From: a bacterium | GTDB taxonomy: Bacteria > Hinthialibacterota > Hinthialibacteria > Hinthialibacterales > Hinthialibacteraceae | Direction: 5' to 3' | Length of the DNA: 64,000 bases | Assembly: GCA_963662285.2 (NCBI GenBank) | Contig: CAXXMV010000002.1 | Location: 224,001-288,000 of the forward strand | In this document: piece by piece, positions 1 to 64,000 of the stretch | How positions within the stretch are numbered: the first letter of the stretch is position 1 | How the letters are laid out: each line of letters begins with the position of its first letter | Program-made: the position numbers and the translations under genes | Notes under the pieces: generated by a model | What the model was told of the DNA's origin: nothing | Databases searched by the model: none | Seen by the model: only the letters and a program-made list of their open reading frames with translations

Positions 1-48
1 CGGCCTCGAAATACCATTATAAATCAAACTTTAAAAGGCTGAATGGTT

Positions 49-1674
49 TCAGTCAAAAATAGTGAAAAGAGACTCAATTTCTTCCGACGGTTTATAGTCA
101 TGAACGCGACTTAAGACGGAAGATTTAGCAATATTATACAAAACCTTGGCCTGAACCAGATTGGAGCGGTTAAGAGCCAAGTCAATCTGCAAATCCTGCA
201 AATCGCGGAAAGTGATGTTGCCAAAGTCGCGGAAGTCTATTAGACCGGTGTCAAGGTTGAACTGAGATTGGGTTACGTTGCGCTGGATAATTTCGATGCG
301 TTGAAGTTGCAGCATCAACTCACGTAAATTCCGGTAGGTGGATTGAACAAGTTGCCGTTCGGTATCCCATAATCTGATTTTTGATTGTTCAAGATTTTCT
401 TCAAGAGCACGCACTCGTGCGCGAGTCGCTCCACCGTCGCCAAAAGCCCAAGAGAAAATAAGCGCAGCGCCCAAATTCCGGTCGCTTTCGTCATTCTGAT
501 TGGCAAAGGTTGATAAAACTAAATCCGGTTGTTGACCCAATCGAGCGACGCGGAGGGAATTTTCGGATCTTTTGATCGAAAGGCGCAAGTTTTTCAGGTC
601 TAAATTGGTTGATGTGACAAGATTGATATATTCATTACTGGCAAGAGGGAGGGGTTTTACCTCTAACTTATCAGTTAAAATCAACTCAGTTTCAAGAGGA
701 ATCCCCAGAAAGATATTTAAGCTTTCCATGGAATTTCTGAGGCTTCCTTCGAGTTCAATAAGCGAAGCTTGATTATTAAGCACGTCGGTTTGAGCTTGAC
801 CGACGTCTTTTTGAGCTGCTTTTTCGAACTCATATTGCGTTTCAATAATGAAAGAAACTCGGAGAGATTGAAGCAGGCGTTCTTTTTGAATATCAAGTCT
901 TTCCTGTAATTGCTGGATGTTCCAATAGCGGTTTATAACAGTCTCTTCAGCGCTTTTTTCCTGGGCGAATAAACTGTAATCGGATTGAATGGCGGCAATT
1001 TTGGAGTTCTCAATTTGGGTTTGAATTTCCTTGCGTGATCTGGAATTAATGGGGTAGCTATAATTTATGTTCAGCTTATATCTGTCTTCGAAATGGTTGC
1101 CTTCAGGATTGTTCGGGCCGCTGTCAAAGGCGCCCTCGGAATAGTGTTGAAAGTCCATCTCTGGTTGAATATCAAGCCTTGAGCCATTCTTGAATGTTTG
1201 AGTATAACTGGGACCAATATTAAACAGAGTATTGTTTTCGTATTCCTTCTTCGTGTCGGTTATTAATCCTTTTTCAGGATCAATACGGAAGGAGCCGGAG
1301 GCGCGTCGACTTATGGTTTCGTCCAATCGAGAATCAAGGCTGTATTTGGAGCGATAATTACTTTCGGTAAGATCAAGGTTGGCCAGGCTGCTTTGTAGAG
1401 CATGTTTATCAATTTGTATATCGGGATTTTGCTTCATTGCGATATCAATGGCGTCTTGAATCGTAATGGTCATTTGCTTGCCTTTGGTTCGGAACTCTTC
1501 ATTTTGGAGTATAGATTCGGCAACGGTGATATCTTCGATTCTCATTCTCGCGGCGGATGCTTTTAATGTAACCGGAGATGGCGCAACAATCTCCTGAGCA
1601 AAAATGGGAGCGGCAATAATAGTAAATAGAAAAATAGATAGACCTTTGGAATAACGTTGTACATTCACACTCAC
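49..1674 (-). CDS. TolC-family outer membrane efflux protein
   Basis: Signal peptide, TITIQDAIDIAMKQNPDI start-of-OEP motif, two helical OEP repeats; last gene of the RND/MFP operon. Confidence 0.88.
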   Translation of the reverse strand: MSVNVQRYSKGLSIFLFTIIAAPIFAQEIVAPSPVTLKASAARMRIEDITVAESILQNEEFRTKGKQMTITIQDAIDIAMKQNPDIQIDKHALQSSLANLDLTESNYRSKYSLDSRLDETISRRASGSFRIDPEKGLITDTKKEYENNTLFNIGPSYTQTFKNGSRLDIQPEMDFQHYSEGAFDSGPNNPEGNHFEDRYKLNINYSYPINSRSRKEIQTQIENSKIAAIQSDYSLFAQEKSAEETVINRYWNIQQLQERLDIQKERLLQSLRVSFIIETQYEFEKAAQKDVGQAQTDVLNNQASLIELEGSLRNSMESLNIFLGIPLETELILTDKLEVKPLPLASNEYINLVTSTNLDLKNLRLSIKRSENSLRVARLGQQPDLVLSTFANQNDESDRNLGAALIFSWAFGDGGATRARVRALEENLEQSKIRLWDTERQLVQSTYRNLRELMLQLQRIEIIQRNVTQSQFNLDTGLIDFRDFGNITFRDLQDLQIDLALNRSNLVQAKVLYNIAKSSVLSRVHDYKPSEEIESLFTIFD

Positions 1675-1712
1675 ATACCTTCTTTCTTTAATCTGGAGAG
1701 AGATTCTAAAAT

Positions 1713-4700
1713 TTATACGGAAATATATGGATCCCTTGTGTGGTAAAGATACGCATCTTCCAGCGTGGCTTCAATGTTAATAGCTTCTGGAGCGGGCTTA
1801 TCGTCAGAAACGATGCGTAAGCAAATGCCATCGGCGGTGTGAGTTTGGCCGCCGACAGAATAAAGTTTCCTGTAACGATGCCATGCAGACTCATCTTCCA
1901 CTATAAGTTCCCAAACCTTGTCATGAATAGATTCAACCAGTTCCTCCGGGTTCCCGGAGAAGAATAATTTACCTTCATCCATTAAAGCCAGACGCCGGCA
2001 ACTATGAGCTACATCTTCAACAATATGAGTTGATAAAATAACAACTCTATCCTGGCTCAATTGGACAAGTAAATTACGGAAGCGCAGACGCTCCATAGGA
2101 TCGAGGCCTACGGTTGGTTCATCAACAATTAATACCTTTGGGGGGAAGACGAATATTTGAGCTAAACCTATGCGGCGCATCATGCCGCCAGAGAAATTAT
2201 TAACGGAGACATCTTTTTGTTCAGATAAATTGACCATTTCGAGAGCGTTTAATATAGCGGCGCGACGTTCTTTTTTGATCTTCATTCCTTTGAGAAGGGC
2301 GAAATAGTCTAAATATTGATAGGCGGTCATGTGGCTATAGACGCCGAAGTTTTGCGGAAGATAGCCAATAAGTTTCTGCGCTTTACGTGATTCGGTTTTC
2401 ATGTCATACCCGCAAATGGATAAAAAGCCGCGAGTCGGTTGATCTATACCTGCGATCAAACGAAGAAGCGTAGTCTTCCCTGCTCCATTTGGACCTAATA
2501 GGCCGAATAAACCGCTTTCGATTTTTAAGGAAATCATATCCAATGCTTTATGCCGAGCGCGCGTAATCACTCTTCTGCTTGATCCGGCAAAAGGCGCCGG
2601 GACAATACCGGTAGCAGGAGAAAGGTTGGGGAGGAAACCGCCGTGTAGCAAAGTTCTGGAAAAACTGGATAATCTTTCAATCCGGCTAACCGGATAAATT
2701 CGGGTTAGGTGATCCAGTTCTACAATAAGAGGCTCTTCCCGTGGCGGCGTTAAGCGATAGGCAGTAAGCGATTGCCGGACGTTAAGGCGTTTTTTGCGGC
2801 TCCAAAAGATGAATATCCATCGCCAGCTGAAAACAAATTTAAAAGCTCTCTTAAACAATCTGCTGATATCTTCAACGATAAAATAGAAACCGGGTACGAT
2901 AACAAGGGTTAATACGGTTGAGCTGGCAAGACCGCCAATGACGCATCGAGCGAATGGAATCCAATCATTGTCTTGTCCTTTCCATTCTATGGCCATGGGT
3001 AGAAGGCCGAGGATGGTTGTTGCCACCGTCATTAAAATGGGGCGGAGACGGTAGTGTCCTGCAACCATAATAGCGCGTTCGCGGGGGTAATTTTTTTCCG
3101 TTCGTAGATAACCGGAGAAATGGACGAGTAATATAGCGCTATTGGGAAGGATGCCAACCAGGAAAACATAGCCCATCGCCGCCATTTCGTTGAAAGGGGT
3201 GTTTGTGAGAATAAACATCCAGCCTATGCCAAAGATAGCTAAAGGAATGGATAAAAAGATGACGAAAGGAAGGCTGAACGATTCGAAAAGAGAAGCGATG
3301 CACATGAAAATTAAGATGCCGGACATCCAGGCAATCATTTTAAATTGTTCAAAGACTTCATTCAGCCGTTGAGATCGTCCACCCAATGTCATGCGATAAC
3401 CTGCCGGGATAGGATATATATCTATTAATCCTATAACGGCTTCCTCAATTTCAGTGAAATTACTGTTGGGAGCGGTTTCAAATCTAATATGGCCAATGCG
3501 TTCGCGGTTTTCACGTCTCATAGACCCCATGCCGCGTTTAATTTCCATGACGCCTAATTCTTTTAAGGTTACAGTGGAACCCATTGAAGGAGAATAGATG
3601 GGGATATCGCTTAATTCCTCGAATTTCATGCCTCCCAAGTCTTCCATATCTTTTTCAAGGTCTTCAGTTTTTTCGATCAAATTAAAAATTATATCAATTT
3701 CCTTGTCGCCTTTTTTCATTTGGATGCTGGCGTAATCGCCCCGGCGCTGAGATAGCTGAATGGATTGAGCAATTAATCTAGGGGTGATTTGCAACAAAGC
3801 AGCTGCATCACGATCAAGCTTAAAATGCGCTTCCAGTGGTCCGGGTTCATTTTCGCTGAATACATCGCGTATACCGGGAATCTGGTTCATAACGGCGGCG
3901 AAATTTTCGGCGATTTCGTTAATTTGATTATATTCCGGGCCGCGAATTTCAATGGAGCCGCCTTGTCCGGAATCGACGACAGGCATTTGATTCTCACCTC
4001 TGGTGCGGGTAGGCGTGAAAGTGACTTCGGCAACAGAGAAATTTTCAAATAAAGGCCGAAGTTCTTCCTTTATGGTTTCGGATTCACGTTCTCGTTCATC
4101 AAGGTCTTTCAGGCGTATGCTAATGTGGGCGGAATCGTCTTGCACCCAGGAGTGAATGTTTTTGGCTTCGGGAACTTTATCTAGCAGAATATCTTCAACT
4201 TGATTTATGACTTCGAGCGTATGATCCTGCTTGGTTCCATTGGGGAGATAAACCCAGACATGGAACCAGCTGCGATCTTCAGGTTCCGCTAAGACATCCC
4301 GGCTTATGTTGCCTAATGTGTAGTAGTAGGTATAAAGGATAAACAGAACGATGGCAAGAAGAAATCTGACGCGGTGCCGAAGGCAGCTCTTAAGAATGGA
4401 ACCGTAATATTTACGAGTCCATTTCATGGTAGGTATTGGAATGCGTTGGAGAAATTTCTTCAAACGATCCGGTGAAGGGGGTGGATCAATTTTATGAGAG
4501 TTGAGTGGAGCATTTGCTTCAAGATTTGAAAGATTTTTATTAAGCGGAGCGGTCCGGGCGCGTTTTTTATCCAGGATCATCATCAAGCGCGAGGTTAGCA
4601 TGGGAACCAAAGTAAGAGCGACAAGCATTGATATGACCATGGGATAGATAATCGCAAGAGCCGCTTCTGTAAACATCAAACGGATAAAACCTTCTACAAA

Positions 4701-6050
4701 GACAATGGGGAGAAAAACAACGACATTGGTCAAGGTAAGAGCAAAAACAGCTTTGCCAACTTCGTTGCAACCTAATACAGCTGACTGGATGCCATTTTTC
4801 CCCCGTTCATGATGTCTAAATACGTTTTCAAGAACTACGATAGAGGTGTCTATCAAACAACCAACGCCAACCGCCAGTCCGACCAAGGTAAACATATTGA
4901 TCGACATGCCGGTGAAGTACATGCCGTTGAAGGTAGCTATAATACAAATAGGAATAACCAGACATACAATCAGCGACATGCGCACATTACGTATAAAGAG
5001 ATATAGCACCAACATGGAAAGCGCAATACCCATAAATGCAAGCCGTGCGAGAGTGGATAACATATCCAGGATGGGAGTGGCGGCATCTGAAGTTACCGCT
5101 AATTCGTAACCATCCGGGAGCGTTTGGTTAATCAAGTCGATAACCTTGAGAGTTTTACGTGATAAGTCGACCGGATTGATCAAGGCTTCTTTTTGCAGAT
5201 TTATGCCTAAGGCAGGTTTACCGTCGACTCGGCGAAGCCAGCGCCGGGCATGGAAAGTATCTTTAACTTCTCCCAGGTGGCGGACGGCGATGCCGCCGTT
5301 GTTTTTCACCACGACATCTTCAATTTCAGAGGTATCGCCGAATTGTCCATCCAGCCGGACGAATAGATCTTTGCCTTGTTCTTCAATATCGCCGAGGAAA
5401 ACCGGTTCATTGGCGAAAGTCTGGACTCTATTTCTAACCTGCCAAATGGGAGTCCCGAATTCCTGCAATCTGTCCTGGAGAACGGTGATATCTATCGAGC
5501 GTCTTTTACCTCCCCAAATTTCGGCAGTGGCGATGCCGTCTATATCTTCGAGTTGTTGGCGAATCTTGTCTGCGTTTATTGCTTCCAGGTAGGGATCAGA
5601 TCTGGGACCTTTCAATACCAGATCCATGAAATCACTATTAAAATGCGAAGTTTCGAAAGGAAAAGCATTCATATATATAGAACGTTTAGGGAATGTTTTT
5701 TGAAAACGATCCAAGCGTTCCTGCAAATCGACAATACGGTATTTGACGTTTGCGCCAAATTCGAATTCGATACGGAAGAATGCTCCATGTCGAAAGGTAT
5801 AAGTATAAATATTCTTAACATCTTGGAGTTGAGCGATTTCCCCTTCGACAGGGATGATGATTTTTCGTTCTAATTCTTCCGCACTCATATGTTCCATTAT
5901 GCGGCAAAACGCTCCGCCGCCAGGAACCGTGATATCCGGCAGGATCTGCATGGGAAGTTTGAAATAAGAGACGAAACCGAGAATAACGATCGCGGAAAAA
6001 AACATGATCGTGGTAATAGGTCGATGAACGGCGATACTGGATAGTTTCAT
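1713..6050 (-). CDS. RND (AcrB/AcrD/AcrF-type) permease fused to a C-terminal ABC ATPase domain
   Basis: RND hallmarks (RPITTIM...LPMQILPDI, IDTSIVVLENV, RLRPILMT) over about 1060 aa. These continue in frame into an NBD with GPNGAGKT, YLPQ, FSGGM, IVDEPT and STH. Start placed at ATG 6050 (MKLSS); the ORF track extends it to 6104. Confidence 0.9.
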   Translation of the reverse strand: MKLSSIAVHRPITTIMFFSAIVILGFVSYFKLPMQILPDITVPGGGAFCRIMEHMSAEELERKIIIPVEGEIAQLQDVKNIYTYTFRHGAFFRIEFEFGANVKYRIVDLQERLDRFQKTFPKRSIYMNAFPFETSHFNSDFMDLVLKGPRSDPYLEAINADKIRQQLEDIDGIATAEIWGGKRRSIDITVLQDRLQEFGTPIWQVRNRVQTFANEPVFLGDIEEQGKDLFVRLDGQFGDTSEIEDVVVKNNGGIAVRHLGEVKDTFHARRWLRRVDGKPALGINLQKEALINPVDLSRKTLKVIDLINQTLPDGYELAVTSDAATPILDMLSTLARLAFMGIALSMLVLYLFIRNVRMSLIVCLVIPICIIATFNGMYFTGMSINMFTLVGLAVGVGCLIDTSIVVLENVFRHHERGKNGIQSAVLGCNEVGKAVFALTLTNVVVFLPIVFVEGFIRLMFTEAALAIIYPMVISMLVALTLVPMLTSRLMMILDKKRARTAPLNKNLSNLEANAPLNSHKIDPPPSPDRLKKFLQRIPIPTMKWTRKYYGSILKSCLRHRVRFLLAIVLFILYTYYYTLGNISRDVLAEPEDRSWFHVWVYLPNGTKQDHTLEVINQVEDILLDKVPEAKNIHSWVQDDSAHISIRLKDLDERERESETIKEELRPLFENFSVAEVTFTPTRTRGENQMPVVDSGQGGSIEIRGPEYNQINEIAENFAAVMNQIPGIRDVFSENEPGPLEAHFKLDRDAAALLQITPRLIAQSIQLSQRRGDYASIQMKKGDKEIDIIFNLIEKTEDLEKDMEDLGGMKFEELSDIPIYSPSMGSTVTLKELGVMEIKRGMGSMRRENRERIGHIRFETAPNSNFTEIEEAVIGLIDIYPIPAGYRMTLGGRSQRLNEVFEQFKMIAWMSGILIFMCIASLFESFSLPFVIFLSIPLAIFGIGWMFILTNTPFNEMAAMGYVFLVGILPNSAILLVHFSGYLRTEKNYPRERAIMVAGHYRLRPILMTVATTILGLLPMAIEWKGQDNDWIPFARCVIGGLASSTVLTLVIVPGFYFIVEDISRLFKRAFKFVFSWRWIFIFWSRKKRLNVRQSLTAYRLTPPREEPLIVELDHLTRIYPVSRIERLSSFSRTLLHGGFLPNLSPATGIVPAPFAGSSRRVITRARHKALDMISLKIESGLFGLLGPNGAGKTTLLRLIAGIDQPTRGFLSICGYDMKTESRKAQKLIGYLPQNFGVYSHMTAYQYLDYFALLKGMKIKKERRAAILNALEMVNLSEQKDVSVNNFSGGMMRRIGLAQIFVFPPKVLIVDEPTVGLDPMERLRFRNLLVQLSQDRVVILSTHIVEDVAHSCRRLALMDEGKLFFSGNPEELVESIHDKVWELIVEDESAWHRYRKLYSVGGQTHTADGICLRIVSDDKPAPEAINIEATLEDAYLYHTRDPYISV

Positions 6051-6091
6051 TGTAATTAATCTGCGTCTGACGACAGCCTCGCTAAGTTCTA

Positions 6092-8833
6092 TTAATGTCT
6101 CCAAAAGTGTCGATGATTATTTCTTCTGGTATTTGCGCGAAGAGCGGTGGTATCATCGCCTTCGATCAAAATTCTTCTTTCGGAGTGCATTCTGGATTTT
6201 TTTATTTTATCAAGATGAGGAACCTGTAATATCCAATTTTCGGGATCGACAACAGCAAAGATGGGTCGGTGAGGAGATGTAAGGTCCAAGGTTTTTTCTT
6301 CTCCGGCGTCCAACCATATATTCCGGGTTATATAATCCATCTCTGTTTCTACATAAATAGGTACGGCCATACGGCCAGAGCCATGGTTTTTGACGCGGAC
6401 TAAAGTTTTGTAAGTGATAACGCCGGTTCTATCGTCGGTGATTAATTTCGCTTCGGTATAAGTTATTTCGTATTCCGGCAAGGCATTTCCCAAAACCCAT
6501 TCATCAATATACCACCCCAGGTCATCTCCATAGAACTCTTCTAACAAAGGACGCAGCTCGTCAACGGGTATCTCCTGGAAGCGATAGCGACGGAACATCT
6601 CGCGCAGAAACGCCCACCAAGGTTTATCTCCCATAATATGATGCAGCATACGGAATAAAGCTTCACCACGAATACGTTCCAGTTCGGGGTGAGTTCCCAT
6701 TTTATGCAGAGATAAAAGAGATTCGCTTTTGGCGACGGAGAGCGGGAGATTGCGATTACTTCCAACATCGTATTTTAATTCTCTGCGGCGTTGCCAGGAA
6801 TTTCGTTCAAGTAATTTTGAGGCGTAACTTGATAAATAATCATTGACCCAAAAAGCCATTTCTCCGGTTGGGTGTATGGAGTGGTCGAAATATGCGCTGA
6901 TAAGGTTGCGATAAAAATTGTCGTGAATTTCACGTAATGTTTGGGGGAGCAATTGATAAAAGGGTATCAAACGCGGGTTGTGGTCGAATCTTTCCATCAA
7001 CCACATTTCTTCACTTATATAGCACATTTGATTTTCCGACACCAGGAACATACCGGGCATTTGAGCGTAGTACGTCTGTGGATTGGCTAAAGGTTTCGCC
7101 CAGGGAATTCTTAATTTATTGCGTTGAGAATATTCGGTCCGCCAAGTGTAAGGCGTTTCGACCAAGGTTAACTGGTTGAAGGGGATGCGGCCCAATTTAT
7201 CATTAACAAATTCGTGTTGATCCTTAACTTCTTCCATATATATCTGAGCTTTATATTTGTGCATGGGGAAATGGTAGAAGCGAACGTTATATCCAAAAGA
7301 ATCACTTTCCAGTAATTGGTAGTTACCCCAATACATCTGTAATCGGTTAACGGGATATAAGGTTGACCAATGCTCGGTGCGGGCCTGGCCGTCTTCTTGG
7401 GAGTCGATCAAATCACCAGCGAAAGCGCCTTGCTGGCCTGGTTCCAGATGAAGCGTGATTTCTGACTCGAACAGGTCGTCATCAACCTTGACCCAGCGTT
7501 CATTTTCCGCTTGGAATTTGCGCCATGGAACAGGATACCATTTATTATGCATGGCGGTGTATTGTGGATGAAACTCCACCGGGGCGCCATGATAATTAAC
7601 CGATAATCTATATTCTTGATGCGGGATTAAAGATTCGCTGAAGTTAAATCGGACGCGGTTTTGTTGACGTGCGAAAGAACATTCTTGATTATCAAGTGCA
7701 GCTTCATCAACAGTGTATCTTGGATCAAGTTCAACGCCTAAATATCTGGTGGATTCTTTCGGGGTGAAGATTAAATCCGACTGGATATCCAAGCGGCTGT
7801 ATGTTTCGTTAGGTTTCAAGTCGAATTCATATTTTTGAAGGTCTACAGAAATAGCGGGAAACTTGACTCTTACCACGTTTTCTTCATGGCCATGTCCGTT
7901 TTTGATAAGAAAGTCTTTATAACTATATGTCGCCCAAATTACGCTGGTAGCGGATACAAGCAAAGTAAGCGTAAGAAATAAACGATATCCCCAACCCAAA
8001 TGGCGATCAAAGCGTAGATTGGTTATTGCTCGCATTATTAATGAGACGCTAAATAGACTGTTGCGTTTTCGATTTACAATCCACCTTTGAGGTTCCTGTC
8101 TTCTCAAATATAAGGGAGCAAAGGAAAGGATGGTCAAGCTTAATAAAGCATGCATAAATAATTGCACCCAATATTTTTCAAAAGAAAGACGTACTCCAAT
8201 AGTGGAAGATGAATTGGCGAGGTATCTAATGACGTCGGGGATATTGATTAAAATTCCTTCATGTACGCCCAGTTGATAAACGAATGCTCCAATAAGGCCG
8301 CCAATGATCAAGGCGGCGAAGTCATGTTTGAAAAAAGAGCGCATGGTTATCGCTAAAGCTGCTACTGGCACTATGACCGGAAGAACAAGAAGGATAAAAG
8401 CAACCCAGAAAGGCCGCCAGATAATCATACCATGCCCATATAGATATTGCCATAAGCCAAAGGAAAAAATACCTATTAAACTAAGAGGAACCATGACGAT
8501 AAGGACGCCGAGCAAGCGTCCACACATGAGAGAGGTGACGCCTACCGGCAGGGGGAACAAAATCTTATCCATACGGCTATGGCGTAGGCGACCACAGATA
8601 TCAAGCGCCAGAGCGCAGGCGCCAAGTCCGAGAATGGCTATCATCAACCAGAAACTCGGGTGTTGAAAGCTAAAAGCGGAATGAAGGAAAAATCCATCCT
8701 GCGCTCGTATAAGATAGTCTCGACGAGCGAACAGAGATATCCCTGCAACAAGTCCTAATAGCAGCCAGAAACGCCATCCACGACAGCTCATGCGAGCTTC
8801 GTTTAAGGCGATCAGTATGGTTTTGCGCAACAT
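6092..8833 (-). CDS. ABC-2-type permease fused to an M1 aminopeptidase-like domain (catalytic motifs degenerate)
   Basis: N-terminal multi-TM ABC-2 membrane domain (IALNEARM..., LFPLPV...GRLLG). The C-terminal part follows the M1 layout (RGEALFRMLHHIMGD, DLGWYIDEWV, VVDPENWIL) but has no HEXXH. Confidence 0.75.
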   Translation of the reverse strand: MLRKTILIALNEARMSCRGWRFWLLLGLVAGISLFARRDYLIRAQDGFFLHSAFSFQHPSFWLMIAILGLGACALALDICGRLRHSRMDKILFPLPVGVTSLMCGRLLGVLIVMVPLSLIGIFSFGLWQYLYGHGMIIWRPFWVAFILLVLPVIVPVAALAITMRSFFKHDFAALIIGGLIGAFVYQLGVHEGILINIPDVIRYLANSSSTIGVRLSFEKYWVQLFMHALLSLTILSFAPLYLRRQEPQRWIVNRKRNSLFSVSLIMRAITNLRFDRHLGWGYRLFLTLTLLVSATSVIWATYSYKDFLIKNGHGHEENVVRVKFPAISVDLQKYEFDLKPNETYSRLDIQSDLIFTPKESTRYLGVELDPRYTVDEAALDNQECSFARQQNRVRFNFSESLIPHQEYRLSVNYHGAPVEFHPQYTAMHNKWYPVPWRKFQAENERWVKVDDDLFESEITLHLEPGQQGAFAGDLIDSQEDGQARTEHWSTLYPVNRLQMYWGNYQLLESDSFGYNVRFYHFPMHKYKAQIYMEEVKDQHEFVNDKLGRIPFNQLTLVETPYTWRTEYSQRNKLRIPWAKPLANPQTYYAQMPGMFLVSENQMCYISEEMWLMERFDHNPRLIPFYQLLPQTLREIHDNFYRNLISAYFDHSIHPTGEMAFWVNDYLSSYASKLLERNSWQRRRELKYDVGSNRNLPLSVAKSESLLSLHKMGTHPELERIRGEALFRMLHHIMGDKPWWAFLREMFRRYRFQEIPVDELRPLLEEFYGDDLGWYIDEWVLGNALPEYEITYTEAKLITDDRTGVITYKTLVRVKNHGSGRMAVPIYVETEMDYITRNIWLDAGEEKTLDLTSPHRPIFAVVDPENWILQVPHLDKIKKSRMHSERRILIEGDDTTALRANTRRNNHRHFWRH

Positions 8834-8872
8834 CCTAATTTATTCCTTTCGCTTAACCTTTGGATGGTGGAA

Positions 8873-11800
8873 TCAGGCTTCCTGATGTTCCACTTCAACG
8901 CTTTGCGTCCCAAATAGCGAAAATAGTTTGTATATAATCTGTACTGCATCTTCAAATAGGCTGTAAACAACAGGGATGATAAGTAATGTCAAGATGGTGG
9001 AGGACAACAATCCACCGATAACCGCTATGGCCATCGGGGCCCGGATTTCGGCGCCTTCTCCGAAGCCCATAGCCAGAGGTAAAAGAGCCAGAACCGTAGT
9101 TAATGTTGTCATGAGGATGGGACGCAAACGACGGCATCCGGCCCGGACAATGGCGTCAAACATTTCCTCGCCTTCGTCCCGGCGGAGATAATTAATGTAG
9201 TCGACAAGCACAATTGCGTTGTTGACGACGATGCCGGCCAGCATAATGATGCCAATGTATCCCATCAAATTTAAGGTTTGCCCGGTTAGATAAAAAGCCC
9301 AGATTACGCCCACTGCGGCGAGAGGCAGTGAAAACATGATAACGAATGGATGGAGAAGAGATTCAAATAACGACGCCATAACCATATATACAAGAACCAG
9401 TGCGAGAACCAGTGCGAAGGCGAGTCTTTCAAAAGATTCACGTCTACGCTGCTCTTCTCCACCGAAATTTATATAATAATTGCTTGGTGGTTGAATGTTT
9501 CCAATACTCTCTTGAACCGCTCCAACCGCATCGCTCAGTTTTTGACCTTCAGCCACGTCCGCCAGGACTCGAGCGATACGTTCCTGCTCCCGGTGTAGTA
9601 TTTCCCGTGGTCCGGGTTGAATATCCACATCGACCAGGTTGCCCAGAGTAACGGCTTGGCCATTTCCTGTCGGAATTAGAGTGTTGAGCAGTTCGGGCAG
9701 GTTCATTTCTCCATCACCCAGTTGAACGCGGATGGCTTTAGTTTGATCAACGTCCTGCAGGTTGGTGGCTACCATCCCGCGTAATTGGTTGGAGACAAGT
9801 GTTATTAACTGTTGTTGATCAAGATCGTATTCATTCATAAGAATACGGTCCGGGATAAGGTGCACTTCTGGATTCCCATCGAGGATAGTGGTTCGAATAT
9901 TGGCCAATTCGGCCAAAGTATCCATTTGGGCTTTTACATCTTTAGTAAGGTTGGTTAAGGTTTCTAAACTACGTCCTTTAATTTCAACGACGATAGCGGC
10001 TTTTTCGCCTCCGATTAATGTAGCAAGGGAAGTTTGAGACATAAGAAAGGTCAGTTCCAACTTATGTATTTGCTTTGCTCGCGGCTCTAAATATTCTATT
10101 ACCTGTGGTACGGATAGCGAGGAGCCATTTTTGAGTGAAACGAGCATTTCCGCCGTATGCGAACCTTCAGGTTCTTCATCAATGGCGCCGGTGTCGTTGG
10201 GCTTGGGGCCAATGCGGGTGAAAATATGATCGATGTGCTGTCCCAAATCTTGTGAAAGCCAACCTTCGATGCTTTTCGCGGCTTGTTCTGTTGTTTCCAG
10301 CTTGGAACCGGGCGGCAAGCGTAATTTAACAATGAATTGTGATTCGGCGGCTTGTGGAATAAATTCCTGTTTGATTTCTTGAAGCAAGGGATAAACAGAC
10401 AAACAAGCCAGTGAGATAAATAAACAAGTAATAAAGCGGTGTCGCAACGAGAAGGCTAAAAAGGAAGCGTAGATTCCGCCTTGCGTGTCGGAACGCGCCT
10501 GGGGAACTTTTTTCAAGTAACGGGAGCATAATGCAGGGATCATAATTAATGCAACAACTAATGATGTAAGCAAAGAGAAGACAACGGTTAAGGCTTGTTC
10601 CTTAAATAATTGCGCTGTAACGCCGCCCATATAGGCAATAGGGACGAAAACAACTACGGTAGTAAGGGTTGCGGCGGCGATGGCCGAAGCAACTTCTCCG
10701 GCGCCAATCATGGCGGCATCAGAAGGAGAGTCGCCTAGTTGCCGACGGCGAAAGATGTTTTCGATAACAACAATGGCATTATCCACTAACATGCCTGCCC
10801 CTAAGGCCAGGCCGCCCAAAGTCATGATATTGAGTGAAAGATCCATAAAATACATCAGGTTGAAAGTTGCTAAAATGGATACTGGAATAGCTAAAGCAAC
10901 AATGATGGTTGAGCGGATATTTCTTAAAAAAATCAAAAGAATTAATGATGCTAATCCAATGCCCTGAAAAGCAGTGTTCTTGACCTCTGATATTGAGCGG
11001 TTGATGAACAGCGATTGGTCATAAGCGACTTCCAGAGTTAAATCTTTGGGAATTATGCTGGTTTCCTGTCTTAGTCCAAATCCCCCTGCCATGCCTCTAT
11101 TACTGACAGGCTGGAGTTTATCTTGATCTTTGCCAAGAAAGTCACGGACAGATTTAACGACGTCAACCGTGTTTCCGCCAGCTTCTTTGTATAAAGCGAT
11201 GCCAACGCCGGGATTATTATCCATCCGTACCATATCTACCGGTTCTTCAAAACTCCACTTTGCTTCGCCCACATCGGTAAGATAAATGGGAACGCCGCCG
11301 GAATAACCAACGACGCATTGGGCGACCTGTTCGATATCTTCGATTTCGCCTATAGCCCTGATCATATAGCGCTGATTACCCTCTTCAACATATCCGCCGG
11401 AAGCGCTGACATTGGCTTGATCCAAGGCCTGTGAAATAGCTGGTATGGAAAGACCATAAAAATGGAGCAATTCGGGATCGAGCATACAATGGATTTCGGG
11501 GATTAATCCTCCGGTAACTTCGGCGCGGGCTACTCCCTTAATTCGTTCCAGGGCCGGGCCGATGGTACGTTCGCAGAGATAACGCAATTCTTCTAAATTA
11601 CGTTTTCCATATAATCCCAATGTCATAATGGGTAATGCGTTTGGATCGTAGCGATAAGCCGTTATTTCTTCGATTTCATCAATACGGCTGCCCTGGGTAT
11701 TCTTCTTAACTTCGAGCATGGCGAAGTTCATATCGGTTCCCCAGTTAAAATCGACGATTATGGCGCCTGAATCGGCGCGGGAAACGCTGGATACTTTATC

Positions 11801-12133
11801 GACGCCCGAGATAGTCTTTAATCGTCCTTCTAGAGGCTCAATGACGATTCTTTCTATTTCCTGGGGCGCCAAACCGGGAGCGTCGGCCATTACGGTTATT
11901 CTGGGGGCCCTTAGATCGGGGAATAAGTTGGTCGGTAATTTGCTGAGTGATATCCAACCCAGCATAATAATGCCTACAAAAAACATGCTGACCGTTACAG
12001 GGTATTTTACTGCGAATGCCGCGGCGCCCATTCCTCTACGAAGAAGGCCGCCATCTTCAATAGAACCATCTTGCGGTTGGCCAGCAACTTCTGAAGTTGC
12101 TTGATTTAAATTTTCTTTTTCACGATTATCCAT
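8873..12133 (-). CDS. RND (AcrB/AcrD/AcrF-type) efflux permease
   Basis: YPVTVSM...LPTNLFPDL, GMLVDNAIVVIENI, GIVVNNAIVLVD, RLRPILMTTLTT; 1086 aa. Confidence 0.95.
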   Translation of the reverse strand: MDNREKENLNQATSEVAGQPQDGSIEDGGLLRRGMGAAAFAVKYPVTVSMFFVGIIMLGWISLSKLPTNLFPDLRAPRITVMADAPGLAPQEIERIVIEPLEGRLKTISGVDKVSSVSRADSGAIIVDFNWGTDMNFAMLEVKKNTQGSRIDEIEEITAYRYDPNALPIMTLGLYGKRNLEELRYLCERTIGPALERIKGVARAEVTGGLIPEIHCMLDPELLHFYGLSIPAISQALDQANVSASGGYVEEGNQRYMIRAIGEIEDIEQVAQCVVGYSGGVPIYLTDVGEAKWSFEEPVDMVRMDNNPGVGIALYKEAGGNTVDVVKSVRDFLGKDQDKLQPVSNRGMAGGFGLRQETSIIPKDLTLEVAYDQSLFINRSISEVKNTAFQGIGLASLILLIFLRNIRSTIIVALAIPVSILATFNLMYFMDLSLNIMTLGGLALGAGMLVDNAIVVIENIFRRRQLGDSPSDAAMIGAGEVASAIAAATLTTVVVFVPIAYMGGVTAQLFKEQALTVVFSLLTSLVVALIMIPALCSRYLKKVPQARSDTQGGIYASFLAFSLRHRFITCLFISLACLSVYPLLQEIKQEFIPQAAESQFIVKLRLPPGSKLETTEQAAKSIEGWLSQDLGQHIDHIFTRIGPKPNDTGAIDEEPEGSHTAEMLVSLKNGSSLSVPQVIEYLEPRAKQIHKLELTFLMSQTSLATLIGGEKAAIVVEIKGRSLETLTNLTKDVKAQMDTLAELANIRTTILDGNPEVHLIPDRILMNEYDLDQQQLITLVSNQLRGMVATNLQDVDQTKAIRVQLGDGEMNLPELLNTLIPTGNGQAVTLGNLVDVDIQPGPREILHREQERIARVLADVAEGQKLSDAVGAVQESIGNIQPPSNYYINFGGEEQRRRESFERLAFALVLALVLVYMVMASLFESLLHPFVIMFSLPLAAVGVIWAFYLTGQTLNLMGYIGIIMLAGIVVNNAIVLVDYINYLRRDEGEEMFDAIVRAGCRRLRPILMTTLTTVLALLPLAMGFGEGAEIRAPMAIAVIGGLLSSTILTLLIIPVVYSLFEDAVQIIYKLFSLFGTQSVEVEHQEA

Positions 12134-12196
12134 CAGAGATCCTTCTGTTTAGACTATACAAAATTGAACAAATCCATATCAGGAACACCATTAAAC

Positions 12197-13042
12197 CTAT
12201 GTAAACCACTTGGACGTTTGCCGTAATTGGCGGAAAAGATAATCTAATACAAATCCAGCCAATACCAGAACAAATATTCTGTTAAAAATTATGGAAAATA
12301 AGGGTGAATTTCTTGAAATTACGCCCGGGGGAAGAATCGGATTGGCGAACAGTTCGATAGGGCCGATAGAGCGCAACCAGAAAAAATGGACGCCCAAAAT
12401 AAGCAGTGATACTAATCCGGTAGCAATTCCATGTTTGCAAAAGGTTGATACTAATATTGTTATGGAACCAACAGCAAAAGATGTTGTGGTTAACAGTAGA
12501 ATTATGGTCCATCGCCCTTCGGTATATGCGCTGAAGTAGCTGAAAAACAATATTACCAGAACGCTAAAAATTAGTTGCCAAAGGGTTACTGTAACAAGTT
12601 GAAGAACAATCAATGCGCCGCGACGAATTGGTTGGCTCCAAAGAATTTCCAGTGTTCCATCATCCCTTTCACGGGGTAATATGTTCATGCATAGTAAAAC
12701 CATAACTAGCGAGAAATAGATGTAGCAATAATATAAGAGCTCATGCATATTCTGGCCATGGTTTTGGGTTACTACCCAGCCAAAAAAAGCTAATGCTCCA
12801 ATTAGCGCAAGAAAGGATTCGATGCGTAGAAAAAGCCGGGAAGTAAAAAGAAATAATTTGAACCAATAAGAAATCTCTCTGAAACTCCATTTTACGGCGT
12901 GGAAAAAAGTTGCTATGATCCAATATATATTCTGGCCTAGTACGATAAAGAGTGAAAGAAAACCTTTCCACGCACGTTTAATAAGACCTGGCGGCATGCT
13001 GGCGGAAGCAGGAAGTTTTTCTAAATTATCCAATGAATCCAT
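12197..13042 (-). CDS. ABC-2 type transporter permease
   Basis: About 6 hydrophobic segments and an ERDDGTLEILWSQPI coupling-helix motif; lies directly downstream of the ABC ATPase. Confidence 0.8.
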   Translation of the reverse strand: MDSLDNLEKLPASASMPPGLIKRAWKGFLSLFIVLGQNIYWIIATFFHAVKWSFREISYWFKLFLFTSRLFLRIESFLALIGALAFFGWVVTQNHGQNMHELLYYCYIYFSLVMVLLCMNILPRERDDGTLEILWSQPIRRGALIVLQLVTVTLWQLIFSVLVILFFSYFSAYTEGRWTIILLLTTTSFAVGSITILVSTFCKHGIATGLVSLLILGVHFFWLRSIGPIELFANPILPPGVISRNSPLFSIIFNRIFVLVLAGFVLDYLFRQLRQTSKWFT

Positions 13043-13053
13043 GGTTCATTTCC

Positions 13054-13932
13054 CTATGCAGCTTGTGAATCGGTGTTTAGAAATCGGATATATGCATCTT
13101 CCAGATTAGGCGCCACATTGTGCGCGTTCTCTTTAGGAGGCGTTGGCGAAATAATGCGGAAGCAAATGCCTTTTATGTCTTCACGGATAGAGACCAGATT
13201 CTTACTGCCGGTGAAGGTCTCTACGTCATCTGCATCGCCATAAAATTCCCAGGTTTGTTCATTTGCGGCTCTCACGAATTCAGAAGGAGAGCCATGAAAG
13301 TGGATGCGACCATCCAGCAGCAACGCTAATTTACTGCATGTTTCTTCGATGTCTTTAACAATGTGGGTAGAAAGAATGACAATTCTATTCTGTCCCAATT
13401 CAAACAGTAAATTTCTGAAATGGATGCGTTCTTCAGGGTCAAGTCCTGCGGTTGGCTCATCGACCACGATTAGTTTAGGATCGTTTATCAGAGCTTGAGC
13501 GATGCCGATGCGTCGCAGCATCCCGCCGGAGAAAGTTTTCAGGCGTTTATGAGCTACTTCGGTAAGACGTACAGCAGCCAACAATTCATCGATATTGCGA
13601 CGCAGATTGCGACCATACATGCCGCGTAGACCGCCGAGATAATTGAGGAATTCTCTAGCAGTCAATTCTGGAAAGTAGCCGAAAAATTGTGGTAAATATC
13701 CTAGCAAGGGACGAATTTTACTTGCTTGTTTACGGCTATCGAAACCATCGATTAGAATTGTTCCAGAAGTCGGTTCTAACAGCTGGGTTAAAATTTCCAT
13801 CAAAGTTGTTTTTCCGGCGCCGTTTGGACCCAGCAATCCGAAAAGACCATCTTTTATATGGAGGTCGATTTCCTTCAGGGCTTGATGTCCGTCGGGATAT
13901 ATTTTAGAAAGATCTTTACAAATCACTTCCAT
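13054..13932 (-). CDS. ABC transporter ATP-binding protein (ABC-2/DrrA-like)
   Basis: Walker A GPNGAGKT, Q-loop YLPQ, signature FSGGM, Walker B IVVDEPT, H-loop STH. Confidence 0.95.
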   Translation of the reverse strand: MEVICKDLSKIYPDGHQALKEIDLHIKDGLFGLLGPNGAGKTTLMEILTQLLEPTSGTILIDGFDSRKQASKIRPLLGYLPQFFGYFPELTAREFLNYLGGLRGMYGRNLRRNIDELLAAVRLTEVAHKRLKTFSGGMLRRIGIAQALINDPKLIVVDEPTAGLDPEERIHFRNLLFELGQNRIVILSTHIVKDIEETCSKLALLLDGRIHFHGSPSEFVRAANEQTWEFYGDADDVETFTGSKNLVSIREDIKGICFRIISPTPPKENAHNVAPNLEDAYIRFLNTDSQAA

Positions 13933-13982
13933 AATGGGTGATCTCCGAAATAGGCGCAGAGAAAGCGGTATTACGAAATTTT

Positions 13983-14006
13983 AAAAGCCGCGTTTGAAGA
14001 CGCGGC
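13983..14006 (-). terminator. Intra-operon hairpin with short U tract after the MFP gene
   Basis: Minus strand GCCGCGT-CTTCAA-ACGCGGC followed by TTTT. Confidence 0.5.
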
Positions 14007-14033
14007 GAATATTTATCATAAGCAGCATGGCTA

Positions 14034-15566
14034 TTATTTTGCGTCGGATTCAGTGGTTGTTTTTGTGGAATCATCTCCACTAAGGAATTCCTCATCGCGA
14101 ATAGTGATATTGATGTCAACATCATCGGTTAGCGTTTCATATCCTAATACTACAAGAAGATCGCCTTCTTGCAGACCGTCGATAATTTCAATTTTTTCAC
14201 GATTCTCTATACCGACGGTAACCACTCTCTCCTCGGCAATAAGATCAGGTTCTTCTTTTTTAACTGGTTCTTCCTCTTCATCAAACAGTTCTTCGTCAGT
14301 TGCATCAGAGATATCATCAGTAGCGGCTGCAATTTTAGGGGAAATATCTTCGGCGGCGGATGCTGTTTTTTCAAAACCTTTATTCGAAGCTAAAGGAATT
14401 TTTTCGTTTGAAGGTTGATCATCGTTTGTTTGGGGCAATTGCAATTCTTCGGTTGCGCTTTTAACTTCTTCTTCGATGGGTTTTTCCTTTGCAACAAAGA
14501 CAACCTGGCGGTTGTTGCGTAGAAGCACCAATTCCCGTGGGATGCTTATGGAATCTAATCTCTCTTCGGTAATTATCCTTGCTTTGGCGAACATACCCGG
14601 CCGTAATTCGTGGGCGGGATTATCTACCAGAACATTGACGGTATAGGTTCGGGTGGTTGAGTTGAGCGCGGTGGAGATATCAGCGATTTTGCCGATATAA
14701 ACCATAGCGGATTTGGTATAGACTTCGAGTTCTACCTGTTGTCCAATTTCCACTTCGACAAGATCTTTGGCTGGCACATCAAGCGCCACATAGACCTTGT
14801 CGATATTTGCCAATCGGCAGAGAACGGTGCCTTGAGCAATGGTTTGACCATTAAATAATGTCAAATCAGTCTCTTCGGTGGATCGTTGGGCTATGGAGAC
14901 ATTTTGCCGGGCTGGCAGAAGAACGCCGCTATATGGGATTACAATGGGAACTTTTTCTTGATCCTGCTTGATTCTTTGTAATTCCATTTGTCTGGAACGA
15001 ATCGTTTTCAAGGTAGACTCAAAAGCATTTTTTCTTTGTATTCTGGCAAGAATCGCTTGATCATACTCATATTTGGAGATAGCGCCGCGTTCGAACATCG
15101 CTTGCTTAAATGCTTCATCTTTATAAGCTTGCGCCAAGTTAGCGCTGGCTGGATTGATCTCTGCTTTGGCTGATTCAAGTTGCAATTCAGATATTTCAAT
15201 ATTCCGGTTTAATTCACGCGCATCCATTCTGGCCAGGATTTCGTCTTTTTTAACTTCGTCGCCTTCCAGCCATTTCTGCGTATAGTAAATACGGCCAGAC
15301 ATTTCAGGTTTGATTTCCAGTTCTTTAATAGGGACGACAGTTCCTCTGGCCTGGAGATAGGCAAACATTCTGCCGCGGGTAACGCGTTCTACGGTTACAG
15401 GTATTTTGAATTTGGGTTTTTGAGGTTTACCAAAATTTCCACCGGGTTTTCCTTGTGAAAGTTTACTGCCCTGCCCCGCTTTGTTGGATTTTCCCCCGAA
15501 ATATCCGCAACCAGTGATTAAAGCGATTCCAAGCGTAAGAATTAAAAAACTGCGCACCATTTTCAT
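14034..15566 (-). CDS. RND periplasmic adaptor (membrane fusion protein), lipoprotein
   Basis: Lipobox LITGC, IKPEMSGRI...EGDEVKKDEILA biotinyl-lipoyl motif, helical hairpin, LRPGMFA and IEIIDGLQEGDLLVV motifs. Confidence 0.92.
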   Translation of the reverse strand: MKMVRSFLILTLGIALITGCGYFGGKSNKAGQGSKLSQGKPGGNFGKPQKPKFKIPVTVERVTRGRMFAYLQARGTVVPIKELEIKPEMSGRIYYTQKWLEGDEVKKDEILARMDARELNRNIEISELQLESAKAEINPASANLAQAYKDEAFKQAMFERGAISKYEYDQAILARIQRKNAFESTLKTIRSRQMELQRIKQDQEKVPIVIPYSGVLLPARQNVSIAQRSTEETDLTLFNGQTIAQGTVLCRLANIDKVYVALDVPAKDLVEVEIGQQVELEVYTKSAMVYIGKIADISTALNSTTRTYTVNVLVDNPAHELRPGMFAKARIITEERLDSISIPRELVLLRNNRQVVFVAKEKPIEEEVKSATEELQLPQTNDDQPSNEKIPLASNKGFEKTASAAEDISPKIAAATDDISDATDEELFDEEEEPVKKEEPDLIAEERVVTVGIENREKIEIIDGLQEGDLLVVLGYETLTDDVDINITIRDEEFLSGDDSTKTTTESDAK

Positions 15567-16196
15567 AATGATCGATTCCTGTATTGATTTATTGATTAAT
15601 TAACTTCTTGTAATTATATTGCTTATGATAGTTCAAAGATAATGAAGATTCAGTGTTCCCTACTTAACTTTATTTTTGAATAAACGTTTGACATCTCTTT
15701 TTACTACGCAAATTTACCTATAAAGGTTTAAAAAAAGTTTTACGATAAACGAAATAGAATATTTCAAATAGTACAAAAACGACAAATTCATCGTTCAAAT
15801 TTGACCAATAAATACAAAATCACAATATTATTTATTTATCATATAATTAATAGCCAGTGGCTATCAGTCCGCTTTATCCGCTGGCGGCTTTGTGAGCGGA
15901 ACAAATAGGAGGAATTAATTTAATAAGTATAGGTCTCGTATTTAAGAAGATATGTTCCTTTTAAAATAATTTTATCATAGGAGAATTATCAAGATGAATT
16001 TATTAAAATATGATGGTAATTCTCATATTTATCTGCATAAATCTTTAGACTTGATAACGGCCAAAATATTCTTTTCATCTATAAATCTATTCAATTATTT
16101 TTTTAATCTATTCTATTGTAGCGAGGCGCTGAATATGAGAAACTGGTAATAGGGTTAATTATTCTTGATTATAAAATAAGTCTATTTGTAAAATGA

Positions 16197-17495
16197 TCAA
16201 AATTTAGACCTGATTTTCATAAGTCTTGGGAAGGCTAGTTTTTTCAATCTGTCAGGGATGAGAGTTTCTGCATTATTAAATAATTCTATCGCTAGTTTTT
16301 TGTCGTGTTCCAGGGTAAGAAGGGCGTCTTTGATGATGGGCGCCGCCGGGAAGCCAAAAAACCAGCCGCCATACAACTCAAGGATTTCATCAACAGTTGG
16401 CTGCGGCGACCATGATAACATCGACCAGGCGAAACGGGCAATTTCATCTGTCGAGGATGTTGAATAACCCAAGGCGCCATAAGTCAGTGGGGCGTGATCA
16501 AAAAAACGCCGGGCTAATGTTGTTATAGAATTATTTTTCTCAGAAAGATGATTCATGCTAATTAACTGCATGGTTAATGGCATTTCCCGTTTAATCATTT
16601 CGAATGGGCCGCTACTTGGTCCATAAACAATTGTTTTTACATTGTTGTTATTTGTAGAGCATAATTCATAAAAAATCTCATCTAATTCATCTTCCTGAAA
16701 ACCATCTATTCCTAACCATAATTCAGCTAAATTTGGATTATTAGCAATAGATTTAGTGAATCCAGCGAATTTATCTAAATAAACTTTTGGTGAATGGATA
16801 TCCGCTGGTTTGGATTTGAACCATGAAATAGCTGGATTTTCAGGGAAAGAATAGCCGGTTTTATGGTCTATGCCAATTAATAACGATTGTTGATGTTTTT
16901 TTATCAGGTTTATATCATGTTGAGTTAAACAATCCGCATTAAAACCACAGGTGTTATTGCCCCATAATGCATGGTTGGTAATTAATTCGCTGGGTATATT
17001 ATTCTGATTATCAGGCTCACTATTTGTAAATTTAGAGAAATAACACCCGCGTATCGGGATCAGAGGCTTAAAATTCTGGTTTACTGGATTCAGCTGAAGA
17101 CTATTGTCGCCAAACTGCATGAAGCGCAGTAGTATTCCCACGCCGTTAAACAACGATTTTTCCGAACCGCAAACAATTAAGACCTTAAAAATACCATCAT
17201 CTTGCAGGGTTCTTATATTTATATGTTCTGCATAATCGGGGTAGGGCAGCAATTTAAGGGGTAGTTCGATTTTGCTTTGAGTTTCGTTAAAGAGCGTTTC
17301 TAATGTTTCTATCTGGATTTGGAGCGTGTTGTCATCTTTTCTTGATGACGAATCTCTTTGAATAATTTCGCAGGGACAGTCTATACGTAGGCGGATTTCA
17401 GATTGGAGTAATTGAGCAGCGGTAGTATATTCTGATGGGGCGGCGTCTGGAACGAGGATTTCTATTACGTCATCAGTGGAGTTAAGATTAATCAT
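16197..17495 (-). CDS. Hypothetical protein with GH20/GH67-like N-terminal zincin-fold region (diverged)
   Basis: IVCGSEKSLFNGVGILLR...PLIPIRG resembles the N-terminal domain and first barrel strand of hexosaminidase/glucuronidase-like proteins; no signal peptide. Confidence 0.4.
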   Translation of the reverse strand: MINLNSTDDVIEILVPDAAPSEYTTAAQLLQSEIRLRIDCPCEIIQRDSSSRKDDNTLQIQIETLETLFNETQSKIELPLKLLPYPDYAEHINIRTLQDDGIFKVLIVCGSEKSLFNGVGILLRFMQFGDNSLQLNPVNQNFKPLIPIRGCYFSKFTNSEPDNQNNIPSELITNHALWGNNTCGFNADCLTQHDINLIKKHQQSLLIGIDHKTGYSFPENPAISWFKSKPADIHSPKVYLDKFAGFTKSIANNPNLAELWLGIDGFQEDELDEIFYELCSTNNNNVKTIVYGPSSGPFEMIKREMPLTMQLISMNHLSEKNNSITTLARRFFDHAPLTYGALGYSTSSTDEIARFAWSMLSWSPQPTVDEILELYGGWFFGFPAAPIIKDALLTLEHDKKLAIELFNNAETLIPDRLKKLAFPRLMKIRSKF

Positions 17496-17576
17496 GGTCA
17501 ACTCTTTATGATTCTTTCATGTAATTTAATGCTAGATTACTATATCATTGATGTCATATCAAAAAAGGAAAAGACT

Positions 17577-18584
17577 ATGTTGAAATATATACAATATATT
17601 TATCTTCCAATATTCATGTCAATTATGATCTTGCAAAGCGGCTGCGGGCCGGTTAACCAAAACCCGGAGATTACCTTCAGCCATATTTTAAGCGATCAAT
17701 CTGAATGGCATGCCGGGGCGCTGCGTTGGAAAGAACTGGTTGAACAAAAACTGAGCGATAAGATTAAAATCCGCCTGGTTACAACCGCTGCATTATCAAA
17801 GAATAACCAACGAACCGAGCTGGAGATGGTGCAGGCCGGGACTCTGAGCGGTTCCTGGGAATCAAGCATCCTTTTAACTTTGGTTGATCCGCAATGGACG
17901 GTCTGGTCGCTGCCCTGGTTGTTTGATTCGTATGACGAAGCCGAACGCGTTTGCGAAAGCGAGCTGGGCGAAGAGATGCTTAAGACGCTGGAAAAGAAAG
18001 GCATAGTTGGACTTGGTTACGGGTTTAATGGATTCCGGCGGCTTACCAACTCAAAACGGCCCATTACTTCTGTGGAGGATATGAAAAACCTGAAGATACG
18101 GGTTCCATCTATTCAAATGTATATCTCGCTGTTCCGGCTATGGGGCGCTGATCCCAGCTCGATGAACTTCGGCGACTTGATTGTTGCGCTGCGTGAAGGC
18201 GGGATGGATGGGCAGGAGAATCCTCTTCATGTCATCGAATCGCGGGGACTCTATGAATTGCAGGAACATTTGACCCTATGGGAATATTCGTTTGACCCCA
18301 TAGTTTTTTGTATGAGCAAGCGGGTGTGGGACCGGTTACCGGTGGAGAAGCAAAACATATTACGCGATGCCGCGAAAGAGGCCTGCCGGTATCAGAGGAA
18401 AACAGTTGTCGAAAATGAGAAGGTTCACTTGGAAACCTTGCGGGAAAAGGGTATGAAAATCACAGTTCCCTCCCCCGCTGCAATTAATGAATTTAAGGAT
18501 ATTTCCAAATCTATGTATAGTGAATATGAACAGGTTATCGGGAAAGATATATTGGATCGGTTTGTTGAACAAACTAATCGGTAA
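17577..18584 (+). CDS. dctP: TRAP transporter substrate-binding protein
   Basis: GFRRLTNSKRPI...DMKNLKIRV and DGQENP motifs; lipobox-like LQSGC; ATG 17577 follows AAGGA. Confidence 0.92.
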   Translation: MLKYIQYIYLPIFMSIMILQSGCGPVNQNPEITFSHILSDQSEWHAGALRWKELVEQKLSDKIKIRLVTTAALSKNNQRTELEMVQAGTLSGSWESSILLTLVDPQWTVWSLPWLFDSYDEAERVCESELGEEMLKTLEKKGIVGLGYGFNGFRRLTNSKRPITSVEDMKNLKIRVPSIQMYISLFRLWGADPSSMNFGDLIVALREGGMDGQENPLHVIESRGLYELQEHLTLWEYSFDPIVFCMSKRVWDRLPVEKQNILRDAAKEACRYQRKTVVENEKVHLETLREKGMKITVPSPAAINEFKDISKSMYSEYEQVIGKDILDRFVEQTNR

Positions 18585-18715
18585 TATGCAAAAGATGTAG
18601 AATTGGTTTTATCTTCTACGTTGATTGTAGATAAAATATATAGAGATTAATAAGGTGGATCCAATCAAGGGCAGAAAGGACACTGCCCTTGCCACCCGTT
18701 TTGGTGGGATAATAG

Positions 18716-19174
18716 ATGAAGAAAATCCATTATTTGTTTGAAGAGCGATTTTTGATAGTTATTTTGATCATTCAGGCGCTTTTGGTTTGCGCCGGGGTGT
18801 TATCGCGGTTTGTTTTTAGCTGGTCGCTCTCTTTTACTGAAGAGATCACCCGGTATTCACTGATCTGGTTGGCATGCCTGGGGCTTTCGGCTGGATGCGC
18901 TCGAGATGAAATGATAGGTTTCAAGTGGCCGGGCCGGAAAAACAGGCTTAAGGCGGTCGTTTTTTTGTGGATTAGCCGCGTCGCCGCCGGGCTATTTGTC
19001 TTGGCGTTACTTGGTTCTTCTATTCAGATGATTAAGTTGCAGTGGAATTATAACCAGCTGACCAGCGTCATGGGTTGGCCGATTGTATGGGTAAGCGTCG
19101 CATTGCCAGTTGCTGCGGTTTTGGTGTTATTACGGCTGATTCCAAAATTTCAGGCGCCAGCTGATGATTATTAG
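18716..19174 (+). CDS. dctQ: TRAP transporter small permease
   Basis: 4 TM segments, VLSRFVF...SFTEEITRY motif; follows dctP. Confidence 0.85.
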   Translation: MKKIHYLFEERFLIVILIIQALLVCAGVLSRFVFSWSLSFTEEITRYSLIWLACLGLSAGCARDEMIGFKWPGRKNRLKAVVFLWISRVAAGLFVLALLGSSIQMIKLQWNYNQLTSVMGWPIVWVSVALPVAAVLVLLRLIPKFQAPADDY

Positions 19175-19180
19175 GAAGGT

Positions 19181-19690
19181 TTATAATTCTTTGGTATTTC
19201 CAAAAGACCGTATTATGCTGCGTCCGTCTTTCATGAATAAATAGAGCGTCCGGGGAATATTATTACCGCAATCTTCTGAGGTAATTTTCAAATTTAACTG
19301 TTTAAGAATATTTCTGGCGACATCATAATTGCGTTCTCCGATTTTAAAACAGTCTTTTTTATTGTCTGAAACGCAAGCGCCGGCGAGTTTGACTTGCAAC
19401 CGACTTTTTTCTGCGCCTAACTTGATTAGTTTTTGATAGAGAAAGGGGATGCCATCCTCAACGCTCATGGCTGGTTTGGCTAAATTAATTTCCTTTTCAG
19501 AAGAGGGTAATTTACAATGAATCATGCCGCCAATGCGCGATACTGGATCATAAAGAGAAAGCCCAAGACATGAACCTAGAGAATAAGTAACAATGATTTC
19601 TTTGGGATTAGCGCTGATTTGCATTTCTCCGATACCGATGGTTCGGATGAAATTCTTTTTTTCAAAGAGATGCAGAGACAATTTTTTCAT
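19181..19690 (-). CDS. cheD: Chemoreceptor glutamine deamidase CheD
   Basis: IGIGEM, LGSCLG (catalytic Cys), GGMIHCKLP, IGERN, EDCG motifs. Confidence 0.88.
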   Translation of the reverse strand: MKKLSLHLFEKKNFIRTIGIGEMQISANPKEIIVTYSLGSCLGLSLYDPVSRIGGMIHCKLPSSEKEINLAKPAMSVEDGIPFLYQKLIKLGAEKSRLQVKLAGACVSDNKKDCFKIGERNYDVARNILKQLNLKITSEDCGNNIPRTLYLFMKDGRSIIRSFGNTKEL

Positions 19691-19826
19691 CAAGAATACC
19701 TGTAAAACCTTTGTAATAGAGGCGTTTGGCGGTTAAGGCTTATTTAATGCATTATCATTATACCCGCTGTGCGATAAAAAACACGCATGCTAAGACCAAT
19801 GGGGAAGAATATGGAGAATATTTTCT

Positions 19827-21047
19827 ATGCGCCAGTTATTTAGATTAAATTATTTATTTTGTTGCTTAATTATAACCAGCTTGGTTTACGCAAATGATGA
19901 TGCAACCTATTGGAAAAGGCATGTCATAGACCATACATCCCAAGGCGCTGACGGCGTCAAGTTGGCGGACGCCAATGGCGACGGGCTGTTGGATATAGCC
20001 ACTGGTTGGGAAGAAGGCGGCGTGATCCGGGTGTATTTTAATCCGGGGCCGGAGAAAGCCCGTCAGCCATGGCCTAAAATTACGGTTGGCAACATCGCCT
20101 CTCCAGAAGATGCGGTTCTGGTTGATCTCAATGATGATGGACAAAAGGATGTGGTGAGTTGCTGCGAGGGCAATGTTTGTCAGGTCAATATCCACTGGGC
20201 GCCAGCTTGCCCTGTCGAATATGGCATCGAGACTACATGGAAAACAACGCCGATCCCCGTTACTCAGGGCATGGCGCAGTGGATGTTTTGCGTTCCAATG
20301 CAGGTTGACGGCAAGTATGGCGTTGATCTGGTTTTGGGTTCTAAAAACAAAAATGCTCAAGTCGGGTGGTTGGAAGCGCCCGCTGATCCTTCAAAAGTAG
20401 ACCAATGGAAATGGCATCCAATTATTGACGCCGGTTGGATTATGTCCATTATCGATATTGATATGGATAAGGACGGTGATAAGGATTTACTGGTTTCTGA
20501 CCGAAAGGGAGATGCGAGGGGCTGTTACTGGTTAGAAAACCCTGGAGTAGACAAAATAAATGATAAATGGATTCGACATTCCATTAGCGCCAGTGATAAA
20601 GAATTTCTGTTTCTTGATATATCTGATTTAAATGGCGATAACTGGCTGGATGTATTGGTAGCCGTAAAGCCTTCTGAATTTTTAATCTATTACGCGCAGA
20701 ATCCCGGTTTAACCAAATGGGAGAAGTCGGTTGTAGCGTTCCCTGATAATACAGGCCGGGGGAAAGCGGTGCGCGCCGGACGAATAAACCAAGATAGTAA
20801 TGTGGATATAGTAGTCTCCTGCGAAGGCGCTGAGGATGGAAAGCAGGGCGTCTTCTGGATGGAGGGCATGGGTAATGGCGCAGAGCCAAAATGGCGCTAT
20901 CATCCCATTAGCGGCCCTGAAGGAATTAAGTTCGACCTGATAGAATTAATCGACCTGGATGGCGACGGCGATCTTGATGTTCTTACCTGTGAGGAGCGGG
21001 ATAATCTGGGCGTTATCTGGTACGAGAATCAAATATCTGTTAAGTAA
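19827..21047 (+). CDS. Secreted FG-GAP/VCBS-repeat protein
   Basis: Signal peptide; repeated DxNxDGxxDV/I Ca-binding motifs and WLEN/WYEN repeat ends. Confidence 0.85.
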   Translation: MRQLFRLNYLFCCLIITSLVYANDDATYWKRHVIDHTSQGADGVKLADANGDGLLDIATGWEEGGVIRVYFNPGPEKARQPWPKITVGNIASPEDAVLVDLNDDGQKDVVSCCEGNVCQVNIHWAPACPVEYGIETTWKTTPIPVTQGMAQWMFCVPMQVDGKYGVDLVLGSKNKNAQVGWLEAPADPSKVDQWKWHPIIDAGWIMSIIDIDMDKDGDKDLLVSDRKGDARGCYWLENPGVDKINDKWIRHSISASDKEFLFLDISDLNGDNWLDVLVAVKPSEFLIYYAQNPGLTKWEKSVVAFPDNTGRGKAVRAGRINQDSNVDIVVSCEGAEDGKQGVFWMEGMGNGAEPKWRYHPISGPEGIKFDLIELIDLDGDGDLDVLTCEERDNLGVIWYENQISVK

Positions 21048-21078
21048 CTATTTTAATGTGATTAAGGAGAGAAAAGTC

Positions 21079-22032
21079 ATGTCTAGATTCATGGGTTTAT
21101 TGTGTTTACTATTGATTGCCTTTTGCGGCGTGGTTTACGCCCAGGATGCAGCGGTTGAAACTGCTGTTGACGCTGCTGCTGATGTAGTAAAAGAGGTTGT
21201 GGTAAGATCTATTCCCTCTTATCATACTATTCCTCTGTGGCCGGATAAAGTTCCAGGCAAATTAGAATCGGATGAAAAAGAATGGCCTACTTTGACTCTT
21301 TATCTTCTTCCTGAGGGAGTTGGAAACGGTTCGGCGGTGGTAATTTGTCCCGGCGGCGGCTATGGTCATCTGGCTATGGATCATGAAGGTCATCAGGTTG
21401 GGAGGTGGCTCAACAGCATTGGTGTTGCAGGCATTATTCTTCAATACCGTCATGCTCCAGATTATCATCATCCCATCCCCATGCAGGATGCTTTACGCGC
21501 GATGCGTACGGTTCGGCATCGCTCTGCTGAATGGAAGATTGATCCTAAGAAAATTGGAATAATTGGTTTCTCGGCTGGCGGACACCTGGCTTCGACGGTT
21601 GGAACTCATTTCGATGAAGGTGATAAAAACAGCGAAGACCCGATTGAAACAGTCAGTTCACGGCCTGATTTTATGATTCTGGGTTATCCGGTTATTACTT
21701 TCGGAAATGATTATCACCACGGCGGTTCTATGAGGAATTTAATCGGCGAGAATCCTGATCCATCGTTGATTGAGTATTATTCCAACCATTTGCAAATATC
21801 GCCTTATACGCCTCCGACATTCCTGGTGCATAGCAGCGACGATAAAGTTGTTCCAGTTGAAAATAGTCTTATGTTCTTTAAGGAACTTAGCCGGCTTTCG
21901 GTTCCCGCGGAGATGCATATTTACCAGTATGGCGGTCATGGATTCGGTCTTGGCCCCAAGGACCCTGTTTTGAACAGCTGGACCAAGCGCTGTGAAGACT
22001 GGATGCGTTATCTCGGTTTCTTGAATAAATAG
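21079..22032 (+). CDS. Secreted alpha/beta hydrolase (acetylxylan/feruloyl esterase-like)
   Basis: PGGGY oxyanion motif, GFSAGG nucleophile elbow, DKVV Asp, GGHGFG His; AGGAG RBS before ATG 21079. Confidence 0.88.
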   Translation: MSRFMGLLCLLLIAFCGVVYAQDAAVETAVDAAADVVKEVVVRSIPSYHTIPLWPDKVPGKLESDEKEWPTLTLYLLPEGVGNGSAVVICPGGGYGHLAMDHEGHQVGRWLNSIGVAGIILQYRHAPDYHHPIPMQDALRAMRTVRHRSAEWKIDPKKIGIIGFSAGGHLASTVGTHFDEGDKNSEDPIETVSSRPDFMILGYPVITFGNDYHHGGSMRNLIGENPDPSLIEYYSNHLQISPYTPPTFLVHSSDDKVVPVENSLMFFKELSRLSVPAEMHIYQYGGHGFGLGPKDPVLNSWTKRCEDWMRYLGFLNK

Positions 22033-22047
22033 ATTTGTTTCCCGATA

Positions 22048-22741
22048 ATGAAAAAACAACTGTTAATCACTACATCCATAATTGTACTACTCGGCGCCGC
22101 GGTTATTTTCAGCGGCGCCGGAGATAATTATACGGCGAAGGCAATGCGGGGCTGGACGGTTCAAGTGAATAACCAGCTATTGAATGCTGAAAAAGATTTA
22201 GGCGAAAAGGTCCTGGATTTGCTGGACGCCAAGCTGCTGGATATCAACCGCGTTATCCCTAATAAAGCATTGGAGCAATTGCATAAAGTTCAGATATGGA
22301 TTGATGTTGATGACGAAAATTATCCATGCGCCGTCTATCATCCTTCTGCCAAGTGGCTTTCTGAACATGGCATGGATCCGAGGAAGGCCCGGTCGGTTCA
22401 TATATCCAACGCAGCTAATTTTCTGAAATGGACTATCGAGCAACCGTCAATGGTTTTGCATGAACTGGCGCACGCCTATCATCATCAGGTTTTAGGCTAT
22501 GATAATCCGGTAATAAAGCAGGCTTTCAAAAAGGCGGTGGACGGGGGCGCCTATGAATCAGTTATGCGCTATAACGGCGAGATGCAACGCGCCCTACGCC
22601 CTCAACAATGATCAGGAGTATTTCGCAGAATTGAGCGAAGCCTTTTTTGGTGTTAATGACTTTTACCCGTTTGTAAAAGCGGAAGTCATGCAGCATGATC
22701 CTGATATGTATAAAGCCTTGCAGGAATTGTGGGGCGCGTGA
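22048..22741 (+). pseudogene. Secreted zinc metallopeptidase (HELAH; ATLF/MtfA-like) split by a single-base frameshift
   Basis: ORF 22048-22611 carries HELAHAYH. The third-ligand segment YALNNDQEYFAELSEAFFG lies in another frame (ORF 22553-22741). There is an extra C in cgc-gcc-c-tac at about 22592-22594. Confidence 0.75.
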
Positions 22742-22791
22742 TGCCTTCCTGCTGCATTTTAACGCCATTGCGTATTCTAAGGTTTTGATAA

Positions 22792-22931
22792 CAACCCCCT
22801 CTTGAATTCTCCCCCAACTTGGGGGAGAGAGATTTTGGGATTTAACCAGTTGTATTGTTTTGGCTTAGATATACCAAATACTGTGGATATACATTCCTCT
22901 CCCAAGATTGGGAGAGGTTAGGAGAGGGTTG
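22792..22931. repeat. Inverted pair of CCCTCTCC/GGAGAGGG-type palindromic units (BIME-like)
   Basis: The left unit caaccccctct...tctcccccaacttgggggaga and the right unit cctctcccaagattgggagaggttaggagagggttg face each other in an intergenic region. Confidence 0.7.
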
Positions 22932-23017
22932 ATACTTGCAATTTTCTCATAAGAATAACCAATAATACAGAGTTTACCTTTTCGGTAAGATACTTATTAG
23001 AATAACGAGGATTAATG

Positions 23018-24244
23018 ATGGCTTTTTCTTTTTCTGCGGTTGAAAATGGCGGCGTTACGACGCCTAAAGGTTTTAAGGCGGCTGGCGTAGCGGCGGGCAT
23101 CAAGTCTAAAGGAGCGTTGGACCTGGGATTTTTAATCTCGCAAGTACGTTGTCCGGTGGCAGGGGTTTTTACCACTAACCAACTTAAAGGCGCATCGTTG
23201 TTAGTTACCAGAGAGCATCTGGCGGATGGTTATGGTCAGGTGGTGATCGTCAATAGCGGCAATGCCAATGCCTGCACAGGCGAGCGGGGGCTGCTCGACG
23301 CCCGTGAAATTGCGCGTTATCTGGGACGGAAATTGGGAATTCCCGCGCAGGATGTTCTGCCCAGTTCGACGGGCGTCATTGGAGTCTTTCTTCCACTGCC
23401 AATTATCCGGGATGCGATTGACAAAGCGATTCCCCTGTTTGATGAAAATAGCGGGGCGGATATGTCCCGCGCCATTATGACCACTGATACAGTTCCAAAA
23501 ACTGCGGCCTACAAGGTTGTGGTGGATAACCGGTTATTCTCCATTGGCGGGACGGCTAAAGGCGCTGGCATGATTATGCCTAATATGGCGACCATGCTTT
23601 CCTATATTACGACCGATGTGCGCATCTCTCCAGAGAATCTCCAGATTTTTCTCAATAACGCGGTGGCCAAAAGTTATAACCGGTTGACCATTGACGGCGA
23701 CACCAGCTGCGACGACACCGTTCTGCTAATGGCCAATGGATTGTCGGATAGCACCGAAATTGCTCCTGGATGCGGCGAAGTTGCGGAAGCGTTTCAGGAA
23801 GCGCTTAATAAACTCTGCCTGGATTTGACGCTTCAGCTGGCGCGTGATGGTGAAGGCGTTACTAAAGTTGCGTATATCCGGGTGCGGGGGACGCGACGTG
23901 AGGAAGATGCATTGACGGCGGCGCGGTCAATCGCCAATTCGCCTTTGGTTAAAACCGCGATTCATGGCTGCGACCCGAATTGGGGACGAATTCTTACGGC
24001 TGCCGGGTATAGCGGAGTTGAATTTGATCCTGGCATAGTCGATTTATGGATCGGTAATGTTCAGGTTATGCAAAGTGGACGGCCTGCGAATTTTGAAGAA
24101 GAGGATGCCTACAATGTCATGAGAGGAACTGAATACGACATCGTAATCGACCTGCATCAAGGTGATTACGATGATTTTTATATCACCACCGATTTTTCAA
24201 AAGAGTATATCGATATCAATGCGGACTACCGGCATAGAACTTGA
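23018..24244 (+). CDS. argJ: Bifunctional glutamate N-acetyltransferase/amino-acid acetyltransferase ArgJ
   Basis: NSGNANACTG, STGVIG, IMTTDT, KGAGMIMPNMATML autoproteolysis site, RDGEG, DPNWGRI. Confidence 0.97.
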   Translation: MAFSFSAVENGGVTTPKGFKAAGVAAGIKSKGALDLGFLISQVRCPVAGVFTTNQLKGASLLVTREHLADGYGQVVIVNSGNANACTGERGLLDAREIARYLGRKLGIPAQDVLPSSTGVIGVFLPLPIIRDAIDKAIPLFDENSGADMSRAIMTTDTVPKTAAYKVVVDNRLFSIGGTAKGAGMIMPNMATMLSYITTDVRISPENLQIFLNNAVAKSYNRLTIDGDTSCDDTVLLMANGLSDSTEIAPGCGEVAEAFQEALNKLCLDLTLQLARDGEGVTKVAYIRVRGTRREEDALTAARSIANSPLVKTAIHGCDPNWGRILTAAGYSGVEFDPGIVDLWIGNVQVMQSGRPANFEEEDAYNVMRGTEYDIVIDLHQGDYDDFYITTDFSKEYIDINADYRHRT

Positions 24245-24383
24245 TGTGCAGACATCCGCATTTGGGTTTGGAGGTGTTAGTATATATCTATGTAGTTAAT
24301 AGACGTTAATAATAGTCAACAGATTTTTCGAAGCATTATTTTTGGTGCGGGGGAAATAATAAATCGCTTTGTGGAGGTATATA

Positions 24384-25490
24384 GTGAGTCTTTTTTCTAG
24401 TAGTAAATCAGATAATGAATCATTAAAAGAGAGTGTTCTTGCAGCATTAAAGACAGTAGATGATCCGGATTTGCACCGTGATTTGGTGTCGTTGGGTATG
24501 ATAAAAGACCTTAAGGTTGAGGGCGGCAAAGTTTCTTTTGCTATCGAATTGACCACTCCATCCTGTCCGATGAAAGAAATCATGAGGAGTGAATGCCAAG
24601 AGGCTGTTTCCAAGATTGAAGGCGTTAAGGATATTGAAATTGCCCTAACCGCCAATACCGCAGCTTTTCAAGCCGCGACAAAACCCGAACAACAGATGAT
24701 TCCGGGCGTAAAAAATATTATTGCTGTTTCCAGCGGTAAAGGCGGCGTTGGAAAATCCACGGTGGCGTCAAATTTGGCCATTGCCTTAAAGCAGACTGGC
24801 TCCAAAGTCGGTCTGATGGATGCTGATGCTTATGGACCCAATATACCTATGATGATGGGAGTTGCTTCAGAACCAGAGTCTGATGGTAAACAGATTTTTC
24901 CGCCCGAAGCTTATGGCATCAAAGTCATGTCGGTTGGTCTGGTTGCCAAGGGTGATACTCCAATTATCTGGCGTGGACCAATGCTGCACAGCGTGGTTCA
25001 GCAGTTTCTTTTCCAGGTCGCCTGGGGAGAACTTGATTACCTGGTGGTGGATATGCCTCCAGGCACGGGCGATGTTCAGTTGAGTTTGGCTCAACAAACT
25101 CCTATTGCCGGAGTTGTGATGGTAACCATGCCCCAGGAAGTTGCTCAGTCGGATGTCCGCCGGGCTATCCAGATGTTCCGGAAAGTTGGTGTTTCCGTAA
25201 TTGGCATTATCGAAAATATGTCATATTTCCTTTGCCCGGATAACGATAAGAAATATGAGATTTTTGGTTCAGGCGGTGGAGAGAAAATATCCAAGGAATA
25301 TGATATTCCACTTCTGGGCAAACTGGCTATCGATCCCCGCATCGCTAAAGGTGGAGATATTGGCAAACCAATTGTTTTATCAGATCCGGGAAGCCCTGCG
25401 GCAGAGGAGTTTGTTAAACTCGCTGGTTCAATCGCGCAGAAAGTCAGTATTGCCAATAAATTAAGAAAACCGCTTCCGATTGTTGGCTAG
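24384..25490 (+). CDS. mrp: Mrp/ApbC (NBP35) Fe-S cluster carrier ATPase
   Basis: DUF59 N-terminus (DPDL...LTTPSCP), SGKGGVGKS, WRGPM, DMPPGTGD; GTG start after GGAGGT. Confidence 0.93.
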   Translation: MSLFSSSKSDNESLKESVLAALKTVDDPDLHRDLVSLGMIKDLKVEGGKVSFAIELTTPSCPMKEIMRSECQEAVSKIEGVKDIEIALTANTAAFQAATKPEQQMIPGVKNIIAVSSGKGGVGKSTVASNLAIALKQTGSKVGLMDADAYGPNIPMMMGVASEPESDGKQIFPPEAYGIKVMSVGLVAKGDTPIIWRGPMLHSVVQQFLFQVAWGELDYLVVDMPPGTGDVQLSLAQQTPIAGVVMVTMPQEVAQSDVRRAIQMFRKVGVSVIGIIENMSYFLCPDNDKKYEIFGSGGGEKISKEYDIPLLGKLAIDPRIAKGGDIGKPIVLSDPGSPAAEEFVKLAGSIAQKVSIANKLRKPLPIVG

Positions 25491-25604
25491 TACTGTGTCC
25501 AACACATAATATCGGGTAACAAAATCCCTCTCCCTCAGGGAGAGGGTTGGGGTGAGGGGTAAATTCTAACAACTCTCTCCAAAATGAATTGGTCACACTA
25601 CTAG
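25487..25604 (+). mobile_element. MITE-like element, copy 1 (118 bp, CTAG-ended terminal inverted repeats)
   Basis: Left end CTAGTACTGTGTCCAA versus right-end reverse complement CTAGTAGTGTGACCAA; internal CCCTCTCCC-TCA-GGGAGAGGG palindrome; colinear with 47820-47939. Confidence 0.75.
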
Positions 25605-25657
25605 AGTGGATTGCTTTATTAACGAAATTGTTCAGCGGTAGTCCAGGAGATTAATTG

Positions 25658-26077
25658 ATGTCGGTTGAACTAACGCGGCGAACTCATTTCGCCGCTTCTC
25701 ATAGATTGCATAGCCCATATCTAAGCGATGAGGAGAATCGTGCTGTTTATGGGAAATGCAATAATCCGAATGGCCATGGGCATAATTATTATTTGGAAGT
25801 TACGGTTGAAGGAGAACCTGATCCCAAGACAGGGATGATTATCAATCTGTATGAACTGGATAAAATTATTGATCAGGAATTGATTAATCAAGTTGATCAC
25901 ATGAATTTGAATCATGACGCGCCCTTTATCAAAGATATAATTCCAACAGTTGAAAATTTAGTAGTCGCTTTTTGGGATTTCCTGGAATCCCGTTTGTCGC
26001 AGGTAAAGTTGAAAAAATTACGCTTATGGGAATCAGATAATAACTCTGCTACCTATTATGGTTCAAAAAATGAGTAA
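25658..26077 (+). CDS. 6-pyruvoyl-tetrahydropterin synthase family (QueD/PTPS), C-X5-HGH type
   Basis: [35 protein letters not shown]; overlaps folE. Confidence 0.9.
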
Positions 26078-26717
26078 AATAATAAATCCCGCAAACCATG
26101 ATGATGACTTGGATTATCCTGAAAGTATTCAAGAAAATATTCCTTCTTCCGGGATCGATCCAATTCAAACGTTAACCCGTGAACTGCTTGTCAATATTGG
26201 CGTTGATCCAGACCGGGAAGGGCTGGTGAAAACTCCCGAAAGAGTTGCGCGAGCCATACGCTTTCTGACGCGCGGTTACGACCAGGATGTTGAAGGTATA
26301 ATTAACGGCGCCATTTTTGAAGAAGAATGCGATGAAATGGTGGTGGTCGCCAATATCGATTTCTTTAGCCTGTGCGAGCATCACATGCTTCCCTTTTTTG
26401 GAAAAGCCCATGTGGGTTATATCCCCAAAGGCAAAGTTATAGGCTTGTCCAAGCTGCCGCGCATAGTTGAAATATTCAGTCGGCGTTTGCAATTGCAGGA
26501 ACGGATGACAATGCAGATTGCGCAAGTAATTGAAGACGCAATTAATCCGATGGGAGTAGCCGTCGTTACTGAGGCGCAACATCTTTGCATGATGATGCGC
26601 GGAGTAGAAAAGGTTAACAGCAACACGGTAACCAGTTCGATGCGGGGCGTATTTAGAAAAAACCGGGGAACCCGTGAAGAATTTATGGAATTCATCCACC
26701 GGGGCACGTCGAGATAA
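26070..26717 (+). CDS. folE: GTP cyclohydrolase I FolE
   Basis: [47 protein letters not shown]. Confidence 0.97.
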
Positions 26718-26728
26718 AACAAGTCTTT

Positions 26729-28120
26729 TTATTTATTGGATGCTTCAGGATTCCGGGCGATCACTACTACGGATAAACCAAATGGAGTCTTAAAAAATCT
26801 TTCCATTCGTACTAATGGATGGAGCAAGGTAAAGAAGCGTAGTTGAAATTTAGGAAGCACTTTTCGCCGTAAGATGCGGCTGTTAAGAAACCAGCCCGGC
26901 ACGCCCCACATATTGAAGAAGAACGTCTCTTCCACTTCAAATCCTGCGTCTTTGATTTGCTGCAGTAATGCTTTTTTAGAATAACGCCGGTAATGATCAA
27001 GTCCCTTATCCAGGCTGCCATAAAGCGCCTTGAGTGAAGGAACCAGCAATATCAGTCTTCCTCCGGGGATCAGCAGCGATTTCATGTTTTGCAACGCCTG
27101 GTCATCATCTTCAATATGTTCGAGAACATTCAAGCATACTACGGTATCAAGATTGTATGATTTCAATTCATCGGATGGTTCTTTGGAGGCATCGAATTGA
27201 TGAATGCGCATACGGTCATTTTCAACAAATCTCTGTCGCATTGTATGCAGATGGTTTTTAGCGTAATCGGTAGCTACCACTATCTCGTTTCCCAAAAGAA
27301 AACGGGTGAAATTGCCTGCCCCCGAACCAATTTCTAAAATTCGTTTACCGATCAGATGAGCAACTCTTTGATGGAATATTTCATAATACTTATTGACGGA
27401 GGATAATCGGAATAATGTCTCTTCACCGATATCCATGGTGGTTAACCGGCATCGAATCAACCAGTAAATCAAGGCGAAGGTATCAGTCCATTTAAGCTTT
27501 TTGCCATCTTCATAAGTACGCCCGGCATACGAAACGGGGACTTCGTATACGCGCAGTTTCTTACGCAAAACTCTACCCGTAACTTCAGCTTCAAAACCAA
27601 ATCTATCAGCATTTAATTTGATGGATTTCAAAATATCAGCATCAAACATTTTGTAGCAGGTAGTCATATCGGAAAGAATGGTATTAAAAAGAATATTACA
27701 TAAGCCAGTAACGAGTTTGTTGCCTAAATAGTGAGTAAGATGAAAAACCCGGTGAGAACCGAGAAAACGGGTGCCAAATACCACATCCGCTTTATCAGAT
27801 TCAAATAGTTCAAGCATTCTGCCATATTCTTCGGGGTAATACTCAAGGTCGGCGTCCTGGATGACAACCACATCACCGCTGACATGCGGCAAGGCGGAAC
27901 GAATCGCCGCGCCTTTCCCCTCATTTTCTGTTTTATGAATAACTTGAACATCGGGAAGATTTTTATTTTCAATATCCCGCAGAATATCTCCGGTTCCATC
28001 AGTTGAACCATCGTTAACAATGATGAGTTCTTTATCGAAAGGAGTCCCCTGCACTCGTCGAATAATCTCGTCAATAGTGTTAAATTCGTTGTATACCGGG
28101 ATGATAATAGAAAGCCGCAT
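26729..28120 (-). CDS. GT2 (DPM1-like) glycosyltransferase fused to class I SAM methyltransferase
   Basis: IIIPVYNE, VNDGSTD, QDADLEY; C-terminal LEIGSGAG motif I and CLNVLEHIEDD. Confidence 0.88.
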   Translation of the reverse strand: MRLSIIIPVYNEFNTIDEIIRRVQGTPFDKELIIVNDGSTDGTGDILRDIENKNLPDVQVIHKTENEGKGAAIRSALPHVSGDVVVIQDADLEYYPEEYGRMLELFESDKADVVFGTRFLGSHRVFHLTHYLGNKLVTGLCNILFNTILSDMTTCYKMFDADILKSIKLNADRFGFEAEVTGRVLRKKLRVYEVPVSYAGRTYEDGKKLKWTDTFALIYWLIRCRLTTMDIGEETLFRLSSVNKYYEIFHQRVAHLIGKRILEIGSGAGNFTRFLLGNEIVVATDYAKNHLHTMRQRFVENDRMRIHQFDASKEPSDELKSYNLDTVVCLNVLEHIEDDDQALQNMKSLLIPGGRLILLVPSLKALYGSLDKGLDHYRRYSKKALLQQIKDAGFEVEETFFFNMWGVPGWFLNSRILRRKVLPKFQLRFFTLLHPLVRMERFFKTPFGLSVVVIARNPEASNK

Positions 28121-28249
28121 AGTAGTTAACGCTGTTATTTTTTTAGATAATTTCTTCGATATGCAATCTTAAATGATTTCTCTTTTTTACGAAATTGTTC
28201 TTAATCAAGAAACTATGTAATAGAATGTAAGAACTAAAAACTGTTTTTC

Positions 28250-28618
28250 CTAGATGATGCGAATGATCAGTGGATATCGATAACTAATTCCGTCATTGGC
28301 CTGAATAGACGCGTATATTGTACAAAAAGCCCAGAATATGAACAATAACATTAGCAAAGGCAATCCGATAATGAAAAGCAGTAACAGGCCGCAAAAGATA
28401 CTGTATATTGATACGCTTAATTGAAAATTAACCGCCTCTTTCCCTTGTTCATCTATAAACGATGAATCATGCCTTTTCAGGAGCCATAATATCAAGGGTG
28501 CAATTACATGTCCAAAAGGCGGGAGGATAAAAATAGCAAATCCCGCTAAATGGCAAAAGGTCGCCCAGTTGCTTTCTTCTCTAGTAATCTCTGAAGGAAT
28601 TCCTAAATCATTATTCAT
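28250..28618 (-). CDS. DUF4870 (Tic20-like) membrane protein
   Basis: WATFCHL, PLILWLLKR...EQGKEAVNFQ, YRYPLIIR; AGGAG precedes ATG 28618. Confidence 0.85.
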   Translation of the reverse strand: MNNDLGIPSEITREESNWATFCHLAGFAIFILPPFGHVIAPLILWLLKRHDSSFIDEQGKEAVNFQLSVSIYSIFCGLLLLFIIGLPLLMLLFIFWAFCTIYASIQANDGISYRYPLIIRII

Positions 28619-28795
28619 TCCATTCTCCTTGATGAATGGCATTATACTGTGTTTTTATTGCGCTGTACTGGGTTACGGCGATATGTTGAGAAAATTTTGG
28701 CCGGTTAGATTTTCTTTACTATATTCTATTATTGATATACGCTGAAAAGCATAATTCAATTTCGAAAAAAAGCTAAAAAATATAATAAAAAAATA

Positions 28796-30400
28796 ATGGA
28801 TATTTCTCTTTCTCCTGAACAATCGTTGTTAAAAATACATTCTGAAAGCAAAGCGGATCAATCTGCGTTGTATTATCTCAACGCGAACTACTCCAGCCTG
28901 TTATTATGCTCAACATTCGGCAAGGAACATCTTCCGAAGCGTTATTGGCGCAATTATTGTTCTGATACAGAGATTATTTTCAGTATAAAACATGCCCGAA
29001 AAGCTTTTATTCTAGAAGGAAGTTCTATTACAGGCGGGCAGGAAGAGGTTATCGCGGTTCCAATACTCAGCGGCGATAATGTGTTTGGCTTGATTGTTCA
29101 CTCTTATGTGGGGCAATCGCCTGATGATCTTCAGTCTCTCATGAATGTAGTTAATGATTTCTCTAGTGATTTATTCTCTGGTTTAATCGAATTCCTGGTC
29201 GCTGAACAATCCCGTCCCCTTCCCGCGCTGCTTCATATCGCCGGCGAAATATCATCTTCACTTGATTTGGATCGCGTTTTGCTAAATGTAGTTGAACAGG
29301 GAACCGTCTTATTCCGGGCCAAGATGAGTTCGTTGATGTTAGTCAATCAAAAACGGAGAGAATTAGAGATGGTTACCGCTTATGGTTGCAGTCTGGATTA
29401 TCTGGATAAGCCGAATCTTCCTCTGGACGGAGCGATTCTGGGAACCGTAGTCCGTGAAAATCGCATTTTGCAGATAATAGATGTTTTTGATGAACCTTTG
29501 TATCTTCACAAAGAGCAGGCCAGAAACGAAGGCGTATGTTCTCTTCTGGCGGCGCCTATTTCATTTAAGAATCAAGTCCTGGGCGTTCTCAATATTTATT
29601 CAGCCACTCAACGCCGCTGGCAGCGTTCGGAGATGGAGTTGCTTCAGACCTTCGCGGATCATGCCGCTATTGCCATCACTAATGTCAGGGTGCATGAGCA
29701 AAATATGGATATGGAAGAGCGCTTGCAGGAATCGGCCAAACGGGCGACTCTGGGCGAACTGGCCGCCGGTTTGGCTCATGAAATCCGTAATCCACTGGCG
29801 GTTATTAATATGCTGATTCATTCATGGAAATCATCACCGCCAGTTGAGGAGGATTTCCAACAGGATGTTGATGTTATCGCGCAGAAAATCAGCGACTTAA
29901 ACTCTTTGGTAGGCGATTTGCTAAGCCTTGCCAAGACTCGTCCCCTGGAGCGGCGGCAGATCAACATCGAAGAACTGATTGATCGCGTCCTCCGTTTATT
30001 GAAGCATAGGATCAACAAACAGCGCGTCACAATCAGTAAAAAAATATTGACAGAGAATACTTCCATTCCGATTGACCGTGAGCGAATTGAACAGGCAATG
30101 CTTAATTTATTATTAAATGCTTTGGATGTGGTGCCTGAAGAGGGCGTCATACGTATGATATTATATAAGGATGACGGCATGCTGGCTCTAGATATTGAGG
30201 ATTGCGGGCCGGGGATTCCTGCTGATATCGTTAAGGATATCTTCAAGGCATTTCGTTCCAATAAACCGGAAGGCGTGGGATTGGGGCTGCCTATGACGCT
30301 ACGTATTGTTGAAGAACACCAGGGCGCCTTACGGGTTACGAAAAATGGTCCAAGCGGCGCCACATTTACTATGACCTTGCCATACTCCACTGCCGGTTAG
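28796..30400 (+). CDS. GAF-domain sensor histidine kinase (cytoplasmic)
   Basis: GAF (SLLAAPI...GVLNIY...FADHAAIAI), H-box LAHEIRNPL, N-box NLLLNA, DCGPGI and GVGLGL. Confidence 0.92.
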   Translation: MDISLSPEQSLLKIHSESKADQSALYYLNANYSSLLLCSTFGKEHLPKRYWRNYCSDTEIIFSIKHARKAFILEGSSITGGQEEVIAVPILSGDNVFGLIVHSYVGQSPDDLQSLMNVVNDFSSDLFSGLIEFLVAEQSRPLPALLHIAGEISSSLDLDRVLLNVVEQGTVLFRAKMSSLMLVNQKRRELEMVTAYGCSLDYLDKPNLPLDGAILGTVVRENRILQIIDVFDEPLYLHKEQARNEGVCSLLAAPISFKNQVLGVLNIYSATQRRWQRSEMELLQTFADHAAIAITNVRVHEQNMDMEERLQESAKRATLGELAAGLAHEIRNPLAVINMLIHSWKSSPPVEEDFQQDVDVIAQKISDLNSLVGDLLSLAKTRPLERRQINIEELIDRVLRLLKHRINKQRVTISKKILTENTSIPIDRERIEQAMLNLLLNALDVVPEEGVIRMILYKDDGMLALDIEDCGPGIPADIVKDIFKAFRSNKPEGVGLGLPMTLRIVEEHQGALRVTKNGPSGATFTMTLPYSTAG

Positions 30401-30535
30401 GGTGGTTAAAAACAGTTTGTAACTTTTCCGCGTTTGTTCATAGAATTTCAATCGTTGCTGTAATCCTTGCATGGATCAATGAGTTCTTTATAATTCGTTT
30501 AATTCCGTCGTTCAATTCGAGCTGAGGTGTCATTT

Positions 30536-31219
30536 ATGCTTTTATCGGTGATCATGCCAGTATTTAATGAAGAAACAACAATAGAGAAAATTATTGATCA
30601 AGTTCTTCGTGAACCTACTGATAAAGAATTAATCATTGTTGATGATTGTTCCCAAGATGGAACAAGGGAAATTCTGGGGAAGATCAAAAATGATAAAATA
30701 AAGATAATCCTACATGATACTAACCAAGGAAAAGGGGCGGCAATTCGAACCGCCATCTCTCATATTTCTGGTGATATCGCCATCGTCCAGGATGCTGATT
30801 TGGAATACAATCCGCAGGAATATTCCCGGTTGATAAAACCCATTCTGGAAGATAAAGCGGATGTTGTTTACGGTTCGCGTTTCAGGGGTGCGGAGCAAAG
30901 AGTTCTTTTCTTCTGGCATTATCTGGCGAATAAAATGCTTACCCTTGTCTCTAATATGCTGACAAACCTCAATTTGTCTGATATGGAAACATGCTATAAA
31001 GCCTTTCGGTCTACTATTATTAAACAAATGGATATTCAGTCTAATCGATTTGGCGTGGAACCTGAATTAACCGCGAAGATTGCCAGATTAGGCTGTAGAG
31101 TATATGAAGTGCCTATTTCCTATTATGGCCGTGATTATTCAGAAGGCAAAAAAATCACTTGGAAAGATGGTTTCTCCGCTATTTGGTGTATCATAAAATA
31201 TAATCTTTTTGATAGATAA
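30536..31219 (+). CDS. GT2 DPM1-like (polyprenol-phosphate) glycosyltransferase
   Basis: VIMPVFNE, VDDCSQD, QDADLEYNP, VYGSRF, DMETCYK. Confidence 0.92.
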   Translation: MLLSVIMPVFNEETTIEKIIDQVLREPTDKELIIVDDCSQDGTREILGKIKNDKIKIILHDTNQGKGAAIRTAISHISGDIAIVQDADLEYNPQEYSRLIKPILEDKADVVYGSRFRGAEQRVLFFWHYLANKMLTLVSNMLTNLNLSDMETCYKAFRSTIIKQMDIQSNRFGVEPELTAKIARLGCRVYEVPISYYGRDYSEGKKITWKDGFSAIWCIIKYNLFDR

Positions 31220-31235
31220 ATCGAGAACTTTACAC

Positions 31236-31386
31236 TTTCCAGCCATGTCGGGTAATCAGGTACCCTATCCCTTTGGAATATGCATTAAGTTAACCATATT
31301 GTCCCCTCTCCCGCCAGGAGAGGGTTAGGGTGAGGGGGATTTTTAAGGACTTGAGTTCATGACATTTCCCACGGGCTAGAAACTAG
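31236..31386 (+). repeat. Degenerate copy of the palindromic/MITE repeat family
   Basis: Core tcccctctcccgccaggagagggttagggtgagggg at 31302-31338; also atgtcgggtaa, and it ends in CTAG. Confidence 0.6.
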
Positions 31387-31438
31387 GACGAAAAGTGTTC
31401 GATGTAGTGTATATAAACCACTCTAACAAAGCCGCCGG

Positions 31439-32641
31439 ATGATCTTAATGTCCAAACGTCTGCTATATATACTTCTTTTCGCATTATTGGTTCGATTACT
31501 TTGGATATTCCTTATCCCTTTTTTAGGAGATTTGTACCCATTCGTTGATGCGGATGGCTATATAAAATCTGCGAAATATATCCGCAACGGAGTGTTTCTG
31601 GATAGTGGAGATCATATTAAACGTATGCCTCTCTATCCGTCCCTGCTCTCCTTGTTCAGTTTTTTGCCAAGCGCAGCACAACTTTTATCCATACGTATCT
31701 GGCATTGCGTATTAGACCTATGCACTATATGTTGCGTCTTTCTCTTTATGCGGCGTTGCTTCAATGAACGCGCAGCTATTTTATCAGCGCTGCTTTATGC
31801 GATTTATCCTCTTGCGCTCTATCGCTTACCCCTGATGAATACGGAATTGATCCAAGGCGCCGCTTTAGCCTTTTGGCTGTTAGGAGCGGCCAGGATGCTC
31901 AGGAGCCGCAACATCATTGATGCAATCTATCTATCCTTAATATCGGCCATATTGGTTTTTATCAGTCCGGCTCTGCAATTGATACCGGTTTTCTTTACCT
32001 TATATCTGTTTATATCTCACCCTTGGAAGACGGCTCTTCGTCTTGGATCAGCGCTTATGATCCCGTTTATTATTATTTGCGTGGGGTGGGGATTTCGCAA
32101 TCATGCGCTTACTGGCTATTTCTTTCTTTTTGATAGCAGAGGCGGCAAGGAATTCTGGTTGGGCAATAATCAGGAAGTTGATGGTTGCTGGGAAGGCCCT
32201 AAACAGGCGCAATGGATGGCGCAATGGCGTGAATATCAGCGCATTGCCAGAGAGACCAGCGATCATCCACTGGCTGCGAACAAATTGCTTTTCCGCAAAG
32301 GCATAGAGCAAATAATGGCCAATCCAGGTGGAGCGGTAATACTGTTTGCCAAAAAATTCATCCGTTTTTGGTATGTTCCCGCTTCTGGTCGATTGCTTAA
32401 TATTACATTTCCTTTACAAAGTCTCTATTTACTCTTCGCGCTTTTTGGATTATACAAAGCTGGTGTGCGATATCGTGGAGCTGGATTGCCCTTATTTGTA
32501 ATCTTTTATTACTGCGCAATCTATACTCTGTCTTATTCATGCATTAGATTTAGTCTTCCAATCATGCCTTGGATTTGCGCCTTGGGTGGGATTGGTTTGA
32601 GTCATATATGGAATATTTGGGGAGTGAGTCCAGATGAGTGA
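31439..32641 (+). CDS. GT-C fold membrane glycosyltransferase (ArnT/PMT-like)
   Basis: DADGY after TM1, RMPLYP, YAIYP, NTE, WGFRNH, GNN, RFSLPIMP; multi-TM. Confidence 0.8.
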   Translation: MILMSKRLLYILLFALLVRLLWIFLIPFLGDLYPFVDADGYIKSAKYIRNGVFLDSGDHIKRMPLYPSLLSLFSFLPSAAQLLSIRIWHCVLDLCTICCVFLFMRRCFNERAAILSALLYAIYPLALYRLPLMNTELIQGAALAFWLLGAARMLRSRNIIDAIYLSLISAILVFISPALQLIPVFFTLYLFISHPWKTALRLGSALMIPFIIICVGWGFRNHALTGYFFLFDSRGGKEFWLGNNQEVDGCWEGPKQAQWMAQWREYQRIARETSDHPLAANKLLFRKGIEQIMANPGGAVILFAKKFIRFWYVPASGRLLNITFPLQSLYLLFALFGLYKAGVRYRGAGLPLFVIFYYCAIYTLSYSCIRFSLPIMPWICALGGIGLSHIWNIWGVSPDE

Positions 32642-32915
32642 GAAGAAACAAATTCATGTTCTTGTGAGCGGCAGAGTCCAGGGCGTTGGTTTCCGCTATT
32701 TTGTTCAACGCATAGCCCGCTCAATGGATTTAACAGGTCAAGTACGCAATATGGGAGATGGGCGGGTCGAGATTTTTGCTGAGGGAGAAGAATCCACGCT
32801 GCTGGCATTTATCAAAAAAGTCGAACAAGGGCCTGCTTTATCTCATGTATCATCGGTTAATGTGAATTGGTCTCCCGCCATTGGGGCGCATAAAGATTTT
32901 AATACTACATATTGA
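32634..32915 (+). CDS. acyP: Acylphosphatase
   Basis: VSGRVQGVGFRY and GQVRNMGDGRVE signatures. Confidence 0.95.
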   Translation: MSEKKQIHVLVSGRVQGVGFRYFVQRIARSMDLTGQVRNMGDGRVEIFAEGEESTLLAFIKKVEQGPALSHVSSVNVNWSPAIGAHKDFNTTY

Positions 32916-32932
32916 ATTATCAGGAGTTATTT

Positions 32933-33352
32933 ATGGAAATTAGAACAGATCATATTAGCGTTTCAACCAAAGCCAACACAGATATCGTTGATTTAACTCC
33001 TGGAATAGTACAAATTCTCAATCGCAGTGGATTAAAAGAAGGGCAAGTGACCGTTTTTGCTCCGGGAGCGACGGCGGGTATTAGTACTATTGAATTTGAA
33101 CCGGGGTTGCTTAAAGATATTCCTGAGAGGTTAGAGGCTATCGCGCCTTCCGGCGATACATATCATCATGATTTAACATGGCATGATGGCAATGGTCATT
33201 CCCATGTCCGGGCGACTTTCATCGGCCCTTCTCTTACGATTCCATTTGTTGATGGAAAAATGACGCTTGGTACATGGCAGCAGGTAATATTGATAGATTG
33301 CGACGTCCCATCCCGCCAACGCGATATTGTCGTCCAAGTTATGGGACAATAA
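32933..33352 (+). CDS. yjbQ: YjbQ/UPF0047 family protein
   Basis: YHHD...DGNGHSHVRA, LGTWQQV; AGGAG RBS. Confidence 0.9.
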   Translation: MEIRTDHISVSTKANTDIVDLTPGIVQILNRSGLKEGQVTVFAPGATAGISTIEFEPGLLKDIPERLEAIAPSGDTYHHDLTWHDGNGHSHVRATFIGPSLTIPFVDGKMTLGTWQQVILIDCDVPSRQRDIVVQVMGQ

Positions 33353-33431
33353 GAATCGTTCTATAATTAGGCTGGTTGGTATAATAACGTTCTTCATAGA
33401 ACGATTGTCGAGATAAAGTTGGTTTATAATT

Positions 33432-34460
33432 ATGAAAATTGGAGTATTTGGCGCAGGTTCGTGGGGCGCCGCCCTCTCTATGGTATTATGCGGTAAAGGC
33501 CATGAGGTCTTTATGTGGTCTAATGATGAGGATGAAGCCGATAAAATAGCAAAAACCCGTCGTTTAATTCATAAATTACCGGATATTACCATTCCCAAGG
33601 AGATCACCGTTACAACTGACGCCAGTTCTTTTATGTCTGATGCTGAAATTTTGGTGGTGGCGGTTCCTTCAAAATTCCTGCGAAATTTCGCGCAATCCAT
33701 GGCCGATAGAATAGTCGGTAAACCTAAAATTGTGGTTAATGCGACCAAAGGTCTTGAAACCGGTTCATTATTGACGATGAGCGAGATACTGCAATCTATC
33801 TGGATGAAACCGGATTCTCAGGTTAAGGCTGTGGCTGCCTTGTCTGGTCCGAGCCATGCGGAAGAAGTCGCACGGGGATTGCCGACCGCCATAGTTACGG
33901 CGAATGATGAAGAATCCATTGCTGAGAAAGTGCAAGATGCTTTCCAGACGCCGCGATTCCGGGTTTATACCAATAATGACCGGCTAGGCGTGGAAATCGG
34001 CGCCGCCATGAAGAACATAATGGCTGTGGCGGTAGGTATTTCTGATGGGTTGGGATTTGGCGACAATGCCAGAGCCGCGTTGATATCTCGCGGTCTTTAT
34101 GAAATGAGCATCGCCGGTCGTTGCCTGGGCGCCAAATTAGAGACATTCAGCGGTCTTTCGGGATTGGGCGACCTGGTAGTTACCTGTACAAGCCAGCATA
34201 GCCGGAACCGCAAATTTGGAGAGTTGCTCGCGAAAGGTTACAGCACTGAAGATGCAGAAGAAGAAGTCGGTATGGTTGTCGAAGGGCGAACCGCCGTTCG
34301 GGCGATGCCGGACCTCAAGAATAGAATAAAACAGGACCTTCCAATATCTGAGGAAGTTTATTCTATCGTATGGGAAAATGGCGATCCGAAAGAAGCTGTG
34401 GAGCGCCTGATGATGCGCGAGTTGAAATCAGAACGCTTACCCGGCGACAGTTCCTGTTGA
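33432..34460 (+). CDS. gpsA: NAD(P)H-dependent glycerol-3-phosphate dehydrogenase
   Basis: GAGSWG, ATKGLE, LSGPSHAEEV, GLSGLGDLVVTCTSQHSRN. Confidence 0.97.
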   Translation: MKIGVFGAGSWGAALSMVLCGKGHEVFMWSNDEDEADKIAKTRRLIHKLPDITIPKEITVTTDASSFMSDAEILVVAVPSKFLRNFAQSMADRIVGKPKIVVNATKGLETGSLLTMSEILQSIWMKPDSQVKAVAALSGPSHAEEVARGLPTAIVTANDEESIAEKVQDAFQTPRFRVYTNNDRLGVEIGAAMKNIMAVAVGISDGLGFGDNARAALISRGLYEMSIAGRCLGAKLETFSGLSGLGDLVVTCTSQHSRNRKFGELLAKGYSTEDAEEEVGMVVEGRTAVRAMPDLKNRIKQDLPISEEVYSIVWENGDPKEAVERLMMRELKSERLPGDSSC

Positions 34461-34488
34461 TATCCAGTTTAAACACAAACCTGCATAT

Positions 34489-34517
34489 AAAAAGCCCACA
34501 TTAAGTGGGCTTTTTTA
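34489..34517. terminator. Bidirectional intrinsic terminator
   Basis: AAAAAGCCCAC-ATTAA-GTGGGCTTTTTT between convergent genes. Confidence 0.85.
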
Positions 34518-34559
34518 GTAGAACCTGAACAGTCAGAATTATAAATAAATCTAGAAATA

Positions 34560-35288
34560 TTAGTCGTTTATGTCTCTAACAGAGCCAGTTTTAGCTTGAC
34601 CTGGAATGGTTGTGTTGTGAATATTGCATCCTCCCACTCCATTTGATATGCCATAGTAGCCTCTCATTGATTCCAGGCGTTCGACCTGATCTTGTGAGAA
34701 GAGATTTATTTGACCCAGTTGGACTGACGCCAGTAAAATCTTGGCGAAATGCTCCATAGTTTCCATGCGGTAATATGCTTGAGTAATACTGTTTCCCCAG
34801 GAGAGAGCGCCGTGGTTTGCTAGCAGCACTGCGGTGCTATCTTTGAGGTGCGGGGCTATGGATTGTGGGATTTCATCAGTGGATGGCAAGCCATAAGGCA
34901 CGCATGGAATCTGGCCCATGGCCAGCACTACTTCAGGTAAAAGGCATTGATCCAATGATATTCCCGCTACCGAAAAGGCTGTAGCAATAGGGGGATGCGC
35001 ATGACAAACCGCATTAACTTCAGGACACTCATTATAAACAAATAAGTGCATTTTCATCTCAGAAGAAGGATTCAACGGGCCGCCGGATCGTTTGCGGCCT
35101 TCTCTATCTACTATGATTAAATCGCTTACTTCCATGAATCCTTTGCTGACGCCGGTAGGAGTGCAGACAAACTCATTATCGGAAATTCTGCATGATATGT
35201 TGCCATCGTTGGCGGCGACCCATTCTTTGGTCCACATGCGGCGACCGATTTCGACGATCTGGTTCTTGGCTTCAAAAATATTTGTCAT
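34560..35288 (-). CDS. Class II aldolase/adducin family protein (FucA-like)
   Basis: DGNIS, TPTGVSKG, PSSEMKMH, HAHPP, LLANHG. Confidence 0.9.
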   Translation of the reverse strand: MTNIFEAKNQIVEIGRRMWTKEWVAANDGNISCRISDNEFVCTPTGVSKGFMEVSDLIIVDREGRKRSGGPLNPSSEMKMHLFVYNECPEVNAVCHAHPPIATAFSVAGISLDQCLLPEVVLAMGQIPCVPYGLPSTDEIPQSIAPHLKDSTAVLLANHGALSWGNSITQAYYRMETMEHFAKILLASVQLGQINLFSQDQVERLESMRGYYGISNGVGGCNIHNTTIPGQAKTGSVRDIND

Positions 35289-35629
35289 TTATTTGTCTCT
35301 TTAGATTTATCTGGGATGGGAGTTGAAGAAATATCCACTTTTTTTGATTTTTTACCAAAATCAAGAGGTGAAATGGGATTTTTCTTCATAAATTCTTCTA
35401 TTGAAGTGTTGCCAGTTTTGGGATCAGCGCTTATCACATTCTCCCATTCAGGGAACTCTGCTAATTTATAATAACGATATTTAGCTAGAGGTCCCCGCGT
35501 ACGATCAGGGAATGGGCCCCCGCAACTGCGTATAAATAAATGGCAGGAAAACCAGACCAAAAATAGTATTGATAGTCCGCTGCACAAGAATTTCAATTTA
35601 GCGAAGTGTTTAATAATCTTTGAATACAT
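35285..35629 (-). CDS. Hypothetical single-TM protein
   Basis: 114-aa ORF with one hydrophobic segment; ATGA overlap with the aldolase start suggests translational coupling. Confidence 0.55.
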   Translation of the reverse strand: MYSKIIKHFAKLKFLCSGLSILFLVWFSCHLFIRSCGGPFPDRTRGPLAKYRYYKLAEFPEWENVISADPKTGNTSIEEFMKKNPISPLDFGKKSKKVDISSTPIPDKSKETNK

Positions 35630-35947
35630 AGATACGATCCGTTTCTAGTTGCCATCTTTTTCGTTTACTATGCAACGATTAGGATGGCTATAAGTGACGC
35701 TAAAATCAAGGAGCTGAAGATTTTTGAATAATATTATTCTACTGGAAAATACAATTTGGTTCTATATGTAAAAAGCGGTAGTAAAAGAACTCCAGGCTTT
35801 TTTCTAATAGTTAACGACTGGGGATGGGTATGAAAGAGGTATAGGAAAAGGTATAGTAATCCAACTTATACAGTGGTTTTATAAAAAAACATGAACGTTA
35901 TAATATAAACCTATCTAAAGGATTATGTTCAGATTGTTTGATTATTT

Positions 35948-36493
35948 ATGATGAATATTCCGAACCTGCTCACCATGTCCCGCCTTCTTTTAGTCCCCAC
36001 TTTTTTTCTGGTGATGTATTATCATCTGGCGGGTTTGTCTGGGATGCTAACGTGGACGCGTGTTATCCTGATTTTTATTGTTGCCAGTGATTTTCTAGAC
36101 GGTTATCTGGCGCGAAGAAGGTGTGAAGTTACGTCCTTGGGCAGCGTTCTAGATCCAATGGCGGATAAATTATTCGTTACGGCTTCATTTATTCTTCTTA
36201 CTGTTTATGATCAAATTCCTGTTTGGCTGACTATAATCGTTGTAACCAAGGATATTTTGGTAAGCATTGGTTGGTGTATGCTCGCCATGTTATATCATAA
36301 AGTAGAAGTAAATACTTCGGTTTTCGGTAAACTGGCTACTGTACTTCAGTATGGAACAGTCTGTCTTATCGTGTTGATTCCGAGTAATTTTACTTTAATC
36401 GGATTTAATTATCTGACGGCGATCACTACAATTCTGGCGCTAGTGCATTATGGCTATCAGGCGGCCCAGCAAACGAATGGTTCTTCAACATAA
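35948..36493 (+). CDS. CDP-alcohol phosphatidyltransferase
   Basis: NIPNLLT and DFLDGYLAR...GSVLDPMADK signature. Confidence 0.9.
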   Translation: MMNIPNLLTMSRLLLVPTFFLVMYYHLAGLSGMLTWTRVILIFIVASDFLDGYLARRRCEVTSLGSVLDPMADKLFVTASFILLTVYDQIPVWLTIIVVTKDILVSIGWCMLAMLYHKVEVNTSVFGKLATVLQYGTVCLIVLIPSNFTLIGFNYLTAITTILALVHYGYQAAQQTNGSST

Positions 36494-36527
36494 CCTGTTG
36501 AGAGCAATGAGTGGAGATTATTGATAA

Positions 36528-37106
36528 ATGATGAATTTACCAAACTTTCTAACATCAATACGTTTGGTTTTAACCCCTGTTCTTGCGATTCTCTTTCTCA
36601 ATGATGGGGAATTATCGCGTTACTTTGTACTGTTAATTGTTATAATTTCAGAATTAACCGATTTATTCGATGGTTATATGGCCCGTAAAAGAGGCCAGGT
36701 AACGGATTTCGGGAAAATTCTAGATCCCATGGCGGATAGCATCTACCGCGATACGATTTTTCTTTGCCTGGCTGTAGAACAGCAAGTAACCTTATTATTG
36801 GTTTTGCCCATCCTCTATAGAGATTCAATTATTGCCACGCTTCGCACCGTTAGCGCTTATAAAGGCATTGTTGTAGCCGCGCGTACCAGCGGTAAAATTA
36901 AAGCCATAATTCAGGCTACAGTAATAATAATAATACTTTTATTAAGAATTATCGCGATTCATTTTCCTATCGTTGAGCAATATTTGTATTTAATTGCTAA
37001 TATTCTTATGGGCGTCGCCTGTACCGTAACGCTTATATCCGCTTATGATTATCTGAGTACTTTGATACCCAAAATCCGCGAAATAGATGCGATGAAAAAA
37101 GAATAA
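36528..37106 (+). CDS. pgsA: CDP-diacylglycerol--glycerol-3-phosphate 3-phosphatidyltransferase-like
   Basis: NLPNFLTSIR, DLFDGYMARK...FGKILDPMAD, VAARTSGKIK, SAYDY. Confidence 0.8.
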   Translation: MMNLPNFLTSIRLVLTPVLAILFLNDGELSRYFVLLIVIISELTDLFDGYMARKRGQVTDFGKILDPMADSIYRDTIFLCLAVEQQVTLLLVLPILYRDSIIATLRTVSAYKGIVVAARTSGKIKAIIQATVIIIILLLRIIAIHFPIVEQYLYLIANILMGVACTVTLISAYDYLSTLIPKIREIDAMKKE

Positions 37107-37474
37107 TATTCCTGCGCTAGTCCTTATTTATAAATACAAGGCTTTGTATAATGACCTATCATGATTTTGAGTCGGCTTGATTTTTTTTGGGAAAAAATCG
37201 GATAAGCAAAAGTTTATTTATAATTATGATAATATAGTATTTGTATATTATATTATGCATATATACTATCTATACTTTAAATTGTGTGATGTCTGATGCT
37301 TACAGCAAAAGTCGGTTAATAGAATAAATCTGTTGATTCTGTTAGATTAAATATTATTTTATTGGTTTTTCTGGCAGTTGTTTTTAACTTATTTGTTGGG
37401 AATTGGAGATAGTTATTTTTCACATCTCTTTTTTTATAACCCAGCATTATATGCCTTGTTAGGGATGGGCTATT

Positions 37475-38548
37475 ATGCCGGATTTATTTGAACGTTTGCC
37501 GAAGTATGTCCAGATAAAAGAATCGTTGCGTGAAGAGATTAATGAAGGCTATATAAAAGAAGGTCAAAAGCTTCCTTCTGAAGAAACGTTAATTGATCGC
37601 TTTGGCGCAAGCAAGATGACCGTTATTCGCGCTCTGCAAGAATTAGTGCAGGAGGGATATTTAAAGCGCATCCAAGGTAAAGGTACATTTGTAACTCATC
37701 CTATCCCCCAATTGCCAATAATAGGAGTAATGCTGCCATATACCGACAGAGGCGTTTTCCATGTAATTCTTCATGCGATAGAAGATCAAGCGCGTTCTTT
37801 AGGTTATGGTATTTTGTTATGCAATGTCTACGATAATGATGAAAAAGCCTATTCTTTTGTAAAACGTATTGTTTCTTTCAAGGCCGCTGGATTGATTATT
37901 GCTCCATCAGGAAATCTAGAGAACTCTAGCCGCCATAAGGACTGCTTTAAATTATTAAAACAGTATTCTATTCCAACGGTATGCATTGGAAATTCAATGG
38001 TTGGGATGGAAGAAGCGCCAACCATTAAGTCGAATATATCTGAGGGTATGTCAGATTTAACAAATGTTGTCATTCGGTGGGGTCATCGTAGAATTATTCT
38101 GATTTGCAAAGATGAAGACCTTATAACCTCCGTCGATGCGATAGAAGGGTTTAAGAATGCCATAGCGCAAAATAACATTGATGTTGCTGAGATAATTTCT
38201 TTATCAGAGAAGCAAAGTTTTGATGATTTGGTTCAACATCTCAAGATCATTATCAATCATTATAAACCTACAGTTTTTATGACTTTACACGACAATTTCG
38301 CTTTGCATCTTATCGGGCTTTTAAGAAATATACCGTCTGCCACAGCTGAAAAAATCTCAGTTACGGGCGTTGATGATCTTCCGTATGTTGAACATTCAGG
38401 TTTAACGACATTGCGGAGACCGTTATATGAAACAGGCCGTAAAGCGATTACTTTATTGCATGAAATTATTAATCATAATCAATCCCAATCATTATCTTTA
38501 CCCTGTGAAGTGATTATCCGTTCATCATTGTCTATCTTAAGTAATTGA
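37475..38548 (+). CDS. GntR-HTH / LacI-type sugar-binding transcriptional regulator (AraR-like)
   Basis: N-terminal GntR wHTH (KLPSEE...SKMTVIRAL...QGKGTFV); C-terminal periplasmic-binding fold (ISVTGVDD, LTTL). Confidence 0.9.
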   Translation: MPDLFERLPKYVQIKESLREEINEGYIKEGQKLPSEETLIDRFGASKMTVIRALQELVQEGYLKRIQGKGTFVTHPIPQLPIIGVMLPYTDRGVFHVILHAIEDQARSLGYGILLCNVYDNDEKAYSFVKRIVSFKAAGLIIAPSGNLENSSRHKDCFKLLKQYSIPTVCIGNSMVGMEEAPTIKSNISEGMSDLTNVVIRWGHRRIILICKDEDLITSVDAIEGFKNAIAQNNIDVAEIISLSEKQSFDDLVQHLKIIINHYKPTVFMTLHDNFALHLIGLLRNIPSATAEKISVTGVDDLPYVEHSGLTTLRRPLYETGRKAITLLHEIINHNQSQSLSLPCEVIIRSSLSILSN

Positions 38549-38574
38549 TTTTATCTTCAATTGGGTAAAGCGTT

Positions 38575-39570
38575 TCATCTTTGTTGGAAATGATCAAAGC
38601 CTGAATTTTGAATATCTCCTCTTCCGATTAATTGAATTGAATCGCTGGTGGATGTGATTAAACCGATATTTGTTATTTGGCAATCTTCTTTATCCCATGT
38701 TTCTAGAAGTTGTTTGGCTTGATCTTCGGGCAATGTAAATAAAAGTTCGTAATCTTCGCCCCCTTTCCAGGCATAAGAAATGGGATCACAGGCGTATTCT
38801 CTTAACTCTTTACTGCAAGGAATGCTGGCGGCAATTATCGCTGCTCCGGTTCCACTTGCTTTACATATCTTGGGAAGGTCTCTGGCTAAACCATCGCTGA
38901 TATCGGTCATGGATGACGGGATGGCTAGTTTAATTAATTGGAGCGCCTCTTTTAAGCGGGGCGTCGGTCGTAGTAAACGTTGGATTAGAAAGGCGTCTTC
39001 TAAATCTTTTTCTGATTTGTTCTGGTCTTGTAGAATTTCAAGCCCGGCGGCGGCGTCTCCTACCGTTCCTGTAATAAATATCCAGTCGCCTGGCTGAGCT
39101 GTATTAATGCGGATGGGTTTCTGGATTTGTTGATAACCTATTGCTGTAATTGATATCATTAATTGAGGTGATTGGATGGTGTCTCCCCCGATAATCTCCA
39201 AACCCCATACATTTTTCTGTTTGGCCAGGGTTTGGTAGAACTCTTCGATCCAGCGAATTTCCGTATTGCCGGGAAGACCTAAGGCGATTAATCCAAATGC
39301 CGGTTGTGCGCCTTTGGCGGCCAAATCACTGATATTGGACGCCAAGGATTTATAGGCCAGATCCGCCGCTGTAGTCCATTGGGATAAAAAATGCACTCCC
39401 TCAACCATTGCGTCTTTGGTCAGCACCATAGGACTATGCAGTGGTTGAATTACTGCGGCGTCATCGCCAATGCCAACCAGGATGTTTTTTGAAGAATTAG
39501 GCAGAATATCCTTAATTATCTGATGTAGTTTGAATTCTCCGATATCATTTATAGTTGGATGGTCTGACAT
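38575..39570 (-). CDS. thiL: Thiamine-monophosphate kinase
   Basis: IGEF, GIGDDAA, EGVHF, NISDLAAKG, GGDT, DISDGL, GGEDYELLFT. Confidence 0.95.
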   Translation of the reverse strand: MSDHPTINDIGEFKLHQIIKDILPNSSKNILVGIGDDAAVIQPLHSPMVLTKDAMVEGVHFLSQWTTAADLAYKSLASNISDLAAKGAQPAFGLIALGLPGNTEIRWIEEFYQTLAKQKNVWGLEIIGGDTIQSPQLMISITAIGYQQIQKPIRINTAQPGDWIFITGTVGDAAAGLEILQDQNKSEKDLEDAFLIQRLLRPTPRLKEALQLIKLAIPSSMTDISDGLARDLPKICKASGTGAAIIAASIPCSKELREYACDPISYAWKGGEDYELLFTLPEDQAKQLLETWDKEDCQITNIGLITSTSDSIQLIGRGDIQNSGFDHFQQR

Positions 39571-39666
39571 TATTATGGTTCCTTTTGTGGTAATTCTATA
39601 CTTATGTGCTTTAATACTTTCTAGAGCGAGTATCAAAATTATGTTCGTTTATTATCACCTTTAGTC

Positions 39667-39700
39667 TTCGAAAAAGCCATTCTTTTCTGGCTTTTTCGAA
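39667..39700. other. Perfect 13-bp inverted repeat between divergent genes
   Basis: TTCGAAAAAGCCA-8 nt-TGGCTTTTTCGAA. Confidence 0.6.
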
Positions 39701-39936
39701 TCTCCAATCAGAACATTATTATGAAAACTACTCTAAATGCTTTGCGTTAAACGAATTTTATGATTGGTAAGAGTATTAGTAGAAATAATAGTCATTTATT
39801 GAGTATAATATATCCGATTAAACTATATTTATCGGATCACAGATTTTATCATGGAAATTTGAGTCATATTTGGCGCTTGGCAAATTCCAGAAGACTCTAC
39901 TGCCGGGTGGTAGAGAATATGAAAAGGAGCAGGATT

Positions 39937-40545
39937 ATGTGCACGATCAAATGGAACAGAGTTTCATGTTTTATGTGTGGATTATGTTTATTATGCGCTT
40001 TTGCGGTTTCAGATTCTTATGCTCAAGAAGAACTTCCCTTTACGATTAATGCATATGCTTTTTATATGCCTCTCTCTGATGTTAAGGAATACCTGAAAGA
40101 TGGTTTAACGGGCGAGGAATTGACGAAAATGCAGGTAGAGCATTTCAAAGCTACCGCTATCCTTCCAGAAGATAAGCCGTTGAAACTATCTGAAGGCGAC
40201 AATGTTATAATCCTCCCGGAGGATATGAGGGCGCTGCTTTTTGATGATGTCACGGATAAATCCGTCGTTTTCATCTTCGAAATAATAAAACATAAGGATA
40301 TCGCAGATGAGATTTTAAGTATAAACCGGAATTCTTATGCGGCGTCAGTCGATGCCAATGGCGAAGAAAAATTGATACGTCCAAAAAAGGGCGAGTGGAG
40401 AATTCCGGCAAATGCCCTGCGATACCGATTCCTTGATTTTCGGCATGTAGTTACTTTTCAGCATAAAAAATTCGTTTATGAATTAGAAATTGGAGAAGGC
40501 GAAACTCCTATCCAATTTAAATTAATCTTGAAGACAAATGAATAA
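39937..40545 (+). CDS. Hypothetical secreted protein
   Basis: AGGAG RBS, signal peptide ending SYA-QE; no recognised domain. Confidence 0.7.
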   Translation: MCTIKWNRVSCFMCGLCLLCAFAVSDSYAQEELPFTINAYAFYMPLSDVKEYLKDGLTGEELTKMQVEHFKATAILPEDKPLKLSEGDNVIILPEDMRALLFDDVTDKSVVFIFEIIKHKDIADEILSINRNSYAASVDANGEEKLIRPKKGEWRIPANALRYRFLDFRHVVTFQHKKFVYELEIGEGETPIQFKLILKTNE

Positions 40546-40765
40546 ACGAAACAAATCTTGATGTAAAACGTTATTAGATAGATTGCGTTATGATGATATT
40601 TATAAAATTTAGAACCGGTTTTCTGGAAACCGGGATCAGTAAACCATTCGAATAACTTATGTTATCCGTTGTAAAGTCATTATTTAGCGTGTATTTGAAT
40701 GGCTCACAACCGCATGCAATTTTCTAGTAATTGTTACATCAACCTTTATTTCTGGAGATAAGCCG

Positions 40766-42391
40766 ATGACGCAAGAAAAAGCGTATAAAAACCTATATAT
40801 CCGAGTGAGAAATGCCCATATCCGCCACTGTGGTCTATCCTTTTATTTTTATCTGATGAGGGCGCTCTTTATTGCGCTAGTCTTATCCTGCATTAGCGTT
40901 GGCGTAATAAAATTTCTACCCTATTCTTTAGACAAGTATTTATACATAATTCCCGCTTCTTTAATTGGTTTAGCGCTTCCCTGCGCCATGCTAATTGCGT
41001 GGCTGCGCAGAAGTGACCTGAAAACAACGGCGATGTTGGCGGATAAACATCTTCATTTGAAAGAAAAAATTTCTTCAGCTTTGGAATTATCTAAAAATGA
41101 TGAAAGTTCTGCAGGAGCATCTGAATGGAATGACGCCATATTGAATGATGCATTATACGCTGCGGATCGTTTAAAATTGACCAAAGCCTTTCCTCTCACC
41201 AATCCTGGTGAATTCCGGTGGATTTGGATTCCGGTTCTGGTTTTGATCCTGACCATTTTTGTAATTCCACAGTGGAATTACCTTACCTATGGCGGTAAGC
41301 AAGCCATAGCGCAAGACCTTGAACACAAAGCAGTTAAGAAGCATCTGCAAAAACTCATGCAGCGTCGGTTGATCCTTGATAAAAAAGTGAAGGATAAAGA
41401 GACCAAAATCGCATCGGAATTGTCAAAAGAGATAAAGAATCTTTCCGCCGACCTTTCAAAAGGGAAAATCGAAAAAAGAGACGCTTTGGCGAAACTGTCT
41501 TCTCTCGAAAAAGAATGGGAAAAACGTAAAGAGCAACTTGAAGGCATGAAACCCAATATGAGCGAACCGCTTAATTCAGGTTTAAAGCCCAAAATGACCA
41601 ATGATCTGGCTGAAGCTATGAAAGAGAATGATTTTGAGAAGGCGGCTAAAGCTCTCAATAAACTGCAAAAACAGATCAAACTGGGTAATATCGATCCCAA
41701 AGGTTTGAAACAACTCTCAAGCGAACTCAGTAAAATGGCTTCACTCATGAATATGGATTTACCTATGGTGAAAGCGTTGGACAACGCAGGACAAATGTTA
41801 TTATCCAGCGATTTGGATGGCGCCCTTAAACCTCTGCAAATTGCTGAAATGAGTATGCAGGACATGAAAGACCTGATGGAGCAGATGAAACTGCTCGAAG
41901 ATTCATTAAAAGACCTGAAAGACTGCAAATTTGCTTTGGCGGGCAAATTCGGCGAAAAGTGTGAAAAATGCGGTAAATGCTTTGGTGAGGGAGAAGGCTG
42001 TTGCAATGGAAACTGTTCAGGTAATGGCAAGGGCTTTGGCAAGGGAGGGACGAATCCCTGGAAACCTGGATTCAGCAGAAATCAAGGCAATGGAATGGGA
42101 GGACCCGGGATCGGGCGTGGAGGAAAAGCGCCATTCGCAGAAACAACTACCCAGATGTCTCCGGATAAACTTAAAAGTATGTTCGGCAATGCGCCGATAC
42201 AAGCCATTCTTCCGGTTGATGGCGCCGCAGTGAAGGGACAATCGACCATTATGGTTAATGATTCAGCTATTTTTGAATACAACCAGGAATCAGAAGAAGC
42301 TTTAACCAAAGAACGCGTTCCTTTGCCCATTCGCAACCAGGTGCGGTCTTATTTTGAAACCGGCGCTGATTCGAAATCAAGTGAAGAATAA
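40766..42391 (+). CDS. Membrane-anchored coiled-coil protein with Cys/Gly-rich C-terminal region
   Basis: Three N-terminal TMs, ADKHLHLKEKISSALEL motif, long Lys/Glu coiled coil, CxxCxxC...CC...C cluster, VPLPIRNQVRSYF end. Confidence 0.75.
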   Translation: MTQEKAYKNLYIRVRNAHIRHCGLSFYFYLMRALFIALVLSCISVGVIKFLPYSLDKYLYIIPASLIGLALPCAMLIAWLRRSDLKTTAMLADKHLHLKEKISSALELSKNDESSAGASEWNDAILNDALYAADRLKLTKAFPLTNPGEFRWIWIPVLVLILTIFVIPQWNYLTYGGKQAIAQDLEHKAVKKHLQKLMQRRLILDKKVKDKETKIASELSKEIKNLSADLSKGKIEKRDALAKLSSLEKEWEKRKEQLEGMKPNMSEPLNSGLKPKMTNDLAEAMKENDFEKAAKALNKLQKQIKLGNIDPKGLKQLSSELSKMASLMNMDLPMVKALDNAGQMLLSSDLDGALKPLQIAEMSMQDMKDLMEQMKLLEDSLKDLKDCKFALAGKFGEKCEKCGKCFGEGEGCCNGNCSGNGKGFGKGGTNPWKPGFSRNQGNGMGGPGIGRGGKAPFAETTTQMSPDKLKSMFGNAPIQAILPVDGAAVKGQSTIMVNDSAIFEYNQESEEALTKERVPLPIRNQVRSYFETGADSKSSEE

Positions 42392-42530
42392 TTTGAAATG
42401 TCATTCGGTTTTTTACTGTGGAATTAATATCTTAAGGCATTTGTTTTATTAGATTTGTGTCGTAGTAAATATGTTTTAAGCCGAGTGAATATTTATTGTA
42501 TTCTGCCATAAAAGTTTGATAGAACAAAAC

Positions 42531-42570
42531 AAAAACATGGATTCTAATTAATTGAATCCATGTTTTTTTT
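42531..42570 (+). terminator. Intrinsic terminator
   Basis: AAAAACATGGATTC...GAATCCATGTTTTTTTT. Confidence 0.7.
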
Positions 42571-42604
42571 ATAGCAAATGCTGGTTCAAATTGATTAAAA
42601 ACTG

Positions 42605-42637
42605 TTGACAAATCTAGAGTTCTTATGGCATATTATT
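42605..42637 (+). promoter_or_regulatory. Sigma70-like promoter, conserved between the two paralogs
   Basis: TTGACAAAT-N15-CATATTATT; identical spacing at 44519. Confidence 0.65.
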
Positions 42638-42675
42638 GAATGGATTATTCTATTATATTTTTGGAGGTTGTGATT

Positions 42676-44361
42676 ATGAAGAAAAGCTTTGTTTTACTAG
42701 CCGGACTTTTGCTATGCATAAGTCCACTCTGCTTTGGGCAAGTAGGGATATTTGAAAACCAAGGGGACATAGGCGCAGTTGACGCTGCTGGCTCTGTTGA
42801 ATTTGACGAAGCCGAGGATATGTATGTAGTTCAAGCCAGCGGCGCCGATATTTGGAATACTGCTGATGAGTTCTTTTTCGTTTATAACGAAATGACTGGT
42901 CCTTTTACGATCAAAGCCAATGTTTACTGTTTACCTGAAGCTGGTGAACCAACATGGGCGAAAGCTGGTCTGATGGTTCGCAACAACCTCACCGCCGGCT
43001 CATCTCATGGATTCGCCATGATTCGTGCGCAAGGCAATGATTTAGGTCCGCAGTGGCGAGCCACTCAGGGCGGCAGCGGCGCTTCGGATGATTCGAAAAT
43101 CATTGGTGGTATTGAAGGCGAATATATCCAGGGAGGCGATATCGAACTGGAACGTTTTGGGAAAACCCTCAATTTCTACTACATTGATGATGAGACGACT
43201 GAGAGGGTATTTCTTCATAGCATAAACATTCCCGATTTCGAAGATCCTGTATATGTTGGTTTGGCCACAACTTCTCATAGTGACGGCCTCTACAGCATTG
43301 GCGAGTACAAAAACGTCGAAATCATTGAATATCCTTATGGCGTTTCCCGCTCAATTTCGGCTACAGCGGTTGGACCGGGACAAGCCAGTCTTGTTGTCCT
43401 AGAAGCCGAAATCCGTGATAGCGTGACTGACGAGTTAACCTTCGTTGAAGATTATCCCGAAGGTTCAACAGTTGCGAATATCAATGCCAGCGCAGGTCAA
43501 GCCACAGATGATGGCGACAAGATCACCTGGAAGATTTCAGGAGCTCCTGGCATCCAGACGCTTAAGTACGATCTGAATGTTTCCGCCACGGCGCCGGAAT
43601 CCGGAGTTCTTTCCGGAACTTATGATGGCGGCGGTCGCTCAGGTTCCATAGGTGACGTGGTATTGACATTCATGGATATGGATCCAGATGATTTGGGGAT
43701 TTTCCAAGGTCATCAGGATATCGGCGCCCCGGGCGCTGATGGCGGCGTCATTAGAGAAGGAGACACCTGGAAAGTTATCGGAAGCGGTCATGATATTTGG
43801 GACGCCGCGGATGATTTCCATTACCTATGGCTCAAGACCGAAGGCGACTTCACCATGAGCATCGAAGAACCTTACATCGGCTCTTGGGGTCCTAAACCCA
43901 GTTCCAATACATGGCAGAAAATCGGGGTCATGGTTCGTCAGGATCTGACGGCGCCTTCCGCGTTTGCATCTGCCGCTCTTCGTAGTTCCGACCAGGCATT
44001 TATGATACAGTGGCGTGAATCAAATGGCGCCGGCGCTGCTTGGGATGAGCTGACTGCCGCTCCAGTTGTATGGAATCCCAATTGGGATGCAGCAGCAGAC
44101 GGTATAGAAAATCCCACATACGAAGAAGTGTCACATGGTGGAAAGATCATGATCCAGCGCGAAGGCGACTACTTCATGGCCTCTTATGAATATGATGGCG
44201 AAATCTGGGTTCACTCTGAGTATGAAGTAATCATGAACGATCCAGTTTACGTTGGCGTTGCGGTTACTTCTCACGAAGCCGGTTCAACTTCGCAGGGCGT
44301 CTTCAAAAATCCACAATTGGAAGGAAGCATTGTTGGAGTGAAGGACTGGATGCTTCATTAG
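42676..44361 (+). CDS. Secreted acidic protein: two lectin/ConA-like beta-sandwich repeats around an Ig-like domain (paralog 1)
   Basis: GGAGG RBS, signal peptide, two copies of (A/G)SGxDIWxxxDxF...WxKxGxMVR...VYVG.A.TSH; ends VKDWMLH. Confidence 0.75.
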   Translation: MKKSFVLLAGLLLCISPLCFGQVGIFENQGDIGAVDAAGSVEFDEAEDMYVVQASGADIWNTADEFFFVYNEMTGPFTIKANVYCLPEAGEPTWAKAGLMVRNNLTAGSSHGFAMIRAQGNDLGPQWRATQGGSGASDDSKIIGGIEGEYIQGGDIELERFGKTLNFYYIDDETTERVFLHSINIPDFEDPVYVGLATTSHSDGLYSIGEYKNVEIIEYPYGVSRSISATAVGPGQASLVVLEAEIRDSVTDELTFVEDYPEGSTVANINASAGQATDDGDKITWKISGAPGIQTLKYDLNVSATAPESGVLSGTYDGGGRSGSIGDVVLTFMDMDPDDLGIFQGHQDIGAPGADGGVIREGDTWKVIGSGHDIWDAADDFHYLWLKTEGDFTMSIEEPYIGSWGPKPSSNTWQKIGVMVRQDLTAPSAFASAALRSSDQAFMIQWRESNGAGAAWDELTAAPVVWNPNWDAAADGIENPTYEEVSHGGKIMIQREGDYFMASYEYDGEIWVHSEYEVIMNDPVYVGVAVTSHEAGSTSQGVFKNPQLEGSIVGVKDWMLH

Positions 44362-44410
44362 GATTTAGATTAATGTATTAATCTTTTAGTCTTTTAAAGA
44401 CTGAAATATA

Positions 44411-44446
44411 GGGGTTTTTGCGCCGCTTCGGCGACGTGGAAACCCC
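44411..44446 (+). terminator. Hairpin terminator after paralog 1
   Basis: GGGGTTT...GCCGCTTCGGC...AAACCCC followed by TAATTTT. Confidence 0.55.
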
Positions 44447-44518
44447 TAATTTTGTGCAAAAATTTATTTTATTTGAAGGGCAAAATGCAACGATTTGTTA
44501 AATACTAAATTATACGTA

Positions 44519-44551
44519 TTGACAAATACCTACTTAAGGCGTCATATTATT
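44519..44551 (+). promoter_or_regulatory. Sigma70-like promoter, second copy
   Basis: TTGACAAAT-N15-CATATTATT, then TTTTGGAGGTTG RBS as in paralog 1. Confidence 0.65.
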
Positions 44552-44589
44552 CTTGGTTTAAGGATATTTAATTTTTGGAGGTTGTTAGT

Positions 44590-46299
44590 ATGAAAAAAAG
44601 TTTTGTTCTTGTATTCGGTCTTATGCTATGCGTAAGTCCAATGAGTTTTAGCCAGTATATTTTCGAAGATGCACCTTTGGGTGATTTCACCAATCAAGCC
44701 TCGTATGGAAATGATTGGGCCGATCCAGAATACAATAGTTATGCTGATGGCGCTTATGAAGTGCTTGGTTCCGGTTCTGATATTTGGGATGCAGCCGATA
44801 ATTTCTTCTTTGTTTACAAAGAAGTTGAAGGCTCTTTCATTATGACCGCTGATGTTGCGTGGGGTGATCAGGAAATTCCCGGCGGCGGCCCGGTAGATGG
44901 AAATGAATGGAAAAAAATGGGTCTCATGGCTCGCGAAGATGCTGAGAGTAATGGTTCACGTCATGCTTTCGCTCTGTTGCGAAGAGACCTACTAGGCGTT
45001 TTGGATTATCGCGCAGAAGCAGACGCCGCTTCCCTGGATGTTAGCCAGATTGCAAAAGCCGCTGGTCAAACAGATACAATTCAGCTGGTTCGATCTGGTG
45101 ACACTTTCTCCATGTTCCGTGGTACGGAAACAGGTGAATTCGTCAGTTTGGGTTCAACAACGATTGTTGATATGGCTGATACCCTTTTTGTGGGTCTTGC
45201 CGTTACGGCTCACGACACCGCAAATCTTGAACGCGCTTTTTTTAGCAACGTAACAATCGAAGCCATTTCGGTTGGCGCTACTATCACACGCAAAACCGAT
45301 AATATAGCGATTGATATTGGCGACTCAGTTGCGGTTGAAGTTGCGGTTGAGATTGAAAAAGGTAAAACCGCTGATGTAACAGTTAAAGAAGTTGTTCCTG
45401 AAGGCTGGCCATTGTCTAACCTATCAGTAAGCCCGGGCGCAGCTGAATTAGTAGGTAATGTAATCACTTGGTCGATTCCTGGCGCGACTGGCGCTGAAGC
45501 TAAAATGACCTATGATCTCGCATCGCCAGCTGGTTTTATCGGGGCAGGAGCTTTTGTCGGTTCGGTTGATACTGGTTCGGATGTATTTCCGACTGGTGGA
45601 CCGATCAGTGTTTCTACTATTCCTCCGGCTGGTTCTGATTTGGGTCTCTTTGATGCTCACGAAGATATCTTTGATACCGAAGAAAATCTGGGCGTCGAAG
45701 GTGATGCGCGTTATGATGCTGTTTCTGGTACTTATGTTGTTATGGGTAGTGGAAGAGATATCTGGGATGCGGCGGATAGTTGTCATTTCTTATACAAAGA
45801 AGTTTCTGCAGATGAAGATGCTTATTTGAAAGCCAATGTTGTTCTAGAGAATGGTTCATCCAGTTCTACCTGGGCTAAAGCCGGTCTTATGGTTCGCGAT
45901 GAACTATGGACGGACGCAGCCATGGGCTTTGCCATGATTCGATCTGATGGCCGTGATTATTCGCCTCAATGGCGTAATGAGAATGGCGCTGCCGCAGCCT
46001 GGGGTGAAGATGCAACTTTGGTCTATGGTGGAACTGACGAAGGTCAGCAGAATGGCGTAATTGAAATTGCTAAAGTTGGCGATTCGGTAATCTTCTCCTA
46101 TTATGATGCTTCTACTGGTGAAAAGGTTGAAGCTCTTAATACCCAAGACATCATCTTAGGAAATGCGGATAACAAATATCTCATTGGCTGCGTAGTTACA
46201 GCTCATGAAGCTGGTTCCGTTAGTATAGGAACCTTTACTGATGTTCAGCTTACAATTGGCGCTCCGCCAGTTGCAGTATCCGAATGGTCACTGTTTTAA
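44590..46299 (+). CDS. Secreted acidic protein: two lectin/ConA-like repeats around an Ig-like domain (paralog 2)
   Basis: MKKSFVL signal peptide nearly identical to paralog 1, two GSGxDIWDAAD repeats; ends VSEWSLF. Confidence 0.75.
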   Translation: MKKSFVLVFGLMLCVSPMSFSQYIFEDAPLGDFTNQASYGNDWADPEYNSYADGAYEVLGSGSDIWDAADNFFFVYKEVEGSFIMTADVAWGDQEIPGGGPVDGNEWKKMGLMAREDAESNGSRHAFALLRRDLLGVLDYRAEADAASLDVSQIAKAAGQTDTIQLVRSGDTFSMFRGTETGEFVSLGSTTIVDMADTLFVGLAVTAHDTANLERAFFSNVTIEAISVGATITRKTDNIAIDIGDSVAVEVAVEIEKGKTADVTVKEVVPEGWPLSNLSVSPGAAELVGNVITWSIPGATGAEAKMTYDLASPAGFIGAGAFVGSVDTGSDVFPTGGPISVSTIPPAGSDLGLFDAHEDIFDTEENLGVEGDARYDAVSGTYVVMGSGRDIWDAADSCHFLYKEVSADEDAYLKANVVLENGSSSSTWAKAGLMVRDELWTDAAMGFAMIRSDGRDYSPQWRNENGAAAAWGEDATLVYGGTDEGQQNGVIEIAKVGDSVIFSYYDASTGEKVEALNTQDIILGNADNKYLIGCVVTAHEAGSVSIGTFTDVQLTIGAPPVAVSEWSLF

Positions 46300-46333
46300 T
46301 TAATTTAATATACTGAATATGTAGTAATAAATC

Positions 46334-46364
46334 GGGCGGTGGATTAATTTCCACCGCCCATTTT
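46334..46364. terminator. Intrinsic terminator between convergent genes
   Basis: GGGCGGTGGA-TTAATT-TCCACCGCCC-ATTTT. Confidence 0.8.
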
Positions 46365-46400
46365 CAATTTATACAGACAATAATGCTATGCAATAAAAGG

Positions 46401-47798
46401 TTACCATCTAGTTAATAAAACATAAACAAAGTAGGCGATAAGCGCCCCTTGGACTAAAATTGAAATCCAGAAATTCCGTCTCTTTTTTCTGGAAGTATTC
46501 CGGTGATTATCAGGAGAGGCGCAGGACACTATCATGGCGTCAATATTCTTTTGATAGCGTTGTTTAATTTGACTTATGGCTGTTCTGATTTCGGGGTAAA
46601 TGCCTTTATTCTTTATATCAGTAGAGAGCATTTCTAATTCAGGCAAAGCTTCGATAGAAGAAAAACGGCCTAAGAAAGAGACGCATTTTCTTCTGATTTC
46701 GATATGATTATCCTGCAAGCCGCTTCTCATCTGGTTTAAGTATTTGGGATTGCCCAGTTTCGAAAAATATTCAAAAACAGCGTCTCTGACAAAATCAGTC
46801 CCATCACACAGCAAAGGCAGCAAATCATTAGGGATGTTGTAACCATATTGAGTTTGGTATCTTATCACGCCTTCTCTTACCAAAGCGGAACTGGATCGAA
46901 CCATGGCTATTAATGCTTTCGAAACGCGTTCGTCTCCGACTTCGCTTAAAGCGTGAATTCTGTAAAGCAGTTTATCTTCTTCGCCCTCGAAGAGTCCGGG
47001 AAGCATTTCTTCGATTTCTTTTTCCAGGGAACGAATGTCTTCTAATCGAAGTCTCGCAATAAGAAATTCTTCATGAGCTATGGCGATTTTTTCAAAGATT
47101 TTTCTGGCGAGGTCAAGGCATCTGCATTCAATAAATGCTTCTCCTAAATTATATATGATTTTGTAATCGGAGACTTTTTTTCTAAGCATTTGCTCGGTAA
47201 TTTTTCTTGCTTCCGCCATTCTGCCCAGGCGGATGTTGCCCAGAGTTTGCCAATAGCGCGCTCCGATCTTAATGGAATTTTGTTTTTCGTTATTGATGAG
47301 AAGTTGAAAAGCTTCGATAGATTCTTCATATCTTTTCTGTTCAAAAAGAGCTCTTCCCCACAGACCGATGCTCAATGGTTGGATCATGCCGATCATTGAT
47401 GCTCTTTTGAACAGTTTATCTGCTTCAGAATATTCCAGATTTTCAAAGTTCAATCGCGCTAAATGTTCAATAAAGTAAGGGCAGGAGGGTTCGATTTCAA
47501 TAGCTCTTTGATAATGCTCCTGGGCTTGTTCATATTGGCCGTCTTCATGGTAGGCGTAACCGAGGTTGAATTGACTGATGCCGCACGAAGGATCGAGGTC
47601 TACAGCTGCTGAATATTCTTCAATAGCCTCCTCAACCATCCCGCTTTCCAAACGTCTCTTCCCCTCTTCCAGTTTGTGTTTGACGGTGCGTTTTACTAAA
47701 AAAGTTATTTTATCCGGGGAGGAATTTGATATGGTTATTTTGGGCTTATCATTAAATAAGCCATTAATTAATTTTTTACATGAATCTACAAATTCCAC
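46401..47798 (-). CDS. TPR + HEAT-repeat protein with C-terminal membrane anchor
   Basis: TPRs (FNLGYAY...YQRAIEIEP), HEAT-like repeats (D..DFVRDAV, DNHIEIRRKCV), RKKRR followed by a terminal hydrophobic helix. Confidence 0.75.
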   Translation of the reverse strand: MEFVDSCKKLINGLFNDKPKITISNSSPDKITFLVKRTVKHKLEEGKRRLESGMVEEAIEEYSAAVDLDPSCGISQFNLGYAYHEDGQYEQAQEHYQRAIEIEPSCPYFIEHLARLNFENLEYSEADKLFKRASMIGMIQPLSIGLWGRALFEQKRYEESIEAFQLLINNEKQNSIKIGARYWQTLGNIRLGRMAEARKITEQMLRKKVSDYKIIYNLGEAFIECRCLDLARKIFEKIAIAHEEFLIARLRLEDIRSLEKEIEEMLPGLFEGEEDKLLYRIHALSEVGDERVSKALIAMVRSSSALVREGVIRYQTQYGYNIPNDLLPLLCDGTDFVRDAVFEYFSKLGNPKYLNQMRSGLQDNHIEIRRKCVSFLGRFSSIEALPELEMLSTDIKNKGIYPEIRTAISQIKQRYQKNIDAMIVSCASPDNHRNTSRKKRRNFWISILVQGALIAYFVYVLLTRW

Positions 47799-47819
47799 AA
47801 TTTCCTCTTTAATTGAGAA

Positions 47820-47939
47820 CTAGTAGTACGACCAGTTTCTTTTGTCAGGTGATTTTCTGTAATTCACCCTTACCCTTGCCCTCACCCGGCGGGAGAGGGG
47901 ACAAGGTCGCCCGACATAATGAGTTGATCAGAGTACTAG
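47820..47939 (-). mobile_element. MITE-like element, copy 2 (120 bp, reverse orientation)
   Basis: Reverse complement CTAGTACTCTGATCAACTCATTATGTCGGG...CCCCTCTCCCGCCGGGTGAGGG...CTGGTCGTACTACTAG aligns end to end with 25487-25604. Confidence 0.75.
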
Positions 47940-48049
47940 AGCGCTTTTAATAATAGCAATTTCAATCAGAACATCCGCCCAAATACTGCCTTTGCATTGA
48001 TTCTATTTTAACTATAAATGGGATTCTTGCAATAATACAATAAAAAAAT

Positions 48050-49333
48050 TTATTCATGAATTTTCAAATCAGACATAATCCTTCTAAGCTGATCCATAGC
48101 GTAGATACAAGTCTGGTTTCTTACGGCTTCTCTATTACCAAATAATTTTAATTGGACGGAATGTGTTTTCCCCGCATTTCGCCCGATAGATAACCAAACT
48201 GTACCTACTGGTTTCTCAGGCGTTCCACCATCCGGCCCGGCGATGCCTGTTATGGCAATTCCCCAGGTGCTTCCGAATTTTGATAAGACGCCCGCAACCA
48301 TTTTTTCAGCAGTTTCCCGGCTAACGGCGCCGTGTTGCTCTATTATCTTATTATCGATTCCTAAGATTTTTTCTTTAATTAGATTGCAATAAACTATAGC
48401 TCCACCGTAAAAAAAAGTTGAAGAACCAGGCGCCGAGGTGAGTTGAGCGCCTAGCAGCCCTCCTGTGCAGGATTCTGCTACGGCAAGAGTTTCATTTTTT
48501 TCTCTTAAAAGAAGCCCAACGGTTTCTGGAAGCGTCCTATCTCCTTCACTGTAAATAAATTCACCTAAGGCATTTTTAATTTGATCGATGCAATGATCCA
48601 GTTCTTGTTTATCGGCCTCATTTTCCGGAATTATGGAGAGGGTTAAATCGACGTTGCCCGGTTGAGATAAAGAGGAGACGCTAATCTTTGATTCTTCAGA
48701 TAAGGTTTTTCTGACAATTCTATCGATATTTGATTCACCAGCGCAGCAAAAGCGCAGTTTGGTGGATAAACAGGTTTGACGTAAATCGAAACGATTTTGT
48801 AGCAAAGGGATTAACTGGTTTATTATCATCGGCTTAAGTTCCCTGGGCGGACCAGGAAGCGCGGCGATGATTTTATCTTCAAGATCAAAGATCAATCCAG
48901 GCGCAGTACCGTTGGGATTAGATAGATATGTTCCTTTAGTGGGAACTAGCGCCTGTAGGAGGTTATTTTGGCTCATAGGCCTGCCGATGGACTGAAAGCG
49001 CTGTTCCAGTTCCTTACGGGCGTCTGGGTGCTCTGCGAGTGGGATTCCCGTAGCATTGGAGATGGCGTCTCTGGTGATATCATCGAGAGTTGGCCCAAGT
49101 CCTCCGGTAATGATGACCAGGGATGCTTGATTTATGGCATTCTTGATAATAGTGGATAGATCGGAATCATTGTCTCCGGCGATAATGCACTGGGTGCATT
49201 TAAGACCTAAAACGGATAGTTTTCCTGTAATAAATTGCAGATGGCTGTCTTGCCTTTTTCCACAAAGCATTTCGTCGCCAGTAATGATTACGGTGAAAGT
49301 CAAAGGATTGAGGCGTGAAGATTGGTTTAACAT
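48050..49333 (-). CDS. cinA: CinA (MoCF-binding domain + NMN deamidase PncC)
   Basis: GDEML, TGGLGPTLDD, NPNGTAPG, LPGPPREL, AESCTGG, TGIAGPDGG..KPVG. Confidence 0.95.
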   Translation of the reverse strand: MLNQSSRLNPLTFTVIITGDEMLCGKRQDSHLQFITGKLSVLGLKCTQCIIAGDNDSDLSTIIKNAINQASLVIITGGLGPTLDDITRDAISNATGIPLAEHPDARKELEQRFQSIGRPMSQNNLLQALVPTKGTYLSNPNGTAPGLIFDLEDKIIAALPGPPRELKPMIINQLIPLLQNRFDLRQTCLSTKLRFCCAGESNIDRIVRKTLSEESKISVSSLSQPGNVDLTLSIIPENEADKQELDHCIDQIKNALGEFIYSEGDRTLPETVGLLLREKNETLAVAESCTGGLLGAQLTSAPGSSTFFYGGAIVYCNLIKEKILGIDNKIIEQHGAVSRETAEKMVAGVLSKFGSTWGIAITGIAGPDGGTPEKPVGTVWLSIGRNAGKTHSVQLKLFGNREAVRNQTCIYAMDQLRRIMSDLKIHE

Positions 49334-49375
49334 AGTATTTTAGATGGATTCTCGAGATCAAGATTTTTGATATTT

Positions 49376-50143
49376 TCAATTCGTAGGCATATCTATAGTT
49401 AATGCAAGGGTTAAGGCGAAAACTTTTGCGGCGCCCCTGTCTTTGAATGTTTTAGCCAAGGCATTTATTGTTGCTCCGGTAGTCATTACATCGTCGATAA
49501 TCAAAACAGTAAAACCTTCGACGCTGACCTTTGGACTTATAGTGAAGGCATTGGCTAAATTCTTCATTCGACTTTTGGTATCTAAAGAAGACTGTGCGGG
49601 CGTCGGGCGAATGCGTTGGGCCAGGTCATTCCTCAAGGGTATCTCGGTTTTCAGCGCAATTTCCCGGCTCAGTAATAAGGATTGGTTAAACTCTCTATCC
49701 AGTAATCTTTTTTTATGAAGAGGAACAGGAATAAGAGCGTCAATCTTGTTTATATCTTTATCATAATACTTTTTGAAACCAAGATACAGCATACGAGATA
49801 AAGGGGTGGCTAAGTTTTGTTGATAATTGAATTTCAGCGCATGAATAAGGTTTTTGATGGTTTTGTCTTTGTAAGAATAGACGGATCTGGCTCTATTAAA
49901 ATAAAGTTTGCCGGGGGGGCAAAATTTGCATTTAAGGGATTTTGGATCAGCAGGCGCTGCTAATGGCGCCCCGCATAAGGGGCAGACTGGTTTTTCTATC
50001 ATTTGTAAATGGTGCATGCAGTTAGAGCAGATTGGATTTTTTTCACCAGATATACTGTTTCCACATCCAGCGCAGGTTGGAGGATAGATTAATTCAAAAA
50101 AAGAACTGGCGATATCCCCGATTTCAGATAGAGTGGTTTTCAT
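49376..50143 (-). CDS. comF: ComF family protein (zinc ribbon + PRTase)
   Basis: Four CxxC pairs, PVPLH..R...REFNQS, LIIDDVMTTGAT. Confidence 0.92.
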   Translation of the reverse strand: MKTTLSEIGDIASSFFELIYPPTCAGCGNSISGEKNPICSNCMHHLQMIEKPVCPLCGAPLAAPADPKSLKCKFCPPGKLYFNRARSVYSYKDKTIKNLIHALKFNYQQNLATPLSRMLYLGFKKYYDKDINKIDALIPVPLHKKRLLDREFNQSLLLSREIALKTEIPLRNDLAQRIRPTPAQSSLDTKSRMKNLANAFTISPKVSVEGFTVLIIDDVMTTGATINALAKTFKDRGAAKVFALTLALTIDMPTN

Positions 50144-50151
50144 GATAAAAG

Positions 50152-50184
50152 ACCCCTTTGTAATGTATCATATCACAAAGGGGT
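50152..50184 (-). terminator. Hairpin after rny overlapping the comF ribosome-binding region
   Basis: Minus strand ACCCCTTTGTGAT...ATTACAAAGGGGT-CTTTT, 8 nt before the comF ATG. Confidence 0.6.
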
Positions 50185-50217
50185 TAATTGATTTATATTT
50201 GAATTAAAAACTAATGA

Positions 50218-51777
50218 TTATTTGGCATAAGATACAGCTCTCGTTTCACGAATAACAGTAACTTTGATGTGTCCGGGATATTGCATCTCTTCTTCGATCT
50301 TCTTCGAGATATCATAAGCGAGTTTGATGGAAGTCTGGTCGTCAACTTCCTCGGGCAGGACCATAATGCGAATTTCTCGACCGGCTTGGATAGCGAAGCA
50401 TTTTTCTACTCCGCCAAAAGATTCGGCTAAATTTTCTAATTGCTGCAAGCGTTTAACATAAGTTTCAATCGTTTCACGTCTGGCGCCAGGGCGAGCAGCG
50501 GAAATTGCGTCTGCGATAAATACGATAACAGCTTCAACAGTCTCCATCTCAACATCTTCATGGTGAGCAGCAATGGCATTTTCGACTTCAGGTTTTTCAC
50601 CTAATTTGCGGGCAATATCGGCGCCGATAGAAGCGTGCGTCCCATCGCGCTCGAAATCGACGGCTTTGCCAAGATCGTGGAGTAAGGCGCCGCGTTTGCA
50701 AAGTTCTACATCTGCGCCAATTTCAGCGGCGATTGCTCCAGCGAGGAAAGCAACTTCTCTAGCATGGTAAAGTTGGTTTTGTCCGTAAGAATATCTGTAT
50801 TTCAAGCGACCGAGAATTTTAATCAACTCAGGATTCATATCGACGATTCCTAAGTCGAAGACGACTCCCTCAGCCTCTTCGCGCATTTCTTCATCCATCT
50901 CTTTGCATATCTTCTGATAAACTTCTTCAATACGGCCAGGATGGATGCGTCCATCCTGAATAAGCCGCTCTAAGGTTTGGCGGGCGGCTTCACGTCTTAC
51001 TGGATCAAAGCAGGAGATTACAACCGTGTCTGGAGTGTCATCGATAATAAGATTCACTCCGGTTAATGCTTCGAAGGAGCGAATATTACGTCCTTCACGC
51101 CCGATAATTCTTCCTTTGATTTCATCAGTGGGTAGTGCGACAGTTGAAACAGTGGATTCATTGACGATTTCAGTGCAACCGCGCTGCATGGTTGTGGTCA
51201 CGATTCGGCGGGCTTCCCGTTGAGCATTTTCCTTGGCATTGTCGGTTATCTGTTTAATGATTTTAGCAGATTCGCGTTTTACGTCTTTTTCTACAGATTG
51301 TAAAAGAAGTTGTTTAGCTTCTTCAGTTGTTAAACCGGATATTTTTTCAAGTTTGCCACGCTCTTCTTGAATTAATCCATCCAGTTCGATATCTTTCTTT
51401 TCCAAATCCTTAGATTGTTTATCTAATTTCTTGGCTAAGGCTTGATTTTCTTTTTCAGCTTTTTCGATTTCTTCGAGATGCTTCTCGATCGTTTCTTCTT
51501 TACGATCAAGTTTCTTTTCAATTGCAGAAAGTTCAGACCTCCTCTCTTTTACTTCTTCTTCGAATTTGTTCTTTTCTTGCAGTACTTGCTCCTTCGCTTC
51601 TATACCGGCTTCTTTACGAAGGGTTTCGGCTTCTTTTCTGGCTTCTTCACGAATCTTGTTTGCCAGTTCCTGGACGCTGCCCATTTGATTCTCCAGGATA
51701 TTTTTTCTGACAATGAAACCAATAAAAAATCCGATAGCAAGACCTGCACCGGGCAAAACATAATAAAGTATATCCAT
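50218..51777 (-). CDS. rny: Ribonuclease Y
   Basis: N-terminal TM, coiled coil, KH domain KGRIIGREGRNIR, HD domain LLHDLGK, SAARPGARRE. Confidence 0.97.
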   Translation of the reverse strand: MDILYYVLPGAGLAIGFFIGFIVRKNILENQMGSVQELANKIREEARKEAETLRKEAGIEAKEQVLQEKNKFEEEVKERRSELSAIEKKLDRKEETIEKHLEEIEKAEKENQALAKKLDKQSKDLEKKDIELDGLIQEERGKLEKISGLTTEEAKQLLLQSVEKDVKRESAKIIKQITDNAKENAQREARRIVTTTMQRGCTEIVNESTVSTVALPTDEIKGRIIGREGRNIRSFEALTGVNLIIDDTPDTVVISCFDPVRREAARQTLERLIQDGRIHPGRIEEVYQKICKEMDEEMREEAEGVVFDLGIVDMNPELIKILGRLKYRYSYGQNQLYHAREVAFLAGAIAAEIGADVELCKRGALLHDLGKAVDFERDGTHASIGADIARKLGEKPEVENAIAAHHEDVEMETVEAVIVFIADAISAARPGARRETIETYVKRLQQLENLAESFGGVEKCFAIQAGREIRIMVLPEEVDDQTSIKLAYDISKKIEEEMQYPGHIKVTVIRETRAVSYAK

Positions 51778-51881
51778 TTGTAAAACCTCTCTTTATATAA
51801 TCATCCCCGGGGCCAGTTAAATTATTCAAAAAACTGCTATATAAAGAATTGCTCCAGGGGTGTTTTCCAAACTTGAAATAA

Positions 51882-53480
51882 TCAAGTCCATTTTCTTAAA
51901 ATACTGATAGCCAATTGAATATTTTCGATTACCTGGGTTGCGGTAACGGATTCAAAACCATGTTCCTGTTCAATTAATTCAGCTGATAAACCATGAATAT
52001 AGGCGCCGCAAGCGGCGGCTTTCGATGAATCAATCTTTTTTGACAGAAGAGCTCCAATGATTCCAGACAATACATCACCCATGCCGCCGGAGGCCATCGC
52101 TGGCGATCCGGTCGGATTTACCATAATTTTCCCTCTTGAGTGCGCAATAACTGTTTTGGGTCCTTTAAGTAATGCCGCGCCGTAATCGTTGTCGACTAAT
52201 TTTTTTGCATAACCAAAGCGGTCTGCTTGAATGGAGGCCGAATCTGTATTAAAAAGCCGGGCCATTTCTCCCGGATGGGGAGTAACAACCCAAGGCGCCT
52301 GTCGCATTTGTAATATGTCCGGTGAAACCGCAAATAATCCATCTCCATCTATAAGGAGCGGTAATTCGATCTTTTTCACGATGCGCCGTACCAACTCCTG
52401 TGATGATGGATGGCGACCTAAACCCGGTCCAATTACCACAGCGGACCATCTGGCATCATCGGTGAATATCTCTTCAAATGCTCTTTGGTCGATGGCGCCA
52501 TCCGCTGTTTCATGCACGGGCAGCGTCATCATTTCCCATACGCTTGAAGCGTAAATCGGCAACAATGATTCCGGGCATACAGTTGTAACTAAACCGGCGC
52601 CAGTATGAATCGCGGCTTTGGCGCACATCAACGCGGCGCCAGTCATGCCTCGCGATCCAGCAATAACCAACAAATGGCCTTCTCTTCCCTTATGAGAAGA
52701 AACAGGCCTTTGAGGAAACCACTCATTTATATTTTTGGCGGATAATAATTTACCGAACGATTCGCAATCTGAAAGCAAATCACGGGGAAAACCAATATCC
52801 AAAACCACTAAATTTTTACAATAATCCGATCCGGGAAGCAGTAAATGACCAATTTTGGGCAATCCCATAGTGTAAACTATGTCTGAGATTACAGCACTAC
52901 CTTCAACGCGGCCCGTATCTGCATCGACGCCAGATGCGATATCAACGGCAATCGTGCTGTGCTTTTTCGGTTGTTCGTTTAATCGATAGATTGCTTCCGC
53001 GATTAAACCTCTGGGTGCGCCTCGTGCGCCGGTGCCTAGCATGGCATCCACCCAAATACTGGCGCTCTGTGTTTTAGCAAAGAATGCATCCAAAAGGATG
53101 GAATTATGACATTCCCGGATTGGAAGGCCTAATTCATGCAGACGCAAATAATTCGTCCGTGCATCGCCCGTAAGTTGATCTGCTTTTCCAAGAAGCGCAA
53201 CATCAGGGGAATACCCGTTTTGCACCATATGACGAGCGATGACAAATCCATCGCCGCCATTGTTGCCTTTGCCGCAAAGAATAACTATTCTTTGAAGGTT
53301 TTCGTGGGAATTATCAGCAAGAATGCCTTGAGCTGTTAGCGCGCCGGCATTTTCCATAAGGAAAAGACCGGGCGTCCCACGAGTTTCAATGGCAATCCGG
53401 TCAATTTCCGCCATTGTACGACCGGATACAATATTCAAATCGTATGAAGGAAATTGAAAATACTCTCTCATTTGGAACAT
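51882..53480 (-). CDS. nnr: Bifunctional NAD(P)HX epimerase/dehydratase
   Basis: LMENAG, CGKGNNGGDG, DIASG, SHKG..G, GPGLG, TPHPGEM, GGMGDVLSG. Confidence 0.95.
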   Translation of the reverse strand: MFQMREYFQFPSYDLNIVSGRTMAEIDRIAIETRGTPGLFLMENAGALTAQGILADNSHENLQRIVILCGKGNNGGDGFVIARHMVQNGYSPDVALLGKADQLTGDARTNYLRLHELGLPIRECHNSILLDAFFAKTQSASIWVDAMLGTGARGAPRGLIAEAIYRLNEQPKKHSTIAVDIASGVDADTGRVEGSAVISDIVYTMGLPKIGHLLLPGSDYCKNLVVLDIGFPRDLLSDCESFGKLLSAKNINEWFPQRPVSSHKGREGHLLVIAGSRGMTGAALMCAKAAIHTGAGLVTTVCPESLLPIYASSVWEMMTLPVHETADGAIDQRAFEEIFTDDARWSAVVIGPGLGRHPSSQELVRRIVKKIELPLLIDGDGLFAVSPDILQMRQAPWVVTPHPGEMARLFNTDSASIQADRFGYAKKLVDNDYGAALLKGPKTVIAHSRGKIMVNPTGSPAMASGGMGDVLSGIIGALLSKKIDSSKAAACGAYIHGLSAELIEQEHGFESVTATQVIENIQLAISILRKWT

Positions 53481-53532
53481 ACGTTCCTGGTTAGGAAAGG
53501 GGTGAGAAGGTTAGTTGATTGTATCTGAGAAT

Positions 53533-53892
53533 CTAAGCGGTATCTTCCTCTTCAGGTTCTTTATAAAAGAAATCGTGTAACCATGCCAGAAGAGCAACAA
53601 TAACAAAGCCCTTCCACATAGTATCGAAAAAGAATTGCAAGGAAATACCTTCAATACTCGGCTCAACAGATTCAACGCCAAACCACGTTAGCGCCACAAA
53701 TTTTTGTAAGTAGCAAAAAGCAATAAAAAAAACACAGACGATCGCGTAATCCAAGAAGGAGAAATTATGCTTAAAACTCTTCGAACCATTAGATTGCAGT
53801 TCGGACGCGCGAATTTGCGCGCCAGTTGATAGCGAGTCACTCTGTGTTTGAGTGGGTAAATCTGATTTGCGGCTTTGCTTTCCTCGTGCCAT
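53533..53892 (-). CDS. Hypothetical two-TM membrane protein
   Basis: Polar N-terminus, two hydrophobic helices, acidic tail; RBS-like AGGA upstream. Confidence 0.6.
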   Translation of the reverse strand: MARGKQSRKSDLPTQTQSDSLSTGAQIRASELQSNGSKSFKHNFSFLDYAIVCVFFIAFCYLQKFVALTWFGVESVEPSIEGISLQFFFDTMWKGFVIVALLAWLHDFFYKEPEEEDTA

Positions 53893-54349
53893 GAACACTT
53901 TCCTATAATATCATTACAAGTAGATTTATTAATTTAACACAATTATGGTATATTTTAGAAGGGCTAATAAATATTTGTCCCTGTAACCTGTAATTGTTTT
54001 AAATCTTGTGAATGATAAATTTTGATATAATAATAAATGTCTATGTAAATCTTCCTTTAATAATTGATCGTAAACACTTGTAAATATGGTGGTTACGAAA
54101 TAATTAGCAATTTAACTGATGAAAAAGACGCCTTTTATTGCAGTATGGAGCGCCTTGAAAATAGTTCGATAAAATCCGGTTCAAAGTCCTCAAAAAAGGT
54201 GACTTAATAACAGATGAAATTCTAAAGACACATATATAACGAACTTCATATAAAAAGGGAACGGAGAGAAAGCGTATTTTTTTTAAGAGAATGGAAAAAA
54301 TTACTTAAAATTTTACACTCAGTTTAGATTCCCGAAGGCTCGTAACCAT

Positions 54350-56491
54350 CTATTTCAGTTTCATGTATTTAATGGTCGTTGCGCCTGGTTTATCAGGTAT
54401 CTCTACACTAAGGCCTTTTTCCATCAGTTCCTGGCCTGAAAAGCGTATCTGATCGGGCGTATCATAATTTTTCAATAGATATACCGCTTGTGCATCCAAT
54501 CCCCGCAATGTCAATTGCGCTTTTGTGTAAATGGATTGATCATGGCGGAAAGCTTGTACAAAACCTTCTCCCGTATCCGGACTATAAAACTGCCACGCCA
54601 GCCATTCAGTAGAAGACAAATTATAGTCGGTCAATGGATAATAATCACCGAAATAGTTTTGACCAATCTCGATCCATTCCCGATACAATTTCATAAGCAA
54701 TTCGTCATTAACTTCCACCCGGAAATCAAAACATGCAATATTGCTGGGACACATATTGCTGCGGCGCGTATAAGGATCATAGGATTTTTCTCCGGTTCCC
54801 CAACCCCAGCCGGAGGTGTTTGCCGGGCAATAGGCTGTTCCATGGAAAGGCAGCCAGAATGAAAGTCCATAGGTCTGCCCCTGTTGGCCAACCGGTTCGA
54901 ACAGATAATCGCTGCGCAGCAAGGGAACTGCGCGGCGCATGGTTTCCAGATCGTTGCGATGCCCTCCTGAAGCGCATGAATCAATTACCATACCCGGATG
55001 ACGCTTCAGCAACTCATCCCAATAGGCCAGATAACCTATTACATACTTATTTTCAGTGATTCCTTGTCTATCCGGGGCATCGTTTTTCTCCCAAAACGGC
55101 CATGGATCGATATTGTAATCCTGCCGGTACAAGTCTATTCCTTCGTCATTGATGATCTTATCAATATGATTTACCAGCCATTTCCATGCTTCCTTGTTGC
55201 CCATATTCAACAGGCGGGTTTTTGCATCACCTAGAAGCCATTCCGGGTGAGTGGACGCCAGCCATGTCCCCTCTACCACACGCTCCGGCTCGAACCAGAC
55301 GATAGTATCAATCCCTTTGCTATGGGCATGATCGCTGATGGCTCGTAATCCGTTGGGGAAGCGGTTTTCACTGCGGTCCACTTCCCATGTTCCGGTCCAG
55401 GGCCAGCCATTTTCTGCGGCGCCTACATACCAGCCTGCGTCCATCCACCAGTGATCAAGTTTAAAGCCTTTTTCCAGATAAGAGTCTATAAACTCGATTT
55501 GATTCTGTTCGTTGGCTTTAGTCATCTCTGCAAACTGATGAGAGCTGCATCCGTTCAACATCGGCAGCGGCAGCTGCTGGCCCTTACGGCGGGGGATGTT
55601 GTGCTTGATCATCCATTGCCGCCACGTGTTCTGGGCGTCGATCCAATCACCGCCTTTCCAGAACTGCATAACGATCAAAGGGGTTCGGACCTTTTCCCCC
55701 GGTTGTAAGGTGAAATGCGTAACATCTTGTCCTGCTGTAACTTGTAACCCTGTTTTGCTGTCACGTTCGAAATTGATAGCCCAACGCCCCGGCCAACCGA
55801 CCACGATGATAATCCCCTCGTCACCGGCATCGATATTGTAGTAGGGCCACTCACCGGCGGTTCCTGTCTTACGACCGCCATTTGGACTGAGAGTCAACTT
55901 TTTGTCCGCATTCAGCACAGTGTTTTGGGGAGCGAAATCTCCCGCATTGACATCTGTGCCCTTCCAATGCCGCAGCACGTATTCCTTATCCTTATTTTTG
56001 AGTAGGTCAACGTTTAAGGCCTTGATATCTTTGATGATCGGAGTATTTGCGTCTCCGGTATTCTGTAAATAAATGGTCCATTCGATGCTTTTGAAATCGA
56101 TGAACTCTATACCTTCCCAGCGAACTTCCAGGCCGGTTTTTGGATCAAGCCAGGTTAGCGAATGGGAAATCCGGTTATCATCCAGTGGCTTATGTTCTGC
56201 GTCGAACTTCCAATCTTTCAGAAATCCGGTTGAAGGCTGCTCGTTATAAATAAATGAGAAGGGCGGCGTAACGTTGGTTGCATCGTATTTAGCGCTCCAT
56301 GCTTCGTTTTGATTGTTTGGAGCGATCTTCATACCGCCAACTGTTGCAGACCAAAGCAACCAGCCGGGAGGGGTAGAATCAGCGGCGTCGCAGCCCAATA
56401 TCGTCATCGCTCCAATCTCCAATCCATAACTCGCTGGAGCGACGCTTAGTAAAATTAACAATACTAGTATTGATATAACGTTCTTTATCAT
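54350..56491 (-). CDS. Alpha-galactosidase, GH36-like, secreted
   Basis: Signal peptide, WWMDAGWY, RFPNGL, VWFEPERV, YRQDYN nucleophile region, IDSCASGGHR, RSD acid/base. Confidence 0.88.
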   Translation of the reverse strand: MIKNVISILVLLILLSVAPASYGLEIGAMTILGCDAADSTPPGWLLWSATVGGMKIAPNNQNEAWSAKYDATNVTPPFSFIYNEQPSTGFLKDWKFDAEHKPLDDNRISHSLTWLDPKTGLEVRWEGIEFIDFKSIEWTIYLQNTGDANTPIIKDIKALNVDLLKNKDKEYVLRHWKGTDVNAGDFAPQNTVLNADKKLTLSPNGGRKTGTAGEWPYYNIDAGDEGIIIVVGWPGRWAINFERDSKTGLQVTAGQDVTHFTLQPGEKVRTPLIVMQFWKGGDWIDAQNTWRQWMIKHNIPRRKGQQLPLPMLNGCSSHQFAEMTKANEQNQIEFIDSYLEKGFKLDHWWMDAGWYVGAAENGWPWTGTWEVDRSENRFPNGLRAISDHAHSKGIDTIVWFEPERVVEGTWLASTHPEWLLGDAKTRLLNMGNKEAWKWLVNHIDKIINDEGIDLYRQDYNIDPWPFWEKNDAPDRQGITENKYVIGYLAYWDELLKRHPGMVIDSCASGGHRNDLETMRRAVPLLRSDYLFEPVGQQGQTYGLSFWLPFHGTAYCPANTSGWGWGTGEKSYDPYTRRSNMCPSNIACFDFRVEVNDELLMKLYREWIEIGQNYFGDYYPLTDYNLSSTEWLAWQFYSPDTGEGFVQAFRHDQSIYTKAQLTLRGLDAQAVYLLKNYDTPDQIRFSGQELMEKGLSVEIPDKPGATTIKYMKLK

Positions 56492-56535
56492 TTCTGATCC
56501 TTGTATTACTTGAATTTAATGCAAACGTTCAATAA

Positions 56536-57126
56536 TTAAATAGAATCAAGTTTATTAATATATTTTTTAAAACGTATTGCCATTGGATGAAAGGGCTTGT
56601 TATTCTGAAGTACTGTTTTCATCCGGAGTTCTGTAACAATTTTTAAGCCTTGGAGGGGATTTTTACATGCTTTTTGCAAAGCTTTTTCGCGGTTTTCCAT
56701 ATTTGTGCGTCCAGGCTCAAGATAATCGGCGATATATACAATCCATCCAATAGGAGAAAGGTCAGGATGTCCGGTTGGATGATATGCTACCGCCATCAAG
56801 ATATCTTTATTTTTGATGCCGTAATTATCATGCAGTAATTTGGCGCCAATTGGAGCATGATTCAGTTTTGTGATATCAATTAATTCTTTTCCTAAGGATA
56901 GAGAGTTTTTGGAGCAGATTCTGGCGCGGTCATCTTTGGGGATTTCTTTGCCACAGTCGTGGAATAGTGACGCCCAGGCCAAATCAGTTCGATCAATAGA
57001 ATAATTTTTCCAGGAATCGGCCAGCACAAAAGCGGTTTCCATTACGCCAACACTATGATTGTATCGCTTGGTGGATAAATTATCTTTAAGTTCTTTTACT
57101 GCACTAGATGGTAATAATTCGATCAC
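56536..57126 (-). CDS. yqeK: HD-domain Ap4A hydrolase YqeK
   Basis: LSTKRYNHSVGV, FHDCGK, HAPIGA, AVAYHPTG, YIADYLEPGR. Confidence 0.88.
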   Translation of the reverse strand: MIELLPSSAVKELKDNLSTKRYNHSVGVMETAFVLADSWKNYSIDRTDLAWASLFHDCGKEIPKDDRARICSKNSLSLGKELIDITKLNHAPIGAKLLHDNYGIKNKDILMAVAYHPTGHPDLSPIGWIVYIADYLEPGRTNMENREKALQKACKNPLQGLKIVTELRMKTVLQNNKPFHPMAIRFKKYINKLDSI

Positions 57127-57127
57127 G

Positions 57128-59308
57128 TTATTGCTTCTCTTTTGTATTATAGATTTTTCTGGTTAATTCATCTTTGAATTCGGGAGTGAAATCAAAAGGA
57201 TAGTCTGGTCCGGATTCCAATGATTTTTGCCAATATTTTTTAGCCGTAGAATATTCGCCCTTTTTAAGGTATGCGTCGCCGAGGTGATTAAGAATAACTG
57301 GATGATTATCATCTTTTGCGATAGCTTTTTCCAGATATCCGATAGATTCTTCAATCCGCCCCATTCGATAATACACCCAACCTATGCTATCCAGGATATT
57401 TCCGTCATCCGGATTTAGTTTCAGAGCTTTTTGAATGAGGGCTAATGCTTCATCCAAGCGAATATTATTATCGGCGTATGTGTATCCCAGGAAATTATAA
57501 GCTTCTGAGTCATCGGGGTATATCTCTATTGCTTCTTGCATTAATGATTCTATGTCAGCCAACCGGGACATTTTCTCGTAGACAACCGCCAGCTGAAACA
57601 AGCAGTCCTTATAACCAGGCCCATCACTACTATATGCATTTTTACTTTGAAGCAGCCATGTTTCCGAATCAGACCATTGATGGTTATCCATATAAACCAA
57701 GCCAAGGGTATGGGTTAGAAACGGGTCAGAAGGAGGATCGGTGATTGATTTATGAAGAGATGCAAGCAGCTGGTCGAGCAGGTCGCCTTTGAATGATATA
57801 CGCACCTTAAACCAGGTTTGGAGTTCAAAAGCTATGAGCGAAAGCCATTCCTGGTTGTTTTCTAATTGAGACTTATTTAAATCCTCCAGAATTTTTTTGA
57901 GACGTAACTGCGTGGATATTTGATCTTTACAAACAATAGATATTTGAGTGGATGCAAAAAGGGCGCGGGGCTTTTGGGGATATTTATCGATGCTTTTTTC
58001 TAGTAACTGCTGCAAGTATGGCAATTGGCCGTATTCTTGAATTCGGTTTAATGTTTCTTTTCTGGTTAATTCGAGTAGATATCTTTGGTTATCATCCCAG
58101 TTTCCATTTTCCAGGGAATAATCGAAACCGTCCAAGAAACTTTGATAGCCTTCTGCGCCGCGTTGCAATTCTTCTAATGTACGTCTCTTAAGAATTTGCA
58201 AATAAAAGGCGCCCGGTTCATTTTTAATAAGGTTGGGCAGTTCATCCAATGCCTTTTGATAGTTTTTCAGCTCGAAGAAAATTGCTGCCAGGCGGTATTG
58301 AGAAGATAAATCATCTGGTTCGATTTCTTTCACTCTTGAATATTGATGAATGGCTTCCAGCAACGAATTCCGTTCGTAGTAAAGAGGCCCCAGCGCTTTG
58401 CGTATGCTCAACTCATCATTGGAGTTACGAATATACTGTAAAGCCGAAAGGTAGGTAGTTATCGCTTCGTCTGGTTGATCTAATATTTCGTATAATTTGC
58501 CAATCCTGAGATAAACATCGAAATTACCGGGGATATTTTTCAGCACAGTTTGGTATTCTTGAAGGGCGTCTTGATATCGACCCATCTGGGTAAGAATCAA
58601 GGCAATTCTGAATTCATACATAAACGATCGGTTGCTATCGATTTGGGCCATTTTGCGATAAACGTGTATTGCTTCTTGAAAATGCTGAGTGCGAACATAT
58701 AGAGAGACCAGTTCGCTTAAAATATCCATTGAAAGTGGTTTGATCTCTAATAATTTCTCGTACTGTTCAATGGCTTTATCGTATTGTTTCTTATTGAGAT
58801 AAGCTATAGCTAGAACTTTGTAGGCTTCTTCTTCGGTGGTATTATTTTTTATAGCCTGTGTCGCTGCGTTTATGGCTTCATCCACACGACCGCTTTGGAG
58901 TAAGGCTTTACCTGTTACTGCGCCTAAGAAGGAAGAATCGGGCACAATTTCCAGCGCCTTGGCGTAGGCTTTCCCGGCATCTTCATATTGATTGCGTTCT
59001 TCCAGTAATGCTCCTTCTAGAAATTGGTTGAACAACTTTTCGCGTTTTTCCAGAGATATTTCTGCTTTTTCAGATTGGGGGGATTTTACTTCCGGCTCAG
59101 GGTCGTGATTATTCCGGGAAGTATCATTTTCAAGAGGTGTTTTTTCAGCATCGTCAACCGGGGGAGTATCTGTTTGCTGTTCTTTTGGAATAGAAACATC
59201 AATGGCTTCGTGAGGCGCGGCGTCTCCATTATTCTGTTGCGGAGAAGAAGCGCAACCGCCTAACATAACTAATATGAATCCGGAAAAGACGATTGATTTT
59301 ATATTCAT
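57128..59308 (-). CDS. TPR-repeat lipoprotein
   Basis: Lipobox LGGC, many TPRs, C-terminal AYNFLGYTYAD...ILDSIGWVYY...HLGDAY block. Confidence 0.88.
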   Translation of the reverse strand: MNIKSIVFSGFILVMLGGCASSPQQNNGDAAPHEAIDVSIPKEQQTDTPPVDDAEKTPLENDTSRNNHDPEPEVKSPQSEKAEISLEKREKLFNQFLEGALLEERNQYEDAGKAYAKALEIVPDSSFLGAVTGKALLQSGRVDEAINAATQAIKNNTTEEEAYKVLAIAYLNKKQYDKAIEQYEKLLEIKPLSMDILSELVSLYVRTQHFQEAIHVYRKMAQIDSNRSFMYEFRIALILTQMGRYQDALQEYQTVLKNIPGNFDVYLRIGKLYEILDQPDEAITTYLSALQYIRNSNDELSIRKALGPLYYERNSLLEAIHQYSRVKEIEPDDLSSQYRLAAIFFELKNYQKALDELPNLIKNEPGAFYLQILKRRTLEELQRGAEGYQSFLDGFDYSLENGNWDDNQRYLLELTRKETLNRIQEYGQLPYLQQLLEKSIDKYPQKPRALFASTQISIVCKDQISTQLRLKKILEDLNKSQLENNQEWLSLIAFELQTWFKVRISFKGDLLDQLLASLHKSITDPPSDPFLTHTLGLVYMDNHQWSDSETWLLQSKNAYSSDGPGYKDCLFQLAVVYEKMSRLADIESLMQEAIEIYPDDSEAYNFLGYTYADNNIRLDEALALIQKALKLNPDDGNILDSIGWVYYRMGRIEESIGYLEKAIAKDDNHPVILNHLGDAYLKKGEYSTAKKYWQKSLESGPDYPFDFTPEFKDELTRKIYNTKEKQ

Positions 59309-59383
59309 TTAGGACCTATTCTCAAATAGGTTACAGGAAAACCTTTTAATTAACACGATTATTAATGAGTAATAATACCGAAA

Positions 59384-59734
59384 TCAACCGGGAGGCCACT
59401 TCATAAAACGTCCACCCAATACATGTACATGAAGATGGTATACTGTTTGGCCGCCATTGTCTCCTGAATTAATAACAAGCCGGTAGCCATCTTGATCTAT
59501 GTTAAATTTTTGCGCTACCTGGTTAGCCCCGTTGATCAGATGCTGAAGAATATCTGCATTTTCTGCATTGATATGGTTGATTTTCTCAATATGTATTCTG
59601 GGGATAACCAGTAAATGAACCGGCGCCTGGGGATTCATATCCTTAAAAGCAACTACATGTTCGTCTTCATATTCCAGAGTTGCTGGAATCTCTCCTGCTG
59701 CAATTTTGCAAAAAATACAGTCTTCCGCAGCCAT
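59384..59734 (-). CDS. hit: Histidine triad nucleotide-binding protein (HinT)
   Basis: DCIFCKI, PQAPVHLLVIP, GQTVYHLHVHVLGG, WPPG. Confidence 0.95.
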   Translation of the reverse strand: MAAEDCIFCKIAAGEIPATLEYEDEHVVAFKDMNPQAPVHLLVIPRIHIEKINHINAENADILQHLINGANQVAQKFNIDQDGYRLVINSGDNGGQTVYHLHVHVLGGRFMKWPPG

Positions 59735-60015
59735 TGGTTTGATCTCCTGATTGTTTTACTTGTCTTTACAGATGGCGGTTTTTCATGTTGCATACCGCCC
59801 AAGCGTCCATATTAAAATTGAATATCCTATAATACATTATATAACGATTAATAATTCTTTATTGCTTAAAAAGAATCGTTATTGATAATATATTATATTG
59901 ATTATCTACTTAAAATTATCAAGCGCCCTGGATGAGATAATGCAATTGTCAAGCATATTTGGCGCCTAAAGGCGTTTTGTTTGGTGATATCTATTGGAAG
60001 AAAAGGATAATCCGA

Positions 60016-60834
60016 ATGTATTGGTGGCATCTCCCCAATGAGTTTTTTGTAATTATTGCTGGAATATTCGGCGCATCGATTGGCAGTTTTTTGCATGTTT
60101 GCATCTGGCGCATTCCCCGTGAAGAATCGATAGTCTTTCCTGCTTCGCGTTGTCCTGAGTGCAAGACGCACATTGCCTGGTATGATAACCTGCCCTTGAT
60201 TTCATGGTTGATCCTGTGCGGCGCCTGCCGACACTGTAAAACCAGAATCCCGGTCAGGTATCCAATTTATGAAATGTTGACCGCCTTGTTTTTCATGGGC
60301 GTCGTGCATATCTATGGGATATCATCCGCCACGTTTTTGTATATTTTCCTGGTTTGCGATTTGATTGTGGCGTCTGGCATCGATTGGGATCATCAATACA
60401 TACCTGATATTCTTTCTTTGCCCTTGATTCCCGCATCTCTGGTCATCGCCGCTATAGCGCAGTGGTTGGAGTATTTCCCTACAGCGCTGGTACAGGGCAT
60501 ATATCCGGCATTATGGGGAATAATTGTGGGGGGCGGCGTGATCTGGGCGATTCGCATTGTGGGAACCTGGGTGTTTAAGCAGGAGGCGATGGGATTCGGC
60601 GATGTCAAATTAATGGCGTTTTTAGGAGGATTTATCGGCTGGCAAGAGGCTTTGTTGTGTATCTTTTTAGCGGCGTTTATCGGTTCAGTAGTTGGCGTAA
60701 GTCTTAAATATTCAGGTAGAATAGGGAAATATGGTCATATTCCGTTTGGTCCCTATCTCGCTTTAGGGGCGTATATCTGTTTTTTGTATGGCAATGATAT
60801 TATTCTTTGGTATACGGCGCCTTTTGGTAGGTGA
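60016..60834 (+). CDS. pilD: Prepilin peptidase/N-methyltransferase
   Basis: GSFLHVCIWRIP, SRCPEC, CRHC, IDWD, MGFGDVKL, IPFGPYL. Confidence 0.93.
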   Translation: MYWWHLPNEFFVIIAGIFGASIGSFLHVCIWRIPREESIVFPASRCPECKTHIAWYDNLPLISWLILCGACRHCKTRIPVRYPIYEMLTALFFMGVVHIYGISSATFLYIFLVCDLIVASGIDWDHQYIPDILSLPLIPASLVIAAIAQWLEYFPTALVQGIYPALWGIIVGGGVIWAIRIVGTWVFKQEAMGFGDVKLMAFLGGFIGWQEALLCIFLAAFIGSVVGVSLKYSGRIGKYGHIPFGPYLALGAYICFLYGNDIILWYTAPFGR

Positions 60835-60860
60835 AGTATACCGGGGGTGATTTTAGATTT

Positions 60861-60897
60861 CCACTCATCCTAACCCTCCCGTGGTTGAGAGGGGACA
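60861..60897 (-). repeat. Degenerate CCCCTCTC...GAGGGTTAGG palindromic unit
   Basis: Reverse complement tgtcccctctcaaccacgggagggttaggatgagtgg matches the core at 31302. Confidence 0.6.
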
Positions 60898-61040
60898 TGT
60901 CTCTCGACAGGATTTGTTTATATTTAGTTTCTGAAGCCAGTCTTAAAATAATACCCTATTTATCCCCCGTGTTCTTGACCTTTCCCCCTCTCCTTTTTTA
61001 TAGTGTGGAGTGCAGACTATAAAATTTGAAGGAGACTATA

Positions 61041-61820
61041 ATGAAAAAAATATTTGTTTTGGCATTCATTGCTATATTCGTTTCTGTTGGTTTATTCGCA
61101 GGAGCGCAGGAAAAACCAGACGCTATTAAGGTTTTGCTGATTACTGGCGACGATGTCGCGCCTTATCATGATTGGCGTGAAATCGCCGAATGCACAAGAG
61201 ATGCTCTTGAAAGTTGTGCAATGATCAAGGTTAAAATCTGTGCGGATGAATTTATTCTGGAATCAAAAACCGCGTTGGATAAGTATAATGTTATCTTTTT
61301 AACGGGTTATTTTTCCAAGGAACCGAAACTATCTGATTTGGCCAAAAAGAATTTAATTGAATTTGTTAAGGGCGGCAAAGGCTTTGTGGCGACTCATCTA
61401 GCCAGCGCTTCTTTCAAAGAGTGGGATGAATTCAGAAATCTTTGCGCTGGACGAGTATGGGTGATGGGTAAATCCGGCCATGGTCCACGAGGCGTTTTTG
61501 AGTGTAATGTCGTGAACAAAGATCATGTTATAACCAAAGGTCTGTCGGATTTCAAAATTTTTGATGAACTCTATGCCAGACTGCAAGGCGATGCGGAAAT
61601 GGAAGTCTTGGTTTCAGCCAAATCAGACTTCACTGGAAATGTTGAACCACTGGTTTTCGTTAAGAATTATGGCAAAGGCCGCGTGGTTCATAATGCATTG
61701 GGGCATGATTTCAAAGCGATTAAAGATGTGAATAATCAGAAACTTCTGGTGCGCAGCTGCTTCTGGGCTGCGAATGTTGAATTGCCTCAAGGCTGTAATA
61801 TGTGCTGCAAGATGAAATAA
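61041..61820 (+). CDS. Secreted ThuA-like domain protein
   Basis: Signal peptide, HDWR, FVKGGKGFVATH, DELY, YGKGRVVHNALGHD. Confidence 0.88.
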   Translation: MKKIFVLAFIAIFVSVGLFAGAQEKPDAIKVLLITGDDVAPYHDWREIAECTRDALESCAMIKVKICADEFILESKTALDKYNVIFLTGYFSKEPKLSDLAKKNLIEFVKGGKGFVATHLASASFKEWDEFRNLCAGRVWVMGKSGHGPRGVFECNVVNKDHVITKGLSDFKIFDELYARLQGDAEMEVLVSAKSDFTGNVEPLVFVKNYGKGRVVHNALGHDFKAIKDVNNQKLLVRSCFWAANVELPQGCNMCCKMK

Positions 61821-61847
61821 TTTTTAAAAACTTGTGTTATTAGTATT

Positions 61848-61880
61848 TCCCTCCCTGATAGGTGAGGGATTAATGGGGGA
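61848..61880 (+). repeat. Degenerate CCCTCCC...GAGGG palindromic unit
   Basis: tccctccctgataggtgagggattaatggggga downstream of the ThuA gene. Confidence 0.4.
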
Positions 61881-61957
61881 TTGGTCAATAAAGAGCAATC
61901 CTCTTTTAATAGGTCTGATCTTATAAATCAGGCTTAAATCTTCCGGGGAGAAGAAAA

Positions 61958-64000
61958 ATGAAAAAAATTATGGGTTTGATGATTTCTTTATTGTTTTTGT
62001 TGAATTGCGTAAACGTGATGGGTGACGTGATTACAACCGGAACTTTGATTCGCGAAATGGTTGATTTACAGCGGTTGGGCGATTTTCCCGATCCTTCATA
62101 TAAGACGGTTCAGTTCTCATCTTATGATCATAGAAGCACTCTCCCCGGAGGTCCGGAATGGTTCGCCAATAGCGATGGATTCGGTAAGGAACCGAAAGCG
62201 AATTTTGATGCGGTGATCAAAGAACCCGGATCAGGCGATAAGGGCGAATATCTGATCTGCGATGTTGAGGGGCCGGGCGCCATTGTTCGAGTATGGACTG
62301 CTGCGATAAAAGGCGATATCCGGATGTATTTGGATAATTCCAGGTATCCAGTCTATGATGCTTCGGCGCAGGATTTCTTGCAAAAAACCTATAACCCATA
62401 TCTAGATAAGGCCGGTTTGGATGATAAGCGGTTTGATGGCGCTTTCTTCCAATTAAATGCTGGTTATTATCCGATTCCATTCGCGAAGAAATGCCGCATC
62501 GTCTGGATTGGCAATAAGAAGGATATTCACTTTTATCAGATTCAAATCAGGCTTTATGAGAAAAACGCTGAAGTAAGAACCTTTGCGCCAGAGGATTTAT
62601 CTACTTATAAAAAAGATATCGAAGAAACAATAGATGTCTTGAAGAATCCTGATTTGAATTGGGATTATAAATCGACTGATAAGCCATTCTCTATTTCAAC
62701 AATTGTTAAATCCGGAGAAAATCAAGAGGTTTTGTTTCAGGATGGTCCTAAAGCCATAGAGCGTTTGGCGTTACGCGTAAAAGCCGGAAATATCGATAAG
62801 GCCTTGAGACAGACCATTTTACATATACATTTTGATGAATATCCCTGGGGGCAGGTGCAATCTCCAATCGGTGATTTTTTCGGCGTTGCTCCGGGTATCA
62901 ATCCTTATGATTCCGTTCCCTTTAGCGTAAAAAACGATGGCGAGATGATCTGCCGGTTTGTAATGCCTTTTAAGAGTAATGTCCGGATTATGTTGGAGAA
63001 CAAGGGTAAACAGCCCGTCTCGGTTTCGGGATCAGTGCAATTGATGGATTATGATTGGGACGATGATGCTTCCATGCATTTCCGTGCGCGGTGGCGGGTG
63101 GATCATGATCTGGTAGCATCGAATGACCGGGTTCAGGACCTTCCGTTTCTGATTGCGAATGGAAAAGGGGTATATGTCGGAACAGCTTCTTATCTTCTGA
63201 ATCCTAACGATGTGCCATCATCTTATGGCAACTGGTGGGGTGAAGGCGACGAGAAGATTTTTGTGGATGATGATTTCAGGCCATCGACATTCGGGACCGG
63301 TTCAGAAGATTATTATAATTACGCCTGGTCATCAGGTGATATTTTTACTTATCCCTACTTCGCTCAACCGAGAAATGATGGGCCCGCCAATCGCGGTTTC
63401 GTTACCAATAACCGGTGGCATATTGTTGATCCTCTGCCATTTCAATACCGCTTGAGTTTCTATATGGAACTTTTTAGCCACGAAACCACTCCAGGCGTGT
63501 CATACGCCAGGATGTCATATCATTATGGAAAACCGGGGATGATGGATGATCATCTTCCTATCACAGGCGAAGACGTGCGTCATTTGATTCTGCCCGAAAA
63601 TTGGGCGCCTGCATCCCGTATGGGAGCGGGAAACTCGGTCTTCTATGCAGCAGAGACTTTGTTGAAATCCTCCAAAGATATTGATTTTGTATATGATAAC
63701 CTTTGGCAAGGCGGAGCTTTGATGGTTTGGCGGCCTGGGGAGAAAGGCCAAGTGTTGGATATGAAATTTTCAGTTGAAGAAGATGGGAATTATACTATCC
63801 GGCTGGTCTGCGCCCGTACGCCAAAATCGGGGCTATTCTCGGTCAAACTTGATGATGCATCGCTTGATTTAGGGGGTAATGTCGATCTTTTTGATCCTTA
63901 TCGCATTCTTCTGCGACCAATAAGATCAAAAAAGGTTGAACTCAATAAAGGTGATCATACGCTAAGCCTTCAATTTGAAGGGAAAAACGGTTCAAGTCAT
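61958..64000 (+). CDS. DUF2961 / GH172-like secreted glycoside hydrolase (truncated by window end)
   Basis: Absent from the ORF track because it has no stop in the window. Manual translation gives MKKIMGL...QFSSYDHRS...GPGAIVRVWTA...WWGEGDEKIFVDD...FGTGSEDYYNYAW; GGGGAG RBS. Confidence 0.85.
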   Translation, partial: MKKIMGLMISLLFLLNCVNVMGDVITTGTLIREMVDLQRLGDFPDPSYKTVQFSSYDHRSTLPGGPEWFANSDGFGKEPKANFDAVIKEPGSGDKGEYLICDVEGPGAIVRVWTAAIKGDIRMYLDNSRYPVYDASAQDFLQKTYNPYLDKAGLDDKRFDGAFFQLNAGYYPIPFAKKCRIVWIGNKKDIHFYQIQIRLYEKNAEVRTFAPEDLSTYKKDIEETIDVLKNPDLNWDYKSTDKPFSISTIVKSGENQEVLFQDGPKAIERLALRVKAGNIDKALRQTILHIHFDEYPWGQVQSPIGDFFGVAPGINPYDSVPFSVKNDGEMICRFVMPFKSNVRIMLENKGKQPVSVSGSVQLMDYDWDDDASMHFRARWRVDHDLVASNDRVQDLPFLIANGKGVYVGTASYLLNPNDVPSSYGNWWGEGDEKIFVDDDFRPSTFGTGSEDYYNYAWSSGDIFTYPYFAQPRNDGPANRGFVTNNRWHIVDPLPFQYRLSFYMELFSHETTPGVSYARMSYHYGKPGMMDDHLPITGEDVRHLILPENWAPASRMGAGNSVFYAAETLLKSSKDIDFVYDNLWQGGALMVWRPGEKGQVLDMKFSVEEDGNYTIRLVCARTPKSGLFSVKLDDASLDLGGNVDLFDPYRILLRPIRSKKVELNKGDHTLSLQFEGKNGSSH

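Follow-up and report, generated by a model that had tools for sequence, protein, structure and literature searches.

Do an RND pump and an ABC-2 transporter that are encoded by one gene cluster, and that share one polypeptide, operate as a single export machine? This question is raised by positions 49-15566 of the window (the whole stretch of 64,000 nucleotides that was analysed), which derives from a draft genome assembled in 8 contigs.

Organization of the locus

Seven close-packed, co-oriented ORFs occupy the minus strand of this region (Table 1), in the order MFP lipoprotein, free NBD, ABC-2 permease, RND-A, permease::M1-like protein, RND-B::NBD, and TolC-like channel. Successive genes are separated by gaps of 101, 11, 63, and 39 bp, then by a 13-bp overlap and a final gap of 38 bp. 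If translation of RND-B begins at the ATG at 6050, the overlap, which lies between the genes for the 913-aa permease and RND-B, gives way to a gap of 41 bp; this ATG is the likely start rather than the listed TTG at 6104, and most orthologues align from residue 14-23. The original prediction listed the same seven parts, and all were recovered with identical coordinates, through Pfam and NCBIfam profiles and, for the 913-aa protein, through AF2 modeling and Foldseek. No biosynthetic or regulatory genes that would indicate a substrate were found near the cluster.

Table 1. Coding regions of the seven-gene locus and their domains
Feature	Coordinates	Strand	Length or residues	Profile match or other property
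MFP (periplasmic adaptor)	14034..15566	-	510 aa	HlyD_D23 77.9 bits; TIGR01730 RND_mfp 145.4 bits (cutoff 94.9)
Free NBD	13054..13932	-	292 aa	ABC_tran 108.4 bits
Small ABC-2 type permease (TMD)	12197..13042	-	281 aa	ABC2_membrane_2 35.3 bits (cutoff 27.2)
RND-A, full-length RND permease	8873..12133	-	1086 aa	ACR_tran 768.6 bits, residues 39-1060
Permease::M1-like protein	6092..8833	-	913 aa	
N-terminal membrane domain	7898..8833	-	residues 1-312	six ABC-2-like TM helices plus a seventh
Periplasmic M1-aminopeptidase-like domain	6164..7846	-	residues ~330-890	M1 domains I-III
RND-B::NBD, as listed	1713..6104	-	1463 aa	one open frame
RND-B part	2865..6050	-	residues 19-1080	ACR_tran 551.8 bits, residues 22-1077
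Linker, RND TM12 to NBD	2736..2864	-	residues ~1081-1123	motif SWRWxFVFWSxKxR…LTAYR…PPREEPL
Fused NBD	1716..2735	-	residues 1124-1463	ABC_tran 95 bits, residues 1189-1331
Outer membrane factor, TolC-like	49..1674	-	541 aa	OEP 89.6 bits in 2 stretches

The two genes that bound the cluster encode tripartite-pump components. The MFP has a lipoprotein-type signal (…ITGC), and residues ~365-440 form an acidic low-complexity insert; its match to the MacA model is weak (49.8 bits, cutoff 342), and orthologues with 43-61% identity occupy the equivalent place in 11 of the 12 loci compared in the window's order. The TolC-like protein carries a signal peptide and scores 63.9 bits with TIGR01844, which is under the cutoff; its orthologues close the cluster in 11 of the 12 loci.

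The RND-B::NBD fusion

The original prediction rested on a covalent link between RND-B and an NBD, and this link stands as a single frame whose junction is conserved. Of 25 genomes searched in the window's order, G000 not counted, 23 give a match that runs across the junction (17/19 in family f1, 4/4 in f2, and 2/2 in f3), with an open frame of 1429-1501 aa where the contig allows, while none of 15 more distant genomes searched gives one. Two f1 genomes (G005 and G016) are without the fusion and also without the 913-aa protein, which occurs in the fusion-bearing genomes of the order. Given a draft assembly, mis-assembly, a missed stop, or a frameshift could have brought an RND gene and an adjacent ABC gene into one frame. 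This reading, vanishingly improbable, is refuted by the intact frames in independent genomes of three families; in addition, 120 of the best 120 database matches to the fusion carry both PF00873 and PF00005, and 18 Bacteroidales-order genomes match across the junction. The fusion is confirmed as real.

The C-terminus of RND proteins is cytoplasmic, and the fused NBD is therefore on the correct side of the membrane. In 13 aligned sequences, linker residues S94, W97, W102, R107, E125, P126, and L127 (alignment numbering) are invariant, and an AF2 model of the linker is helical (pLDDT 58-67). The catalytic motifs of the fused NBD (GPNGAGK, FSGGM, VDEPT, and STHIVED) are likewise invariant in 13 sequences. 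A ~45-residue insert separates its strand β1 (LTRIY) from β2, and its C-terminal domain is common to the free NBD. The nearest solved relatives are ABCA4, ABCA3, ABCA1, and ABCA7, TM0544, and NosF (E 9e-28 for NosF), and no chain among the solved structures compared covers an RND protein plus an NBD. In long-type fusions, extra TM helices anchor the NBD further. Judging from the continuous reading frame, the covalent RND-B::NBD link tethers what are predicted to be two transporter modules.

The RND pair and its proton relay

Both RND-A and RND-B have the full-length 12-TM RND architecture with two large periplasmic loops, and cover positions 3-1020 and 2-1020, respectively, of the 1021 in the ACR_tran profile. 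They are only 27-29% identical to each other. The best solved relative of RND-A is MdtB (E 1.7e-101). However, the MdtB and MdtC equivalog models reach 400 and 433 bits against cutoffs of 1584 and 1774, and an NCBIfam multidrug RND subfamily model gives 652 and 464 bits, not reaching its cutoff of 1250. In a tree that includes E. coli MdtB and MdtC, all 26 fused RND-B rows form a single clade (SH-aLRT 100), and a second clade (SH-aLRT 99) comprises all 14 RND-A rows, Bacteroidales and Pseudomonadales partners among them. MdtB pairs with MdtC (SH-aLRT 100) and both fall outside these clades, so that orthology of the pair to MdtB/MdtC is rejected. Because fused RND-B is one clade, RND-A another, and MdtB/MdtC lie outside, a single origin of the fusion is probable.

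The canonical HAE1 proton relay in AcrB consists of D407, D408, K940, R971, and T978, and AcrB numbering is used here, with residue identities verified on the E. coli protein. RND-A has D-N in TM4 and RND-B has D-T; both have N at the K940 position in TM10 and retain the equivalents of R971 and T978. The canonical relay is incomplete in 25 of 25 rows of the window's order, with D408 replaced by N in RND-A and by T, S, or N in RND-B, and K940 replaced by N. On the other hand, the D407, R971, and T978 equivalents are retained in 12/12 RND-A and 13/13 short RND-B rows. Among 70 long-type fusions examined, D408 and K940 are replaced in 69, D407 is retained in 69 (P0121 has N), and T978 is retained in 69 (P0080 has M), while the R971 equivalent is present in every alignment row. 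One fusion, P0117, has DD plus K at the relay positions, a pattern that suggests a compensated relay variant rather than a loss. The genome that carries the window also encodes unfused RND paralogues with D-N/N (C1:926192) or D-S/N. Since both paralogues retain the TM4 Asp and the TM11 Arg, the RND-A/RND-B trimer is probably proton-driven; with the D408 and K940 equivalents replaced, proton coupling is therefore an assumption.

The ABC-2 components

The free NBD has a complete Walker A, Q-loop, FSGGM signature, Walker B-Glu, and H-loop, and is 45% identical to the fused NBD. Its top NCBIfam matches are GldA (190 bits) and DrrA (185 bits), each under its cutoff. In the NBD tree, RND-linked NBDs form one clade (SH-aLRT 99) as opposed to three other ABC-2 NBDs of the same genome, within which the short fused NBDs have the free NBD as their sister (SH-aLRT 86, quick search). 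The small TMD has ~6 hydrophobic TM segments by hydropathy, and an alignment shows a conserved C-terminal motif, DYLxRRLRxTAEWFT. A small ORF that follows the Bacteroidales fusion is 25% identical to it (E 6e-5).

No Pfam or NCBIfam family is assigned to the 913-aa protein. Its sequence alone gives sub-threshold matches to four ABC-2 families (E 0.09-4) and to Peptidase_M1 (E 0.011); among 36 aligned relatives, Peptidase_M1 is matched at E <= 0.01 by 25, and each of the four ABC-2 families by 3-6. The AF2 model (pLDDT 84.4, pTM 0.79) has 6+1 TM helices (residues 20-45, 59-85, 99-132, 139-167, 171-192, 218-237, and 281-312) followed by the M1-like domain. The seventh helix is predicted to lead the chain into the periplasm, and the modeled 7-TM topology would make the M1-like domain periplasmic. 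The resemblance of the membrane domain to ABC-2 permeases is only weakly recognisable: its profile aligns with that of the small TMD in register but weakly (prob 2.8%, E 0.016), and a Bacteroidales homologue gives an ABC-2 match of 23.7 bits, where the cutoff is 27.2. Precomputed annotation assigns PF12679 to Bacteroidota homologues, and one annotation source calls the large TMD a NosY-type permease.

The original prediction also placed an M1-like domain in this protein; its fold, an N-terminal β domain plus a thermolysin-like domain, was borne out, with the addition that its zinc site is degenerate. Foldseek against the PDB retrieves PSA, ERAP1, IRAP, and PepN at E ~1e-19 and 11-13% identity, the match to 8sw0 having E 1.2e-19 and ~600 aligned columns, and the domain profile matches 6a8z among PDB sequences (E 2e-6). 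A conserved HEXXH zinc site is absent among the 36 aligned relatives: position 651 is H in 17/36 and position 654 in 23/36, the third-ligand equivalent, 665, is D in 14, E in 10, and K in 4, and the catalytic-Tyr equivalent is R in 20/36. A Bacteroidales homologue has no HEXXH either. An active M1 metallo-aminopeptidase, which would have an HEXXH-(18)-E zinc site and a catalytic Tyr, is rejected, there being no conserved His pair or Glu and mostly Arg in place of the Tyr. The domain has invariant residues of its own (E600, E608, R615, D617, R722, R728, and H732), and a GxMEN-like E-N pair is kept (E600 in 36/36, N601 in 30/36). It is an M1 fold that is catalytically degenerate, a pseudo-peptidase, and with its zinc site lost it may therefore bind but not cleave.

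Distribution of the module

According to the original prediction, synteny of the RND pair with the ABC genes in other genomes was the test of its proposal, and the proposal passes it. Of the 12 loci fetched from the window's order, 11 have all seven genes with their arrangement unchanged, and 6 of 10 fetched Bacteroidales-order loci show all seven. Of the other four, three are ended by a stretch or contig edge and are otherwise consistent, and one has the fusion alone. The order in a Bacteroidales MAG is NBD, TMD::M1-like::Golvesin_C, OMF, MFP, RND-A, RND-B::NBD, TMD; the 1111-aa protein of this MAG aligns with the 913-aa family over 725 columns (hhalign prob 99.2%, E 6.5e-20). Across 121 sampled Bacteroidales-order genomes, the fusion and TMD::M1-like occur in the identical 18, a count in which kin are not independent. 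The fusion frame is open in 17 of these, at 1552-1764 aa, and is cut by the contig start in G148. In G020, a second, solitary fusion copy adjoins an ECF sigma factor, and in G158 a distance of ~575 kb separates the fusion and the TMD::M1-like gene; strict gene adjacency is therefore not needed.

The module is present in Hinthialibacter-like bacteria, Bacteroidota, and Pseudomonadales, and, by database source names only, in Zixibacteria, Calditrichota, KSB1, Latescibacterota, Aminicenantes, and Chlorobi-type lineages. The system in the window is one derived form of a widespread module, which probably has a single origin.

Relation to known transporters

Like MdtABC-TolC and MuxABC-OpmB, the locus encodes one adaptor, two adjacent RND paralogues, and an outer-membrane channel, and MdtBC itself has the stoichiometry MdtB2C1. 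It differs from these pumps in its own RND clades, the NBD on one paralogue, the replaced D408/K940 equivalents, and the four ABC components within the conserved gene set. With MacAB-TolC it shares an ABC ATPase, an adaptor, a TolC-type channel, and a periplasmic domain on a permease. MacB, as described in a section of PMC8277102, is a 4-TM type VII ABC protein whose NBD is joined to the permease of the same chain. In contrast, the small permease here is of the ABC-2 type and the large one putatively so, the NBD is fused to an RND protein, and an RND pair is also present; a MacB-type pump, with an N-terminal NBD and a periplasmic domain between TM1 and TM2 of its 4-TM permease, is rejected on the basis of permeases with 6 and 6+1 TM helices and ABC-2 matches.

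The small ABC-2 TMD and the putative second one, and NBDs that score best against GldA/DrrA models and ABCA/NosF structures, recall the type V systems NosDFY, DrrAB, GldAFG, ABCA, and ABCG. However, no NosD or GldG partner is encoded here, one TMD carries the pseudo-M1 domain, and one NBD resides in an RND protein. The NBD scores lie under every equivalog cutoff, and identity with GldAFG is rejected, as the GldA model gives 190 bits with the free and 167 bits with the fused NBD against a cutoff of 402.6. The M1 aminopeptidases (PepN, ERAP1, IRAP, and the Deinococcus M1 protease 6a8z) share the fold of domains I-III, the profile match, and the E-N pair, whereas the domain described here is without the HEXXH…E zinc site, the catalytic Tyr, and domain IV, and is anchored to a 7-TM permease.

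Precedents for combining ATP and proton motive force are the Sec holotranslocon, in which SecA-SecYEG works with the RND-superfamily protein SecDF, and single-component inner-membrane pumps that feed AcrAB-TolC. In both, as proposed here, a first-step or ATP-driven transporter brings the substrate as far as the periplasmic side, where an RND-superfamily protein acts next. These are separate proteins, and we know of no complex between the first-step drug pumps and AcrAB-TolC, whereas the modules described here are covalently linked and their genes are inherited as one set. The original prediction knew of no characterised system that couples RND and ABC transporters; likewise, the searchable literature yielded no description of such coupling or of the RND-ABC fusion architecture.

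Proposed mechanism and alternatives

On balance we favor, if only somewhat, one seven-component export machine, in which an ABC-2 module tethered to an RND-MFP-OMF pump would carry out two-step export. The tripartite pump would consist of the lipoprotein adaptor, the old paralogues RND-A and RND-B, and the TolC-like channel, and the second module would be a heterodimeric ABC-2 (type V) transporter with two intact paralogous NBDs and two different TMDs. The intact NBD motifs and the retained AcrB D407/R971/T978 equivalents make the two energy modules look functional. Powered by ATP, the ABC-2 module could bring an amphipathic substrate, by flipping or extraction, to the outer face of the inner membrane. 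The pseudo-M1 domain could then hold the substrate or pass it on, and the neighbouring RND-A/RND-B trimer could expel it via the adaptor and channel. A2B1 is the probable composition of this trimer, which would supply one tethered NBD per ABC dimer, and the whole would amount to a hard-wired two-step efflux.

It is also conceivable, though unlikely, that the NBD pair moves the periplasmic pseudo-M1 domain and no substrate is carried across the bilayer, i.e., mechanotransmission as proposed for NosDFY, MacB, LolCDE, and FtsEX. The pseudo-M1 domain would then capture a periplasmic or outer-leaflet ligand and load it into, or clear it from, the RND protein and adaptor. Consistent with this are the NosY-type annotation of the large TMD, the presence of NosF among the solved NBD relatives, the size and conservation of the periplasmic domain, which is non-catalytic and has invariant residues of its own, and the carbohydrate-binding-type Golvesin_C module added in Bacteroidota versions; golvesin and xanthan lyase are tied to a CBM6/35/36-like domain in part of PMC9166713. 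The nearest solved NBDs, however, are those of ABCA lipid transporters, which move substrates, and mechanotransmission alone leaves the need for an NBD-RND fusion unexplained; between it and true flipping, sequence does not discriminate.

A looser arrangement, distinctly improbable, would have independent transporters of related substrates, with the fusion providing co-expression, 1:1 dosage, or side-by-side placement. Each module does look complete alone, and the solitary and split arrangements fit this reading. However, independent pumps would be expected to split often, whereas the fusion and TMD::M1-like share an identical phyletic pattern, the seven genes are retained across phyla despite a reshuffled order, the fusion has been maintained since what is probably a single origin, and the linker motif is conserved, all of which points to selection on the combination. 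Least plausible of the functional readings, and very doubtful, is an RND cycle that the NBD pair drives through the TMDs or linker, replacing or supplementing the proton motive force. The loss of D408 and K940 in both paralogues and nearly all long-type fusions is in its favor, as are the placement of the NBD within ~45 mostly helical residues of TM12 and the added anchoring in long-type fusions. Against it, D407, R971, and T978 are retained throughout the window's order (D407 and T978 also in nearly all long-type fusions), the unfused RND protein C1:926192 of the same genome has the same D-N/N pattern, and we know of no precedent.

Implications

Beyond the two-step machine favored above, a broader proposal, tentative and falling a little short of probable, is that the module represents a fourth kind of tripartite exporter, dual-energised, in which an ABC-2 heterodimer docked on an RND heterotrimer would couple ATP- and proton-driven steps, and which would have arisen once and then spread. 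If true, it would form a class beside the RND-, ABC-, and MFS-driven tripartite exporters, with a coupling within one complex that could be mechanical or kinetic. The docking would use the covalent RND-B::NBD tether, through which a subunit of the pump shares its chain with the ATPase of another transporter, an arrangement that recurs in several phyla.

Organization of the Operon

The operon consists of seven minus-strand ORFs, which the ORF listing of the window places at the same coordinates as the original prediction. In transcription order, the ORF coordinates give gaps of 101, 11, 63, and 39 bp, a 13-bp overlap, and a final gap of 38 bp. The first product, the RND-type membrane fusion protein (MFP), shows a lipoprotein signal and an acidic insert in its sequence. 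As far as seen, the upstream neighbors (TRAP genes, CheD, and FG-GAP protein) are unrelated to the operon. The first downstream minus-strand ORFs of at least 90 aa are small (107 and 92 aa) and sit within, or partly share their span with, larger ORFs of the plus strand; the next one (374 aa) is ~2.2 kb off. Since the upstream flank is unrelated and the same-strand ORFs downstream are either small and overlapped or distant, the operon is taken to comprise seven genes. A promoter and terminator scan returned 31 and 17 sites, no excess over shuffled sequence (means of 34.8 and 17.3). Among sequencing data sets containing the window, two DNA sets from a single sample and study (possibly the source sample) were listed, and no RNA set.

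Features of the operon, its upstream flank, and related loci in other genomes (G, genome; L, locus)
Feature	Location	Strand	Length	Observation
Operon	window 49-15566	-		seven genes
Gene 1, RND-type MFP		-	510 aa	TIGR01730, 145 bits (cutoff 94.9)
Gene 2, free ABC ATPase (free NBD)		-	292 aa	Pfam/NCBIfam match
Gene 3, ABC-2 permease (small TMD)		-	281 aa	ABC2_membrane_2, 35.3 bits (cutoff 27.2)
Gene 4, RND-A		-	1086 aa	full-length RND permease; ACR_tran, 769 bits
Gene 5, 913-aa protein		-	913 aa	no family match in Pfam/NCBIfam
Gene 6, RND-B::NBD		-	1463 aa	ACR_tran, residues 22-1077; ABC_tran, residues 1189-1331
Gene 7, OEP/TolC-like channel (OMF)		-	541 aa	Pfam/NCBIfam match
Spacer	window 15567-16196			GC ~0.35-0.36, vs. 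~0.44 within the operon
Upstream ORF	window 16197-17501	-	434 aa	no Pfam match; 630 bp upstream of the operon, same strand
Upstream genes	window 17508-21047			TRAP transporter DctP and DctQ, CheD homolog, FG-GAP repeat protein
Solitary RND-B::NBD, L021	G020:C97 7156-13935			preceded by an ECF sigma factor and two unknown ORFs
NBD, another family of the same class	G028:C12:162976-170458			40% identical to the fused NBD
913-aa ortholog	G015:C21:5676-8366			in-frame TGA
Second Bacteroidales-order copy	G148:C37:14331-17651			in-frame TAA
Long-type fusion, L037	7160-11863		~1550-1610 aa	Bacteroidales MAG
Long-type fusion, L035	5370-10208		~1550-1610 aa	Pseudomonadales MAG

Conservation of the RND-NBD Fusion

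The fusion of an RND permease to an ABC nucleotide-binding domain (NBD) had been noted from the window sequence, and its reality is confirmed by uninterrupted frames and junction matches across the window's family and two sister families. With fusion residues 1000-1463 (final RND helices, linker, and NBD) as query, a match across the junction was obtained from 17 of the 19 genomes in the window's family, from all members searched of the sister families (4/4 and 2/2), and from none of 15 more distant genomes searched. The open frames are 1429-1501 aa long, apart from three cases: those in G025 (540 aa) and G023 (1202 aa) are shortened by contig ends, and in G003 query residues 187-452 alone matched, within a frame of 1448 aa.

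In an alignment of 13 fusion junctions, the Walker A, Q-loop, FSGGM signature, Walker B-Glu, and H-loop are all invariant, the linker motif SWRWxFVFWSxKxR…LTAYR…PPREEPL is kept, and an insert of ~45 residues separates NBD strands β1 and β2. An AlphaFold2 model of the junction piece (pLDDT 74) has a well folded NBD, a helical linker (pLDDT 58-67), and a partly disordered insert. The NBD belongs to the RND-B polypeptide and faces the cytoplasm. The free NBD, at 45% identity to the fused domain, carries the same motifs, and by these residues both NBDs are catalytically intact. No solved chain among the structures searched spans an RND and an NBD, no curated NCBIfam or Pfam model exists for the fusion or the 913-aa protein, and a feature search of the ESM Atlas with fusion residues 1060-1463 returned nothing beyond generic ABC ATPase clusters.

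The 913-aa Protein: A Probable Permease with a Pseudo-M1 Domain

Taken alone, the sequence of the 913-aa protein matches four ABC-2 families (E 0.09-4) and Peptidase_M1 (E 0.011), all below threshold. Its database relatives number 33 at E ≤ 0.001, the query included, and are 895-935 aa long, bar one partial record (515 aa); the named members are all "hypothetical" or NosY-type permeases, one of them from Candidatus Hinthialibacter antarcticus. Among the 36 sequences of the family alignment (A2), Peptidase_M1 is matched by 25 and each of the four ABC-2 families by 3-6 at E ≤ 0.01, and the A2 profile finds M1 proteases in the PDB (6a8z, E 2e-6; aminopeptidase N, ~5e-3). In the AlphaFold2 model (pLDDT 84.4, pTM 0.79), six TM helices are followed by a basic cytoplasmic loop, a seventh TM helix (residues 281-312), and a domain of 560 residues, which this topology places in the periplasm. 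By Foldseek, this domain resembles PSA, ERAP1, IRAP, and PepN (E ~1e-19, ~600 columns, 11-13% identity).

The zinc site of the M1-like domain is not conserved at the sequence level: the A2 columns hold His at position 651 in 17/36 and at 654 in 23/36 sequences, the equivalent of the third ligand is variously Asp (14), Glu (10), or Lys (4), and the catalytic Tyr is replaced by Arg in 20/36. Invariant in A2 are E600, E608, R615, D617, R722, R728, and H732. Family matches, model fold, and degenerate zinc site together point to the 913-aa protein being an ABC-2-like permease that bears a periplasmic pseudo-M1 domain. The label "M1-like" was correct, and it can be added that the lost zinc site rules out a canonical peptidase. 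A complex prediction for residues 1-320 of the protein (A2) with the small TMD (A3), run without controls, returned a score of 0.01 and a mark of 0.32 and is evidence neither way. The in-frame stops in the G015 and G148 copies could represent pseudogenes or sequencing errors.

Co-inheritance of the Seven Genes

The seven window proteins served as tblastn queries against 12 loci of 11 relatives, and 11 of these loci hold all seven genes in the same order and orientation. The sister families are among these 11, and there the 913-aa protein is merely 29-34% identical. The twelfth locus is L021, a second, solitary fusion copy in G020. The fusion and the 913-aa protein family share the same set of genomes; the two members of the window's family without a fusion, G005 (94% complete) and G016 (82% complete), are also without the 913-aa protein. 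In G028, a 367-aa frame ~6 kb from the NBD matches the 913-aa protein only in its C-terminal part (residues 694-888; E 2e-29), and no fusion was found in the region; this locus may be a related or reduced system.

The module reaches well past this lineage. All 120 hits listed by a protein search with the linker and NBD carry both PF00873 and PF00005, and the organisms named as their sources include Candidatus Hinthialibacter, Omnitrophota, Aminicenantes, KSB1, Chlorobi, Zixibacteria, Calditrichaeota, and Latescibacterota. Two length classes occur among these listed hits, ~1420-1465 aa (window type) and ~1545-1590 aa (long type). According to hydropathy alone, long-type fusions have two extra TM helices after TM12 and ~four more in the β1-β2 insert, which would give examples such as L037, L035, and P0074 (a database protein in the same ~1550-1610 aa range) an unusual, membrane-anchored NBD. 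They were found in a Bacteroidales MAG (L037, L107) and a Pseudomonadales MAG (L035). A pattern search of genome contigs was dominated by the generic Walker A pattern, and 3 of the 80 loci listed span the junction (L023, L035, and L037).

The Bacteroidales MAG encodes, in order, an NBD (297 aa), a permease::M1-like::Golvesin_C protein (1111 aa), an OMF, an MFP, RND-A, RND-B::NBD (1567 aa), and a small 6-TM ORF (239 aa). These are the same seven components with their order changed. The 1111-aa protein aligns with the 913-aa family over 725 columns (hhalign probability 99.2%, E 6.5e-20) and lacks an HEXXH motif, and the 239-aa ORF is 25% identical to the window's small permease (E 6e-5). Of 8000 scored candidates, 1588 belong to the 1111-aa family at E ≤ 1e-5; by source name, its cultured carriers include Maribellus, Mariniphaga, and Draconibacterium. 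The idea that long-type clusters are simpler relatives with a single NBD and a single TMD, which would imply an A1B2 trimer, was rejected, as the Bacteroidales cluster has a free NBD and a TMD::M1-like gene at its upstream end.

Co-occurrence also holds in this distant group. Among 121 genomes of the MAG's order, the fusion junction (E ≤ 1e-80) was detected in 18 and the permease::M1-like protein (E ≤ 1e-40) in the identical 18, with neither found by these queries in 103; kin among these genomes are not independent, and their completeness is not reported. All seven genes stand in one order at 6 of 10 fusion loci from this order, and 3 more end at a stretch or contig edge and are consistent as far as they reach. 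In G158 (L114, contig C1), the fusion stands alone, and the permease::M1-like gene is ~575 kb away on the same contig. The seven components are inherited together across phyla despite changes in gene order, and the module always comprises two distinct TMDs and two distinct NBDs.

Origin of the Paired Subunits

The RND pair was placed in a quick maximum-likelihood tree of 47 sequences from Hinthialibacter-like, Bacteroidales, Pseudomonadales, and other named phyla, supported by SH-aLRT only, without bootstrap. All 26 fused RND-B sequences fall in one clade (100) and all 14 RND-A sequences in another (99). An unfused paralog from the window genome joins these two clades (95), whereas MdtB, MdtC, and AcrB of E. 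coli branch outside. In the NBD tree (n = 53), the RND-linked NBDs are united (99) vs. three other ABC-2 NBDs of the window genome, and the free NBD clade (100) is sister to the short fused NBDs (86). These topologies are taken to mean that the A/B duplication is ancient, that the fusion happened once, and that the free NBD is a paralog of the fused type, a reading qualified by the quick search and by flagged long branches (L035 and the outgroups).

Proton-Relay Residues and Energy Source

By convention, RND pumps and ABC transporters form distinct efflux classes that differ in energy source. One rival explanation for the module is an RND energized by ATP. The relay residues were read from an alignment with E. 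coli AcrB, MdtB, and MdtC as references and partial CusA for the TM4 region only. Equivalents of AcrB D407, R971, and T978 are present in all 25 sequences of the window's order. In 70 long-type fusions, they are kept in 69 (Asn in P0121), 70, and 69 (Met in P0080), respectively. The D408 equivalent is Asn in RND-A and most long-type fusions and Thr, Ser, or Asn in short RND-B, and the K940 equivalent is replaced by Asn. In this RND clade, D-N (TM4) with N (TM10) is the prevailing form of the D407-D408/K940 relay, and the positions co-vary: D-D occurs in a single long-type fusion, P0117, together with Lys, which suggests a compensated pair.

The altered relay was considered as a mark of an ATP-driven RND and rejected, because unfused RNDs of the window genome show D-N/N and D-S/N too. 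The other RND paralogs there are DD/K (two), DN/K, DN/N, DS/N, DD/N, and DD/R, so the variant is not specific to ABC-linked RNDs. Proton coupling of the RND pair is plausible from these residues, and the data neither support nor exclude an ATP-driven RND.

Proposed Mechanism and Comparison with Known Systems

In the proposed mechanism, the two NBDs would form an ATPase dimer on the TMD heterodimer, and the ABC-2 module would move an amphipathic substrate to the periplasmic side of the membrane. There, the pseudo-M1 domain may hold or pass the substrate, which the RND-MFP-OMF conduit would expel. Given such an NBD dimer, one RND-B per ABC unit favors the A2B1 trimer of the original prediction. 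The nearest solved relatives of the NBDs are ABCA lipid transporters; this kinship and the carbohydrate-binding-type module in Bacteroidota are weak hints of a lipid- or glycan-linked substrate. Alternatively, the ABC part could serve mechanotransmission without transbilayer transport, or the two transporters could be merely co-localized. A conserved polypeptide joining RND and ABC that always comes with the other components of the two implies that they assemble physically. As to the hybrid RND-ABC machine as a whole, its architecture and the co-inheritance of the seven genes are borne out by the comparative evidence and can be regarded as established from sequence; coupling mechanism, stoichiometry, and substrate are hypotheses.

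The window system is like MdtABC/MuxABC in its two RNDs, like MacAB-TolC in an ABC joined to an adaptor and channel, and like NosDFY/ABCA/DrrAB in its ABC-2 parts, but by the defining membership tests it belongs to none of them. Every part is from a known family, and no described counterpart of the combination was found. The searchable full texts, a scope that leaves out most subscription journals and supplements, contain no description of an RND-NBD fusion, and a mention elsewhere (e.g., TCDB-based surveys) is possible; nor do the passages seen of PMC8277102, PMC9324843, PMC3924187, and PMC9166713 describe one.

Annotation and Significance

A practical consequence concerns annotation. In databases, the fusion is labeled "efflux RND transporter permease subunit" or "ATP-binding cassette domain-containing protein," and the partner permease "hypothetical," "xanthan lyase," "M1 family aminopeptidase," or "golvesin C-terminal-like domain-containing protein." Records P0170, P0174, P0220, and P0230, all permease::pseudo-M1::Golvesin_C proteins, bear such single-domain names. 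According to PMC9166713, two proteins with this carbohydrate-binding-type domain have been characterized, golvesin and a xanthan lyase of Bacillus, and the "xanthan lyase" label would stem from the domain shared with the latter. These names look like transfers from single domains that misdescribe a 7-TM ABC-2-like permease.

Two-step efflux, in which an inner-membrane transporter feeds an RND pump that captures from the periplasm, has long been discussed. A widely conserved, undescribed architecture of this kind would surprise efflux specialists. The presence of the module in cultured, non-pathogenic Bacteroidota makes genetics, co-purification, and cryo-EM feasible, and a physical RND-ABC assembly would make the two-step idea directly testable.

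Follow-up and report, generated by a model that had tools for sequence, protein, structure and literature searches.

AcrB-type RND pumps form trimers. In MdtABC-type pumps two RND paralogs, MdtB and MdtC, are encoded in one operon with a single membrane-fusion protein, or periplasmic adaptor (MFP). ABC ATPases work as dimers; those of the ABC-2 or type V exporters, such as DrrAB, GldAFG, NodIJ, YbhFSR and the eukaryotic ABCA proteins, are free or joined to their own permease, and YbhG is the adaptor of YbhFSR. The M1 zinc aminopeptidases, whose zinc site reads HExxH-x18-E, are relevant here because of their fold. MacB has four TM helices. In MacAB-TolC, the genes of an MFP and an outer-membrane factor (OMF) share an operon with that of an ABC transporter whose periplasmic domain is large. 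The MacB ABC ATPase domain (NBD) is fused N-terminally to its own permease (PMC8277102).

The window, by which is meant the whole stretch of 64,000 nucleotides analysed, from a bacterium of the phylum Hinthialibacterota, carries a gene in which an AcrB-like RND permease is joined to an ABC ATPase (RND2::NBD), together with the following neighbours.

49..1674, minus strand: outer-membrane factor, OMF (Pfam OEP, TolC-like)
6050..1713, minus strand: RND2::NBD fusion gene, a single open frame of 1445 codons with its stop at 1713-1715
6092..8833, minus strand: P913, 913 aa, seven TM helices and a periplasmic M1-aminopeptidase-like domain
8873..12133, minus strand: RND1, an unfused AcrB-like permease of 1086 aa that shares 27-30% identity with the fused RND
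12197..13042, minus strand: small ABC-2 permease, 281 aa
13054..13932, minus strand: free ABC ATPase, 292 aa, paralogous to the fused ATPase and with all motifs intact
14034..15566, minus strand: membrane-fusion protein or periplasmic adaptor, MFP (Pfam HlyD_D23, HlyD_3)
15567..16196, no strand: gene-free, low-G+C stretch of 630 bp upstream of the first gene

The fusion thus shares its operon with both an MFP and an OMF, the partners of a tripartite pump. The small permease matches Pfam ABC2_membrane_2 at 35.3 bits (cut-off 27.2). The gene-free stretch is presumed to hold the promoter region, and a promoter scan of it returned sites no commoner than in shuffled sequence.

The longest open frame across the fusion spans 1713..6104 on the minus strand, 1463 codons from a TTG at 6104, and within it Pfam ACR_tran covers residues 22-1077 (profile 2-1020 of 1021, E 3.7e-165) and ABC_tran residues 1189-1331 (E 7.8e-27). 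Translation probably begins at the ATG at 6050 (MKLSSIAV...), because the resulting 1445 aa equal the length of the relative P0003 (89-92% identical) and because the Pfam match opens at profile position 2, three residues past that Met. Both halves belong to their families, the RND part to PF00873, the AcrB/AcrD/AcrF family, over its full length (551.8 bits, cut-off 28) and the ATPase to PF00005 (95 bits, cut-off 25). A first-pass annotation had described a full-length RND permease continuing in frame into a motif-complete ABC ATPase, and the open frame, the Pfam matches and the motif coordinates bear it out; the sequence strings that it quoted were all located within the window. The parts of the fusion, all on the minus strand, are as follows.

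2874..6041, minus strand: RND permease domain (ACR_tran), 12 predicted TM segments
4824..4859, minus strand: TM4 motif CLIDTSIVVLEN, AcrB D407-equivalent Asp kept, D408 position Thr
3123..3155, minus strand: TM10 motif GILPNSAILLV, AcrB K940 position Asn
3027..3050, minus strand: TM11 motif RLRPILMT, AcrB R971-equivalent Arg kept
2868-2909, minus strand: last RND TM, TLVIVPGFYFIVED
2787..2864, minus strand: aromatic/basic (Trp/Arg-rich) amphipathic linker SRLFKRAFKFVFSWRWIFIFWSRKKR, modelled as helices continuing from TM12
2730..2786, minus strand: second linker part LNVRQSLTAYRLTPPREEP, with conserved LTAYR..PPREEP
1716..2729, minus strand: ABC ATPase domain, beta1 to C-terminus, C-terminal motif TLEDAY
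2691-2729, minus strand: beta1, LIVELDHLTRIYP
2547..2690, minus strand: insertion of 48 residues after the A-loop Tyr (RIYP) and before beta2, absent from the free ATPase
2469-2495, minus strand: Walker A, GPNGAGKTT
2352-2366, minus strand: Q-loop, GYLPQ
2172-2195, minus strand: signature, FSGGMMRR
2100-2135, minus strand: Walker B, VLIVDEPTVGLD
2013-2036, minus strand: H-loop, LSTHIVED
1743-1766, minus strand: TLEDAYLY

In the RND part, a Kyte-Doolittle scan finds the twelve hydrophobic segments and two large loops, at about 49-352 and 598-922, the arrangement of twelve TM segments and two large periplasmic loops that marks the family. For the proton relay, where we take the AcrB numbering D407, D408, K940 and R971 to apply to the TM4, TM10 and TM11 positions, the fused RND lacks the AcrB-type combination of two TM4 aspartates and a TM10 Lys, reading Asp-Thr and Asn, and the unfused RND1 shows the same pattern. 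Because the D408 and K940 positions are unconserved in either RND of the operon, the proton pathway differs from the textbook one. Among the fusions, the TM4 Asp is kept by 39 of 40 proteins in class A and 69 of 70 in class B (the classes are described below), and the Arg-x-Arg-Pro columns of TM11 are invariant in both class alignments, a regular expression for R-x-R-P finding the motif in 22/40 class A and 67/70 class B fusions. Retention of these residues gives, at the level of sequence, no sign that proton coupling has been abandoned.

The tether between RND and ATPase is short (~45 residues) and conserved; W1096, W1101 and R1106 of the linker and the A-loop Tyr are each at least 90% conserved among 39 class A sequences. 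No Met occurs between the last TM and beta1, in agreement with the earlier remark that the fusion has no ATG where the free ATPase starts. All seven catalytic elements (A-loop Tyr, Walker A, Q-loop, signature, Walker B Glu, D-loop and H-loop) are present, five of which the first-pass annotation had already reported as intact, and they are invariant or nearly so across 39 sequences of class A and 26 of class B, so that the fused ATPase is predicted to be catalytically competent; the free ATPase has the full motif set as well. The two ATPases had also been called paralogs with a common C-terminal LEDAY, and the free one is indeed the closest paralog of the fused one in the genome (45% identity, E 8e-71), with NLEDAY against TLEDAY. 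The 48-residue insertion consists of one short helix followed by a segment of low model confidence and carries a conserved SPxxG(F/I)(L/V)P; at the same site class B fusions have ~190 residues with four TM helices, and six extra TM helices in all surround their first ATPase strand, four of them within the ATPase fold. An AlphaFold model of TM7-12, linker and NBD did not place the ATPase confidently relative to the membrane domain (pTM 0.56). The insertion, the seven-gene system and the wide spread of the fusion had not figured in the first-pass annotation.

The best solved relatives of the fused ATPase are the NBDs of ABCA4, ABCA3, ABCA1 and ABCA7 (E ~1e-56 to 1e-52), and its best NCBIfam models are DrrA (TIGR01188, 173.6 against a cut-off of 312.45 bits), GldA (TIGR03522, 167.1 against 402.6 bits) and NodI (NF010060, 144.1 against 521 bits), to none of which it belongs. 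In a tree that also took in six other ABC ATPases of this genome, the NBDs of both classes, fused or free, group in a single clade with an SH-aLRT of 99 and the six fall outside it; a single origin of the class A and class B fusions was not resolved in this tree.

The structure model of P913 is confident (pLDDT 84, pTM 0.79) and has seven TM helices with an M1-aminopeptidase fold after them, and Foldseek matches the ~600 periplasmic residues, over ~590 aligned columns with probability 1.0 and E ~1e-19, to 8sw0, PSA, ERAP1/2, IRAP and PepN; Pfam Peptidase_M1 gives a weak match at the end of the catalytic domain. The HExxH zinc motif is absent from all 78 P913 homologs checked (0/32 class A, 0/46 class B), and the M1-like domain is most likely a binding or scaffold domain, not a peptidase. 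The membrane domain stays below threshold against ABC-2 Pfam profiles (PF12679 and relatives, E 0.25-2.3), while a class B ortholog from Draconibacterium matches ABC2_membrane_2 at 29.6 bits (cut-off 27.2). The large proteins of the two classes align by hhalign with 100% probability (E 8e-47) over columns 3-885, membrane part included. Between the small permease and the P913 membrane domain hhalign detected no sequence similarity (probability 0.9%).

The fusion belongs to a conserved set of seven components found in many bacterial phyla. Class A has the order MFP-NBD-small permease-RND1-P913-RND2::NBD-OMF in 9 of 10 loci from other genomes of the phylum, and P913 is present in all 23 fusion-bearing genomes of the phylum and absent from 10 of the 12 without the fusion. 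Class B, the longer form, occurs in Bacteroidota (cultured species included), Zixibacteria, Calditrichota and Latescibacterota, with the same seven parts in the usual order NBD-Large-OMF-MFP-RND1-RND2::NBD-small. In the 59 class B loci surveyed from other phyla, an RND gene lies directly upstream of the fusion in 58 (the exception has 16 nt of upstream sequence) and the small permease directly downstream in 54 (the other five have at most 215 nt of downstream sequence). A P913-like gene of ~1100 aa is present in 53, the other six having less than 6 kb of upstream sequence, and the free NBD stands in front of it in 46 of the 53, the other seven ending just before that point. MFP and OMF are present in the class B loci, save that two Latescibacterota loci lack the OMF. 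The small permeases of the two classes are related (hhalign probability 97.5%, E 8e-12). Every complete locus encodes a pair each of NBDs, ABC-2-like membrane proteins and RNDs, and the adjacency of permeases and NBDs is swapped between the class A and class B gene orders; since the adjacency is swapped and the counts stay constant, one four-part ABC transporter is a better fit than two pairs of fixed composition. Modules are also found separately, as seen in L044, where a single genome has a second fused copy beside an ECF sigma factor with no partner genes adjoining, and in L120, a Bacteroidales chromosome with a free NBD and Large pair and no RND gene in the 10 kb fetched on either side.

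The reading favoured here, with a probability of roughly 0.5, is that an ABCA/ABC-2-like exporter is joined covalently, by way of one of its two ATPases, to an RND pump built from two paralogs, and that the two have one adaptor and one outer-membrane duct in common. The cytoplasmic C-terminus of the 12-TM RND is extended through a conserved membrane-interface helix into an ABC-2/ABCA-like ATPase. This ATPase would pair with its free paralog as the dimeric motor of a single ABC-2-type exporter, whose membrane half would consist of the small permease together with P913's 7-TM domain. The exporter would thereby be covalently tethered to a heteromeric pump of RND1 and RND2, served by the operon's single adaptor and OMF. 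The ATP-driven module would take up substrate from the cytoplasm or inner leaflet; the proton-driven RND would receive it from there, perhaps by way of P913's inactive periplasmic M1-like domain, and expel it across the outer membrane. The fusion with its intact motifs, its conservation, the gene set kept with it, the folds of the parts and the retained TM4 Asp and TM11 Arg are observed; the binding of the partners, their stoichiometry, the hand-off and the substrate are what we infer in this model, which needs an asymmetric stoichiometry because an RND trimer would meet an ATPase dimer. Also counting against it are the sub-threshold ABC-2 scores of the P913 membrane domain, the lack of similarity between that domain and the small permease, the modules standing apart in L044 and L120, and the unconserved D408 and K940 positions. 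A narrower form, possible but tentative, is a dual-energised, single-conduit exporter in which the ABC transporter (fused and free ATPase, small permease, P913) is docked covalently on a heterotrimeric RND, ATP lifting substrate from the cytoplasm or inner leaflet, the inactive M1-like domain passing it to the RND entry and the proton-motive force driving export through adaptor and duct. With one RND2::NBD protomer per heterotrimer, each RND trimer would then carry exactly one ABC transporter.

Nothing was found in favour of an artefact or a decayed locus, in which two genes would have been joined, with no functional meaning, by assembly error or by recent loss of a stop. Contig cover is 4-5 fold in the two sequencing runs of one sample in which the locus was followed. 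Contigs assembled independently from those runs span 1600-6200 with 0 differences and 0 gaps, although this agreement lends weak support, since the sample is probably the source of this DNA. Fusion-type matches were found in 23 of 35 genomes of the phylum, and 23 of the 24 matches are stop-free open frames of 1429-1501 aa at 52-73% identity, the 24th being cut by a contig end. Full-length homologs, a check that the first-pass annotation had proposed, were sought with the linker plus NBD, and the best 120 relatives all carry both Pfam domains; separately encoded halves, which it had named as a refutation, did not appear, the best 36 relatives in a search using just the RND part (34-92% identity) being fused without exception. 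No protein starting at the linker was found in a library of 1.84 billion representatives. The fused relatives, the open frames and the 59 class B loci of other phyla refute assembly error or a lost stop as the origin of the fusion, and together with the conserved linker and intact catalytic motifs they leave an artefact with next to no probability. The earlier view that these are not two accidentally merged genes is upheld by retention of the fusion across this phylum and others, and the comparisons indicate that the gene encodes a genuine bifunctional polypeptide under constraint.

That single MFP and OMF genes accompany two kinds of transporter is also what would be expected if an ABC-2 transporter and an RND pump were separate engines, each an ordinary tripartite pump with common adaptor and duct, linked for co-localisation or equal dosage and with no hand-off. 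ABC-2 transporters paired with an adaptor are known, E. coli YbhFSR among them, and the isolated pair of L120 points the same way. Such an arrangement is nevertheless unlikely, as it leaves unexplained a fusion without exception down to 34% identity, the near-invariant linker residues and the fusing of just one of two ATPases. Alternatively, the fused ATPase might drive or gate its own RND in cis by ATP binding or hydrolysis, with the free ATPase alone serving the ABC-2 permeases; the short, conserved tether, the absence of the AcrB-type D408 and K940 from both RNDs, and the six class B TM helices, which, with four inside the ATPase fold, weld that domain to the membrane portion of its own chain, would suit this. 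The loss of D408 and K940 is not tied to the fusion, however, because the unfused RND1 shows it too, and the TM4 Asp and TM11 Arg are retained. An ABC ATPase requires a dimer partner, and the paralog is always encoded alongside; two ABC-2-like membrane proteins go with two ATPases in every complete locus, and we know of no coupling-helix-like element in RND pumps. Control in cis is accordingly judged quite improbable, and the tethered exporter remains the preferred reading.

Literature searches turned up no description of a seven-part RND-ABC exporter, and the gene set points to a so far undescribed efflux machine, one that may draw on both protons and ATP for energy. MdtABC-type pumps are like it in having two RND genes and a single MFP in the operon. 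Among solved structures, MdtB comes closest to the fused RND (9lyq_B, E 2e-65), and MdtB and MdtC are among its best equivalog models, yet it falls far below their cut-offs and is a member of neither (NF007798, 254.5 against 1584 bits; NF007905, 269.8 against 1774 bits). Here, in contrast to MdtABC, one RND paralog bears an ABC ATPase, the D408 and K940 positions are unconserved, the operon also encodes two ABC-2-like permeases and a further ATPase, and the RND1-RND2 heteromer is a putative one. The ATPase is most like those of the ABC-2 or type V exporters, with which it shares a C-terminal extension, ending in LEDAY, but it is joined to an RND, lies below every equivalog cut-off and has an insertion after the A-loop. 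P913 has the fold of the M1 aminopeptidases at 10-14% identity, but lacks HExxH and is anchored to a 7-TM domain. MacAB-TolC likewise unites an ABC transporter bearing a large periplasmic domain with MFP and OMF in one operon; unlike MacB, P913 combines seven TM helices and weak ABC-2 similarity with a periplasmic domain of the M1-like kind, and its gene set includes an RND pump as well.

The gene RND2::NBD (6050-1713, minus strand) lies in a stop-free frame of 1463 codons (1713-6104, minus strand), in which the ATG at 6050 is the likely start because the resulting product of 1445 aa has the length of its closest relative, database protein P0003. Its RND part is a complete AcrB-family permease (residues 22-1077, covering positions 2-1020 of 1021 of the Pfam profile, E 3.7e-165), with twelve transmembrane (TM) segments in a hydropathy scan, and its ABC ATPase domain falls at residues 1189-1331 (Pfam, E 7.8e-27). 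The strings quoted in the first-pass annotation, namely the last TM, the linker, beta1, the motifs and the C-terminal LEDAY, were all located in the window, and the Walker A, Q-loop, FSGGM signature, Walker B Glu and H-loop that it had called intact were each mapped in the fused ATPase, where an A-loop Tyr (RIYP) was also found. The features around the junction are as follows:

2787-2864, minus strand, aromatic/basic linker (string mapped to the window)
2691-2729, minus strand, beta1 of the fused ATPase, LIVELDHLTRIYP (string mapped to the window)
2547-2690, minus strand, 48-residue insertion directly after the A-loop Tyr, not in the free ATPase

The unfused ATPase at 13054-13932, previously proposed as a paralog of the fused domain, is indeed its nearest relative in the 7.29-Mb genome (45% identity, E 8e-71) and the sole other close copy; a genome search found no second fused copy.

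An accidental merge of two genes, which would make the fusion an artefact, is excluded by three independent lines, and an artefactual origin is accordingly given almost no weight here. When residues 1075-1463 were used to query 5.8 billion proteins, with candidates limited to 804-2561 aa, all 120 of the best matches listed carried both PF00873 and PF00005. Among those 120, 39 proteins of 1400-1470 aa (class A) cover the linker at 38-89% identity, 70 proteins of 1540-1600 aa (class B) align over the ATPase only, and the remaining 11 are of other lengths and fragment-like. With the RND part alone as query (residues 19-1080), the 36 best matches are likewise all fused (34-92% identity), and unfused RNDs appear only from 32% identity downward. 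The question of whether close homologs are encoded as one gene or two is thus answered in favor of one. Within the phylum, matches at E <= 1e-60 occur in 23 of 35 genomes, and 23 of the 24 fusion-type matches are stop-free frames of 1429-1501 aa, the last being truncated where its contig stops. No protein starting with the linker was returned when 1.84 billion representatives were searched without a filter, and each linker-covering match is either a complete fusion or a fragment in which RND sequence precedes the linker; together with the open frames, this bears out the earlier proposal of an in-frame fusion as opposed to two merged genes. Two runs of one sample, assembled independently, yield contigs that cover 1600-6200 of the window without a difference, an agreement that adds little because that sample is probably the source of this DNA. 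Sequencing run X3 shares a small part of the sequence words and covers just three short stretches, and the search for matching runs listed none of RNA.

The linker appears to be more than a passive tether. Across 39 class A sequences, conservation is complete or at least 90% for the tryptophans of SWRWxFxFW, the Arg after them, LTAYR, PPREEP and the A-loop Tyr, and AlphaFold models the linker as helices continuing from TM12, with the insertion beginning as one short helix that passes into a low-confidence stretch. Class B fusions possess six extra TM helices (for example, P0074 residues 1040-1250, and the consensus of alignment A1), two after RND TM12 and four inside the ATPase fold between beta1 (ITIRNVVKxYDD) and beta2, the latter at the same site as the soluble 48-residue insertion of class A. 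An ABC ATPase with a membrane hairpin bundle within its fold is unusual.

The best solved relatives of the fused ATPase are the nucleotide-binding domains of ABCA4, ABCA3, ABCA1 and ABCA7, and its best NCBIfam models, DrrA, GldA and NodI, each score below cut-off; it is therefore an ABC-2/ABCA-like ATPase outside any named equivalog. In the ATPase tree, from which the row L044_freeA (branch length 10) should be disregarded as an unrelated ORF, the ATPases of both classes, fused and free alike, fall in a single clade (SH-aLRT 99) that leaves six other ATPases of the genome outside. The fused domains of class A and those of class B are monophyletic (99 and 98, respectively), and the free ones of the two classes join at 87, with no firm branching in this tree for the deeper order of fused A, fused B and free domains. 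Every catalytic motif is kept in both the fused and the free ATPases, and therefore neither site looks degenerate.

The fusion is the sixth gene of a seven-gene operon:

15566-14034, minus strand, MFP (membrane-fusion adaptor), operon gene 1
13932-13054, minus strand, free ATPase, operon gene 2
13042-12197, minus strand, small ABC-2 permease, operon gene 3
12133-8873, minus strand, RND1 (unfused RND paralog), operon gene 4
8833-6092, minus strand, P913 (913-aa protein with an M1-like domain), operon gene 5
6050-1713, minus strand, RND2::NBD, operon gene 6
1674-49, minus strand, OMF (outer-membrane factor), operon gene 7

Ten loci were fetched from other phylum genomes, and nine of them repeat this order exactly. 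The tenth, L044, comes from a genome (G023) that has the full operon and, apart from it, an isolated second fused copy; at L044 the class A fusion gene (L044:9661-13935) has none of its six partner genes alongside, an ECF-type sigma factor (7156-7722) and two ORFs without family match (7719-8294 and 8310-9482) lie directly upstream, and the other strand carries a PF16962 'putative ABC exporter' gene at 3055-4689. P913 is present in all 23 phylum genomes having the fusion and absent from 10 of the 12 without it, the two exceptions being a 77%-complete genome and one with a partial domain match only. The P913 ortholog of one genome (G018:C21:5676-8369) has a single in-frame TGA inside the match.

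Upstream of the operon is a 630-bp leader region of low G+C (15567-16196, about 0.36), preceded by a 434-aa ORF with no Pfam match (16197-17501, minus strand). A promoter and terminator scan of 1-17000 is uninformative because the counts match those of shuffled sequence (37 promoter-like sites versus 37.7, and 17 terminator-like sites versus 17.9). The neighboring genes in 17508-24244 appear unrelated to the operon:

17508-18584, TRAP transporter DctP
18716-19174, TRAP transporter DctQ
19181-19693, minus strand, CheD
19827-21047, FG-GAP repeat protein
20959-22032, BD-FAE/alpha-beta hydrolase
23015-24244, ArgJ

Class B was surveyed by scanning one genome per GTDB species with an alignment of 26 class B proteins, and the best 80 of the 584 relatives found were kept. 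A class B fusion ORF is present in 59 of these 80 loci and a class A fusion in one more, with free ATPases or fragments in the others. Carriers include the cultured Bacteroidota Draconibacterium mangrovi, Prolixibacter bellariivorans, Marivirga sericea, Marivirga tractuosa, Parabacteroides massiliensis, Bacteroides sp. 224 and Maribellus maritimus, and metagenome-assembled genomes of Zixibacteria, Calditrichaceae, Gemmatimonadaceae and Latescibacterota. The class B order is NBD-Large-OMF-MFP-RND1-RND2::NBD-small, where Large is the class B P913: RND1 is directly upstream of the fusion in 58 of 59 loci, the small permease directly downstream in 54, and Large is found in 53, 46 of which also have the free ATPase. 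Each missing RND1, small permease, Large or free ATPase falls where the fetched DNA ends; the OMF is absent from the cluster in both Latescibacterota loci. By profile comparison, class B Large and class A P913 are homologs (probability 100%, E 8e-47, 812 columns), and so are the small permeases of the two classes (97.5%, E 8e-12). Adjacencies are swapped, for in class A the free ATPase adjoins the small permease and P913 the fusion, whereas in class B the free ATPase adjoins Large and the fusion the small permease. Class B Large proteins also differ from class A P913 in bearing a C-terminal Golvesin_C domain (PF25275, E 5e-17 to 1.5e-12; for example, L050:302-3649 residues 991-1113). In four class B loci (L069, L079, L085 and L096) two or three ORFs stand in place of an intact Large or RND1, which could reflect frameshifts, assembly errors or decay.

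Related pairings occur beyond these clusters. A Bacteroidales chromosome (OY760906.1, L120:9953-14257) encodes a free ATPase paired with a large P913-like protein of 1108 aa; no RND gene was found within the 10 kb fetched on either side. The nearest free ATPases of Chloroflexota and Bacillota (L109, L110, L114 and L125) adjoin large membrane proteins, and in L109, L110 and L125 a neighboring ORF is a weak match to the class B large-protein profile.

P913 itself has no family match above threshold, and its 32 relatives are annotated "hypothetical". In a confident AlphaFold model (pLDDT 84, pTM 0.79) an amphipathic helix at the N terminus is followed by seven TM helices and then by a domain of 600 residues that matches M1 aminopeptidases (Foldseek, E about 1e-19). 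This domain should be periplasmic, as predicted from the seven TM helices and a basic 243-280 loop inside, and it is probably not a peptidase because HExxH occurs in none of the 78 homologs checked. For the membrane part, the window's protein shows weak ABC-2 similarity, and the Draconibacterium ortholog scores above the Pfam threshold.

With respect to energy coupling, MdtB is the best solved relative of the fused RND, which nevertheless scores far below the MdtB and MdtC cut-offs. Relay positions were read from its alignment to MdtB, using the AcrB numbering (D407, D408, K940 and R971). At D407/D408 the fused RND reads D-T, its K940 position is Asn and R971 is kept; unfused RND1 has D-N and Asn at the corresponding positions. 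Among the fused proteins, 39 of 40 in class A and 69 of 70 in class B keep the TM4 Asp, a simple motif search recovers the TM11 pattern in 22 of 40 and 67 of 70, respectively, and the Arg-x-Arg-Pro columns are invariant in both alignments. The relay thus departs from the AcrB pattern with its core retained, a departure that is not specific to the fusion. Replacement of proton coupling by ATP was considered and rejected, since loss of D408 and K940 is shared by unfused RND1 and the TM4 Asp and TM11 Arg are conserved. Among distant matches are other RND fusions (P0370 and P0371), one a 1475-aa RND with PF02321 (outer-membrane efflux protein) and one an RND with PF01883.

The gene set matches exactly the requirements of one heteromeric ABC-2 exporter, with its two ATPases and two membrane proteins, and also supplies the two RNDs, one MFP and one OMF of a two-paralog RND pump. 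The reading that best fits the whole, to which we assign a probability of about 0.5, is an ABC-2 exporter tethered to an RND heteromer. The fused and free ATPases would dimerize on the small permease and the membrane domain of P913, the exporter would be held by RND2 at the rim of the RND heteromer, and substrate would pass from an ATP-driven to a proton-driven step. If a single protomer of an RND trimer were RND2::NBD, each pump would carry one ABC transporter, an attractive arrangement that we wholly infer.

Several observations count against a tethered exporter: the symmetry mismatch between an RND trimer and an ATPase dimer, and the dissimilar membrane domains of the small permease and P913, which give no sequence-level sign of kinship (hhalign probability 0.9%). 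The AlphaFold model of TM7-12, linker and ATPase also weighs against it, for although its domains are well folded (pLDDT 81.7), its pTM of 0.56 leaves the placement of the ATPase relative to the membrane domain uncertain. When the fused ATPase was predicted jointly with the small permease and P913 residues 1-315, the median score was 0.34, versus 0.58 for a control with P913 replaced, an outcome that speaks neither for binding nor against it. That the modules also exist apart, as in L044 and L120, is a further point against it; two engines sharing merely the adaptor and duct is an alternative we regard as unlikely, if worth keeping in mind. Direct action of the fused ATPase in cis on its own RND finds its best argument in the class B architecture, and we consider it rather improbable.

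RND pumps are understood to load substrate from the periplasm or outer leaflet, and depend for the first step out of the cytoplasm on separate inner-membrane transporters. A natural, ancient and widespread fusion that joins an ABC motor covalently to an RND permease is a ready system for testing the physical coupling of the two steps and of two energy sources, and alongside it there are always the remaining parts of an ABC-2 transporter, a second RND, a single adaptor and a single outer-membrane duct. Because class B occurs in cultured Bacteroidota such as Marivirga tractuosa and Parabacteroides massiliensis, the question is experimentally approachable. Hundreds of these fusions are already in public databases under generic names, either "efflux RND transporter permease subunit" or "ATP-binding cassette domain-containing protein" only, so that the architecture is visible and uninterpreted. 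Neither an RND-ABC fusion nor an ABC-2/M1-like permease was found described in the literature library searched, which includes few subscription journals, and the passages on fused and chimeric proteins in PMC8277102, a large 2021 review of tripartite pumps, describe no RND-ABC fusion. Since each of its parts belongs to a known superfamily, the system counts as an ABC-2 exporter and tripartite RND pump in hybrid form, and no new category.
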